Shown piece after piece: positions 1 to 64,000 of a DNA stretch of 64,000 nt. Numbering within the stretch: the first letter of the stretch is position 1; every line of letters starts with the position of its first letter. Position numbers and translations under genes: made by a program. The notes beneath the pieces are model-generated. The model saw nothing but the letters and a program-made list of their open reading frames with translations, was not told where the DNA came from and did not search any database. The DNA comes from Phoronis australis (Eukaryota; Animalia; Phoronida): contig NMRA01000097.1 of NCBI GenBank assembly GCA_002633005.1, forward strand, positions 579,273 through 643,272, given 5' to 3'.

Positions 1-3000
1 TCCTCCATGTTGAAAATCGACGTTGCAAGTGATGGAAACTTGTGTCCTTTGTTTCTAACTTTTAACCCATTTTTTTAAGAATGGGGTGTACTGATTTTGG
101 CTAATGTTGATAGAGCATAACTTTTGGTTTTTACAACGCATTAATCGTGTTGAATGTATTGATATAAAGTGGCCTCATTGAGTTGAACAGAAGATAAATT
201 AAATGTAACACAATAAAGTTTTGTAAGTAAATAAAGCAGTAACAGGACTCCCTAAGAATAAAACTTGTTTTCGAAAACTTTGCACCGCTGGTGATCTGGT
301 TGGTTCATGCACTTACGGCGGGAAAATGATAGACCAAGCATTGTGCACGTGTGCAATGTAGCAACACTTTGTATCTAATTCTTATTTGGCCGATCTGCTG
401 ATACAGTAAATTTTATTGATGCCCATCCTGATTTGACCGCATCTTGAGCTTGTTGGGTTCAACCATATTGGGGTTGGCACAGGGACCCACATGGTGTTTA
501 CTCGAATGGGCTTCATTTTACCGGCTATTTCAAAGTTTGTAGGTGAAGTAAATAAACTAAATGGATGATTATCATCACCGGAATTTTATCATTAGTATAT
601 TTTTCCGGGTGCTCAAATTTTCTAAGACTAGGGATTGTCACATTTGTAAGGTAGAAATGTTTCGCCGGACTTCCTGGTCTGTGGTGTTATTTATAAAGGA
701 CCAAAATTAAAAAGAGGCCCTTGTTTAAATCAAGAGCTGCATAAAAATAATTGCAGGCGATCTGATACACGTTGTACATGGGCCGCGCAGCAGTGAAAAA
801 AGCGTTGCTAAATCCCCCAGCACCCATGTGGTGCGCCGCCTATAGACTATGGGTGGCGCAGCACTGCAAAAAGTGGGGGCTATGCAGTTCGTAAAAAGTA
901 AAACTGGACTTCTAAGCCGCTTGATCTGATTTGACATTTCTCATAATATTTCAAAAGTACTATATTTAGTATCCTTTATGAACGGGGATTCTTTTGTTAC
1001 ATTAGGAGTGGGATTGGTTAATTTTATGCCCTAGTGGTGGTATAGGACATTACAAAATTGGTTGAAGAATTTTGTTTTCGTCATAAACGTTTGTTTGAAA
1101 AACTTAAGTTTGGAAATGTTAGGACTTAAGGAGGAAATTTAAAAACAACTCTCACACCCCTCTGGTGTTCCTGTCCCATGTTTGCAAAGAAGTTGGTTTT
1201 ATTTTCATAGACTGCAATTTACATGTACTTGGCTAAGATGGTCTAGAGATTTTGTGCAGCATATATTCGACATGAAATGAGTGTGTAACCTGCTGTGAAA
1301 TAGACTTTGAATAGGCTAGTTGGTAGCCTAGGTACAAAGTTGTGTACTGAATGTATATTTTGATGATAGTCTTCATACAGCTAGCTGGATCGCTAATCAG
1401 TTGGTTATTTCTGGACTATTAATGCGATGTTTATTGATGTTAAAAGTTTTACCAGCATTCAATTTATTTTTACACGGATTTATAAATCGGCTAAGACGGT
1501 GATCTAAATCCCGACGAAATGTGCGCATTCTGCTGAGATAGTAACCGCCTGTTTAAGGCCAGCAAAGATGACTAATTTGTTAAATTCGCACACTAGGTTA
1601 TGGTTGAAGTTCCTGGTAAGGACAGGAGTTCGTGAATCACTATCTTTTGAAAGCTTTTTCTCCCACAGCTGATAATGGGGATTCCGTACACTATGGAAGC
1701 TAACGCGTTTGCATTTCGCCTGTGACCGAACACCCGGCCACACAGCAACCGACCATGATTAGCAGACGACGTACTTGCCGGAAATAACGCCAGATACTTT
1801 GGCCAGGTGACGCTAGTGAATAATGACGTAACGGCTTGTGCGAAACAGCACAGATTTCGTCCATTGAAAGTATACGAAGTTGGCAGTCTATAGTCTAAGC
1901 GCAAATAGACAAACACGATACGCTAGAAATAAAGAAAAGTCCATTCAAGAGATTTATTATTTTTTTCACAAATCCAAGGTCAACTGGAGCCGGTAGATAG
2001 AAATTGTTGAATCAAGCGTGATATTGTTTAATATTTACGTGACACATTTGAGTTCTTGGCATCACTTGTCATATTCCAAGATTCCATGCGAAATTGCATT
2101 GTGTAAAGCACGTGAGATATTAGGGAAAAAAGAGTTGATGGCAAATCGCTAGATTGCTTTTGTGATTCTCAAAAACGAAACAAGTGTGTGGAATTTGCGT
2201 TCACAGTGCAAACCCGTGTCTTAAGTTAGGTGTTACAGAAGAAGAGCAAACGTTCAATTTAATGCCTGCTGTCCATGCTGCTACCTCGCTGAACACATAG
2301 TGCTAGTGTCATTGCCTGCACAATGGCACAAATTCAGTACAGCGTGTGGAACCATCCAGTTTCACATGAGTGCTTGTTTTGGATAACTGGTATGTATCGT
2401 CATCACTGTGGAAACATCAATTATACCGAATTGTCACGAAAAGATTGAGAAACTGTCAGTTTGACATTGGCTGCCCAATGCTTACCCATCGTTGGATCAA
2501 AGCCGTGTGTGGTCTTAGTGCAAAGCTGTACAATAAATATATAGTTTTGCATCGATGTGGGTAAAAAATGGCTAAATGAAACCTGCCACAAAATGAGTGT
2601 CATTAAAGCTACACTATTCATTGGGTAATCTAAGTTATTTAGACGTTCTCCCGTTCTTCTTCTGTTAACGTGGCGAGGTGCTAATTTGCATCGGCTTTCG
2701 GTGCTATGAAATATGCCGTCAGCTATTGACGAGTTTCTTTTTTCATCGATTCTTCAAACAACTGTTGTTCTTTCACGAGGTTGCGTGCACGCTGAAACAA
2801 GTTATCGAACTGGTTTCACTGCATTATAAAGTTTTACAATTGTGATACCAGCAAACCGAATTTCAGAATAAATTTTGAACTGCGAAGCTGTCATCATCTT
2901 CCGACAGATGTCGCAAAAAATAGGAAATGGCGCTTGAGCTTGTCACGAGCGTACTGTTTTCAAAACGACGACAAACTTTTTGCGCGTTGAATGACCATTG

Positions 3001-3199
3001 GATCGTCACTTTATCGGACTCTACGTTGTTAAAGACCGAGAAACAAGTTCTGGAACGTAGCCATGAACGTAGTCGTTCCGAAAAAAACCCTGACGAGGGA
3101 GTTCGTCACAATCAACGAATACGTGTGCTGTTATCCATAAACAAGGTGCTCCCCTAAGGCATATTGTCTCCTGTATTAGCGGTATCTTTTACAACGCGG

Positions 3200-5500
3200 T
3201 TAAAGATTTGACGAACATTCTTAAACTATTGTTGGGTTTGCCTCCTCATCACATTCCCAACAGTGAAGACTTCATTGACGGAATTAGTGACCTCGAGATA
3301 CCACAATCACGTAAGATGCTTTCCCACGAAGTATCCGCACTTTTCACTAGTGGTCTCCCATCCCTCCCATCGTCGCCAGCATCTTCATGCAAGATTTTGA
3401 GGTTCGTGCTATTGCGACAGCTCCAACTCCCTCGTTACACCGGAGACCATATGTCGATGACATCTCTAGTTATCCACGAAACTTCTGTTGATGAGTTCAC
3501 CAAACCCCTCAACAATCTAGATCTATCCATCCATTTTACCCGAACACTCGAATGAGATATCACTCTCCCCTTCCCCGACATTTTCCTCCGACTACACGGT
3601 GGTGGTTCCACCTCCACTTCCTTTTACCGCAAGCCTAAGCACACTGATCAGTATCTCAGACTTGCATCGAATCACCGTCTCACAAACCATGTGTAATACG
3701 GACTCTACTTAACAGAGCCGAGAAACTTGTTCCTGATGACAACAAAAGAGAGGCTGACGTTCGTCAGAGAAACGAGCATTTCGTGGTAACGGATATCTTG
3801 ACTGGATATTTGATGTACGCAACGAAGAACCACGACTAAGTAACCTCCAGCTCCTTCGATCATCAACATCCCTATATCACAGTCGTCCCCGAAGGGATTC
3901 AGACCACATACCGAAAACACAATATCACGTCGTTTCACAAACCAATCGACACCATTCGGTCCACCCTCCCATCAGTGAAAGATGTGACACCCCCCCTCGA
4001 GAGGTGTGGTGTGATCTACGAATACGAGTGTTGTGAGTGTACTGACAACTATATCGGTGAGACTGGTCTCCAGCTATCGACCAGGATTAAGAATCATCTT
4101 AATTTTGAGGTGCTGAATCCAAAATGTATGCCAATAATAATTGCCTATGAAAATGAGTATAATATATCAATCCATAGGTTTACAAGTACGATAAAAACGA
4201 TTCTGATACTATTTTTGTGACTGGAGGTCAAGGTCAAGCGAAAAGGTCATGGTCAGGCCACACAATTTCCATTGGAAATACAGTGAGCTCAAATATTTCA
4301 GGGAATCTTAAATCATAAATTCATTCTAGCTTTTGAGTGTTTCAGGCATAACATTGTATGACAAAATGAATTTTGATTAGGTCATCGATAAATCTAAGAT
4401 GGCTGCCAGCCGCCATTGTGGAATTATAATGCCTAAGGAAGTGTTAACATCAATTGTATATTTTAATAGGAAATCAAATGCCGAAAAGTTGGGCAACATC
4501 CTTACAATACTAAAAATACCATAAGGCATAGATTGAGTGCAGTAAATAAATCTTCAATTTGGAATAAAAACGATTGTTAAAATTGCCGTTTCTCTTTATT
4601 GAAAACTAACAATGAACCAAATGCTCAAGGTTTACTAAATCTATAACTTTACTGCTCGGAGAATGGCTAAGGAGGCGGCAGGGTAGGAGTGGCTTGTTTG
4701 CGGTAACCCATTGCAACTGACCATTTTGTGTGCTTAAGTCATCACATATTTGCAAAATGCAACCTTGGAGCATAATCTTGTCACGAAAATAGTGCTTAAA
4801 ATGAGCTTCCAGTGCATGATAACGTAATATATTGACGTATCGCTCGAGAGCTAAGAATACTTCCTTAGGCATTGCAATTCCACGATGGCGGCTGGTGGCC
4901 ATCTTAGATTTTTAGATGACCTAAGCAAAATTAATTTGTCATACAGTTTTATACCTAAAACACTCCAAAACTAGTCCAAATTTATATGTACAGATGCGCT
5001 GAAATATTCGAGCTCACCATATTTCCAATGGAACATGTGCAGCATCATGTAACATTGACCTCGACCTGTTCGCGTGACCTTGACCTCCAGTCACAGAAAC
5101 AGTAACAGAATCGATTTTATGATACCTGAAAACCTACAGTTTGATGTTCCTTACTGATTTTAAATGGCATTCATTGGGACTTGCCAATTTCAATATGGCC
5201 GACGGCGGCCATCTTGGATTTGAGGGTTATGCGGACAAAATACAGCATGGCATACATTTTTTTGGATTCAGCACCCCAAAATTAGTGAAAGTCAATCATC
5301 ACATCTGCGTTACACCAAATGGTCTCGACACCATTATTGAAAATTGCAACCTGACTATATTGCTGTTCAGGTGTATGCCAAAGGCCTGCATCACCAGATC
5401 TCTGATAAGGGTTTCAGGATATTAAGTCTACATCGCAGTTTACGAGAAGCAATTGAGATCCAAATCCACACAACTAGTCTTAAGAAAATTTTGGCACTGG
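3200..5500 (+). mobile_element. Decayed Penelope-like retroelement (RT + GIY-YIG endonuclease), split by an inverted-repeat insertion
   Basis: HIPNSEDFI..SHEVSALFT; LNNLDLSIHFT..LPFPD..FYRKPKHTDQYL; GVIYEYECCECTDNYIGETG..TRIKNH. Resumes after the insertion with ..SLREAIEI. Stops and frameshifts throughout. Confidence 0.85.
4100..5284. mobile_element. Non-autonomous foldback/MITE with long imperfect inverted arms, rich in GGTCAAGGTCA/TGACC motifs
   Basis: taattttgaggtgctgaatccaaaatgtatgcc (4100) is the inverse of ggcatacatttttttggattcagcaccccaaaatta (~5250-5284). ~4170-4445 is the inverse of ~4855-5140. Confidence 0.8.
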
Positions 5501-6417
5501 GGTCAGTTACGGGGTACTGCCGACATTACGGTATCCTCGGAACTGTTTTCATCGACTTACACGCGGTGATGAAACAATTTCGTGAGAAATGGTCAAAACG
5601 GCTGTACACTTTCCACAACAAGATACGGCTTTTTCGTTCCAAAACAGATCTCTACGCAATATTTCCATGATTTTCTTTGTTACGAAAGGCGGATAATTGC
5701 GCTAGAAAGTGACTTTTATAAATTTGTTTTTTCACCTTAAAGGCTGTTAGGGGCATGATGAGTGTCTGTTGAACTCCCAGATTCTGTATGCACCCGCCAC
5801 TCTTTAGTCCTTCATGTTCATGCAAGTCTCACAGCGAAGTGACGAGCAGAAGAACCCGGCTTGTGTGCAATTTCGATGTCTGTCGACGCTGAACACACAG
5901 TGGTATCCTAGCTGTATTTTGACAATAATCTCCATAAAGGTAGCTGGCTGTATGGTAAACATACAGATTTGCAGTGATGTACTAGGTAAAAACTGGCCAA
6001 ATGAAATCTGAAACAAATCAGTTTCGCTCAAAACTACACTCTTCCTGTAGTAAACTAAAGTATTTGCCGGTGGCATTCTTTCGTTGAATTTGTGCTAAAG
6101 TAGTTGAGCAATCTTATGCGTCGGGTTTCGGCTCAATGAAATATAGCGTGACATTTAATCGCCAATTCTGCAATCAACTGCTACCACACGAAGTTGGCTA
6201 CATGTCACAAAAATTGTCAGAAGTCGTTTCATTAGTATTTTAATGCCTGTAACCGCACTTCAGAACAAATTTTGCTGTTGCGAATCTCCCATCATTTCGC
6301 GAGAGATGTCACAAAGAACTAAGGAAATGCATGAGAATTTTGAGACATCCAGTTGAGAAAACAGATACTGGAATAAAAACTTACAAAAACTAGAAAGATT
6401 ATTGTCACAGCGTGACA

Positions 6418-8012
6418 ATAATGGACTCTGCGCGTGTGTATTACAGGAATTATTATGGGATATTACTGACAGCAACCAGTTTACCAATATGAAAAAGAAT
6501 TCTTTAAAACTGTAGGAGAAATTACATATTAATTTTTGATGACCTTTCCACTAATTGACCTCTTCCGGTGCATTTTGAGCCCCGAAGAGGGACTAATTGT
6601 TAACTCGATTAAAAGTGTGGTTAATGCTAATAATCACAGATGTTTTACTTTAAGCACTTCAGAATACAAGCTGATTGAAATGGTCAAACTTTCAGAAGAA
6701 AAATGTACCTAATGACCCCATGTGTGCACCAAATGACCTGAAAATTTAGAATTCAAAATCAATCGCACTTAGTAAACAGATACGTAATTCTGAAGTCTCT
6801 AGCTCAAAATTTTAGTTTGCACTCAATGACCTTTGACCTGTTTTTTCTGATTGGTTAGGCGTATTGCGAAGTAAAGCAGGGTATTCAATTGGCATGTTGA
6901 CTTACACCAGTGTGCTGAAATTGAAAAGAATTCCTTCAAAAACGTAAGAGATATAACATTTTGAACGTTACACGACCTTTGCACTAATTGACCTTATCCG
7001 GTGCATTTTAAGCATCTTGTGGAGAATTATTGCAAAGCCCATGGAAAATGTGTTTAACGCTGAGAATCACAGTTGTCTAACGGTTGACACATCAGAATAC
7101 TTGCTGATTGAAAAGGTCAAATTTTCAGAAGAAAAATGCACCTAATGACCCCATGTTTGCACTAAATGACCTGAAACTTTGGATTCCGATTTGATTTACA
7201 TGTGGCAATCAGACCTGTCAATTTGAAGTGTCTATCTCAAAATTTTAGTTTGCACCTAATGACCTTTGACCTATTTCACCTGATTGGATGACCCGATTAC
7301 TTAGAAAAGTAATTTTTTAAATTGTCATGTTGACCTTTACCTGTGCACCGAATTTGAAAAAGATAGCTTTAAAACTGAAGGAGAAGTAGCATTTTGAAAA
7401 TTATATGATTTTTGCACCAAACGACCTCTTCCGGCGCAATATGGAATATGATTTTTAACCAATCAAAATTTATGTACTGTCAAAAGTCATATGCTGAATT
7501 TAAAGACCGTACCTTCACCCAATTTGGAGTTATTAAGCCTCAAATTTGGTCGGAAGAAGAATAAGAAGAAGAATAAGAAGAATAAGAATAAAATTGAAGA
7601 AAACCCAGGAACAGCAGTACTCTGCGCTTATACGCGCAGAGTAATAAGAATAAAATTGAAGAAAACCCAGGAACAACAGTATTCTGCGCTTACACGCGCA
7701 AGTAATAAAATTGAAGAAAACCCAGGAACAACAGTACTCTGCGCTTACACGCGCAGAGTAATAAGAAGAATAAAAAGAAGAATCAGAAGAATAAGAATAA
7801 AATTGAAGAAAACCCAGGAACAACAGTACTCTGCGCTTAAACGCGCAGAGTAATAAGAATAAAATTGAAGAAAACCCAGGAACAACAGCACTCTGCGCTT
7901 ACACGCGCAGAGTAATAAGAAGAATAATAAGAAGAATAAGAATAAGAATAAGTATAAAATTGAAGAAAAACCCAGGAACAACAGCACTGTGCCCTTACAC
8001 ACGCAGAGTAAT
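6418..8012 (-). mobile_element. Helentron/HINE-like non-autonomous element: subterminal IR, ~430-bp tandem cores, microsatellite and 6x amplified hairpin end
   Basis: actctgcgcgtgt at 6425-6437 is the inverse of acacgcgcagagt in the hairpin units. About 2.5 direct ~430-bp cores span 6480-7550, followed by an AAG/AAT microsatellite. Confidence 0.65.
7550..8012. repeat. Six ~55-95-bp tandem units, each with a stem-loop (tactctgcgc ttacac gcgcagagta), separated by AAG/AAT runs
   Basis: aaaattgaagaaaacccaggaacaacagtactctgcgcttacacgcgcagagtaat seen 6 times with minor variants. Confidence 0.92.
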
Positions 8013-9119
8013 CATGTCCAGTGGCGCACAGGGGGCTAAAAATAGCCGAAACATAACTGTCCCTGTAACTAGGACGACGATGTTGTGGCATACGCAAATC
8101 CGTTTTTACGCACATCGACGCAAAGCTGTGTATTCAGTATACAGCTTTGAACATGTACCAAGGCTACTACATAATGGTATGTAGCTAAGTACTGGCTGGC
8201 TCATACTCGGCTGAATCTCACTTCTTCATAAATTCGATGTGTAACGATAAACATGTGATGACCAACTCGATATGCATGAAAGTAAAGTAAATTCTAGGCT
8301 TCCAACCATGTTTAAGGAGGGAGGATTAACGACTTTTCATTGGCTGGCTATGTACTGTTTTGAATTATGCCAGGATCGATGAAGATTTGACAGGCTACGT
8401 AGAAATATACTTCATCCTGGATACTTAGCCGTTAAGGAAGTGCGTCCCTGTGAAGCCATATCAAAAACCTGTTTTAGCGATTATCGTTGAACGGACACTT
8501 TTTGAAGTTATTAACTTTGATCACAACCGGAATTATAAAAATACTCTTTGTTATTTTATTACAAATCTCGCATTCTTGTCGTTGTCTGTGAGACCAAGAC
8601 CGTTTTCTTTACCATTTACATGTCAACACGCTTTAAAACCCTGACACGTATAGCGAGGGATTTTACTTAGAAGGAACCTAGAAGTTTTGTTTTCCACTAC
8701 ATCTAATTTCCGTAAAATTATTTTCCTCGCTGAGAATGTCCCTTTAACATGGGCATGGTTTACAGCTTAGCCAAATAAAGCAAATGATCATTGTTTGAAA
8801 TTACGTGTAAATTTGAGTTAATCAACCTAAAACAACGGGGATTTCCTTATCTACGTGTTGTAGGCTTCAAGCATCCATTTACATAAACATACATGTATTC
8901 CGCGCACGAACGTCTTGATCAAAAAACGCAGAGAGAAAACATTACTTTCATACCACGTCATAACTTTTTAACGTGAATTAGCGAATGGTCTTGTGATTGG
9001 GAGTGCACGTGGCATACAAAAACATAGCATTGTCCTGATAAATGACTTCCAATCGACAACAGGAATATTTTCCAAAAAAAAATAAATGTATCGCTTCAAA
9101 GGGTGCAATTTTATTTCAG

Positions 9120-9194
9120 TTTATCTACTTTTGCCAAGAGTTTCAGGTCAAGGCTGCGGTAATAACCAAATAACTTACCAAGGCGCCTGTGTTA
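9120..9194 (+). CDS. Exon: probable end of signal peptide + 2-Cys segment (xYLLLPRVSG/QGCGNNQITYQGACV)
   Basis: Acceptor ttttatttcag, donor A|gtaagt, 75 nt, phase 1-1. Hydrophobic run ends in VSG. In-frame alternative acceptor gives a start at 9147. Not in the ORF track. Confidence 0.65.
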
Positions 9195-12100
9195 GTAAGT
9201 ATACGGGTTTTCACACTCTGTTTTGAATAGTTTTGACCCCTCCTAGTTACTTAGCAGGCCTGCACGTGAATGACTGCACTTGATGTTTCGCTGCGGTTCT
9301 GCAAGGCATTGGCTTACACTCGCGGCAAAAGATTTTCGGTTGTGACACTGAAACAATGAATTCATCAATTGTATTTCATGATTCAACCCAGTCCAATTAT
9401 ATTGCTTCAGAGGCTGCGAATTTCCTAAGACAAAGGCAGGCTACTTGTATTAAGCTGTCTGAACGTGCTCGCGAAACACTGGTGAAATTTTGCGAGGTAT
9501 TCCGTGACCTTGGTCTCTATGCAAGAATACATGTACATGTAGGCTCATAAAGAGCATTTTTTTGTTTAAGCATCTACAACGTCTGACTGGTCTGTGAGCT
9601 GTGAGTCACCATCGTCAACCAAACAGTTATGTATGCCGCTTAAACTTGCGAAATCGGCGAATTCAATCATGTGTACTAATTAAACACTATTGCTGCTTTC
9701 GCAAAAGGGGTTGATCCGTCGTTTTGGTTGTGAAAAGGCCCATTAATTGTAACAGGAAATAGTTTTGTTGAATTTCCACGCCATGTGGTGTGTATAGCAG
9801 GACAATCTTGTCAAGAACCGTTTTTATGGGGTTGATGCGATGCTATATCATTTCAATAAGCTTTTCAGACTTTGTTCTGTGTGCTTGATCAAAGAATTAA
9901 CATTTCATGCATGTACATGTACATCCAATGTGCTATTGCACTCATAGTAAACAGAGTATCACCTGGGAGCATACAGTGAATAGTCACTGAAAGTGACCCT
10001 TTGATTTTGAAACTACGCGTTTAACACGCGCGCACCCCGGGTCTCGGGAGGGGGGCTCGAACGAGCCTCACAATTTGGCGAAGTGGGCAAAAAGGTCCTC
10101 CTCAAAGAAACGAAATATCCGGAAAAAGTAGAAAACGAGACAAAAGTCCACTAAAAAGGCAAAAACTACCAACATTTGGCGAATGCTCAGTTCATAGCAC
10201 TGAACGCGCCCAGTGAATCTTAGTAAACTGCCCACATTTTCAAAAATTCGAGCCCTCCTCCCCTCACCCCCCNNNNNNNNNCCCCCCCCCCCCACCCCAC
10301 CGCACTTTTAGGCTGTCGATGCGCGTATCTTTAAGTGTTTATGTGAAATCAACGTATATAATCTTCTTGGTTCTTTTGGTTTGTGCTTGTTTCTCACCAA
10401 CACGTTTCTGTATACAGCACATTTAAGCTGTAAAACATATCATTTTGACACCTGTGTCCAACTAGTGAGGCGTCCGGACAGACGCACGAATGTGTTTACA
10501 CCATGTTGCACTACGTGTACTGTAGCTCCAGTTTGCAAGGTAATGTTCTCAAAGCATTTGTGTGTGTGCATTCCAGACATAACAAACGTGCCATGCGTTG
10601 ATGGAGGCACGCTATGTAACCCTTTGGATCTCAAGTATGAATGTAACACCACCCAACAACAGTGCTTCTGCCCAGTGGGCTTCGAAGTAGACGTTTCTTC
10701 GAATCGATGTAAAAGTGGGTAGCAAAAACGCCTAAAATATCACTTTACGTAAGGCTGTTTGCCAACGTGTGCACTCTTAAACAGAGAAGTGCTTTTTGCT
10801 TCCGATACTAGTACACTTTTAAATGTAATAGTTGCCGATTTGGCTTCAGGCTGGCATCTTCCCTTTGGTGGGGAATGAATTAAGCTCAAACACGTGTTAT
10901 TTGAAGAATATTGGCCTTGATATTCCTATTTATTATTTTATTATTTCTATGTACCAGAAATAAGTCTCAAGTATGTGCAATTTGCATTGACCTTAGTGGT
11001 CCCTCACAGTAGTTAGTTTCTCAGAGCCACAGAACAGACAGGTCTCGGAGCTCAACAAGTTTTCCGTATCTTCATGACCGGGTTAATTTCAATCCTCTTT
11101 TCAGAGGGACCCACCGTCATCAGTCTTTACATCAACGGAAGGATTCATCATGGCCGACAGAAGCACTTGCGTGCCAACCAGACTGTTACCTTCAAATATG
11201 AAACCGATGAAGTATATCCCAATTCTAATTTCAACTGGAGCCATCCCTTTATGGAGACACCAGTGATTGGCGAGACAGCACTTGCTCATGGTCTGAAGAA
11301 AAAAAACCTAAAGTTGACAGTCACAATACGCAAAGAAGGCAAAGAGATCAATATGACCATATCCGCCATCAATGGGGTTGGTAATACTGCAGTAACCAGG
11401 CAGTTGACAATAATACCAACGTGTAAGCATTGCCTGTTGTCAACCATATGTCTGATCGAATTAATGTTGTGTAGTAAATAACATCCTCGTCGTTTTAAGT
11501 ATTGGTCAGTCATGCATGTATAAGCAAGCATTGGTGAACCACTTCACGCACGAAGTTTTCGATACGCGTTCAAACATATTTTAAGCAATGGCCCTGTGGC
11601 TGGTATCACCCTAGCTAAGATATAAGTTCCACTGACCAAAAAAACTGTGATGGAAAATTCCATTTCATCTATTTTTACATATGTAACCTACACTTACAAT
11701 TGAGACCAAATTACCAATTCTATGTTTAGTTACATGTATATGTAGACTTCCAAGATCCAAGACAACATACTTTTCACGCTGTTGCCATTGTGAAAGATAA
11801 CATAATATTGATATGGTGATGCACCCACATACTATATGCTCGTCTGTGCGTTTGACATCCGCTGCGGTACCTCACAAACCCCTGCAGTGTTTTCATAAAT
11901 GTTGGCACATGTGTTCTTCTGGTGCTTACAATGGACATCGACCTCAAAAGAGGCCCCCGAAAATCGAGCTTCGCGTATTTCGTCATTTTTCACAATTGGC
12001 GATTCCTACAGCTACTGGATATGCTAGTTGGATCACTATTTAGATACGCTATTACCAACTTTGTAAATCATTCAACAAAACTAGAGGAGAAATCACAGAC

Positions 12101-15100
12101 TTAGCGAAGCACTATATCAACTGTCGCGGTCGAACGCCTCTCCCTAAGGTAGTAAACAATCCCTCATGCTATTGACGCTTTGTTTCAGAGTAAAAAGATT
12201 CCATGACCATAAAAATTGTAATGCTCCATACCACTTCCTCATAATTTAACATGTCCCATAGTGGACATTCATTAGTTGCGTTAATGATATCCATTATCGG
12301 CCTATTAGTTGCTAAAGGGGAAATGAGGTTGTCAGTCCACTGTAAGGTATGTTCGACCAATTTCAGTCCCTAGCGACCATTTTTACTACTTACGTGGCTA
12401 TTTTTGCGCCTTTCTCTCTATCCACACACTGCTTGATGAATCATCATGACAGATCAACTGACAGATATGTTCCAAGACATAAAATGACGTCATTTATTTG
12501 GGACTGTTCTATGAAAGCGGCCATTAGAGGCAGCTTTAGATTTCTAAGTCAATGCTTAATAATTTCTGTGAGAACTCTTTATGAATTTTGCCTTCCTCTT
12601 AAAGCCTATCACAGTACCTGGGGAGCATCGCTCTGAGCCCACTAGTTCCATAAATTGTCAAATGTAATGGGGCATTGACTTGCTTTTGTGTACGTCACCT
12701 CCAGAATCACATTTCAATTCAAACAGCTGCGAATAACACCCGCGGTGTTCTATTCAGTTCCCTATTCAATACAACTGTTATCGACCTTTTGTTGTTTGTG
12801 CAGAATCTCGCGGTGACGCAATGTGGCGCGACAAGGCAGCTTCGCCTATCATTTGACGGCCCAGCATTTGCGTGATTAAACTCGTGTTTTCTTATTTTGC
12901 AAAGGCTTTGCTAGGAGTACCTGGTTAGCCCAATACATCTAATATAGCAAAAGTCCGTTCAAGTAAGGCTTTAAGAAAAGCACGACTGGTTTTGATATCT
13001 GTGTTGTGTGGCACAGTGACAAATTTTAAATACGTCTGCAATAATACCAACCATGATATTTGGTCGACCCTGGTGAAATTTGTCTCGTGTGCTTCTAAGA
13101 AGGAGAGCCCGCTCAAGTTGGTTTGATACTTCGATGGACCGGACTTATAACCGGGGAAGTATTCGGAAATTATCTGCACCCGTCTTTACCGTTTGAAATA
13201 CACCTGTGATGGGTGCATATAAACCTTCTTTGCTGCCCTTGTTGTACATGTATACACGTAACTGCACATGTAAGGGCTGACGTGCATAAAACTTCAAAAG
13301 TTATCCGCAGGATAAGTTTGATTGTTGCATGACGTCAGGTGCATTGTTCAACAATAACAACGTGACCCGTGATTAATCGACGTACAGTAATTGTTGCTAT
13401 ACGGCGTATAACTTCTATGCAACTGGCCCCAGATGTCCTTCGAGTTCTTTAAAACGTTGTACAGAGATAGGAAACCCGGCACTATGTTCAGGTACTTTGC
13501 GACAATGGGGGTTTTCATAAGAATGTTTCGTTTCTGATTTTGTAACGACCATTTGTTTAAACAGAATAATCGCCTGATATGAGTCTCTGACAGTGTCGGA
13601 TAACGATTAATCAGGCACCCACGTTATACGAAATCCGGGGACCATGGTTGCCGAAATGTTTGATTTACTGTACGCTATCCAGTAACCATAATTTTGATCC
13701 TCCAACGTTTTGAATTTACCATACGGAATCCTTCACTTGCAACTTTGGCGATATAAACCTTGGTCCGTTTCCATTGTACATTCCAGGCTTTAAAAGGACT
13801 AAGTCCTGTGTGTGAACACAAATGTGCAGTGAAGTTCGTTAACTTGGTGCTTAATGCAGCATTCTCTACCACCGGGTGATCCTTATTATGCACCATCAGT
13901 GGTTTAATTTTTTCTGCTTTTATGTTATTAAGTATTTGTCTTGTGCCTTTGTAAACATAGACGGACCGACAACTCTGACGATCACTGATGAGCGAAATAT
14001 ATCTTTGGAGGCAACAAAAACGTACTACGTACTGGAAAACCGTCGGTGGACTTTCTATTGTCAAAGCGACGCCTACTATAATAACGCCAGCTGCAAGATA
14101 GGGTTTGGCCTTGCCGGATCGCAATTAAATCAAACAATTGGAAACGCTAGTACATTTGAAGAGCAACGCTTACACGAGGATGGTCTACAATGTGTTACAA
14201 GGCTGGAATTTGACGTTGACAAAGACGTGAATGGAAAGAATGTAACCTGTGAAGTCTTCAACAGAAATCTAGAAAACAGCACGCTATGGAAGTCGTTTAT
14301 GTTGCGAACATACGGTAAGCACGGGAGTGTAGCAGGTCGTCCGTTCCAATGTCATAAGAAACTCGCGAAAATGCAGCATCACAGAAGACGTCGGCGAGAC
14401 ATCGCCGTCTTTTTCAACCGAAGCAAGTACAGTTGCAGTGCACTCAGACAGTAATCAGGCTAAATTGCGTTTTCTCATGTTACTGAGTAATGCCCGCCAT
14501 CAACCGTAACGATGGCCGTCATAGCTATTATAATGCTGTATTCCTCTAGCCCTCACTCGTACTGACAATATGTTTCACTTGCAATCAATTGCCGTGTTTC
14601 GGAATTGCGAGCATTTTTTCTGATTATGTCTGGCTTGTACTGCGGCTGCTTGTACAAGATTCTTGTGTCTATAGAACTCGGCCCGGGTGCCCGCCTCGTA
14701 GACTTGTGATGGCACATGGTCACTATTCGAGATATCGCCATTATTCACAAGCAAGACACATGATCGCGCTAGATCTACATGTACTCGCGAGGTACCAGTT
14801 TATTCCGTTCCATCCGCTATCTTTTGGTCACATCACGTCCCTGTCGGGAGCAGAAATCTTTTCGGATTTTTTTCATCAGGTCACGTATGTGACCAAAAAA
14901 GATGGTGGACTGAACTGGATAAACCGCTTGGAACTAAACCTAATTAGGCGTTTCGTAGAAGCGATAAACTCGCGTAAAGACCACGAAAGATCTCATCATA
15001 CATAAACGTTACAATTTATCTTCAAGGCATAAGACTACACGCATAATCAGTAAACGTCATGTGTGGAAAACGTTACGTGGCCATAGAACAACGTCTTTTA

Positions 15101-18100
15101 TCTTTATAACTCCTTTCTTTTTTGTCATCTCTTTTATTAACATTCGTGCAGGCGTCACGTCATTCCGCTGGACACATGTTTCCGGTTACCTGATTGACCT
15201 GCTTTCACCTGTATGCTATTTCGGCGACCATAATAGGCCAGCTCATTTACCAATTGGTAACTTTGACCCAGTTATCTTGTCACTTTTTTGTTTCTCTTTA
15301 TGTTTCGTGTATTGCACCATTCTTCACTATCACAAGGAATTACTTATTTTCACCTACTTTGAGGCTGCTTTTGTGTCTGGAAATAGAGATTGGGACACAC
15401 GTACTGTATTTACAAGTCCGGACAAATGGTGAACGTAAATGAATATCTTTTAACGCTTCGTTCTTCTTTAGGGATAATGCGTCATGCAGCTGTCACTGGT
15501 CTGTGGTGCTGTTATCGAATCACCGGATATGGACCATTTTGGCGCGCGAGTTGACTTTTAGAAAAGCGGGTATCTGTACCTCGTCTAGGGTCAGTGTTTG
15601 ATGGTCTGCCCCATAGCCTCGTCTGAAAGTGGCTCCCCGAGAACCCCCGGCCGTGTTATTGATGCCGGTGTTCTGCAATTGATGTACATTCCTTTTTGTT
15701 AAATTTTTATGAGAAGGCATGATCACGTGACCCAACTAATGATAGATTGGTTAAAAGCCATAAGTCGAATTTAGTAGGTTTTTCTTCTCTTAGAAAACAT
15801 GACTTCTTCCACTGAATGATAAGAAAGTGGGACGGTATCACGTAACTTACGAATTTAAAAACACTGGGGCCCAACTGAAGTTCTAATCTTTTTATTCGAA
15901 ATGAAACTCGAAATCATGTTCGGCATTTTTTACTCTACTTTTGTGCGAACTCAAGATAAGTGTCTATTATTCTACGCTCGAGTACATAGTGACTTATGTG
16001 GATACTTTTTAGTTCTAGTTTGCAGTTGACAAACCCAACATTAAGGCTAAAAGTTCGATTTTGAACTTAAATTTTCAAGTTTTTATTCGAGTTTGTAGCA
16101 CGAATATCAGGGTCTTCAAGTGCAAACTTGGATTAGAAACTCATATGCGTAAACTATGATGTATTCTAGCACAGTCTAATAACCACTTGTCTCGAGTTTG
16201 CATAAAGTAGCAGAGAAATAGCCAAAAATAATCTCGAGTTCGTTTTGAGTACAAAGATTAGATTCTGAGCCCAAGAAGACTGCCAATATATGTATCTGCT
16301 GTTTTAGTCATTGCTTCTCAGGAATACGTCTAGGACATAGGTTAGGTTAGGTTTACTGAAACGATGATCAAATATTCAAATTTCAGCGTTTGTCGTTTGT
16401 GTGTGCTTCTGCACACTTCACACAATTTGTTTATGAAGAATTAATTCCTGTTTAATACACAAAAGAAACCGGGATTACTTTAAGTTGGGTCTGTCGCAAA
16501 GCTTGGCCCTCAAAACATCAGACTTCATTTATTCCATTAAATGACATAGTCGGTGAGATTTTACAAAGTAACTAAGATTCGACTATGGCAGGACTGTAAT
16601 TTGTACTAAAACATACGCAAGTCATTTTTTTCGACTTTTTAACGTCGACTTCCATTTTCCTTATCTATTATCATTAACAGACATGTATGTAATTTATGTC
16701 CAGGGCTCCACGGGTTCCATTCTCCGACTTAACGTTGGGGTTTACGAATCGTAGCCGGGATCGGTGTGCTCAGCCATGAAATCTTTTCCAACCCCTGTAG
16801 TCGTCAGTGAGGTTTACTGTGTCTACAACTGATGGTCGTTTTGCAGATAGCAGTGAGTGTACATGTAGATGCCAGAGGAACAACAATACACGATGTATGC
16901 ATTAAAAACGTGGCTTTATCCAATCATGATTTCGCTCAGATCTTCCCAACATGACCCTGACGGTGGTCAAGTCGAACATCACGTTTGTGTCGAGTCGAAC
17001 TTCATTGAAAAAATCACTCGTCAATTTCCGGTCGTACGTGGCTCTATGTGAGGTCATAACCTCTGTACCGGAAGTCAACATAACCATGACGTCGACGGGC
17101 TCTGAACAACAAGGTAGTCAATCACAGCAACCCGACATCAACGACGCCAGCATGACAAGGCACTTCCTCAACCTTACTTTTAAAGCGACGGGTGTCCATT
17201 CGTTCGGTTGCATTGTGTCTCATGAAAATATAGAAGATTTTTATAAGGAAGCACATATAAACGCTACAGCCAAATATTGTAAGTATCTCTTTCACTTGAG
17301 AACTCCCATTCCGTGACTAACCGGCGATGTTCTGTTGAGAAAATTTAAGTCAGAAGTAATCAGACAAAAAACTGCTTCCACGCCATGACGGTAACAACAC
17401 GTCATTAGTCGTGACCAATCCTGAACAACTATTCTAATTCACCCTGAAGTCGGCCATGATGGGTCAAAGGTAAAAGAGTGGATTAATTTATTATACAATT
17501 GCGGACATTTTTGCAGTTGGGCCATCTAAATTAACGATAACCACGGACACTGATGACGTTGTCAACGACGGCGGTCACCTCAACGTAANCTTAATTTGAT
17601 TAATTTCTCGTCCTCTATTCCGGAAGTGACGTTTTGGGATGCAAGTGTTTCTCGCCAATTTCTTTTCGTTATAGTCTGACTGTGAGGGCTGTCGAGTCAC
17701 TCATTGTTCTACCTCGGTTGTGATAAGTTCGGTCGTCGTTTGCTTTTGTTTACAAGTCAGTCAACATGCCACGCTTTTGCTGCGTGCCGGGATGTACTCA
17801 TTATCGTCTCACAGGCGCTTTGGGTACCTTGCGTCGCTTTCCGAAGGATGACACACTTCGCCGTACTTGGCTTGCTCGTTCATGTGAAGGACGCAGCGCT
17901 ACCTGTCCACGCAATGTTCAAAGCAGTGGAGGGTTACCGAGTGTGTGGCAAGCATTTTCTGCCTTCAGATTACGACCGAGATATGTACGCTGAATTGATG
18001 AGGTTCCCTGCGAAACAACGCCTGAAGAAGGGTACCATACCGTCGCTGTTGATTCAAGGCAGTGCCCCGTCGCCAACCCCGAGAAGTGCGTTTTTGAAGG

Positions 18101-21100
18101 GAGAAGCCTGGCGAGCTGTGGCCACTATATACAGTGACTGGAGGCACTTATCTACTGTCACCCGTGCCTCCGAACGTACCCCATTGCGTGCAATTCCGGA
18201 AACTAGCAGTGATTCGCCCTGTGCTGTTGTCTCTAGCCCAGAGCCTGTTAGCAGCCCTGCAGCGATGTTGAGTAGTGGGAGTGAATACAGGCCCAGTTCG
18301 ACACCCAGTGAAGAGGACAGTTTGTCATCCAATGAACAGAACGATGAGCCTAAGTTTGATAAGTTTATTGTGGACTTTTATTGGAACTATTTAGAAGATG
18401 CCTGGTGTGTGACGAGGGAGTCACACGGCGGGATCTAAGCAGTTTGGGTGCTCCGATCACCCTCCAGTGGTAGTGTGTCTCGGGACACTCGGGCAAGTGG
18501 GACAGTTCTTCCTCTGTACGTGAGACGATGATGAGTTCACCCCAGTACGCATCATCAGCGTGGCATGTTGACTGACTCGTAAGCAAAAGCAAACGACGAC
18601 CGAACTTAACACAACCGATGTAGAACAATGACTGACTCGACTGCTCTCACAGTCAGACTATATGAAAAGAAGTTGGCGCGAAATTCTTGCCTCAAAAACG
18701 TCACCTCCGGAGTAGACGACGAGTAATTAATTAAACTACGAAAAACAGTAAATAAGTGAAAAATTTGTCTGGGATAATCAACGAAACCTATTTTTGCTAA
18801 AAATGACATGAAAAAAGGTTGCCTTCGCCTTTAAGAAGACGGTTAAGCACGATTCGGTTTTTACAGTTTCAAAACCTTCGGTCAACATGACTATTAGAGA
18901 GAATTCGACAAGCGAAACTTACTTAGAGTCACCTAACTCGCAGTCACGCTTACTTGTCATCGACAAGACGTATGTGTTACGGTGCCAAATACGTAGCGAA
19001 CTACCAAATGTGAGTTTTGACATAACGCCGACATTGAGGCAGCCAGGACCTGTCCATAGAGAGAATTCGTTGTACTACCAGGAGTTGACCTTTGAACCTG
19101 ACGAGACGCACAACAGGGAACTTGGGTTCAACTGTAGCGTCGGGCACGAGATAGTTGAGGAAATGAACACTTCTTTGGGACTGCCCCCACTCATCGTGGC
19201 GTGTAAGTAGATTGGGAACTGTCACTCATATCAGCCATGTATCACTAACGTAGACAACACACAGATTTCACTGTAAAGATAAAAAATGTTCTCGAGTTAT
19301 TTGTTGCAGGCAGTCGTGACTTGGAAAGATCTTGGCTACGGCTCATGGATATGGGAGAGTGATTTGCTTTATTTGTGATAGTGTGGCCTATCTTTCCGTG
19401 ATAATGGGTGATATTTATAATCATGGAATAAGAAAAAAATCTCGTCTTCCTGTTGTCAGGTTATAATTTCGACGAGATAAATTTGGTAAAAGGCTTAGGT
19501 TCCCGTTCAATAAAAACGAGACTTCTGTACGCCATCCATTACGGATTATTTTTGACACAGCCAACCTACCCAAAATCCCAAAAAGTCAGGCACTTCGGGT
19601 TATTCTGATACGACCGCCAAGAAATGAGTATTAGGTGCTCAGGGTATCAACAGTATGTAGACTAGGGTCGTCCCGGATTACACGGCGATAGAACTGTCCT
19701 TTGACCTGGAGATTAAATGTGAGTGATGTAGTTTTGGAAATCAGACACATTTCCGTGTATTTCATTGATCTCGGGACAGCAAAGAATTTCAGATAACTCG
19801 TCCCTGGGGATTTGTCCAGTTTATCAAAGTTTTTCACTTCCGAGTTGCAGCCCACAGCACAGCAGCAATACTTTGTTGGCATTGGAAGGACGAAAAGAAT
19901 AATGCAACCGACAAAAAGTTGTTAAGAATCAGACAACAACAAATAACTAGTGAAACTCCAGAATCATGAAAATGAGGCAGCAAGTGTGCCTGACGTGTGT
20001 TTATGGCATTGTAGATCAATACATTGAGATTTGAGTATCGCTGTTTGATCCGGGACGGTCCTCTTTATAATACATGTACAATTTGTATCTCGTTCCGCTT
20101 TGCGTACAATGGTTGGCATGTTGAAGGCCTACAGTGTGCGACTATTTCCGTCAAGGTGATAATGCTTAAGGTTCTTGTAATGCTTTCCAGTTGGGCCTAA
20201 AAACCTCACACTCACACCGAGTATTGGCAGTATATCATGGAATGTACCAGTTCCAATACTGAAGCTGTCGTTCAATGACGCAGTTACTGTAACCTGCAAG
20301 ACAGACAGCGTCGAAACTACGGCGGAGATTGAGTTTGGATTCGTTAATAAATCTGCACTGGCAAGCGGCCATAAGTACACACAAACAACAGAACTGAGAC
20401 AGCGATTTGGAAACAGCTGGGTTACCGCGATAAAAAATTCATCGGGCACTTGCTACGGGAAAGTATACTTTCAAAAGTTGCAATTTAACGCAGACCTGAC
20501 CGTACATGATCAAAATATCACGTGCGAAGCTTGGAATAACGAGACTAAAAATCTACGTGACGTAAAATCCTTTGAAACAAAGATCTACGGTAAGTGATCC
20601 AATAATGTCAGCTTTGAGAAAAAGTTACTTCAATAAGGTAATAGTCATGCAATTCGTTCGATGTGACAGACGTCTTTAACAATAATCAAACTCAGTTTTT
20701 TTTTCTTCAATGTTAAAATATTTCAAAGTCTATCTCGAGCAGGACAAAGGGAGAAAGTCGCTCACTTTGAACAACACATCATGTCATCCTAAAGTGAACA
20801 CATCTTCAGTGAAATGACTACAGATGCAATAAAATTGTCACATGGCACACGCTTGGACCTCACTTGGCATTCGTTAATTGCTTACGGACAGTTGTTCGGT
20901 TCGCAAATGAATGGCAAAATCAGCTCTTTCATGGATTACTTATTGTAACGTGCCTCCGTTCCCCAGAATGAGTTTCTGAGCAGACTTTGTCTTAAAATAC
21001 GTGATTTTCATTAAATTCCATGTTTGAATGCACACATGCATCATTGTAGATCAGTTTCAACGAAATGAAATTTTACAGCAGCTTTGTACTAGGTCTTAGA

Positions 21101-24100
21101 TGTTTCCGCATAGTTGCTCATTTTGCAGTGTGAAGCACAGGCAAATTTGCAGGTGTTGAATCAAAATTAAAAATGTCTCGAAACTGGAAACACCAACAGT
21201 AAATGGTCACATAGTCCAGTTGTCCATCAGAACAGTTTAAATGTTGCTTTATCCCTGACCTCCTTATTGGGCCCTTTGGGGCGACAAAGGTCCGTAGACA
21301 GGTCAAGTCACGTTCCAATGTCCTTTATAGTGGGGGACTGGTCCACGATAAAGACGCTATAAAACCCTTCCCATCATAAAATTGAAACGTGTGATCCCTA
21401 TCACATACCGTTCTGATATTACATGTATTCTTCATTGAGACCGGAGGAAAATTCAAGGCATCTACAGCAAGTTCATTTGGTCATTTCCTGTTACCATAGG
21501 CTCGTGTCATGAAACTTTCTGTCTCAAAATCGGCCAACATAAAACTAAAATGTCTTGCCCTGGTTTCATGAAATTTATTGTGAACAAAACTAGACCGAAA
21601 TCGATCTAATGCTGGGGTTAAAGTTAGCCTGCTACGGAGTTTTCATAATATTGGGCTTTTGGTCTAAAGGCCATAAGTTGGAGCTTTTATCACAGAAAAC
21701 TCTTGCGGAACAAATTTCGTTGATTTTTTCACAATCAAATTTTCGTAAACAATGACGTTTAGGGACCTCTCTAGACTCGTAGGAGCGCAAAAATGACTCC
21801 CGCTTTAACCAGGCTCAGTTTTGAAGGACAGAAATTCAATTACTACATTCATTAATTTGAAAACAAAGGAATATATACCCTATCTGTCTCTCCCATTGTA
21901 TGTAAAGTTCGAGTTCACTCACTTATATTCACATTTTGATACCGACCGGTATCGAAAGTCTCCTGCTTTATCACCCATAGCCACTGGCTTTAGCGACTGT
22001 ACAGTTTTGCAACCTTGTGGTGAGTTTAGTAGAGATGAATTCCGCGGCACCTGTGGGACAACTTCTGAGAAATTATATAAGTATTACTTTACGATATCAA
22101 TCGATTTCAGCAGCTGGTGAAACTTTTTCAGTGAATGAGTCCACACTCGATGCTCAGCTCACTGTTATCGATAAAAATAACGCAAGCACTTCTTCGCTGG
22201 CTGATGGCGCAACGTATATTGCAAGGTGTGTTATAGAAAGTGAAATCCCGGAAGTAGGTATCGATCTGGAGCCGTCTGTGGGGAACATAAGTGCCATTAT
22301 CGTTAGTGGTGGCTCCAGGTGGAAACGCTATCGCCGTGAAGTTTCCTTCAAAGCTATCCCGAGCATGAACCAGAACTTGGTGTTCTCCTGCAACTGCTCA
22401 CATAATATCGTCCACGAGTTCAAGGCATACAGACAGCTTCAAGGTCCGTTGACCGTTAACTGTAAGTGTAACGGGTATTCAAGGATCGGGGGTTAACTAC
22501 TTACAAGGATAACTGGGCCGACTGCCATTTATGCAGCGAGGACAAATAAGCTAAATGACTAAATGAAAACACCGCTAGAACTCTGCGCGAGTATACAATG
22601 TTGTCGTATTTTATGTATTTGCCTAGATACTAGAAAGAAGTTCGTAAGAATACCAACAATCGAAACATATTATGAATATTTTATAAAACATGGACGATAG
22701 ATACACCCCCGAATTTTCGAACACCTGTCCGTTTTCAAGAGGCCACTGTTGTGTTCGTAGAACCAGTAAAACAACACAGATGAGAGTAAAATATAATACG
22801 TCTATTCTGACTACTGCAAACGTAAATAAACATGAAGGAACACTTCAAACTAAACACAAACATGCATGTAACACACTGTCAGCAGTCTTGTTTGTAAAAC
22901 GATACTAAGTGTCCAGTCATAACTAAAACGATGTATTACACTGCTGTTTGCTGTAAGGTGATCCTACTGATGACTGAAGCTAGTTATAATAAGTAGTAAT
23001 TAAAAGTTCAGCCTGTCTGGTTGGATTGATTTCCTTCCGGAACGTGTCACAACTACAGACGAATCCGTTGGTGGATTTTCTACGGGTAATCGTACGGTAG
23101 TAGCGTTCGAATCCGCAGTGGGATCGACCACAGGCGTAGAAGGTTGTTCCGTCAACCGAGTTGGCGGTACGAAGGCTTGTGGCGGCGGTAAGTTACTTGG
23201 CGGTGGGCCAAACGTGGTTGAAGATGGGTTGTCTTCCGGTGTGCGTCGTACTATGTGGTCTACGTGACGCCTCCAAATCCGTTTATCGGGCAACTCCACA
23301 GAAAATGACACGGGTCCTCGTTGTTCTATGATCATACCAGGGNGTGTTATGCAGAACAGATAACCGTAGCTAAGTTTGATTTCAAAGTTTTGTATGCATA
23401 TGAATGTATGTATGTATGGATGGATGGATGGATGGATGGATGGATGGATGTATATATACATATACATACATCCATCCATCCATCCATACATGCATACATA
23501 TCCCTATTTTAATAGAGGTAAAGAGGTACAATATGTCAACCTCCTACCCTAAACAAGTATGTAAACCTCCTACCCTAAACAAGTATGTAAATCTCCCACC
23601 CTAAACAATTATATAAACCTCCTACCCTAAACAAGTATGTAAACCTCCTACCCTAAACAAGTATGTAAAACTCCTACCCTAAACAAGTGTGTAAACCTCC
23701 TACCCTAAACAAGTGTGTAAACCTCCTACCCTAAACAAGTATGTTCTAACCTCCTACCCTAAACAAGTATGTAAACCTCCTACCCTAAACAAGTGTGTAA
23801 ACCTCTTACCCTAAACAAATATGTTCTAACCTCCTACCCTAAACAAGTATGTAAACCTCCTACCCTAAACAAGTATGTAATCCTCCTACCCTAAACAAGT
23901 ATGTAAACCTTCTACCCTAAACAAGTATGTAAACCTCCTACCCTAAACAAGTATGTAAACCTCCTAACCTAAACAATCATGTAAACCTCCTACCCTGAAC
24001 AAGTATGTACTAACCTCCTACCCTAAACAAGTTCCACTAGATCCATAGTCAACCGACGTCACAAACTTGGGGATAATAATAAGTAAATTTCGCACTGCTA

Positions 24101-27100
24101 ATTCAGTTGACTTTACGTGTGGATGTTCAAATAGCTAACAAGCTAACAAGTTGAAAACGTCTCGGGGAATTTCACTGAAACTTTAAAATTTAAATATTTA
24201 TTCACCAGTCTCAAAAGGTTTTAAGGTTTTCTTTTTAAACGCCTAGTTTTGCGTACCGTAAAGGAGACGAATACGACTACTATTTATTACAAAATATTTT
24301 ACGTTTTGCGTTTAAATTTGGCATACAAACAAAAGCGAATCCAGACGAGTACTTGAAAATTCTTGACAGCGTTTTTAGGTGAATTTAATTTGAAGAGGGT
24401 TTCATTAAAATTGCTTTGAATGTAATTTTCTTAAATTGAATTTATACTTAAAAACGTTTGTTACGTAATAATTATAAAGGCACTATCACTGATCTTTTTT
24501 CTTTCAGAAATCTTTTACTAATATATGAGTTAGAATTGATATAACCTTAGAAAACAATGCAAGGTATTCTTTTTGAACTGAGGGCGCCTTTAAATCACCC
24601 CCACTACGTTAGATTTACGGAAACTGGCTTCGTAGCAGCTTTACGTTCCAAGGCTGTAAGATTGCACGCCACGATCTCAATATTTTGCAGTTGGGCCGAG
24701 CTCAGTGATCATCAAATTAAACGACGCAGTAATCAAAGAACACGCTTGGGTTAACTTCGGAGACACGTACCGTGTGACGTGCGAAATAAACGACACGTTC
24801 CCATCACCAATTTCACGGCTTAAAGTTGATGGAGTGGGGACGGTGCTTATAGAATCGAGGACAAAACAAGATACGTCTTCCAACTATGGTGCCACCTCAC
24901 GAGAGGCCAGCCTTCAATTCCAAGCATCAGTGGACTACCATAAAGGACGCATAGTGTGCTCGGCCGACAACATAGTAACTTTCCACAGAAAGGAGACAAA
25001 ACATGAAATACGTCTTAATGGTATGTTTGATTGGGTGGACTCAGATTTCAGAAAAACCCTTGCATACTTATATACAAAAAACATGAAGTTTGTAATTAAA
25101 TTGGTTTCATTTTGTGAGATAAGCATTTTAATTATGATATAATTAACATGCACGATTCAATTGAAAAGCCGCAATCACAGAGGCATGCACTCATTACCAG
25201 ACATTTGTCCCTTAGACTCGAACGAGCAACAGACGGGCATGTGAACAGATAATCAGACAAATTCCACCTCACTGTGCCCATAAATATGTTTCTTAGTTCA
25301 CCTGTACTCGTCTGTACCATGCCTTGCAACAATGATTTTCAAAATGGTCACAAAAGCTTACTATGAGACATTTGCTACCCCCACCATTCTTTTCACCCCA
25401 TGAAACATACAACACCAGGCCCGTAGGAAGGAAAAAATTATTGGGGAGGCAAAAACCTTTTCGACTACGCCTGACTACCCCCCCTCCCCCATCACCGCCA
25501 CCTCCGCCAACACCCCCCGCCGCCGCCACCGTGCTCCCGTTGCCACCATATTTGTACCGAATCTCCCAAGTCCGCCGTAGGTGGGGGGGCAATCCAGGTG
25601 ATGCACCCATTTCAGTAACAAAGTTTCACGTTGAGTGAGAATGGGCCTAGGACCAGTGCACCGACGTGTAGCGAGGACCTGCCTCAAGTAACTGCAGCTG
25701 AGATCTAACAGTGAGAAAATACGAAATTCCCGATGAAATAAAGCTAGTTGCTGGTCAGCTCAGTTATGATACACTTGATACTGGCAACTTAGCTCGCACA
25801 CATTTGTCTGCGCTGGCTCTAGGGTCAAGATTCGTTTCATTGTTATCCAGTTTCGGGAAAACTTTATTTCATTATGGTCATTCTTTGAAGGTGTTTTTTG
25901 AAAAGGTGAGATCCCGAGGTCTCTGGTATAGTGGCTCTGGGGCTGTTTCAAAATCCCTCGCTGAAACGCGACCGAGATTCATCAATATGCTTGAGTCTTA
26001 TTTCAGATATACAAAAATCGTTTAGTGTACTTTGCTATTTGAAGATCTGATGATAGATCGAATTTTCCGAATGTCAACCTGCAACTAAGTTGACTGAAGC
26101 ATCTTCACTTCTTAAAAGATTCGCTTCTAATTGTAAAAAAATCATTTACAATCTGTCGATTTTCGTAGATACATAAACATGTAAATCAAAAATCAACAAT
26201 TGATTCCATGAGCTTGCTTTAATGACTCATTCCTCATAGATCTCCCGTTTGTGAGTTTGAACTACAAATCTAGAGCTTAAGTCGAAAAGTAATGCATTTA
26301 TTGACATTTGAATTATGAGTACATTTTTGGGAATGGTCTAAATTTCATCAATGTCTGAGAGTTATTTTAGATATGCAAAAATCGTCTAAGTGTACTGGTT
26401 CCTAGGTGTACTTTACTAGTTGGGGGTCGGGTTATAGTTTTTCCAATGTCAGACTGCAACTAAATTCTCTGAACCATCATCAATTCGTACAAAATTAGCT
26501 TCTTCTAAGTGTCAAAAATTATCCATGAATCTATCGATTTTTGTAGATACATAAACAAGTAAATCGGAAACCAACAAATTTGTTTATCGAAACAGAAGGT
26601 TATAACCAATTTCCGCAGGCATTCTTACAGGTTTTTGACGGGTAAACGGGGGAAGATGAGAGATGGGGTATTTGTATTAAGGTGTATTTTTGCTCATTTC
26701 AGAAGTACATGTACCTATAACGGTTCACGAGGTTAACTTGAACACCACTGACAAAACACGCTGAAATCTTTGTTTATGATTGCGAGAGTTCTTTGAGTAC
26801 CCCCGTTTGACGTGTACAGGGCCTTCACAAATAGTAGCCTCGACAGCAGTGTTTTCCACATGTGGGAATTCTTTACAAACAACTCACGGTAACCACTTTC
26901 ATGGTAACCACTTTCATGGTAACCACTTTCATGGTAACCACTTTCATGGTAACCACTTTCATGGTAACCACTTTCATGGTAACCACTTTCATGGTAACCA
27001 CTTTCATGGTAACCACTTTCATGGTAACCACTTTCATGGTAACCACTTTCAAAAGAGATGCTACTCTTGTGATACTATGAGAAACAGTAACATTATTTAA

Positions 27101-30100
27101 TAACTAACTATCATACATAGTCCTTTGTGTAATTCACATACACTGGTCTTCACGTTCTTCAAAATACCACCCTTTCGATGGCGGTCAATCCTACTGTATT
27201 TTTTCACATTTTTGGTTGTTTAGGTCAAATGTCTTGACACTGCTGTACTGTGTACGAATGTTTTGTGTTTTTGATAAAGTTGGAATCTCGTTTTCCCTCG
27301 TGAATACTTGGCAGTGTCGGATTTACATGTATAGAGGGTCAAAGGAACATTTTCCCCGAACTGCTTCATGGAGAGAGGATCCCGTCTGAAACGGGTCACT
27401 TTAGGATGAAAGGCTAAACACCATTGAGCTTGGAAAAGAGTGACAGTTCATTTCACTGTTGTGTGGTCACAAAACGGCACAGGAAGTGACGTTCTTCAAC
27501 ATGAAAGCCGGTTGCACGATTTCACAAAAAACAGGAAAATAGAGGTAATCGATTCCAACATTGGGCCCTCTCTCCATTAGCGGCCCCTTCAGAATTTGTC
27601 AATAAAAACACAAAAAGATGGCCATTTGAATTTTATCAATGGACTCCTTCAAGGGCGGGGCCCCTAAATATGAAAATATCCATCTTTTCAAACGTCAGGA
27701 AATGCGCAGCAATTGATGATATCCGTGGGGTGATAATTTTTTCTCAAGTGATATACAATTTCGAGAAAAAAATTAAGCGACAGTTGTCTCCGTTATCTCT
27801 TGCCTATGGGAGAACTTAGTTTTGAATTCGCAAAATTGACTTACTGACTTTAAAATCCAGAAAATCAATACGCTCCGAAAAAGCTTCGCTTTAAAAATTT
27901 TCTCGATTTTTCGAAATATGTGCGTGAGTGATTACGTGCGTGTCTTACAAAACCCAGTGACATGGCCTGCGCGCATGATCAATCGGACACTGATTGAGCC
28001 TACGATTTCCTGCTTCCAAAAATATGTTGTAACAAATGAAACAAATCCCCGAACGTGATTGTCTTCAAATCAAAATATTCATGTTATAAATTTATAGAAG
28101 GATTAGTATCGTAGGGTAATTGGCCCCTCTCCGTGACAAAAACGGCTTTTGATTTTGATCACGTCCGTTACAAAATTGTTTTTTAGACAAAATATATTGG
28201 GCATTCTGAACCTGCACAGAACTAACTTCTCTGTTGCTTAGGGCTAAGTATTACAAATGGGTTTGGCACAGGGGCCTTTTAAAATCTCTGAACATCAAAC
28301 AATTCGAAACATCAACCATCAGGTACGCAGCCGCTTTGGGATGAACTAAAACATTAACACTGGAAAAACATCAGAATGTTTGATGTCTTGGTACCCTCTG
28401 AGTCCAATGTGCGATCAGTGGGCAGTGTACATGATTAAATGCACTGACCATCAACCATGTTCCACTGGGCAAGGAAGTGAAAGCCATTTCAACTGTTATT
28501 TTTTATTCCTCATGCAAACCCTAACTTTGAATAATTATTTTCTATGTGAGCAATATTGCCGGAACATAAAATTTCAAATGATATTTTTCAAACACCTCAG
28601 GCTTGGAGAATGACAGAGATAATTTTTGCCCTGTGGAGCTATCTCATCGTTACGTGCTACCCAACTACAATGAAGTTTTAATACAACTGAGAGCTATCTA
28701 TGGTAATTCATGCATGCCCAGGGTTTGAACGACCCATTTCTGCAAAATGGTTGGGTTCCGTTAAAAACCGCCCTGCAGTCACGGTAAAGTGCTGCTCGAA
28801 AAGCCGTTGGCCAAAGTCCCTAGCTGTCAACGAGTAGATTGCTTCGAACGTGGGGCTTGATCGAACGTTAGTGAACATCACTGGTATGCCCATTGTGTTC
28901 GCCGGGAACCTTGTTGTTTATTTCCTCCAATTCATCTTTTAATTATGGAATGCCAAAGCAACGAAAAATTAAGGCCGTAATTAATTAAAAATTCAAACCA
29001 GTATTTTGGAAAATTTTTGAAAAGGCAAGACAGTTTTTACATTATAAGAATATTTTTGTAGAAATCCAGGCAACAATATTTGAAAATGTTTGCAAAATCT
29101 TTAACAACTGTTGGAAATAACAGTTTACGGAATTCGTGGCAAGATTACAGAGGTACAGCACTGGGAAAATTTAATTTTTTAGTGAATTTATCGTGATCTT
29201 GAAGTGAAAATATAGTCTTTTGACTTGATTTTTGCCGTTTTCGAATCCATGGCTGAAGAAATTCATGATCGCAGGTGTTACCACTTAGATATTATGAGCA
29301 GAGTTCTGAGAAATCAGTACGCTTACAGAGCTGGTTTTTCTACTGAGACTGCTCTTCATCCCATTTTCAGACAGCTTGAAAATGCTGTATACAATAAAAT
29401 GCTCGCTCTTGGTGCTTTCATCTACATTGTAGGTGCCTTCAGCTACATTGAACATGATGCTATCTATAATGCACTTGTTCAATTTCAGATTGACAAAAAC
29501 CTTATAAGGTGGACTACGTACATGCTGAGCAGTCAGACTGTAACAGCTAAGCTTGAGTTAGCTAGTGTGACTGTCCGTCTCACTAGAGGTACTCCACAAG
29601 GTGGTACCGCTTCACCAGCTCTCTTTAGTGTGGTCATAGACTGTCTGTTAAGGCAGCTGTTGGCTACCATTGGGCAAGGTCTAGCTGTACAGGCCTATGC
29701 TGATGACATTGTCTTCTATGTGTCAAGTGTCGATGCTTGCACACGCCACAGTATTGTCCAGAAGGCACTTAATGTTGCTATTTGATGGACCGAGACAGTT
29801 GAATTGGAGATCAATAGCAGTATAACAAAAGTGGTGATGTTCACCTGGAAGCGGAATTGGAATGTAAAACCATTAAAGCTCTACAATGAACTCCCACTCC
29901 AAGAAAAAGTCACTTACCTAGGTGTTACTCTCCACCATCGTCTTTTTTGGAGACCTCACGTGATGGACAAGATAACCAAGGCCAAGTTGGCCCTGGTAAG
30001 GTGCTGACGAGTAGTTGGTAAAACTTGGGGGCTCTCTCCCAAGAATTCTCTCTGGATCTACATTGGTGTTATCACACCGATAATAGCTTACGCGGCATCA

Positions 30101-33100
30101 ATATGGACGGTTAGAACTAAACTGACACAAATACAGCGTTTAGCTTGCTTGTGTGTTACTTCTGCTTTTCCAGGGACACCCACAGCTGCAATGGAAAAGC
30201 TTATTGGTTTGCCACCCCTGCATATTTACCTCAGCGGTGAAGCTGTGCTTGTAGCTTACCGTATGAGGTGTAATGGGCAGTGGAGTAAGAGCCATGTTAA
30301 TGTTTGCAACAGGTTAATGTCAGAAACTGGAACACTTTTGGCAATGCCAAGTGATGTTTTAGTGACGACGCTAAATCACAGACACAATTTCTATACAGAA
30401 ATTGGAGATGGTCACGAAATCATTGATCACAATGTCCAACAGTCCATTTGTTACACTGATGGCTCTAAAATTGACAAAAGACAGTCAGGATCAGGAATTT
30501 CTTTTCCAGACATTGCAGGTGATGACAAAGAAAGCTGGATTTCACTGGGTAACATAGTTAAAGTCTTTCAGGCTGACATTTTCGCCATTCACCAGGCTGT
30601 CCAACTGGCAAGGGAGCATGAAACAGTCCGTAACAAGGAACTCTTCATACTCTCAGACAATCAAGCAGCTATCAAAAGCTCTAACTAAGCCCAAGATTAA
30701 CTCCCATTGTGTCCTGGCCTGTGTAAATGAGCTTAACCACCTATCAGCTAGCAGAACTGTTCATGTGAACTGGGTTACAGCCCATGTTGGCATTGACGGT
30801 AACGAAGCTGGTGACAAACTTGCAAAAAAGGAGCAAGTGCACCCTGTTGTGTACCAGAACCTTGCATATCAGTTGTCTATAGGTGCTGTAGAGCAAATGT
30901 AAGACACTGGGTGCACAAACCGTCCGTGGATGCATGGAGAAAGCATTCTGCCTGCAGACAAAGCAAACAACTTTTTTCCAAGTCCTATTGAACCAAAGGG
31001 TTAAAAAAAATTGCTATGTTTAGATAGGCTTGCTATAAGGCGGCTGATCCAGGTTATTACTGGACACTGCAACCTAGCTCGGCACCGTAACATCACAGGC
31101 CACATGGCATGTTCATTGTGTCCCAACTGTGGCTTGGAGGCCGAGACTCCTCAACATCTGGTGGAGATTTGCCCTGCCTACAACAAAAACCGTAATCTAC
31201 TACTTAATGGACAAATAACCTGCCTGGTTAACATTGTTAGTTCATTCAGTTTCATAGTCTTTCTGTCTTTCTGAAACAAACAGGCAGATTGGAATATTTC
31301 TCCCATGAGTAATCCGGTGATGTCGTGTCCTCATGAGTCATAATCAGGTGGTTAGTGTAATGCGAACTGCCTTGTGGCCTAAACACACCTGGTGTACCGC
31401 AAAAGGCTTCAAGCCCCTTATTTTTATTTAAATCTTGAAAACGTTTAAGTAAAATGTTGACAAGATTATTCAATGTCACCAACATTGTAATTTTGATTTT
31501 AATTTTTCTAATGATCTTGGAGTATAAACCTGTGTTGAATGTCTTCCGTTTTGGCATTCCATACTTCGTTTCTCTTATAGTCACTAAAGCAGTCCAAAAT
31601 ATAACAGTGGAGAGCCAAGACGGAACGTGCCATTACGAAGTAATCGAGGACGAGTTGAAACACGGGCATTGGTTGAACGAGAGCCAGCTGTACACAGCAG
31701 AATGTTCTACACACAGCGAGCTTCCGAACATCAAAATTAGGTGGACACGTGATACCTTCTCTGGGCATCAATCAGTAAGCCACATTGGCACCCGTTACAG
31801 TGTGAAAGTGGAACTGGAGGCCAAAAGAGAGCAAAACAAGAAAACTTTAGCTTGTAAAGTGCGCCATCCCAGGCTAGAGGACATAGAGGCAACGTACGCG
31901 CTGGGGCTAAAAGTACTTTGTAAGTAAATGCGTGCATTATTTATGTGACCAGGTAAAATTGGCTTTCGGGAATATGCGCGCACCAAGCCCAACAGTGAGG
32001 AGCTCGAAAGTTTGAAAATGTGGACTTTTGTTTCAAACAGACAAACAAACAAAACGATTATTCAAAAACTCATAGGGCCATTGGCCCACAGTTCAACATA
32101 TTAATATACAAACAGTATAATCTCACCATATCATCAAAAACTCATAATTTCGGTCATAATTGCCATTGCTTGTTGACTGAAGGATGCAGTACATAGATTC
32201 TGAACCTAAGATTTTAAGTGTTATCGCCGCCAGCCTTTCCGAATTTCGTGACATGGTTCGTAAAGTGACTACAATTGCTCTCTGGTAATCAACTGTGCAT
32301 TTTCTGAACGGTGCAGCAACTGACTTGCCTCCTCAGTGATATTTTCATCTGGGAGCGAGTCTGGCCTAGTGGGTTGAGTGTACGCCTCTGGAAACACTGG
32401 TTTCAGTTTTCTGGTACGCAATGGACCCGGCTTGGCATCTTGCGTAGCTTACATCTGATGCAACATGCATCAGCACAATTTCTTCAGCCAACTCAAATAG
32501 TTCACGCGCACTCTAACCCGCTCTACACTTAACCCATTTAAAGACGCGTGCCTAACAATCCTTTTGATCCGATAACTTAACCTTACAACACGGTAGCACT
32601 CATGGTTCTTGACGGTTCTCCGCCTGCATGGCACGGTTTATGTCTTTACAAAGTTTCCCCAAATCATAGAACTCTCGCCCTGGAATGCCAACTTCGGTCT
32701 TGCTCTTGCTAAGATTGCGCCGCGAATGCATTTGTTTGCACTCGTTTTTTCCGCTGTTGGTTATTCAAATTCTTATGGAATTTACCGTCACTAATTTTTA
32801 TCATAACTCCGCATTTTTTAACTGAATTGTGTAAGATTCATATCGAGCCCATCATCAGTTATTAATGCTGTATGCTTATAACAGAAAAAAAAATGATTGC
32901 GGGGAGGCTGGTACAAATTGTACCAGACGTGCGCAGGCCGTGGAACCATTTTTGCTTCATTAATATTAGTTAAGCCGAGCTGAGGTGCTAGCAACCTGAC
33001 CCAAGGGTCTAGCAGTGCGGCCCAGTATTACTCGAACCCACGACCACGAGTAATGAAAGCGGTCACCTATCACACACTAAACCACACTGCCTCCTAGATT

Positions 33101-36100
33101 GTAACAGAAGCAAACTGTACATAATTTACTTCATAAATAATCATTATTTCGCATAGAGTCCCTGAAGGTTTAAAATATGTTTTACCAAAATGCGAAAAAG
33201 GGCAACGCGGAACGTAGAAATGCGGCCACGATAGCACCACCGTGCTTCTATGGGTGTTTTTATTATCATAAAAATGGCTATTCGATGACGCGGAGCGCGT
33301 CAAACCCATTCAAATAAGGAGGGTGTTGTTTCTGTAAACCAAACCCATTTGCCAAATTTCATGATTGTAAGCTAAGGAACTCCTAAGATTTAAAGGCAAA
33401 CGTAAAAACAATTGACAGTAGGGAGCACAGCTACAGTGGCGGATCTACGGGGAGTTCAGGGAGTTTAAACCCCCCCCCCCTCGGGCCAGGACCCAAAAAT
33501 TAAAAAAAAAACAAAAGCGTCTCCAGCAAAACAAAAACGGCACCGCCAGCGTGTGTAAACCCCAAGTAATCCAACTTGGAAAAAATTGAGGGGGGGTTCA
33601 CTCTGGAAATATAGTTTTTTGCATTGTGAATTGATGAGTCTTTGTGGCTCATCGGAAAAACGCGCGAGGATTTATTGTGCGCACGCTTCGTGCAACGTTT
33701 TTACCTCATCTGTCATGCCGTGTCATTCTATTAAACTCAACACGGTTGTAACTGGTGTATAGTAAAGTTGTCTTGCGCAATATCGTACAGTGTACATGTA
33801 CATGTAATATTGTGTACATGTACATGTAATATTTTTGAAAAAAAATCTTTTTCTGAAGAATTGCTGTTGTGGCGAGCGCCGTGGTCTGGTCGCGAGTCCG
33901 TTTGAAGACACACTCTATAACAAGTTATGTCTATACAAGGAACTCACATTGAGAAAGTGACCGCATTCGCGAAAAGTGTACAGTACCAGAAATTGCGGGG
34001 AGGCTGTTCTTTCACAACAAAGTCTTGCGGGACTCGTGCGATGTTCAATAGGCCTCCTAAGGAGCCCTAGTTCCGACCTCAACACCTACATGTACCACCT
34101 GTCTACTTGCAATAAGCACACTGCCGTCTTCTATACTGGGAATTTCCGCAGAAAGGCTCACCCGATGAAACGCTCATGCCCATGGGCATTTATTTGATAT
34201 AAGTACTTCGGGTTTCAAGCGTTCAGACTTTGGGACGTTTATTTCGAAAATTGCAAGAGATGCAAATAGGTCCTGGGATTCATCGTCAAGGTTTGAAGTA
34301 GTCCATGATGAACGGATCAAATTTAGTTGCGCATGTAAGTCTTTTGAATGGACTTGGCAACCTCAAGGGTCTTAGTGTCAACTGAGCTGCGAAACGAGAT
34401 GCTGACATTGTAGAGGCTTNNNNNNNNNNNNNNNNNNNNNNNNNNNNNNNNNNNNNNNNNNNNNNNNNNNNNNNNNNNNNNNNNNNNNNNNNNNNNNNNN
34501 NNNNNNNNNNNNNNNNNNNNNNNNNNNNNNNNNNNNNNNNNNNNNNNNNNNNNNNNNNNNNNNNNNNNNNNNNNNNNNNNNNNNNNNNNNNNNNNNNNNN
34601 NNNNNNNNNNNNNNNNNNNNNNNNNNNNNNNNNNNNNNNNNNNNNNNNNNNNNNNNNNNNNNNNNNNNNNNNNNNNNNNNNNNNNNNNNNNNNNNNNNNN
34701 NNNNNNNNNNNNNNNNNNNNNNNNNNNNNNNNNNNNNNNNNNNNNNNNNNNNNNNNNNNNNNNNNNNNNNNNNNNNNNNNNNNNNNNNNNNNNNNNNNNN
34801 NNNNNNNNNNNNNNNNNNNNNNNNNNNNNNNNNNNNNNNNNNNNNNNNNNNNNNNNNNNNNNNNNNNNNNNNNNNNNNNNNNNNNNNNNNNNNNNNNNNN
34901 NNNNNNNNNNNNNNNNNNNNNNNNNNNNNNNNNNNNNNNNNNNNNNNNNNNNNNNNNNNNNNNNNNNNNNNNNNNNNNNNNNNNNNNNNNNNNNNNNNNN
35001 NNNNNNNNNNNNNNNNNNNNNNNNNNNNNNNNNNNNNNNNNNNNNNNNNNNNNNNNNNNNNNNNNNNNNNNNNNNNNNNNNNNNNNNNNNNNNNNNNNNN
35101 NNNNNNNNNNNNNNNNNNNNNNNNNNNNNNNNNNNNNNNNNNNNNNNNNNNNNNNNNNNNNNNNNNNNNNNNNNNNNNNNNNNNNNNNNNNNNNNNNNNN
35201 NNNNNNNNNNNNNNNNNNNNNNNNNNNNNNNNNNNNNNNNNNNNNNNNNNNNNNNNNNNNNNNNNNNNNNNNNNNNNNNNNNNNNNNNNNNNNNNNNNNN
35301 NNNNNNNNNNNNNNNNNNNNNNNNNNNNNNACGCACCTAGGATTCGACCTTGGCGGGAATCCTAAACCCCCCCTTGCTGAAAACGTAGATCCGCCACTGA
35401 GCTATATAGTCCGATTGGTCTGAAAATCGTCGTCATCTGTTGCCATCTGTATAGAAGTCCATCTGTCAAATTCCGCAAAGTTACTTCAAATAGTTAAGGG
35501 GGCAGAACTTGTGACTAAGCCAGGGCCTGGAGTACGTTGCTTGCTCGAATTAACGGCACTGCACATGCCGGGTGCTGAGAAGCCAAGACCTGGTTCTGCC
35601 ACAGTACACAGTGCATGCGCGATGGGTAGGTGAAACACATCCGCTATTAAATAATTTTGACGGCGAAAATGAAAATGAATAACTTTAATCTCACCGACAA
35701 CGTTTAGATTGGTAAAACGCGACTGACACGACAAACAAGAATGCAGTGATTTATAAACAACCGCTTCTCCGTGACTTGTTCGTTGCTTTCTTGAGACGTA
35801 ATATCAGATGGTGTGATAAGTTGGTCAAATATTCTAGGATTTGACGTCATACCTTAGTTACATGAAGATGCACAGTTCGAAAATTATCTAATAATGCCAT
35901 GCAACATTTCATGAAGTCGAATTGACAATAACCCGTGTGCAATTTGTGGTTTTAGATTCATTGTGCTTGAAATCTAGTTATTTGACAAAGCGAGATAACC
36001 GATGGCGTTGTGTATTTCAAATCAGTTGGACCTGACAACATATGGGTAAAGGATAGAAACAGTGACGTGGAGATTGCAAACGGGGGTGTCTTTTATGTGG

Positions 36101-39100
36101 TTTACGGCAAGGAGTATAACATCAGCTGCGTCACCGACAGTGCCTTTGAGAACGTCGAGCTTCTCTTGGGCCCCGTGAGGACAGACGGTACAATAGCAAC
36201 TACAACTCAGGGACTTCGGTCGTTCGGAAATGGCAGCCTGAGCAACGTCTCTCAGTCGGACGCCTCCAACAACGGGGCAGTATTCTCTCTAGTGTTTACC
36301 TTTGTCGCTGATGTGTCAGTGCACCATAAATTTTTGAAATGTTGTGCAAGAAACCGTAATCGCACAGTGGAGCCGTTATCGAACACGTTTGAAGTGGTGT
36401 TGAACGTTGGTAAAGGTAAGCGTAACAAATTTTCAAATTATTAACAAGATATCGCAATACATGGCTTACGAGACTGTGACATCACTCGCTTTCATTCTCT
36501 AGCATTACCTCATGGACGGGCTTTTGGTGTCGAAGGAGAAAATTGCTATGAGGAAACTGGGTTTCTTACTAAATAATATTAAGTTAGAACGTGCACGGGC
36601 GAGCATAAATATCGACACAGAGAATAACGGCCCCATAACCCGTATCAATTACAAAACATCCCTGTTCATTGCGAACCTTCGTATGCCGGCACACATTCCA
36701 CAACCCCCGATCGTCAAAAATTTCAAAATTGCCACGCGGTGGGGGAGGGTATAACCAGTAGGTTTACCCCCATGGTGAAACTACGTTTTACCACACCCTA
36801 GTTTTTCCCACGGTTGCTAAACATTTCAACCCTCAGGCACTGAAATGTTACATGTACGCCCATGCCTCCCGTTGACTGTCAGTGCCCGGTAATGTAGCTG
36901 GTTGCTTGCATCATCGATTGGCTTTCATATGCATTGATTATACGGCCATGAACAACACATTTACAGGATGACACCAGTGGTGAGACATGATAACACGTAA
37001 ATAAGAACTCCAGATAGCTTACTTATTAAATTCGTCCATCACGTTCTCAAGCGTCATAATGTATTATCCAGTTTGAAACGTGGCACCTAACAATGTTCTG
37101 TCTTGTACATGATATACTTGGGGCCTATGGCCATGTGTATATGTCTCAATAAATCATATTGAAATGTATTCAGACGCAAGAAAAAATATAAGCAGGGATA
37201 ATACCACCAGGCACTCGTTTTTGTGCTGGTCCTATACATGTACAAGTAATCTACAGAACACAATGATGATCACGTAGAAATATTCAGAGGCATGAAGCGA
37301 ATCCTGTTGAAGAAAACATGAATGAAAACCAATCCATAGCTCAATTAATAAAATAATTCTCCAGAGATGCAAGAATGTAAAAGCAGGATCACACTACTTA
37401 GTATTAAGTTATTACTGACCTCTAGTTGAACAATAAGAACCTTGCGTGACCTTGATTTTCATTTCAGCTGAACTAACGTTGAATATCACGAAAGGAAACG
37501 ACACGGTCTACAAACTTCCTGGCCGATCTGACGAAAAAAACCCGCTGGTGAATGGCAACCAATACATTGGCGAATGCTCAACGCTCAGTGTTGTTCCAGA
37601 TGTCCAAGTCAGCTGGCGAACTGATTTTGGCACCATTGGCCAGGCGCAGAGAATTACTTACGGTAGTCTCTCGAAGTACTACCGCACCATCACATTGCAT
37701 GCAGAGGATAATCTGAACAATGGCGTTCTCACCTGTTGCGTCAGTCATAATGTCGTCAAAGAGATTAACAATACTAGGTCTCTTACGCTGACAGTTCATT
37801 GTGAGTATAAATGGTGGGTCTCTGCATGGGTCCAGCTCACACGCACGTGACGCTACAAGGGAGCAGTAAAAGTGTCATCTTTAATTGTAACTAGTTGAAT
37901 GTCACCCAGGAGCTTTTTCCGAAATCGCTGTCACCTGGCCGCTAAGGGCAAAATCCAACATGGCCGACGCTCCAATTTTCGGAAAATGTCTTGTTGATAG
38001 TTAAGCACCATCCTAATAGCGTAAACGTGACTAGTTTCTGAATTGGCAGAATCCGAGAAGTGTAAGCTTTTAGCGTACAATAAGTTTGAAGACAAAGTAA
38101 GCTACACCACATCTTAAACCTGAAAGTACCCAGATCCCGCGAAATCGTTAATCTATGCACTCCTGAGAAACTTCTGAATGTGAAAATTTTGATAGCACAC
38201 AGAATAAGCTCATCTCGTTAACAGCAGCATTCTCACATGAAACCACATGATGGCGTTTGGTCATTTTATGTTTACTGTCTTTGGGTCCGTCCAAGAAAAC
38301 TGACTTAGTTAAGACAAATCTTAAATTTCAGTCTAAGATAAAGCATAAATTTGTCTCAAGTCTTTTTCAAGAAATAAATTTTTAGTTTGACTTGAGTTTT
38401 TGATTTGAAAATTGTCTTAATTTTAATTATCTTGCCGCATGTGGACGTTTCAACGTTTGAATGTTGAAAAAATTTGTTGTAGACTAAAGTCACAAATGAA
38501 TTCAAGCCAGTTTTTTGAAACGGCACATTGACTAGAGGACGTTTCCAGATGTATCTTGTATACCCTAAAAGGGCTTCATTAATGTTTGCAAATATGATTG
38601 CATGGTTATGAAATCGGTCGTCAGGTTTTTAGATGATTCGATTACTGCTGCCCCTGGTGACAGTTTGTACACCTAAATAGTTTGGAGAAATTTCATGAAA
38701 TTTAGCCAAAAGGTTTCTGTCTAGGAGACGATGGCCCGTAGATGCTATCGAATGATGATAACCCATGGCAATTAAGTGATCCCAATTGCAGTGTTATTCT
38801 GTTTCTGTCTCCCAATAGTTGGCCCTGAGGACTTACACCTAACAAGCCAAGACAAGAGCCTCAACCAAACTAGCGGAAAGTACGGTGTTGCTTTCCAACA
38901 CTTAAGTAAAGTCACTTGCACGACGGATTCTGTGAACCCCGGAGTAAATGGGCAGCTGACACTAACTAAAACAGACAACAGGAAGCAAATAGAAACCCAA
39001 GCAACCAGCACAGGTGGCAATCACGGCGGCGAAAACTACACATTAGCTTTAACCTTCAGTGGCACCTATCAATGCCACCATGTTCCTCTTGTATGTGAAT

Positions 39101-42100
39101 TTTCCAACTCGGAGGTTGCGGAATTCAACAAAAGAACGGAAATAGAAGTTTATATCGTCGGTAAGTATACTGATGGGTAATTTTCAGTTCATTATTGCAA
39201 ACATATAAAAATTGAGAGAATAATGAAAAAATAGAATCACGTTAACATATATATTAGTCCAATGCACGCTACAGATGTTGTCGATGATTTTGAACAGTTT
39301 AGTATGCTTCTATGCTGTGTCTGCTCCCGTCTTTTTTCTTCTAATAAGTAGCTCAAGTGCAGTGCTACTAATTCAAGAAAAACAGCTTTTCATGTAGACA
39401 ACTCGGGCAATGTGTAACTCTAATTATTTCGTGTCTCATGTTTTGTTCTGTCGTCTTTTCCGGATATCGCTTGAAGAATCGTCTTTAAAGCAGATAGATA
39501 ATATTTAAGAGAAAGGCAAACATTAATTTTCGAAATGTGTCGTTGTAGACCCTCAGTGGCAACTGTACCTTTCTTTGCATGTGTCTTAAGTATCAGTCCA
39601 CGGATCCACCGACCACCGTACAGCCAACAAGCGGCAAGGTGGGGGGTCAACCATTCAGATCCATGTTTAGTCTGATAAATCACATTAGGGATGAGAGAAA
39701 ATGGGTGAAGTATGACACCACNCCCTAGTGACAAAATGTCTTTGCCATATTTACCAAGCTCTTCAATGGGTTTCCATTCAGTTTGTTCCAAGTTTTCCTT
39801 AGAGACATGGACGTAACTGAAAAAGTGAGCACTCAGCACCCCTTATGTCTTCGTTGATGCCCTCGTTGGGTGCGTTCTTCTTAACTCTACTTACATACGT
39901 GTACATGTATGTGATAAGTGTGGCCAAAAACTCGCATTTATTGGGTACTACAGGCGTACTACACGTGTAAGTGCAAAGATTTTCGCAATGAGGAATGTAT
40001 TTTCAGCTGATCCTGTGAATATAGAGGTAAACGTTATGAAATGTAATGGCTTGTGTCAACAACTGCACGAAAAAGTCAATGGTGCTCATCTGCAACAACC
40101 GCTTCTCGACGGGCAAGGTTACCAATTGCAATGTGATGTCAAAACGCAGTTTTTTGATCTCGTCGTTGCTTGGAGCAACGATCTTGGTGGCTTAGAGATG
40201 ACGAAAGGCACGTTTACGATTGGCGGCCTTCGACGAAGAGCCTTCAACTTTGTTGCGAATAAGATGCATCACGGTCGTCGGCTTTCATGCTCCGGCTCTC
40301 ACAGTGTTGTTTGGGAAGCAAATAACAATCGCTCTGTAGTTCTCAGTGTATATTGTGAGTATATTTGAATACTGGGTGATCAGATACTTCTCAGGATGCA
40401 ATGAAGTTACCTTAAATATTTCCTTAGCGCCTGAGTGATTGAAGTACACTGTATCTACCTGGTCTTTTCTGTGCGTATCATATTCATGTACAGTACAGCC
40501 ACTGAATTTTTAGACTTCGTCCGGGCTACCTCACGCCTGGCCAGACCGGAGCGCAACCGGAACACAGTCGTGACAGAAATCAGTCACGGTCGCCTCACGC
40601 CTACTCTCCGGGTAGTCCTCACGCTTACCTCCTGTTGAGCTAACGCCTTCATCACGCCTCGTTCCCGCTTTCTCTGTGCCTCCGTCACGCTTACCTCATG
40701 CTTTCTTCACGCCTTCGGTAGCTGTGGTAACCATGGTAGGGCACCAGGCTAATCAGTTAAAATACATGTAACGTCTTGATTGCCTGTCGTTTCGGTCAAG
40801 TTGCAAAGACATTATAGTATATTATAGAGTATCTTTGCAAGCGGTCATCTATCACATTTGGGTTCCGACTAACTTTGTAATTCCACGTGTTGTTCATACA
40901 AACGTCTTCCTTCAGCTCGTCTTGTGTTATACTTACATGTACATTTTCAATTTACGACTTAAGAGCCAGTCCCATCAATGACAAACATGTACATGTACAG
41001 TAACCACGGTTAGTAAATACGAATAAAAGCGACCCTGTGCCCAGAGTCATCTTTACATGGCTGTGGACTCCTTGAAACTTGTCACAGGTGGATATAGTTA
41101 ATTCGCCCTAAAAATAGCATACGCATCTTGTGAAGTATTGTGTCACTCCGTAAATTTTTTCACCGCACTGACGTACAGAAAATTTCAATAGGCCGCCCTT
41201 CTGACATACCCATCCCTTACTGCAAGCAAATGTTTTGACTTAAAAGTCCTAAATCCGTGGTGCAGTTCAATTATTTGTAGCCCCCTCCCCGTAGTACATG
41301 CGTTTCGACTGAGTAAACAGTATCCCCGGGGTACTTCTTCACTAAAATAATAATAGTGGTCACCTGTTTGACTCGTCAAATGTATGGGCGTGATCAGTTT
41401 TCTCCGCATGATGCCGGAACTTGGGATCAATGTGCTCAGAATTGACATGCTATGCTCCTTCATATCGTGAAGGCAATTGAATAATTCTGCCGTGTACACG
41501 CGTGTTAAGATTCTTGATTAGTTGATATAAAAACAAGTAATTATAAATAAGTGAAAAGTAAAGTCCACAGGTCTGTTTTTTGAAGTGACTTAAGATTTGA
41601 GACGGACATTTTGGTCTTTTACTGCACGTGACGATTTCAACAAAAAATTAAACCTCACATGAGCAAAAGCCTATGAGAATACACACATCACTGCTAGTTA
41701 CTGGTGTAATTTTAATAACTAACTTTATCATCTGCGATGCAGGTAAACTCACGCCTAACTCACGGTAAGCTCCGGGTACAGTCACGCTTAGGCTCACGCC
41801 AGCTGTCACGGTTGATTCACGCCTCACTCTCCGGTCTGTCTCTGGTTACGGTCACGGGTGGCTAGACCGGAGAGACACCGGAGAGGGTCTAATAATTCAG
41901 TGACTGTACTGTACATGTATGAACTGTATTGTATTTTGGGCTACGTAGCGGTGTTTGAGAGATTCGTTCTATACTATCTATTATGACTGGTCACAAATTT
42001 GCAGTGATACTTAACTTTTCTGTCAAGTCGACATGTTCAATGAGGGTGTTACCACGTGTTTAGTGCTCTCGATTAACTTACCCTGCAACGCTTGTGTCTT

Positions 42101-45100
42101 CGTGTTGTAGATGGTCCCAATAGTCTGTCAGTGGCCAGTGACCTCGGAACAGTTGACAACAGTGCCAAAACCATAGGAGTACATTATGGCAGCACATACC
42201 GGGTGAGCTGCACTACGAACGAAGTGAACCAGGAGGCAGTGACGAAGTTTGGCTTTCTTTTTGAAAATGGCTCGATGGCTCTGTCAAACAATTCGGCCAA
42301 CCTCTTCGGTCTTGGCGCAGTTTATCCGATTGTAGGAACCGGCGTATTGAATGGGGGAACGGTTTACACCAGTACTATATCCTTTGTAGCTGATCTCTCC
42401 ATCCACGACCAGAGTTTGAGATGTAAATCTTTCAACAAAGATAACACAGGCTTTGAAGTGGAGCTCTCCTTCAAAGTCCAAATCTTGTGTACGGTTTGTT
42501 TGTTTCCTGTATTTGACCGCAATCTGAGCAGTATTTCAGCCACACAGTTTTAGCTGTTGCTTGCAGCCGAATAGCAAACAGGTAAAAGCTTCGGCAACAT
42601 ATGCCAATGGTCAGTGTTTTTCAAAAGCACTGGACAAACCCGTATGCGTGCCCAGGCTCTCATATGTTTACGAAAACTTCCAGCATTTGCTTTAGCCACG
42701 CGCGATTACCGGTGATTTCAGGAATATACTTGTAGCCCACTAACATAAATCCTCTTGGGGGCCGTTTCTGAAACAAAGACCGAAAGAACCCAAATAGAGG
42801 CTTCGTGGTCCTTTTGGATTCCTGGTAATTTCCGAAAAATATCAAACTTGAGACACTACATTTTTATTGCTGAATCAGTGGAGGCGTTGCCAGACTATTT
42901 TTGTGTTAGCCAAACTGCCGAAAAAGTAAAATCTGGTTGGTGTATCGAGTCCATGACCGGCCGATGTTTCTTTGACCGCCCATGGTCTTACACGTGCTGC
43001 CTCCTTAGTTTGAAAATTGCGGGCTTCGAAGGCAGTACAGTAATCCACCAATTATGAGTTAACACCGTGGACGTTCCGTTACCGGTACTGGTGGATCGAA
43101 ACCCCAAAGCGCTGCATTTTATAAATCGGAAGTGCAAGATACACGCATAAAAATGAATGCGCTCACATTTCACTAGCTCGGTAACTTTGAATCCTGCAGG
43201 CTGTTCCGTCTTAACATTATGCTTTGAAACTGATGGTCATTTTCGACACTTTGCTTGAATTTACCGGGAAGTTTTTGATTTTGGACATTTTTGATATCCG
43301 GCGCTTTCAGTGCTATGACTAATTTGCGTCGGAACGCTTAATGCCTTTAATACATGTATCTATACCTCAACCAAAACCAGTCACACTATCCAGAAAGGCA
43401 GGGCACAGTTAAGAAATATTAAATGGCCGTTTTAAATTGAATGTGCAATGTACATGGAATGAACTGAAAATTACCGAGATCGTTCGCGGAATGAGAATGT
43501 GGTGCACGTTCGCTAGGAGTAGGGAAGACCGCAAAAATCTAACGGAACATTCCGGCACCAACACGTATAAGTTGTACTTTGTAATTGACTCTACACAAAC
43601 ATTACAAAGCTGTCAACACTACAGCGCCACGCAGCGGCATCACAATTGATTGGAAGCATTCCTGCGAAGACGCCCAAACCTCAATGCTCGTGCAAAAGGA
43701 GGGGCATGTGAAGGAACAAGTCATACTGCACAGTCCCCATTTTACCTTTTGCGGCGTCGGGGCACATTGTTCAGAATTTATCCAGAATCTCAGCGTCAAA
43801 TTCAAAAGAAAAATTCAAAGGTTGTTCATAGCTAATGATGTTACTTGATGGTTTCTGAAAGAGGGCCCGATGACAGGATAAATCCTCACTCGACCGTTTA
43901 TTCTTAGCGTACCACAGCACTCTCATCCAACAACACATTTTGAAAGCTCTATAAAAATGAGCAAAATGGCTTTACTTTAGATTATATATTTCAGACGATG
44001 ATGATTTGTTTCTACATGACGACCATTTAGCTGCAAGAATTGGCTGATAAATCCGAATCAGACAGTAGTTTTGGTCGGTTCTGAGTGCACTTCTGTGATA
44101 ATTTTGAGGCGGTTGGTCACGTACCAGCAGAATACAGCCGCTTGTCTTCGTGCTTTGAGGTCAAAGTTGAAACGGTTACGCCCCTTTCACACATTTCAGG
44201 TTCAGAGGGCGGTTCATGACGAGTCCGTTATGCGCCATGAAGTGTCCAGGTAAAGGTAAATCTCCTAGATTTCGATGCGTAAATGTGAACGTGACTCAGC
44301 CTTTGACTGCAATCTCGAAAGACTGCAGGGACGTTTCGGAGTTGTCGATTCTATCACAGAAGCCACGATGTTTACGTGGTTTCTTCCAGAGTGAACAGGT
44401 TTCACTGCGATCGGTCATCATGTGCATTCTTCCCAAATGCGTGCACATGCTGTGGAGCCCCGCCAGAATTCTCCACACATCGCGGAGTCAAAATTACTAC
44501 GAAAACACGGACGTTTACGCAATTGGCTCGATACGTTACTTATCCGTTATGTGATGGAACTGTAAAAAGAACAGATCGTAAATATTGTGTGAACATTTTC
44601 AGCTGATGAAATTGGTAGAAAATTTTATTTGTATTTGAAATAAGTTCGTTTTATGCACATTGTATTTAAATTTTCAATAGCGAGATCGTAAACACCTGGC
44701 CATTCATTAAAATTACCGGTTTTAAAACAAAACGTAATCTTTTCGTACTACTTTCAGCTTTCAATGTTTATATTAATGTAAATCTAAATATATGGAGAAT
44801 AAATTCGTTTAAGAGTCAAAAAATTGTCAATTTAAGCGTTTTCTCTTTTCAACATCACTTCAAGGCAAATAACCTGACAAATGTAATAAACCGTTGAGTA
44901 TACTCAAAAAACGTACACCTTCACCACAAGGAGCAAGCTCGGTCCTTCTAACGTTCGTCAGTTTCCGTATGACGTCGCCATGTACATTCAAGCTTTTGCA
45001 CTGGATTTTCCGCCAAATCCGATCTTTGTCTTATCTAACGAAATTTTAAGGCACTGAAAACATTTTTGCGAGCCTAAAACCATCTAGATAACTACTCAAT

Positions 45101-48100
45101 TTTTTACCTCCGCTGTGACGGTTCCCCGCAGTGGCACGCCGCATTTGTTCGACCAATCGGCTAAATTTTCACATCAGAAAAACAACAAACTTCTTTGTCA
45201 TATTTATTGTCTGATACTTTGAACATCACTCATACTTATGTAACAGGCATTTTAACCAATTCTTTCGTGCTAAAATTGAATTCTAGATGAACGATTGAAC
45301 GACGTTACTTTAGCAAAGCTTCGACACTCGGTGACGTTTGCATGAGAAAAGAATTGGTTACTGAGAGTAAGATTGCAAGTGATGACGAAAGAGTCTTTCA
45401 GCTCCTAAAGAAAAAAATCTCTTCAACTGGAAGTGGACGCTGACATTAAGAACGAACATGCTTGGGGAAGGAATACTGGCGGTGATGTGACAGTGAGATA
45501 ACGGATCTCGGTTCCCGTACTTGGCTAAGTGTTGCGTGTACTCGCTAAAGCCCTAAACAGCATCACGGAAAGCAGTTAGCCTGTATCGAAGATGCAAGTC
45601 TGTAATAAATGTTCTCTCTCTTGTAGCCCGGGTGGTCGATTTATCTTTAACTGTCGTTAATGAAGCCGGGAAGGTGTTCTATGAAAGGTCCAAATCCTCG
45701 AGTTTATCTAAGCCGTTGACCACCGATGAAGCCTACACCGCCATTTGCAGATTCAGAACCGACATTCCACTGGCACAACTTCGCTGGGTACTTGCTAATG
45801 GGTGGAAAGGCGTCAACATTGACCACCAAAATCAAACTGTTCTGTTTGATGGTGGCACTCGCGTTTACGCATACGAAAAGAGGTTCAACGTGAAAGCTGC
45901 AGATAAACTGAATGACCTTGAGCTCAAGTGCGAAGCGCAACACGACATTGTGATGGAAATCCAGTCGGAAGTAACATTCACCCAAGAAGTTATATGTACG
46001 TGAGCATTTAGTAATTTCGTGTTGCCGTATCTCCCATGCATGGGCGGCACACCACTGAAAAAATGGGAGGCTATTGCTCCCCCAGACGCCATGGTGCGCC
46101 GCCCATGTCTCTAATCTCTTGCATTTTTGCGCTGAAGCCTGTTTCATGACAGTGGCTTTAAAACATTTGAGACAAAAACTATGTATTCTTAAAAGCTCCC
46201 AGTCTACTTTGCTGAATATGGGCTTAGCCAAACATGAAGTATGAGTGCATCATAGTCTGGATTTAATTTATAGAAATTAGCTCAGTAACTTGCTGTGTGT
46301 GAGTGACTTGGCACTTTCGCGTAGGTGAGATTCGATTATTTTTCAGAAATACCTATGTGGAGCGTAAGACAAAATTTCTGTCTTTAGTTTTAATTCACTT
46401 TTCATCAGCATACGCCAGGCTTCGAGTCTAACCTATTTACCCGAAATCGAACTGGAACGCATCGTTGACACTTCCCGCTCTCGTTTAATGACAACTCAAG
46501 ACGAGTGTCTATAATTCTTTGCTCGTGTACATGTACCTTACGGTTTACGTGGGTGATATTACAATCCAAGTTTGCACTTGATGACTTCAGCGTTTAAGTC
46601 ACGAGTTCGAACCCGAACTCGAAATTACGAAGTTCTTCTCGGCCGAAATCTCGAGTTTTTATTCAAAGATGTAGATGGAATTTAAGAGTCGCCTAGTGTG
46701 AACTAGGGCTAAAAAAATCCTCTGAGGAACCCAATAAGGGCACGCGCATAGATTATTAAACCACTGAATTTGTATTGAAGCAGGACGGAAAATGTCAAAA
46801 AGTAGAGAGATTACACACGGCAGTATGTCCCAGCTCAAACTTAAACCAACCAAAACATATCTCTGGCAGTTCATTTGATAACAGTACATTGTAAAAGTTC
46901 CTTTTCGCCCCGTTTAAACGGCTAAAAATGAAAATCTAGTTAGGTACGTCACTCTCACAAAATGTGCAACGTAAATCTTGCCCTGATAGGATTCCGCTTC
47001 CACACGGTGTCGAAAAAGACTCTGTTATTATACGTGGGCGCTATTTCCTCACAGCGGCTCATTAGCTAGATTGTTTCAGTTTAAGCGTTAGCCATTACTA
47101 CCGATTAAGCTGACTTGGTAAGGAGTTTGTCAACTAGGCAACACGTGGCCCATCGGTTGGCCATTTAGGGGCTACAATACTTCCTTTCGCTTTCTGTACG
47201 CATTTCGTTACATGTATTTTGAACGGGCGGTAGGCCAAATCCAGGGGGGGTGATTTGTCTTGGGAAGAACTGGCGGATCGTTCTTGGCAGGTCGATCATT
47301 GCACGCGTTGGTCTTGTTCTTAAGTATCAAAGAAGTGTCAGTTCTTCTCTTGCCCAAAACTCAGTCCTCGTATGAGCAAGGACACGTTTAGACATAGTTA
47401 ACAGTGGTGAAGGGTCTAAACCGAACTTCTGTTTCATTTACGGTTGTCGTACACCTTTGCAGTTGGGCCTCGGGCTTTAGAATTTACGGCCTCGGGAGGT
47501 GCTCTAGATGCGACAAACGAAATGTTCGGCATCAACTACGGCACCACTTACACGCTCATCTGCAGCACCGATAACGTCAACAACGAAGCAGATATCGTGT
47601 ACACACTGACTCCAGCTCCACAAAACAGCATTCAGATTGTCAATAGTGCCGTAGACGATAAATTCGGGGGCAAGAACTTTAAAGCGGCTATGACATTTAA
47701 CGCCACTGTGGAGATGCATCACGTGAATGTCTCGTGCAAGTCCCACAACGTCGACCAATCGAAATACCAACAGTTGCGACGTTTAGATCTGTACCTGCTG
47801 GAAGGTGAAGTATTCGTTTACATCTTTTGTCAGCTTGAAAATAGTGTTCCGAAAATTGACGACTTTAAAACTTGAAATTCTTTAAATAATTCCTGACAAA
47901 AGATACGGAAAGTTTCCTTACATTTTGTCTACGCTACTGTGATAAACATGTGTCACTTTAAGGTAGAATTTCCTCCTTCAATTTAAACTGTGTATGTCAA
48001 GACACTAGTACTTTTTTATGCTTTTCACGGATGTACTCGAACTCATGTAAAATGCATGACGGTTGCATCAACCAACCAATCGTCTTCCCTGCCAATCTTG

Positions 48101-50526
48101 CTTCTCTGTAGGCATGAGCTACACAAATTGGAAGATGACGACGTGATACCTCAGGGAGGGGGGACTCTCCGTGGTTGGTGTAACATGTAACGCAAACTCA
48201 GATATATGTAGGTCTAAACTAATGACAATAAAACGACATCCTGAAAACTGTGAGATCAAAATGGGCTAGGCCTACAGGTGGCGCCCGTTTCTTTAGACTT
48301 CTTGATACGACATAATAATCCATGCGCGCACCCAGTATAAATTATGGGGGGCTCGAATTTTTGACAATGTGAACCTTTTACTAACAAAATACAAGGGAAT
48401 AAAAAACGGGTACCACGTTCAGAGTTATGAGTTGTGCATTCGTTCCTTTTTAGTAGACTTTTGTCTCGCTTTCTTGGACTTTTTTTGTTTAGCTGAGGCG
48501 GACCTTTTTGCCCACTTCGCCAAATGGGGGATCCTTCGAGCCCCCGAGCCCCCCCGGGTGCTCGCATGTAATAAGGTTATTAACTTACGATATTGCCTTA
48601 GATCTATTCCATGAAGACTGAAATGGATCTCAGCTAAGACGGATTTTGGTCTAAATGACAAAAATATTTTAGAAAGTNAATTCCCCCAGATTACATTTGA
48701 CAGTTCGTCAGTGCAAGTTTCTGACGGGCAAAATCCTAGGATCCGTCCCTGCTCATGATGCCAAACGAGGTAAGATAAAAGATACTTTCTTTCCCATCCG
48801 GCATCTGACAAAAGCACCGGACACACAGTGCAGCGCTAACCAACCTGCTCTGCATGCTTACTTTTTTCCTCGTAAACGATATTTCCCTCGTAATTGGGAC
48901 TCAACAGTGTTTTATGAACCACGAGCATTCCTTTTCGGTTTAATAATAACCCGACTTTGTATCTTAAAAATGTCGCATTAAAGCCACTTTTCAAGAAATG
49001 AAACAGCCGTGGATTCGCTGTTTGACGTTATACGATATGATAAAAGTTTCCTCACACACACATTTTTGTTCTGCAAATGTCGCAATTTCCAGAAATGGGT
49101 AAAAATTTTTACTCAATGACCGATGGTAGATTGTCCAAATTGGATGTGTATGATAATACATATGATTTTCGGCGATTCGCTTTTTGAAAACAAAGGTCAT
49201 GAGAGGAGCTTTACAGTGTTTAGTTTAAGGAGTAACTTCGTGTTTTGACATCTTTCTTGGTTTCCTTCTATAAACCCAAAAAGCCGTCTCAATGTAAATT
49301 GATTGGATAACACTGTTTTAGTCACTTTTTTCAATGTCTGCTGGTACATTGAATAGAAGAAACGACCAAAAACTCATAAACAGTGTTCGCGTCATTGTCA
49401 GTTTTCTCCAGTATTAGTGATAACATGGAATTCCGTTGTCTAAGTACTGTTTATTTGAATCACAGGCGCTTGGGTTTATCGCAAATGACGTCACTCATTA
49501 ATATACAACTGTGTAAGATGACATAAAGGTTGGACACTTAAACTTTGCCAAGCCGAGGCTCCCAACTTCAACCGTCCAAAATCCAAATAAAATCTGCGTG
49601 CACCTCCCTTAGCCTGGTATTGCAGAAACATTCAAAGCCTTATCTTTCCTAGATCCCATTAACTGTCTTCGTGAGTGGTGAAGTGGCGATGGAATTTCCA
49701 AAACAATCTCAAAACTCTGAATTCAAGGACCTGAAATAGTAAACGGATTTCAGTTGTGCTTCAACTTGTACGCCTGTCGTAGGTGAAACTTCGAGTTTGA
49801 GTAAGCAACCTATATTTCAAATTCAATAATTCTAATCCAAAACTTAACTATTGAGAATGTTAAAGTTAGTATTTTAATGATTATTTGTAACTTTATTCCA
49901 CTGACGGCTCATTTTAGCCCTTAACTTAGAAATTTGTTACATAAACTGGTGTATCTTGTTTCTCATCTTGACATAACGCATGTTTTTGATTGAAGCACAA
50001 CACACTCGTCCAGGAAACGCAGTCCGTGTAAGTATTACAATGCGCGTGGCCGACGAGTTAACTCAATGGTTTTGGCCAAAAGTAAAACCTTCATAAGAAA
50101 TCACAGTACACAAAACCTTCGCATATCAATACAGTATCAGGATAATTTATATTTGACACAAATATGTGAGTAATTACATTTATTTGGCAATAAAGTGCTC
50201 TCTGCTTCTCATGATCAAGTAGTCGAGGGATTGACGATGAAAGCCGCGCGAAATTAGACTTTCGGATTTAACTCGGGAGCGTCCGTCAAAAACCCGGATG
50301 TGCGAAGACCGTCTGCCATGACATCACGGAATCAGGTGCTTGAATTTGTGATTTTGGCATTCTTTTGGCATTGTTGTCGCCAAATGACCACTCGAAGGCA
50401 ATTTGACGAGATCAAATGAAAGAAGGTATTCTAAGAGTTGTTCGATGCTAGTTTCGTGGAGTTCCAAGCACATTTGAGTAGAAAATTTTTAGGAAACAGA
50501 TTTCGAGTGTCCAACCTTTATGTTTT

Positions 50527-50580
<54 letters not shown>

Positions 50581-53500
50581 AGTGACGTCAGTTGCGATAA
50601 ACCCAAGCGCCTGTGATTTGAATATGCATGGAACGCTAACATGTAACTCGTCAAAACATTGTTTACACTATTCCTAACGAAAGTATCATCACTCAACGTT
50701 TAGTACAAAGTAATTCACTTTCCCCTTTGATGAAATTTAGAGAAAAGAAATCACAAAATTCACGATTTTTGAAAGACGCGCGAAGGAAAACTGTGGTTAC
50801 CACATAGTTTCTAATTTCCCTCTCACTTAGGATGAATGCGCACACAATCAGTTGCTTGAAGTTGGTTGAGGTCAAAGGTGACATTTTCCATAAGTGAAAT
50901 GTGCTACGTCTAATATCCTGCCATACGAAATAAGGAGACGTGTTTGGGTTGGGGGAGAAAAATCGACGAATTAACGAGCAGTTGATAGGTCGTATTTTTG
51001 AAATTTGAAACTACAAGAAAATGCTTTGATATCAACAGAAATCAAAAATCTTTACAAACAAACTATAAAATAGCTGGTGAGCAAATTGACTTTTGTTTCA
51101 GTGGCAGAGAAACACTTTCAATATTTGTTTGGTCATTTCGTCACAGGGGAATTACTCTGTACTAGACTTTGCGAGATGGTTCTTTCATAAAGAATTGTTT
51201 AACATATATTTTTAACGAGTGTTTGCGTTCCATGCCTCTTTTAAATATTTCTGAACTATAAGTAGTACTTGATTGCTCGACCTAAAATAATTTCTTTTAC
51301 AATTGTTCGTCTTTACATCAAAACAAATTTCTATAGTGTGTTCTTCTAACTGTGTTGCTCGGGGAGCTATTGCACAGATGGGATCCGCACTCAAGGAGCA
51401 TTTTTGGACAATGCGAGAATTGTAGAAAGAAGTTATCCAACAACGAATGCCGTATCGTATTTCACGAACTCTGCACCAGCGTTACAGCTAACTACATAAA
51501 CTATCTAGGTCAAGGTTACAATGTATGTGGGTTGGCGTGTTTCAGTTCCCTAGAACTTTTCAAACGGATGCGCCTAAGTTCCTCCAAAGTGCGGCAACGG
51601 AACAGAATAGATCGGGATATCGAAATTCTAGGTAATAACTTACTGCCTTGAACTTTGTGATGAAGCTCCTCCTATTTACTTCATTCCAGCTCCTGGTTTG
51701 ACTCGTTACACACTTTTTCACTAATCAAATATTTACCATTTCAAGGCAAACCACCAGAGATTGAAATAAGCCTTCAAAAGGAGAGCAACCGCGACCCACA
51801 CATATCTCTGAAACAGAGACTGTGGAAGCCCTTGGACTATGGGACCGTGTACATTATAATCTGCAGCACAGTTGTAAATTTACCTGACGTACGCCTTCGA
51901 TGGAGCACGACTTTTGGGGAGACAGCAACCAAAAACTTGGCTTCGGATGATACGTATTCCACGACCTTCACCTTTACAGCCACCGAAAAGCAAAACCAGC
52001 AGACGATTGTGTGCACTGCCTCTCATGACACTGTTCGCGAGCTCAGTGCAGCACGAAACGTCACTCTAGATGTAACCTGTAAGCAAATTAGCTTTGCATT
52101 CGACTCTTTACCTAGTACAGGCTTAGCGCTGTATACATTTGCTTGAATCTACGTTCTCTGTTGGCGTGGCTATGCGGCGATTGCCCACTTATCCTCAAAA
52201 AGATTATAACTGGGGAAATACCTGTACAGTGTAGTTCTAAATCGAAAGACTAGGTTTTGACGACATATGCCAACTAGATGTTGCCATGCATGTCTCTTAG
52301 AAATATACAAACCAGAACGATAAATTTCTTTTGATGTTTTCTGCTTTACTTTTATGTAAATTTAATTAAAAGGATACCAAACCCGGTTTTGGCCTGGTAA
52401 CTGATACTGAAAACGACTTTCCTGCAAGTTCTCCCAAACAAAGCAATGCCCTGTAACCCTCGGATATTCTCAAAAGTTTGGAGGAAAATGTTAAAACTCC
52501 TTTCAGAGTCTGCTAAATGGGCAAGCGCAACCTACGTTTCATAGCGAATTACACGGTAACTGTGGGAAAAGACCACCCACCAATGTCCAATCCGTGACAT
52601 AAAAAGTATGATTTTTAGTTGATTCATGAATTTAACATGGGAGATTGGCGCCTGTGATGCAGTGCCTGGTGAAAGAAAGAGGATTAATTGAAATCATCAA
52701 AACAGGCTTTAGTGTTCTTTTAATTCTCGCGGTTTGTGCGTTTAAGTCCACTAAGGTTTAAGCAGGTGAATGCCTAATCCCAGTTCGCACATTACGGCAC
52801 TTAGATTCAAGTTGAACTCCAGAGTTCATAGTACATGGCAGTAAGTCTAATTTCTGCAGTCGAAACTCGTCTTGAATTCTAACCAATTTATGGTACACCT
52901 CCAGTAATCTTAAAACTATGTACTCGAATCATAGAACATGATTGTTAAATTTCGGCACCTGAGTTTAGAGATTAGACCATTTGCACAGATTTTGAATTCA
53001 AAATCCAATTGGTGTCTTCAGATTTTATTCGCCAAGCGACAAAAAATCACCCCTTGACAGCGACATTGTCGCAAACAACAGAATAGTACATTCAAATGTA
53101 GCTGCATCCAGACCTTTACATTTCACGTGCCATACGTATGGTTCCTTTCAAGTTGGTCCTACTCAGATCACTTTTTCCGTGGACGGTGGGGACGCAAAGT
53201 TTGAGCGGAGAGCCGCAGGAAGTGGTGTGTCGCTATTACTTTTAACCAACATAATTTACACGATACATTGCATAACGGACAGCTTTAACGATCAAGTCGA
53301 CTTGGATTTCTTCGGTGATCTCTCTAAAGTCCGTCCCACGCGGCAGTCCAATGAGACGGCGAACGGCGGGCGGACGTTGAAAATTTCGACTTCGTTTGAC
53401 GCCGACACAGTGCACGGTTTTCGATTCTACTGCTCGTCTGCAAATCAAAGAAATCGCCAGTTTCATGCTCGGACAACGACATATACTGCTCACGTGTCAA

Positions 53501-56014
53501 GTAAGCTTTTCGATCTGGAGCCTGTGAAGTTTCCTGTTGCAGTGTTCCAAGACTGATTAGAAAACTGGACACGTAGGCAACATTTGAAGACATTAGGCAA
53601 GATTGGGTGGGATTGTTGTGTGGTGTGCTATGAATTCCGCCATATTCTTTGAACGTCGGTTTCATTACTTTAGCCAATGAGAAGCCATCAATAATGTTAA
53701 ACAACATTCCAAGGTGCTACCTTTGGTGGCACTGTGAAAGAGTGTAACGTTTTCTATGACACTCGCCCTGTCGCCAGTTTTGTTGTGAGACTGGTTACAA
53801 AGCAAAAAGTCACCTTAAGAATGTCGTTTGGTTAAAAACAAGTCCTCCAGATTATATAAGATATCCAATATCCCATTCAAGGGTTCTCTTAGCTGAGACC
53901 GTGGGCTGCACAGCTCTACAATATTGATTTGTTTAAAATGCGTAACTTATCAATTTTCAGTGAATATTATCCTTTGTTGACATCAAGTAGGTTTCAATCA
54001 AAAGTTGTTCATTTTGCTCTAGAATTTTGAGAATAAAAGCTTTTCGACAGGGATGATAAAATAACAGACGAATTTCAGCGAAACTTTTGAATAGATGTAC
54101 ATGTATTTGACGGTAATGCGCTTATACCATTTGACTTTCTGGTGTGTTGCAGCATTCCTAGGGATCGTTTGAAGATTATAGCCGCTACAGAGTTTGGGTA
54201 GATACCAAGAAGTGTTTCGTTGTCGTTAATTGTGTAATATTTTGTATTTGTCAAACCAAGTGATTTCTTTAGGAAGAGAAGTATAATATACCTTCTCGTC
54301 ATCTTTGGACGCCTGACGTCTTTTCTCTTTGAAACTTGGTTTACTTCTTTGTTGTAGATGTTGGAAATCGTTTATTTTTTAAACTTTTTTATTTGGGTAT
54401 TGATTTTAAATAGTGAGGTACCAAGCCTTTTTGCCAATTCTTACTATTACAGTTTCCCCTTTTGGTCCAAATCGATGTTGTCTTCTTGTACTTGACATAA
54501 AATTGACAAGCATCTCTACAAATTTACCATTTGCGGTGCACTACAGACGTGTATTAATGCCTAGCGTAGCTTTATTTGGTGGGCCCCAAAGACAGCGAGC
54601 CCCACCGGTCCTCCTTGGGGGTCACGAATACATTTTTCTGCTTTTTGTGAATCAGTTGATATACAACCACGACCACCCCCACCAAAACCACTGCTAATAC
54701 ACCCACCACCACAACCCGCACCACTACCACCACCACCCCCATCAAAACCACTGCTACTACTACCACCCNCTCTAGTTATTGCAGATTTACCGAATAGCCC
54801 CATTGCAAGGGGCCCGTGTTTGCCAAGGGTCGTAAGTTTTTTCGTAGCTAAGGTCGTTAATTTTGTTAAGTTCAGCACAATTCAGTGTGGCTAAGCAGCG
54901 GTAAAAAACCTTAATAATTCTGGGGCCATTTTCTCAAGGGTGGTAACTTCGTAAGTCTTATTTTACCCACGAAAGTCTTTAATTTGATTTCAGATGCACC
55001 CATTTCGTTGTGGCTAGCGAATGCTGCCAAAACGTCTGAGTATTACTAATCCTCAACATAACGCCATTTGCAATGTTCGTCTCTTATAAAACGCAGTATC
55101 GAGTCTATAATAACATTGGTACTGTTGTGATAGCTAGGGCGTGACTTTCGACCTTCGGTGAACGGGCTCAGGTACTAGAGTCATACATATCTCCTAGAAT
55201 ATCCAATGGCACACAGTGGTTGACATTTTAGGGGGTGTCTGGCATATTGTCTGTCATGGGGCATTTAGTGATCAGTAGCACGTATTAAATCACATGGAAT
55301 TGTTTTTGTGGGACCTCGAATGTATGAGCTACTTCATTTTGGGGGCGGGTCCTGTTTTGGTTTCTGCCCGACCCATTCCAGAGTGCAATTTTTCTATCAC
55401 GGGTCATTCGGTGTTCAGTGTGGTACTTGGCCAGTACCTCGAATATCTAATCTTGCTCGTTTTGGCCCCCATGTAAGGTCCGCAAAGGACATACCCAGAG
55501 TGCAGACAGCGGCAAACGTCCATTTCTGTATCTACTGAGGTGAACTCTAAGTGCTCCTATGGCCAGATGTCGGTACCTCGTTCATCTGTGCTAAGTGCTC
55601 TGGGCTGTCGGTCCATAACCAAGAGACATACCTTATGTGAAAATAAGCCCGGTTACATAATATTTTTAGGTAACAGTCTGACGCTTGCGTTTAACGCTGA
55701 CGGGATAGACCTCGACCCTGCTTTGAGCTTGCACACGGTTGTTTCCGGCGACAGAGTCGTCATTACGTGCTGGACAACCACACCGGCCAATCACGTGATT
55801 GTGAACGTGACACAGTCTATGCAAGGTTTGATCTCGGCCGTGAACCACACATGGATGGGATCTTACCCGTGGTACAACCACTCGAGAACTCTTACTTTCC
55901 ATGAGGTCACGCCAGCCCATGACCTAATGACTATTAATTGCACTGCCAGCCATCCTCAGTTTACGGCCGACAGAAGAACTGATCTAACTAAAATGCTTAT
56001 CATCCGGGTCAGAT
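9120..56014 (+). CDS. Spliced gene (20 exons found, incomplete at both ends) for a large secreted or cell-surface protein: signal-peptide end + Cys-rich EGF/EB-like region + 18 tandem Ig-like domains
   Basis: All 20 exons have AG/GT boundaries, are phase 1-1 and have lengths divisible by 3. They join into one stop-free frame of 6507 nt. Ig Cys pairs, (F/Y)GP linkers formed across junctions and many NxS/T sequons are present. Confidence 0.88.
10025..10327 (+). mobile_element. MITE family copy 1 (homologous to 48321-48569)
   Basis: Shares ttggcgaagtgggcaaaaaggtcc..cgagacaaaagtc..caaaaattcgagccc with the reverse complement of 48321-48569. Confidence 0.7.
10577..10714 (+). CDS. Exon: EGF/EB-like 6-Cys module
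   Basis: ttccag|AC..A|gtgggt, 138 nt; ITNVPCVDGGTLCNPLDLKYECNTTQQQCFCPVGFEVDVSSNRCK. Confidence 0.85.
11105..11422 (+). CDS. Exon Ig1 (A-like, lacks canonical Cys pair)
   Basis: tttcag|AG GGA CCC..T|gtaagc, 318 nt; GPTVISL..FKYETDEVYPNSNFNW..TISAINGVG. Confidence 0.8.
13961..14314 (+). CDS. Exon Ig2 (type A-like)
   Basis: catag|AC GGA CCG..G|gtaagc, 354 nt; GPTTL..FYCQSD..NVTCEVFN. Confidence 0.88.
15864..16274. mobile_element. Palindromic MITE-like element
   Basis: Left arm ttctaatctttt..aaactcga..ctacttttgtgcgaactcaagataagtg is the inverse of right arm cacttgtctcgagtttgcataaagtag..aaagattagatt. Confidence 0.7.
16940..17278 (+). CDS. Exon Ig3 (type B)
   Basis: ctcag|AT CTT..T|gtaagt, 339 nt; YVALCEVITSVPEV..FGCIVSHENIED. 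Confidence 0.88.
17584..18830 (+). mobile_element. Kolobok-like THAP transposon derivative with ~230-bp inverted arms
   Basis: ~17584-17815 is the inverse of ~18520-18740. Right terminus ..gccttcgcct|TTAA. Contains THAP and KFIV..LLELFRRCLVC..CVSGHSGKWDS motifs. Confidence 0.75.
17766..18530 (+). pseudogene. Frameshifted THAP-domain transposase N-terminus
   Basis: MPRFCCVPGC..RFPKDDTLRRTW (one frame), YRVCGKHF..RLKKGTIPSL (second frame), then a CxxC..CxxGH zinc-finger motif; no catalytic domain. Confidence 0.8.
18867..19202 (+). CDS. Exon Ig4 (type B)
   Basis: ttacag|TT TCA..T|gtaagt, 336 nt; YVLRCQIRSELPNV..FNCSVGHEIVEE. Confidence 0.88.
19631..19882 (-). pseudogene. Degenerate THAP-like domain relic
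   Basis: MPTKYCCCAVGCNSE..LKFFAVP resembles a THAP N-terminus; the C-terminal CxxH is lost. Confidence 0.5.
20191..20589 (+). CDS. Exon Ig5 (type A; missed by the ORF track)
   Basis: ttccag|TT GGG CCT..G|gtaagt, 399 nt open; GPKNLTL..VTCKTDSVE..FNADLTVHDQNITCEAWN. Confidence 0.88.
22111..22461 (+). CDS. Exon Ig6 (type B)
   Basis: tttcag|cag tandem (NAGNAG) acceptor, T|gtaagt, 351 nt; YIARCVIESEIPEV..FSCNCSHNIVHE. Confidence 0.87.
22747..22940 (-). mobile_element. Putative 3' LTR (194 bp)
   Basis: On the minus strand it starts TGTAATA just after the integrase stop and ends ACACAACA. It has an AATAGA polyA-like signal; the PPT is degenerate. Confidence 0.55.
23000..23342 (-). mobile_element. 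Ty3/Gypsy integrase C-terminal fragment
   Basis: PGMIIEQRGPVSFSVELPDKRIWRRHVDHI..TRSGRKSIQPDRL matches the Gypsy integrase tail pattern; truncated at the N at 23343. Confidence 0.8.
23400..23500. repeat. Inverted microsatellite (GTAT/GGAT)n..(CATC/CATA)n
   Basis: Directly visible, self-complementary. Confidence 0.9.
23538..24031. repeat. 26-28-bp minisatellite, ~19 copies (aacctcctaccctaaacaagtatgta)
   Basis: Directly visible tandem array. Confidence 0.95.
24691..25020 (+). CDS. Exon Ig7 (type A)
   Basis: ttgcag|TT GGG CCG..G|gtatgt, 330 nt; YRVTCEINDTFP..ASVDYHKGRIVCSADN. Confidence 0.88.
25975..26580. repeat. Diverged direct duplication, ~370-bp period
   Basis: ttcatcaat..agatat.caaaaatcgt..ctgcaactaa..tcgatttt.gtagatacataaaca.gtaaatc occurs at ~25978 and ~26343. 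Confidence 0.8.
26888..27050. repeat. Perfect 15-bp tandem repeat GGTAACCACTTTCAT, ~11 copies
   Basis: Directly visible, no mismatches. Confidence 0.97.
29300..31420 (+). mobile_element. 5'-truncated, decayed non-LTR retrotransposon (RT + RNase H + C-terminal zinc finger), Loa-like
   Basis: QYAYRAGFSTETALH, RGTPQGG, QAYADDI, YLGVTL, VGKTWGLSP, QRLACLCVT..TPTAAME, YTDGSK, SDNQAAI, HVGIDGNE, TGHC..CPNC..ETPQHLVEICP. Confidence 0.92.
31581..31919 (+). CDS. Exon Ig8 (type B)
   Basis: cttatag|TC ACT..T|gtaagt, 339 nt; YTAECSTHSELPNIKIRW..LACKVRHPRLED. Confidence 0.88.
32965..33094 (-). mobile_element. tRNA-derived SINE head (CORE-like)
   Basis: Minus strand: A-box-like gtggttttagtg, B box ggttcgagt, then CORE-like gacccttgggtcaggttgctagcacctcag. 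Confidence 0.55.
33434..35399. mobile_element. DNA transposon with perfect 16-bp TIR (CAGTGGCGGATCTACG), spanning the assembly gap; possibly hAT-like
   Basis: TIRs at 33434 and ending at 35399, flanked by direct AGCTA. Possible TTF-type zinc-finger relic on the minus strand at ~34030-34210. Confidence 0.8.
34420..35330. other. Assembly gap (911 N)
   Basis: Run of N. Confidence 1.
36026..36415 (+). CDS. Exon Ig9 (type A)
   Basis: atcag|TT GGA CCT..G|gtaagc (in-frame alternative donor after 36409), 390 nt; YNISCVTDS..ADVSVHHKFLKCCARN. Confidence 0.87.
37468..37800 (+). CDS. Exon Ig10 (type B)
   Basis: tttcag|CT GAA..T|gtgagt, 333 nt; YIGECSTLSVVPDVQVSW..LTCCVSHNVVKE. Confidence 0.88.
38282..38526 (+). 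mobile_element. MITE-like repeat; inverse copy at 62847-63064
   Basis: aactgacttagttaagacaaat..aaatttgtctcaa matches the reverse complement of ttgagacaaattt..ttgtcttagctaagtcagtt. Confidence 0.65.
38819..39160 (+). CDS. Exon Ig11 (type A)
   Basis: caatag|TT GGC CCT..G|gtaagt, 342 nt; VTCTTDSVNP..HGGENY..LVCEFSN. Confidence 0.88.
40007..40354 (+). CDS. Exon Ig12 (type B)
   Basis: tttcag|CT GAT..T|gtgagt, 348 nt; YQLQCDVKT..VAW..LSCSGSHSVVWE. Confidence 0.88.
40496..41906. mobile_element. TA-flanked non-autonomous DNA transposon (Tc1/mariner-like termini) with TCACG subterminal arrays
   Basis: TA|cagccactgaatttttagac ... gtctaataattcagtgactg|TA; the inverted symmetry extends into the flanking catgtacagta. 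Confidence 0.75.
42111..42488 (+). CDS. Exon Ig13 (type A)
   Basis: ttgtag|AT GGT CCC..T|gtacgg, 378 nt; YRVSCTTNEVN..NGGTVY..ADLSIHDQSLRCKSFN. Confidence 0.86.
45627..45995 (+). CDS. Exon Ig14 (type B)
   Basis: ttgtag|CC CGG..T|gtacgt, 369 nt; YTAICRFRTDIP..LRW..LKCEAQHDIVME. Confidence 0.87.
46039..46107. repeat. 69-bp mini inverted-repeat element; related copy at ~777-875
   Basis: catgggcggcacacca..tggtgcgccgcccatg. Confidence 0.6.
47463..47804 (+). CDS. Exon Ig15 (type A)
   Basis: ttgcag|TT GGG CCT..G|gtgaag, 342 nt; YTLICSTDNVN..FGGKNF..ATVEMHHVNVSCKSHN. Confidence 0.87.
48321..48569 (-). mobile_element. MITE family copy 2 with short TIR
   Basis: Ends catgcgcgcaccc ... gggtgctcgcatg; internal homology to 10025-10327. 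Confidence 0.75.
49455..50622. repeat. Inverted repeat pair (~45 bp) with TGACGTCA core, probably inner arms of a larger foldback element
   Basis: aatcacaggcgcttgggtttatcgcaaatgacgtcactca versus tgagtgacgtcagttgcgataaacccaagcgcctgtgatt; (TA)n tract at ~50529-50574. Confidence 0.75.
51746..52078 (+). CDS. Exon Ig16 (type B)
   Basis: ttcaag|GC AAA (in-frame alternative start 51758)..T|gtaagc, 333 nt; YIIICSTVVNLPDVRLRW..IVCTASHDTVRE. Confidence 0.85.
53153..53500 (+). CDS. Exon Ig17 (type A)
   Basis: ttcaag|TT GGT CCT..A|gtaagc, 348 nt; YTIHCITDSFN..NGGRTL..ADTVHGFRFYCSSAN. Confidence 0.87.
55670..56014 (+). CDS. Exon Ig18 (divergent type B)
   Basis: ttttag|GT AAC..T|gtaagc, 345 nt; VITCWTTTPA..INCTASHPQF. 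Confidence 0.86.
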
Positions 56015-56164
56015 GTAAGCCTTCTTTAGTCGGTTGATTACTCTTGCACTTAGAAATTTCTGATGCCTGTACGTTATTTAATGAATTCTTTCTGAAGCCA
56101 TGGAACGCAGTAATCAGCTCAAGTAAAATACCAAGAGCCTTATCCCTGAATTTAGTTTATGTAG

Positions 56165-56970
56165 AAACTTATTGAAAAGTCTATGTATTATGCCAAAAGT
56201 CTAGAATAACTGGGTAAATGTATATATTTTCTGAAAGCAGAAAGCCCATAGGTTTTGATATTTGATTTTTTACCAATCTGCCATGATGTCACGTGACCGT
56301 GTTTTAGAAAATTTAGTAAAAAGGAATGGTACAATGGTATCAAATTTTATTGTCTGAATATTCAAAACGAGATATCGAATAGTGTTCTAAAATATCATTT
56401 CTTTTTCGTTTTATGAAACTGAAAGTTATGTATTATTCGGCTGGAAAAATGTTCAAGTTTGTCTAGCTTCGGAACTACACATGTCAAAAATGGATGATTG
56501 CGTTGTCACGAAACTTACAGACACTACTTGTATGCTCTGCCCACCGTTCTCGAGAGATCTGTCAAAAATAGCTTTCAATACGTTCCACATTTTCATGACC
56601 AGCTATCGAAATAGGATTTTGTGATTTTATGACGGGAAGCAAAAGTTGCACTAAATGAAAACTAAACAATACATGGAATAGAAAAATGTAACAGCGGCTC
56701 TGAAATTTTATCTTGAACATTTGTACTAAACAAATTTTGGCCCCGTTACTAATACCGTCGTTTTGACGTGACGGGTACTTTTCCTTTTTTGCTGAATTTC
56801 ATCAGAAAACATAGGCTCTTGACCCAATGAATGACATATTGTTAAGAAGACAAATATCAAATTCTACGGGTTTTTTACTATAAGAAAATGTAAATGTTTA
56901 CATAGTTAGAATATACACATGTTGTTTTTTACATATTTGACTAAAGACACAGACTTCGTCTGTAAGCCTT
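56165..56970. mobile_element. Old imperfect foldback/MITE
   Basis: aagtctatgt..attttctgaaagcagaaagcccataggttttgatatttg is the inverse of caaatatcaaattctacgggttttttactataagaaaatg..acacagactt. Confidence 0.55.
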
Positions 56971-59135
56971 TTACTTAACCTTAACCAATTAGATATGAAA
57001 ATCATAAAAGTTCAAATTGGATACATGTAGCTCGTCACGTGTTTCGGAGAGCAGTCCATAACGCACAGTGCCATTTCTGCCACGATTGGGAATTTTTCTA
57101 AGTTCCTGCATAATCTTAGCCCAATGTGAGCCTCATCCCCTAAACTCAGTCATACATGATACCAGTACAAATATGCAGGTTTGTTCGAAGAGTACTAAGT
57201 GATTGTTCAATTTTCTAGCATAGCTTTGACTGCGGAGGTAAGACCCAGGTTTAAACGATTTCTCATGTGTACCAGTTTCAATGTCTTCCTGTGTCCTTGC
57301 GCATTTCGTGCACTATCAAAGCTCAAAAGTTTTCAATTTCTGTATGCTCAAGCTCAAAAGTGTGCAATTTCTGTATGCACTACCACAACTATCCTATTAT
57401 TAAGAACATGGTTTGACACCAAAACAACTGCTTTTCAACACAAAGAATAGCACTCTATGAAACTGTTGTGCAAGGGAGGTTTCATCCGCGGCGCGCGGTT
57501 AATTAGAGAAGCCCTGCAGTTAATGATCTTATCGGAATTCATGAATTTTTAACTGAACCACATATATGATTGAAATGTGATTGGCGGTGGCTATCTCAAT
57601 GACAGAATGGCAAGAACACTTGGAATGGAAGTCTTCTGAACTTGGCTTCCAACTGTACAGTGTTTTTCATTCATATAATGTATGTTGATCTTTTGAAATA
57701 ACAGTAAATCCAAGGTACCAAGAAGTGTTGCCTGAAAAGCAGAATGAACATATTCTTTCGGTACTTCGTTATCGCAAGCTAATTCTACCATGTTTTGGTC
57801 ACTGTATCTGTGAAATGAAAGATGAAATCTGAGGACGATTATAATTTAATCATTTAGGTGCTCCACACTACAAATTATAATCAAGTGCTATATATTTGGT
57901 TTCTACAGTGAATGACTTTGAAGATAGATGAGGGTTACATCTACTGCGTATGAGTCAAAACTGAAATAATCTCAGTAAAGTTAATACATGTTGGCCTGTG
58001 TAAACCAAAATGATCTACCCTTTACCATAATAAGTAATTTAGAATACGCAATATTTTAGAACATTTAAGCATTACAAATGTTACCCAACAGCACGACAGA
58101 TTACATAATATGGAAATGACATGCCTATTACCATGGCAATCGGGTATTTCTTTACACTAGAATTCGATAACAATGATTAAAAAATAAGGAGTTGCAAGGA
58201 TTGGGGACTTGAAGTTTCACAATCTAACATAGCCTATTTCTCTAATTAAGAGTTTCCAATTGTTGTTGCCTTGATGACTTGAAGTAAGAAAACAACAAGT
58301 TACAAAACATCAATTTAAAACGCAGTTGAGACGTAAAATTTAGAAAAAATGTGAATTATATTGTGACACATAATCACACCTTGGAGAGCTATTGACTTTC
58401 AAACAAAAATGATTTCAAATTTATTACACCTATTTTTAGCTGAGTGGGATATTCACAGCAAAATAGTTAGAATATTTCTTATATTTTTGCACAAAAACTT
58501 AAAAATTAGGCAAAGTTGCTCTTTACAATAGCGCTCATCAAAATGTATCAATGTTAAATCTTCATCAATTTAATTACAAAATAGATGATTGAACATGCCT
58601 TTCAGTCACCGTGTTGTCGGTACCGCCGGAAATGAGTCCAACGGGAATTGTGAGCACATTTATCACTCCATAAGTAACGTCTGCGAGGCTAAAAACTGGT
58701 GAAAAATGTTGAATAGCGCAGAGTAGTAGGTAAAGATATTTCTCACTTGTCATCGTAAATTATTTGTGAAAATAATTTGTACACAGTTTTAAACTGGTAA
58801 CTGATGCCGCTGTCGTTCAAGATGGCCGACTCGAAATGACTCAAATTTCGCCACAAAAATTACCAATAATTTTGCACTGATTAACCTGATTTTGATAACT
58901 TTTCATTTTTGTTGCGTGCGATGCATTATCGTTCCTCTTACAAATATATTTTTGCAAAAAATAGTAATTCAAAGAAAGGCAATCTACTGGCTACTTCTAG
59001 CACTTAATCCTTTCCGTCAGTGTCCGTCGATGCTATCCGCCATTTTAATGTGAGGTTACAATACAAGCCTAAGGCTTACATGTACTAGCTTCCGAAAAGA
59101 GATGGCACGTGCCGTTTCGAATACTCTCTAAAAGT

Positions 59136-59671
59136 TCAATTATCCTGGTTTACAACCATACTCTGATAGCAGGCTGTCGTCCTCGAAGCAGTCCACAGAA
59201 AAATGTTCGCTACATAACACCGAATACAGCCAGACTCCATAGCCTTCCCTCCTGCGACGCAGTCTTGGATGAGTGGGAAACTTAATATGCATGTATTGTC
59301 ACAGCCTCCAACTATACAACGGTCCGTCATTCTTCGTCAAATATTTATTTCAGTTAAATTAAAAATCAGTCTAAATTCGAAAAAAACAAAAGTACTCCTT
59401 TTGGCACAAAACAATGATCACTATGGACAGACTCGGCAATGATCGGGTCACGTTTCTGGTGTAGCGTATTTTCCGAAGATAGCAGACGCTGACGATTTTA
59501 ATTTTTTTCAAAATTTTGTGGAGTAGTGGGAGCGTTTTTTAAACAAATTATAGACGAATATTCAGGGTGAAATAAAAAGAAATGAGCTTCATAAGCAAAC
59601 TTTATTAATAGTCAACACATGCCATTACACGTACATATCAACAACAACTAAATAGCTTTCACCCGCTCACT
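59136..59671 (-). mobile_element. Kolobok-like end with degenerate THAP ORF (59330 toward 59136)
   Basis: MTDRCIVGGCDNT..SFP; minus-strand terminus TTAA|AGTGAGCGGG. Confidence 0.55.
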
Positions 59672-60162
59672 TTAAAGTGGCATGGACCGCGAAAACTCGT
59701 GAAAAATACGTTTTAAACGATCCCTAACGAAAGTACCTTCATTCAACCTTTACTAAAAAGTTATTCACTTCCCCCTGAGAAGGAATTTCCAGAAAAAAAT
59801 TGACCCAATTCATGGTTTTTGAAAGAAGTACGAAGAAAATCCTGTATGGTAACCACCTATACCTGCCAATCTTCCTCTCACTCATGATAAATGCGCGCAT
59901 GCGCTCAGTCATTCGACAAACGAACAGCTGATTCAGTGTCAAGAGTGTTGTGGAGTGAATACTTTGCCACCCAATGTGCTTTATACCTCGTGCCGTGTAT
60001 TTTGTGCCTACATGTACCTCTACGATTCTTCATGATTGGACCATTACTTGAGATTTGATCATCCTGATCTGCAGTGGACTATTATTCATTTACACTATGT
60101 GAGTGAGGACTGTCCTGCTCTAATAATCGCAGGCGCGGTTTTGCAAGACAAAACGAGACAAG

Positions 60163-62842
60163 ATGTCGCACAGTGGAAAGCTGGGCAAGAAAATGGGACG
60201 TTCGTCTAAGCTAACCGACTCAGTTAGAAAGAAAAGAAGGCAAGACTTGCAGCTGAAAGTTAATAAACGACGCATTTATCTGGGTACAGAGCATTGCCGC
60301 TGGGAATCTCTTAGAAGTGAGCTATTCGTCACCAATTCCGAGCTGGCAAAACGATAGCTTAACAGCCTTGATAATGCGTAAGTACTTGTTTGGTCCACAG
60401 GCGTCCTCAGCTTTTGATCGTCCCCGATACACTACATATAATAGTATTGGGGACGACCAGAAGCTGAGGACGCCTGTGGTTCAGTCCTGCATACTTTGGT
60501 AGTTATCGGGACATTGCGCGGTCCCAGCTTATTTAAATCACCTCAAATTCATTAAAGTAATGGTCCGAGAACTCACTGAGAAAGTGCGGATTGTGAAAGT
60601 TAAACTCGGACATAAAATTCACCGAGTTGCTTTGTCTGTTGACATTTAAGCTAAGCGGCTAAGCCTACTTGTGTGGCTAAGCCTATGACTTACTTATGAC
60701 ATATATTGACGACTTGTTTAGTTGATAATTCTTGAAACACTAAGAGAAATTGAAAAGCATTATTACTTTGAGATAGTACCACCGTCTCAACTGACTGCAG
60801 TAGAGATGGCAGTTGTCCAATAGGCCCTCCACCAGCTGGAAGTTTTTTGGCGAATTGTGCCACATTGATTAAACCATCAAAGTCATGTTGCTGCAACAAA
60901 CTTTTGCAGATAGGGGAATACCTTAGGGGAATTGTAATGTCTTAAACTCTTCCCAGCTCGGTCAAATACGAACGGGCATTAGGAGTCAATTTTGTGTCCT
61001 TCGTTAAGGTAACAAAATCATGGACTGACCATTTTTGGGAAACTGGCCCAATTCTGTATTGATTGAATCATTGCTGTAGCGTTTTTAAATCACATTGAGA
61101 TCGACCTCCATGACGGAGTAAATCAATCATTAAAGCACTACACTGGTGATCATCAGAGTTTGCTAGTGCTTGAAACTTGGCCGCAAGGGTTGTACCACTC
61201 ATACCTGTGCAAAATGATATTGTAGATGAACAAAGAAACGAATCAGAAAGAAATCTTGATTCCAATTCGCAACAAGAAATTTAGCAATGAATTACACTCG
61301 CATTTTTTGTGATGGTTATTCATTTAGTTTGGTTGTTATTATGGCGACGAATTGTACCTCCTGTATGCTTTGACACCTGTACCTGTAGTTAATAAGTAGG
61401 TTATTGTAATTTCATTTTTGCACTGTAGGTATGAAGTGGCACAAAGTGAAAGATTTTCAACAATGTCTAGACAAGTGTCCACAGAGTCAGAACCTGAAGC
61501 CGTATCAGCAACACCTGCAACTCCCCAGTTTGTTCAAAGGTATTCTAGAAATTATTTTTTCAGTGAAAGCGTGTAGTCTAAACCTTCACCTAGTAGTATT
61601 TGTGTCTACGACAATACATGACATGGAAAATTGCGTTTGTTGAAAACTCCAAGTCAGTTTTTTGTGAGGGTTACTAATTTAAGTCAAATCATTCCAGCTT
61701 GCCATTGTTAGAAATATTACTGAACTTGCATTCATTAAGCCTTAACTGGCTTGGACTATGGACTGCATGGTTGTATTTTCATCAAGATTCTGCTTTCCTA
61801 ACTTTGCTCTACGTTGAACTTGATTTTACTGTACCTTATTCACACTTGAATTATGGTCCAAATATTGTAACTTGTTTTACTGAACTGACTCTGAACTTAC
61901 TCAAAAAACATTGTCCTTAAAACATGTTTAAAAGTAATCACATTTTCTTTGATGTTATCTTTACAGATATGACTGTGCTACTGCTGTTCAGAAGCCTTGG
62001 ACCTCAAAACTGGTGTCATCAACACCAACTGGTTTACATCCATCAACATTACTCAGGTGTGAAACTGTTATTCAAAATGAATATTTGTACTCTACGTTAC
62101 TGAATTATTTACTGACAGGACTTTAGGAGCATTGGGATGTCAAGAGTGGAAATGTAAAAGCTGTAGGCTTATTTGACCATGTCTCTGACAATTATGAGCT
62201 TCAAAACTGCACCAAATGAAATATCCCTGTTAAACGAGAACAAGGCAATCAAACATGCAAACTTCGATTCATATGTACGAACCATTATTCATAACAACAC
62301 TTGAATCGTAAATACAAACCATATCAAATGTAAGAACAAAAATTCATGCATGTAAACTAAAGAAACAGATAAAACAAAGAACAGGGGTATGAAGTAATAT
62401 CACATAATTACGTAAACATTTTCTAGTGATGATGGTCATCATTCGTTTTCCCAAGGAGTCCAGCACTAAGCAAAATGGCAACATAAAATGTATCTGTAGA
62501 AGAACTATGTTCTTACATGTTATTTGTATTTCTGATTAGTTATTTTGTGTGCATGGCTGTTTGTTTGTACACACCATGTTGTGATTCGTATGTATAAATG
62601 AAGCGTTCTTCCAAATGATGCAGTGTTTTGTGCATATGACTCAAAGTCTGTACGTATGACTGCCTGACACCCTCGATTAGTTGCTGACAAATGTTGAACT
62701 CAAGATAACTTTCTTTATCACTTATATGTGATTATGGCAATGGTATGTTTTCAGTGGGCTTGAGCTTTCTGGAATCGATGCAAGTGATTCTGTCTGTGAC
62801 CACGAAGCCATGATGTTTGTATCCAGGCCATTCATTACAAAG
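60163..62842 (+). pseudogene. Spliced transposon-type gene relic, probably a Kolobok-like transposase N-terminus; exons 60163-60377, 61429-61539, 61967-62056, 62755-62842
   Basis: Phase-2 GT-AG junctions chain in frame. Motif KRRIYLGTEHCRWESLRSEL..ELAKR*LNS with an in-frame TAG at 60355, then S/T/P-rich exons. Starts ~490 bp inside TTAA|AGTGGC. Confidence 0.6.
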
Positions 62843-62846
62843 GTAT

Positions 62847-63064
62847 GGAGCCTGTTCCACGAAATTGACAAGATCATTTTTGACTTAAGTCTAAGATTTG
62901 TTTTTAACTTCCAAACTTTGAAACTTCCAATTTTGGTAAGTTAAGACAGAACTTATGTCAAACACTTTTTTGAATTGGTTTTGAGACAAATTTAACTTTA
63001 TTTTAAAATTTACTAAAAGTTAAAAATTGTCTTAGCTAAGTCAGTTCTGTTGGAACAGGCCCCT
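62847..63064 (-). mobile_element. MITE-like repeat with short TIR (gcctgttcca..tggaacaggc)
   Basis: Terminal IR plus homology to 38282-38526. Confidence 0.65.
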
Positions 63065-64000
63065 GATCTTCAAAATTTGAGAGAACTAGTCAGTGCTCAT
63101 GAATTATCTTGACAACAAACTGTTTAGTGTTGTAACTGATGATTGAATTGTGAAATATTTGTGCATATATTTTGCGTGGTATATTCCAATAAAATGGATT
63201 TTTCTACATGTCTGGTATGGCCAGGAATGGTGTGCACAGGTTTCACTTCTAAGCATGACTGAATTTTGCATACTCTGTTTACATGCATTGTATACATTTG
63301 TGATTTGCAAAGATGTACCTACATGTAAAAGTAAATACATCAAGAAGGAGATAGGCAGCAGTTTTGGTGACCCTTTTGACTAAATACCACCTATTAGGTA
63401 TGGTTTTATAGGTCATCCTGCAACTAATCTTGTCATATTTGTGTTTTTAATGTGACGCATTGGTATTCCAAACTTATTCGAATATAGTGTGAGCAGAGTT
63501 GAATTCACTGATTGCATTTGCACCTACATGTCTTTGCACCGAATTTGACATTTTTTTTTGAAGTTGATTGGCGTATAATTTAAAAGTTTATATTCAAAGG
63601 CAACGTTGGGATTTTGAGGAGTTTTTATCAGTAGCATAGACAATCCATGAAATTTGTGGTGGTTTTTTTTTTCACTGTGATATATATTTATTGAAGGATA
63701 CACAGAACATACAAAGGAATAATAACAAACCCAGAAACCGCGAAGCATTATATCTGGGTTGTAAACAATTCATAAATGAAACTTATATACATAGAGATAT
63801 ATACAATTAAGTAGTATCTAAAATAAGTATTCCAATACTTAGACATGCTATTACAGATATATAAAAACAAAAATATTTACAGATTCAAGTAGGGAAATCA
63901 GATGCAACAATATTGATAAACGGTATATAAAAATTTGCTAACGTTGCTTAGGAGGAATTCGTTAAGAACAAAGTCAAGGTTAGGACTACCATTCAGTAAT

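What the first reader, a model, noticed from the sequence alone, without database searches (positions are those of the whole stretch)
9120..56014. Giant modular Ig protein built from a strictly alternating two-domain (B-A)n unit, one symmetric phase-1 exon per domain
Seen: 18 Ig exons of two subtypes. Type A is (F/Y)GP..CxT[DN]..GGxx[YF]..A[DT]xxxH..CxxxN and usually lacks the C-strand Trp. Type B is L..Y..C...S.[LI]P.V..W..C..sH.[IV]V.E. Order is A,A,B,B,A,B,A,B,A,B,A,B,A,B,A,B,A,B. Copies are highly diverged, yet every exon is open with intact splice sites amid decayed TEs. Established: phase-1 symmetric exons are typical of IgSF shuffling. Inference: ancient tandem amplification of a two-exon cassette gave a >2100-aa ectodomain with an N-terminal Cys/EGF-like cap. 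I do not recognise this architecture as hemicentin, nephrin, Dscam or siglec. It is a candidate lineage-specific adhesion, allorecognition or immune receptor family.
Basis: partly seen in the sequence, partly recalled or inferred. Interest (0 to 1): 0.85.

Follow-up and report, generated by a model that had tools for sequence, protein, structure and literature searches.

The report
Giant alternating two-type Ig protein
An expressed gene of a likely invertebrate animal carries 18 whole immunoglobulin-domain exons plus the start of a 19th, in two kinds that alternate, and likely encodes a long sugar-coated cell-surface stalk; alternating Ig arrays are a recurring design, but this one has no close relative in the databases searched.

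Summary
Twenty phase-1 exons (two Cys-rich, 18 Ig) join into a 2166-aa open frame. A and B types separate (tree 94/99; leave-one-out clear for 16 of 18). RNA reads show two of the joints in two of three raw-read runs. New here: a missed type-A exon starts at 17517 and is cut at an N, exactly at the B-B break. The unit is therefore A-B, repeated nine times after an atypical Cys-less first domain. Domains 17 and 18 are both expressed but no direct joint was listed, so further exons likely lie in an assembly gap. Both types model as CD80/nectin/nephrin-like C2 domains. No orthologue was found, but two-domain Ig arrays recur in acorn worm, sea star, mussel, frog and CEACAMs. No membrane anchor lies in the exons found; the C-terminus is unknown. 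Few exonic variants argue against allorecognition. Best reading: a lineage-specific, heavily glycosylated spacer rod carrying an N-terminal binding head. Real but ordinary in kind.

The parts
9120..9194 (+). cap exon 0: likely end of a signal peptide plus a two-Cys segment; an in-frame ATG at 9086 could instead be the start
10577..10714 (+). cap exon 1: six-Cys module, EB/EGF-like (lead only)
   Evidence: Atlas 0.92 to a cluster with 22% PF01683; Pfam only EGF_Tme5 at E 0.087
11105..11422 (+). d01: atypical Ig-like domain, starts GP like type A, no Cys, keeps a Trp
   Evidence: fold not modelled on its own
13961..14314 (+). d02, type A
   Evidence: C2-set_2 E 0.003
16940..17278 (+). d03, type B
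17517..17588 (+). start of a missed type-A exon (23 codons, phase-1 acceptor, GP start), cut at the N at 17589
   Evidence: best of 609 intronic AG-started peptides against the A profile, 9.7 bits over profile positions 1-23
17595..18735 (.). THAP-coding element with ~218-bp inverted repeats, directly right of the N
   Evidence: THAP E 1e-4; inverted repeat 86.7%
18867..19202 (+). d04, type B
20191..20589 (+). d05, type A (long)
22111..22461 (+). d06, type B
24691..25020 (+). d07, type A (short)
31581..31919 (+). d08, type B
   Evidence: C2-set_2 E 0.001
36026..36409 (+). d09, type A (long); donor could be 36415
37468..37800 (+). d10, type B; modelled
   Evidence: pLDDT 90.1; nectin-4 D2 Z 11.4, rmsd 2.1, 92 aligned
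38819..39160 (+). d11, type A (short)
40007..40354 (+). d12, type B
42111..42488 (+). d13, type A (long); donor unsure
45627..45995 (+). d14, type B
   Evidence: sense RNA depth in two runs
47463..47804 (+). d15, type A (short); modelled
   Evidence: pLDDT 87.8; SYG-2 D2 Z 13.8, rmsd 2.1, 104 aligned; joint to d16 in 20+16 reads
51746..52078 (+). d16, type B
   Evidence: C2-set_2 24.4 bits, above cut-off; joints on both sides
53153..53500 (+). d17, type A
   Evidence: joint from d16 in 7+9 reads; depth ~11
54769..54769 (.). single N, likely an assembly gap that may hide exons between d17 and d18
   Evidence: repeat reads run on left of 54770 unlike the window; no d17-d18 joint listed
55670..56014 (+). 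d18, divergent, weakly type B; ends in a phase-1 donor, so the gene likely goes on
   Evidence: depth 13-19

Best explanation
This is an expressed immunoglobulin-superfamily gene whose exons encode two alternating kinds of C2-like Ig domain, one per phase-1 exon, and it likely makes a long, heavily glycosylated cell-surface stalk that likely arose by repeated duplication of a two-exon A-B cassette. Shown: exon structure, two subtypes, alternation, two spliced joints, sense transcription of d14-d18 in two runs. Predicted: Ig C2-like fold of both types. Inferred: the protein enters the secretory path; the (A-B)n run works as a spacer of roughly 80-90 nm (about 4-4.5 nm a domain, recalled figure) that holds the Cys-rich cap and the Cys-less first domain away from the cell, where they bind a partner on another cell or in the matrix, as the first Ig domains of nephrin, Kirrel and nectin do; a membrane anchor lies downstream of the part seen. 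Phase-1 symmetry would let any whole number of exons be duplicated or lost in frame, and a fitted A-B interface would favour pairs. A later doubling of a four-domain block (A1-B-A2-B) is possible.
For: 2166-aa open frame from 20 exons, all phase 1-1. Joints 47804>51746 (20 and 16 reads) and 52078>53153 (7 and 9 reads), GT..AG, one orientation, 0 reads in run X3. A|B split 94/99 in the 16-domain tree; profiles A and B are homologous (hhalign 96.4%). Missed A exon at the only B-B break. Models pLDDT 87.8 and 90.1; best structural matches are second domains of SYG-2/Rst and of nectins; Atlas first hits are C2-set_2 clusters, 0.96. 55 N-glycosylation sequons against 28.2 expected, 0 of 5000 shuffles; 28 of them in d01-d06. 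Binding through first Ig domains in nephrin, Kirrel and nectin: PMC10084454, passages. Long Ig run as an extension in Siglec-1: PMC10243309, passage.
Against: No transmembrane segment in the joined frame (highest 19-residue hydropathy 1.48) and no joint from 56014 to any place up to 59400, so anchoring is not shown. Of 19 predicted joints, 15 were never laid, 2 were seen, 1 (d14-d15) was not among the 15 of 53 rows shown, and 1 (d17-d18) was not listed although about 8 reads a run were expected (chance of under 3 is 0.014 a run). One continuous gene is therefore inferred. The signal peptide is read from sequence alone. The A|B branch is not starred, and falls to 73/88 with d01 and d18; d18 moved to the A side in one tree. 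A shared fold shows no function.
Confidence: 0.55

Rival explanations
1. The protein is secreted and works as a filament or spacer in matrix, cuticle, mucus or tube, like hemicentin in role though not in descent.
For: No anchor in 2166 aa; dense sequons; Atlas neighbours of the cap include EB and Dumpy clusters; expression in two of three raw-read runs.
Against: Closest folds are all from membrane-bound adhesion proteins; d18 ends in a phase-1 donor and depth drops after it, so more exons likely follow.
Confidence: 0.2
2. The array is the ectodomain of a signalling receptor with a catalytic or seven-pass C-terminal part (tyrosine kinase, phosphatase or adhesion GPCR) outside the window.
For: The gene is open at its 3' end; VEGFR, PDGFR and KIT domains match at Z 10-12.6.
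Against: Those matches are general Ig folds; of 18 top hits scanned with Pfam none showed a kinase, phosphatase or 7TM domain.
Confidence: 0.1
3. The exons belong to two or more neighbouring paralogous genes, or to pieces joined by scaffolding, and not to one giant protein.
For: No d17-d18 joint; five single Ns and a 911-N gap in the span; 15 joints untested.
Against: No second cap, signal or terminal exon was noticed between the Ig exons; alternation and the every-fourth pattern of A domains run across the gaps; the joint across the N at 48678 is direct; depth is similar from d14 to d18.
Confidence: 0.1
4. It is a highly polymorphic allorecognition or immune receptor, like Hydractinia Alr1/Alr2, binding its own allele.
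For: Diverged Ig domains that Pfam barely sees, one exon each, and a Cys-less first domain also describe Alr proteins (PMC9546547, passages).
Against: Only 3 variant sites were listed in the 693 bases of d17 and d18, two silent and one Thr/Ser. Alr proteins have one to three Ig domains.
Confidence: 0.05

Closest known systems
Nephrin/SYG-2 and Kirrel/SYG-1/Rst
   Same: Type A matches their second domains best (SYG-2 D2 Z 13.8, Rst D2 Z 13.4; SYG-2 E 1.5e-6 by profile); many database hits are named nephrin-like.
   Different: Nephrins have nine Ig domains and one FNIII, Kirrels five, with invariant architecture (PMC10084454, passages); here at least 19, a Cys-rich cap, and A and B each group apart from nephrin domains.
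Nectins and Necl/SynCAM
   Same: Type B matches their second domains best (Z 10.8-11.4, tied with MAG D2).
   Different: Three Ig domains (D1-D3 in the entry titles) with a V-set head (recalled); reported only in chordates (PMC10084454, passage).
CEACAMs (A and B constant-like subtypes)
   Same: Ig constant-like domains of two subtypes in alternation, e.g. N-A1-B1-A2-B2 (PMC2110893, passages).
   Different: At most six such domains after a V-like N domain; vertebrate; none among the 30 hits whose names I looked up. A parallel design, not a relative.
Siglec-1/sialoadhesin
   Same: 17 Ig domains extending a binding head far from the cell (PMC10243309, PMC6698821, passages). Paired long/short domains are recalled from Crocker 1994, which was not held.
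   Different: Needs an N-terminal V-set domain with the sialic-acid arginine; d01 has no Cys and no V-set hit.
Uncharacterised periodic Ig arrays of other animals (Saccoglossus XP_006819856, Patiria XP_038064817, Cordylochernes UYV62106, Rana XP_040183201, Mytilus XP_052093019)
   Same: Periods of about 177-220 aa, i.e. two-domain units repeated in tandem.
   Different: Their successive units are mostly far more alike (95-97%, 26-47%, 49-78%, 68-96%, 30-80%) than here (21-29%); per-domain scores to the window profiles are weak. In the Saccoglossus protein Pfam finds C2-set_2 and I-set in 10 stretches each; here both types look C2-like.
Hydractinia Alr proteins
   Same: Diverged single-exon Ig domains, first domain without the usual cysteines (PMC9546547, passages).
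   Different: One to three Ig domains; highly polymorphic; V- and I-set related.

Membership tests
Immunoglobulin superfamily, CD80-like C2-set (PF08205) | Ig beta-sandwich with the B-F disulfide | tested here: met
   two models, pLDDT 87.8 and 90.1, Z 13.8 and 11.4; both Cys in 17 of 18 domains
Immunoglobulin superfamily, CD80-like C2-set (PF08205) | Pfam score above the family cut-off | tested here: inconclusive
   1 of 18 passes (d16), 6 more hit below it at E up to 0.087; Atlas agrees for d15
Nephrin/SYG-2 | nine Ig domains then one FNIII | tested here: not met
   at least 19 Ig exons; PMC10084454 passage for the definition
Nephrin/SYG-2 | domain-by-domain orthology | tested here: not met
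   A (95) and B (96) each group apart from the nephrin domains among 21 outside rows, quick tree; best domain scores at most 31 bits to the B profile
Nephrin/SYG-2 | transmembrane helix and PDZ-binding tail | not testable with these tools
   3' end not found; no genome held
Hemicentin | N-terminal VWA domain and a long run of I-set domains (recalled) | tested here: not met
   no I-set hit for any of 18 domains at E up to 1; no VWA-sized frame noticed upstream in the window
Siglec-1 | N-terminal V-set domain with the essential arginine | tested here: not met
   d01 has no Cys and no V-set hit
CEACAM | V-like N domain followed by up to six A/B domains | tested here: not met
   PMC2110893 passage
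Dscam | I-set and FNIII domains with arrays of mutually exclusive exons (recalled) | tested here: not met
   neighbouring exons are joined to each other; no I-set hit
Allorecognition receptors (Alr-like) | high allelic polymorphism in the ectodomain | tested here: inconclusive
Allorecognition receptors (Alr-like) | allele-specific homophilic binding | not testable with these tools
   needs a cell aggregation assay
EB module (PF01683) for the cap | Pfam EB match | tested here: inconclusive
   no EB hit at E up to 1; Atlas lead 0.92, only 3 of ten best hits share its family

The most novel reading that the evidence does not exclude
The gene founds an unrecognised lineage-specific family of giant surface receptors in which an EB-like cap and a disulfide-less Ig head sit on a rod of five four-domain super-repeats (A1-B-A2-B), 21 Ig domains in all, both types derived from the nephrin/nectin C2 domain: a titin-like hierarchy of repeats in an extracellular protein, with two exons (B, then short A) still hidden in the gap at 54769.
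Probability: 0.2. Interest if true: 0.55.

Novelty: new member of a known kind. Interest (0 to 1): 0.32.

Why it matters
It adds an orphan, expressed, very long IgSF ectodomain from a poorly sampled animal lineage, and is a clean old example of exon-pair duplication: units 21-29% identical that still keep strict order and phase. It makes two exact predictions about missing sequence (the rest of an A exon at 17589; exons between d17 and d18). It does not yet point to a new mechanism; its value would rise if the tail proved to be a signalling module, if paralogues form a family, or if the head is polymorphic.

Tried and rejected
No genome is held for this window, so paralogues and the 3' end could not be sought. 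Word-seeded protein searches found nothing: d16 against 194-2000 aa, the A alignment against 232-2000 aa, d10 against 60-193 aa; proteins over 2000 aa were outside these searches. The one whole-library search used the B profile only: 86 hits at E up to 0.001, 4 at 1e-10, all looked-at ones multi-domain repeats with weak single-domain scores; names were looked up for 30 of the 86. No RNA run was listed as a holder by index; the three raw-read runs came by species label. Six-frame profile scans and tblastn found no other whole Ig exon and no remainder of the broken A exon. No convincing transmembrane exon or upstream first exon was found by a simple scan. Four-domain periodicity: for A domains the every-fourth split ranks 1 of 35 without d17 and 4-7 of 56 with it, all 8 leave-one-out scores lean the predicted way though 4 narrowly, support 95 in a quick tree but 50/81 in a careful one; the grouping was noticed in the same data; B domains do not split so (28-46 of 70). 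Kept as a lead only. A two-copy fold of d01 gave no answer, score 0.00: neither support nor evidence against. Rfam: no match. Paper searches found no description of this architecture; 'EB module' with 'immunoglobulin' and 'domain architecture' gave 0 papers; the library lacks most subscription papers, and two key papers were not held. Earlier scan notes: none for this genome or for look-alike DNA; two loosely similar notes by words.

Full report
Observation. Stop-to-stop frames on the + strand show 18 Ig-like blocks and two Cys-rich blocks between 9120 and 56014. With splice sites chosen by frame and consensus, all 20 exons have lengths divisible by three, AG/GT ends in phase 1, and join into 2166 codons without a stop. 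No whole genome is held. CpG is not depleted (o/e 0.89), so the source is likely a non-vertebrate animal.

Two subtypes. Leave-one-out profiles assign 16 of 18 domains clearly; d01 has no cysteine and is unassigned in effect, d18 is weakly B. The tree of the 16 clear domains splits A from B at 94/99, just short of the tool's star; with d01 and d18 support is 73/88; d18 lies with B and with A. Mean identity is 19% within A, 20% within B and 14.5% between; even-lag pairs outscore odd-lag pairs in all but 5 of 20000 permutations for d04-d18. The two profiles are homologous (96.4%).

A missed exon. In that intron a phase-1 acceptor at 17517 opens 23 codons that start GP like every A exon and run into the N at 17589. 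Of 609 intronic AG-started open peptides it scores best against the A profile, over profile positions 1-23 (9.7 bits). The score is small; position, phase and motif carry the case. With this exon the order is d01, then (A-B) nine times. The unit is A-B.

Expression. Three raw-read RNA runs and one contig set were offered by species label. On 44501-64000, joints 47804>51746 (20 and 16 reads) and 52078>53153 (7 and 9) appear in X1 and X2 with GT..AG ends and in the orientation of a + strand RNA; X3 has no reads on these exons. That table showed 15 of 53 joints, so d14-d15 is undecided. On 52980-59400, d17 and d18 are covered 11-19 deep, but the untruncated joint table lists neither d17-d18 nor any joint from 56014. 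About 8 reads a run were expected; under 3 has a chance of 0.014 a run. Repeat reads continue left of 54770 unlike the window, which suggests that the N at 54769 is a gap. Hidden exons there are the simplest reading; a gene boundary is the rival. Three variant sites were listed in the 693 bases of d17 and d18, two silent and one Thr/Ser, with 5 rows not shown and alleles over 8% apart excluded.

Fold. Pfam gives C2-set_2 for 7 of 18 domains, one above cut-off, and no I-set or V-set. The Atlas puts d15 next to C2-set_2 clusters at 0.96. Models of d15 and d10 are confident (pLDDT 87.8, 90.1). d15 matches SYG-2 D2 (Z 13.8, rmsd 2.1, 104 aligned) and Rst D2 (13.4); d10 matches nectin second domains and MAG D2 (Z 10.8-11.4). 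Profile searches of the PDB agree: SYG-2 for A, Ig constant domains for B. The cap has six Cys; an EB/EGF-like reading is a lead. Sequons number 55 against 28.2 expected (0 of 5000 shuffles). There is no transmembrane stretch in the frame.

Relatives. Three word-seeded searches found none (none reaches beyond 2000 aa). The B profile against 1.84 billion representatives gave 86 hits, 4 at E under 1e-10, through summed weak matches: at most 31 bits a domain against 33-86 bits for core B domains left out of their own profile. The 30 looked up are nephrin-, sidestep-, hemicentin-like or uncharacterised proteins from molluscs, arthropods, hemichordates, a sea star, a ribbon worm, fish, frogs and others. 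Several are themselves two-domain arrays (periods 177-220 aa) with mostly younger units than the 21-29% seen here. In a quick tree with 21 outside domains A and B each form their own group; whether A and B share an ancestor apart from the outside rows is not resolved.

Higher-order pattern. Counting the missed exon, A domains at every fourth position (d02, d05, d09, d13, d17) group against d07, d11, d15: first of 35 splits without d17, 4th to 7th of 56 with it, 95 in a quick tree and 50/81 in a careful one. B domains do not follow. The grouping was noticed in the same data, so it is a lead. It predicts a B and a short A exon in the gap before d18.

How it likely works. Shown: structure, alternation, two joints, restricted expression among three runs. 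Predicted: fold. Inferred: secretion, a membrane anchor beyond the part seen, and a role as a glycosylated spacer of about 80-90 nm (length per domain recalled) that presents the cap and d01 to a partner. Nephrin, Kirrel and nectin bind through their first Ig domains (PMC10084454, passages; 10.1101/2023.10.27.564405, passages), and Siglec-1 uses 17 Ig domains to reach out from the cell (PMC10243309 and PMC6698821, passages). Symmetric phase-1 exons allow in-frame duplication; keeping A and B in pairs would follow from a fitted interface (inferred). Rivals are a secreted filament, a signalling receptor, several genes, and an allorecognition protein; their evidence is in the fields above.

Comparison and verdict. 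It is not a nephrin, hemicentin, siglec, CEACAM or Dscam by the features tested. Alternating Ig subtypes are known from CEACAMs (PMC2110893, passages) and, as recalled, sialoadhesin (Crocker 1994 not held); diverged single-exon Ig domains with a Cys-less head are known from Hydractinia Alr (PMC9546547, passages). PMC13358205 was read as passages for the Siglec definition; other papers were seen as search listings only. Ten searches of the held library found no description of this architecture, which is weak evidence of absence; no supplements were read. Two earlier scan notes describe one-domain-per-exon rods in other genomes (unchecked, not support). The finding is real, the gene is an orphan, the design is of a known kind. 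Interest 0.32.

Noticed in passing
window 59672-63658: A separate spliced + strand transcript (joints near 60240/60360 to 61428 and 61539 to 62755), strongest in run X3 where the Ig exons have no reads; reads differ from the window by many changes, so likely a multi-copy transposon-type gene. No Pfam hit for two of its frames.
   Followed up: partly
window 17595-18735: THAP-coding element with long inverted repeats next to the N that cuts the missed A exon; gap or insertion cannot be told apart, but no remainder of the exon follows the element.
   Followed up: partly
window 29216-31271: Decayed non-LTR retrotransposon with reverse transcriptase (E 5.5e-17) and RNase H (E 1.8e-6) in the intron between d07 and d08.
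   Followed up: partly
window 3094-4217: Decayed frames with a motif that recalls Penelope-type GIY-YIG endonucleases (recalled; no Pfam hit).
   Followed up: no
window 7553-8012, 23528-24032, 26884-27051, 6475-7398: Tandem arrays of 62, 26, 15 and 433 bases.
   Followed up: no
window 10273-10281, 17589, 23343, 34420-35330, 39722, 48678, 54769: Assembly Ns; the one at 48678 hides no exon (direct joint), those at 17589 and 54769 may.
   Followed up: partly
window 16940-22461: B domains d03, d04 and d06 group together and lack the C-strand Trp (best of 56 splits; 69/90); sequons are densest in d01-d06.
   Followed up: partly
P0001 (Mytilus VDI12744): A run of C2-set_2 domains followed by a ligand-gated ion-channel binding domain in one predicted protein; may be a gene-model fusion.
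   Followed up: no
window 1-64000: CpG observed/expected 0.89 at 40.7% G+C, which fits a non-vertebrate animal (inferred).
   Followed up: partly
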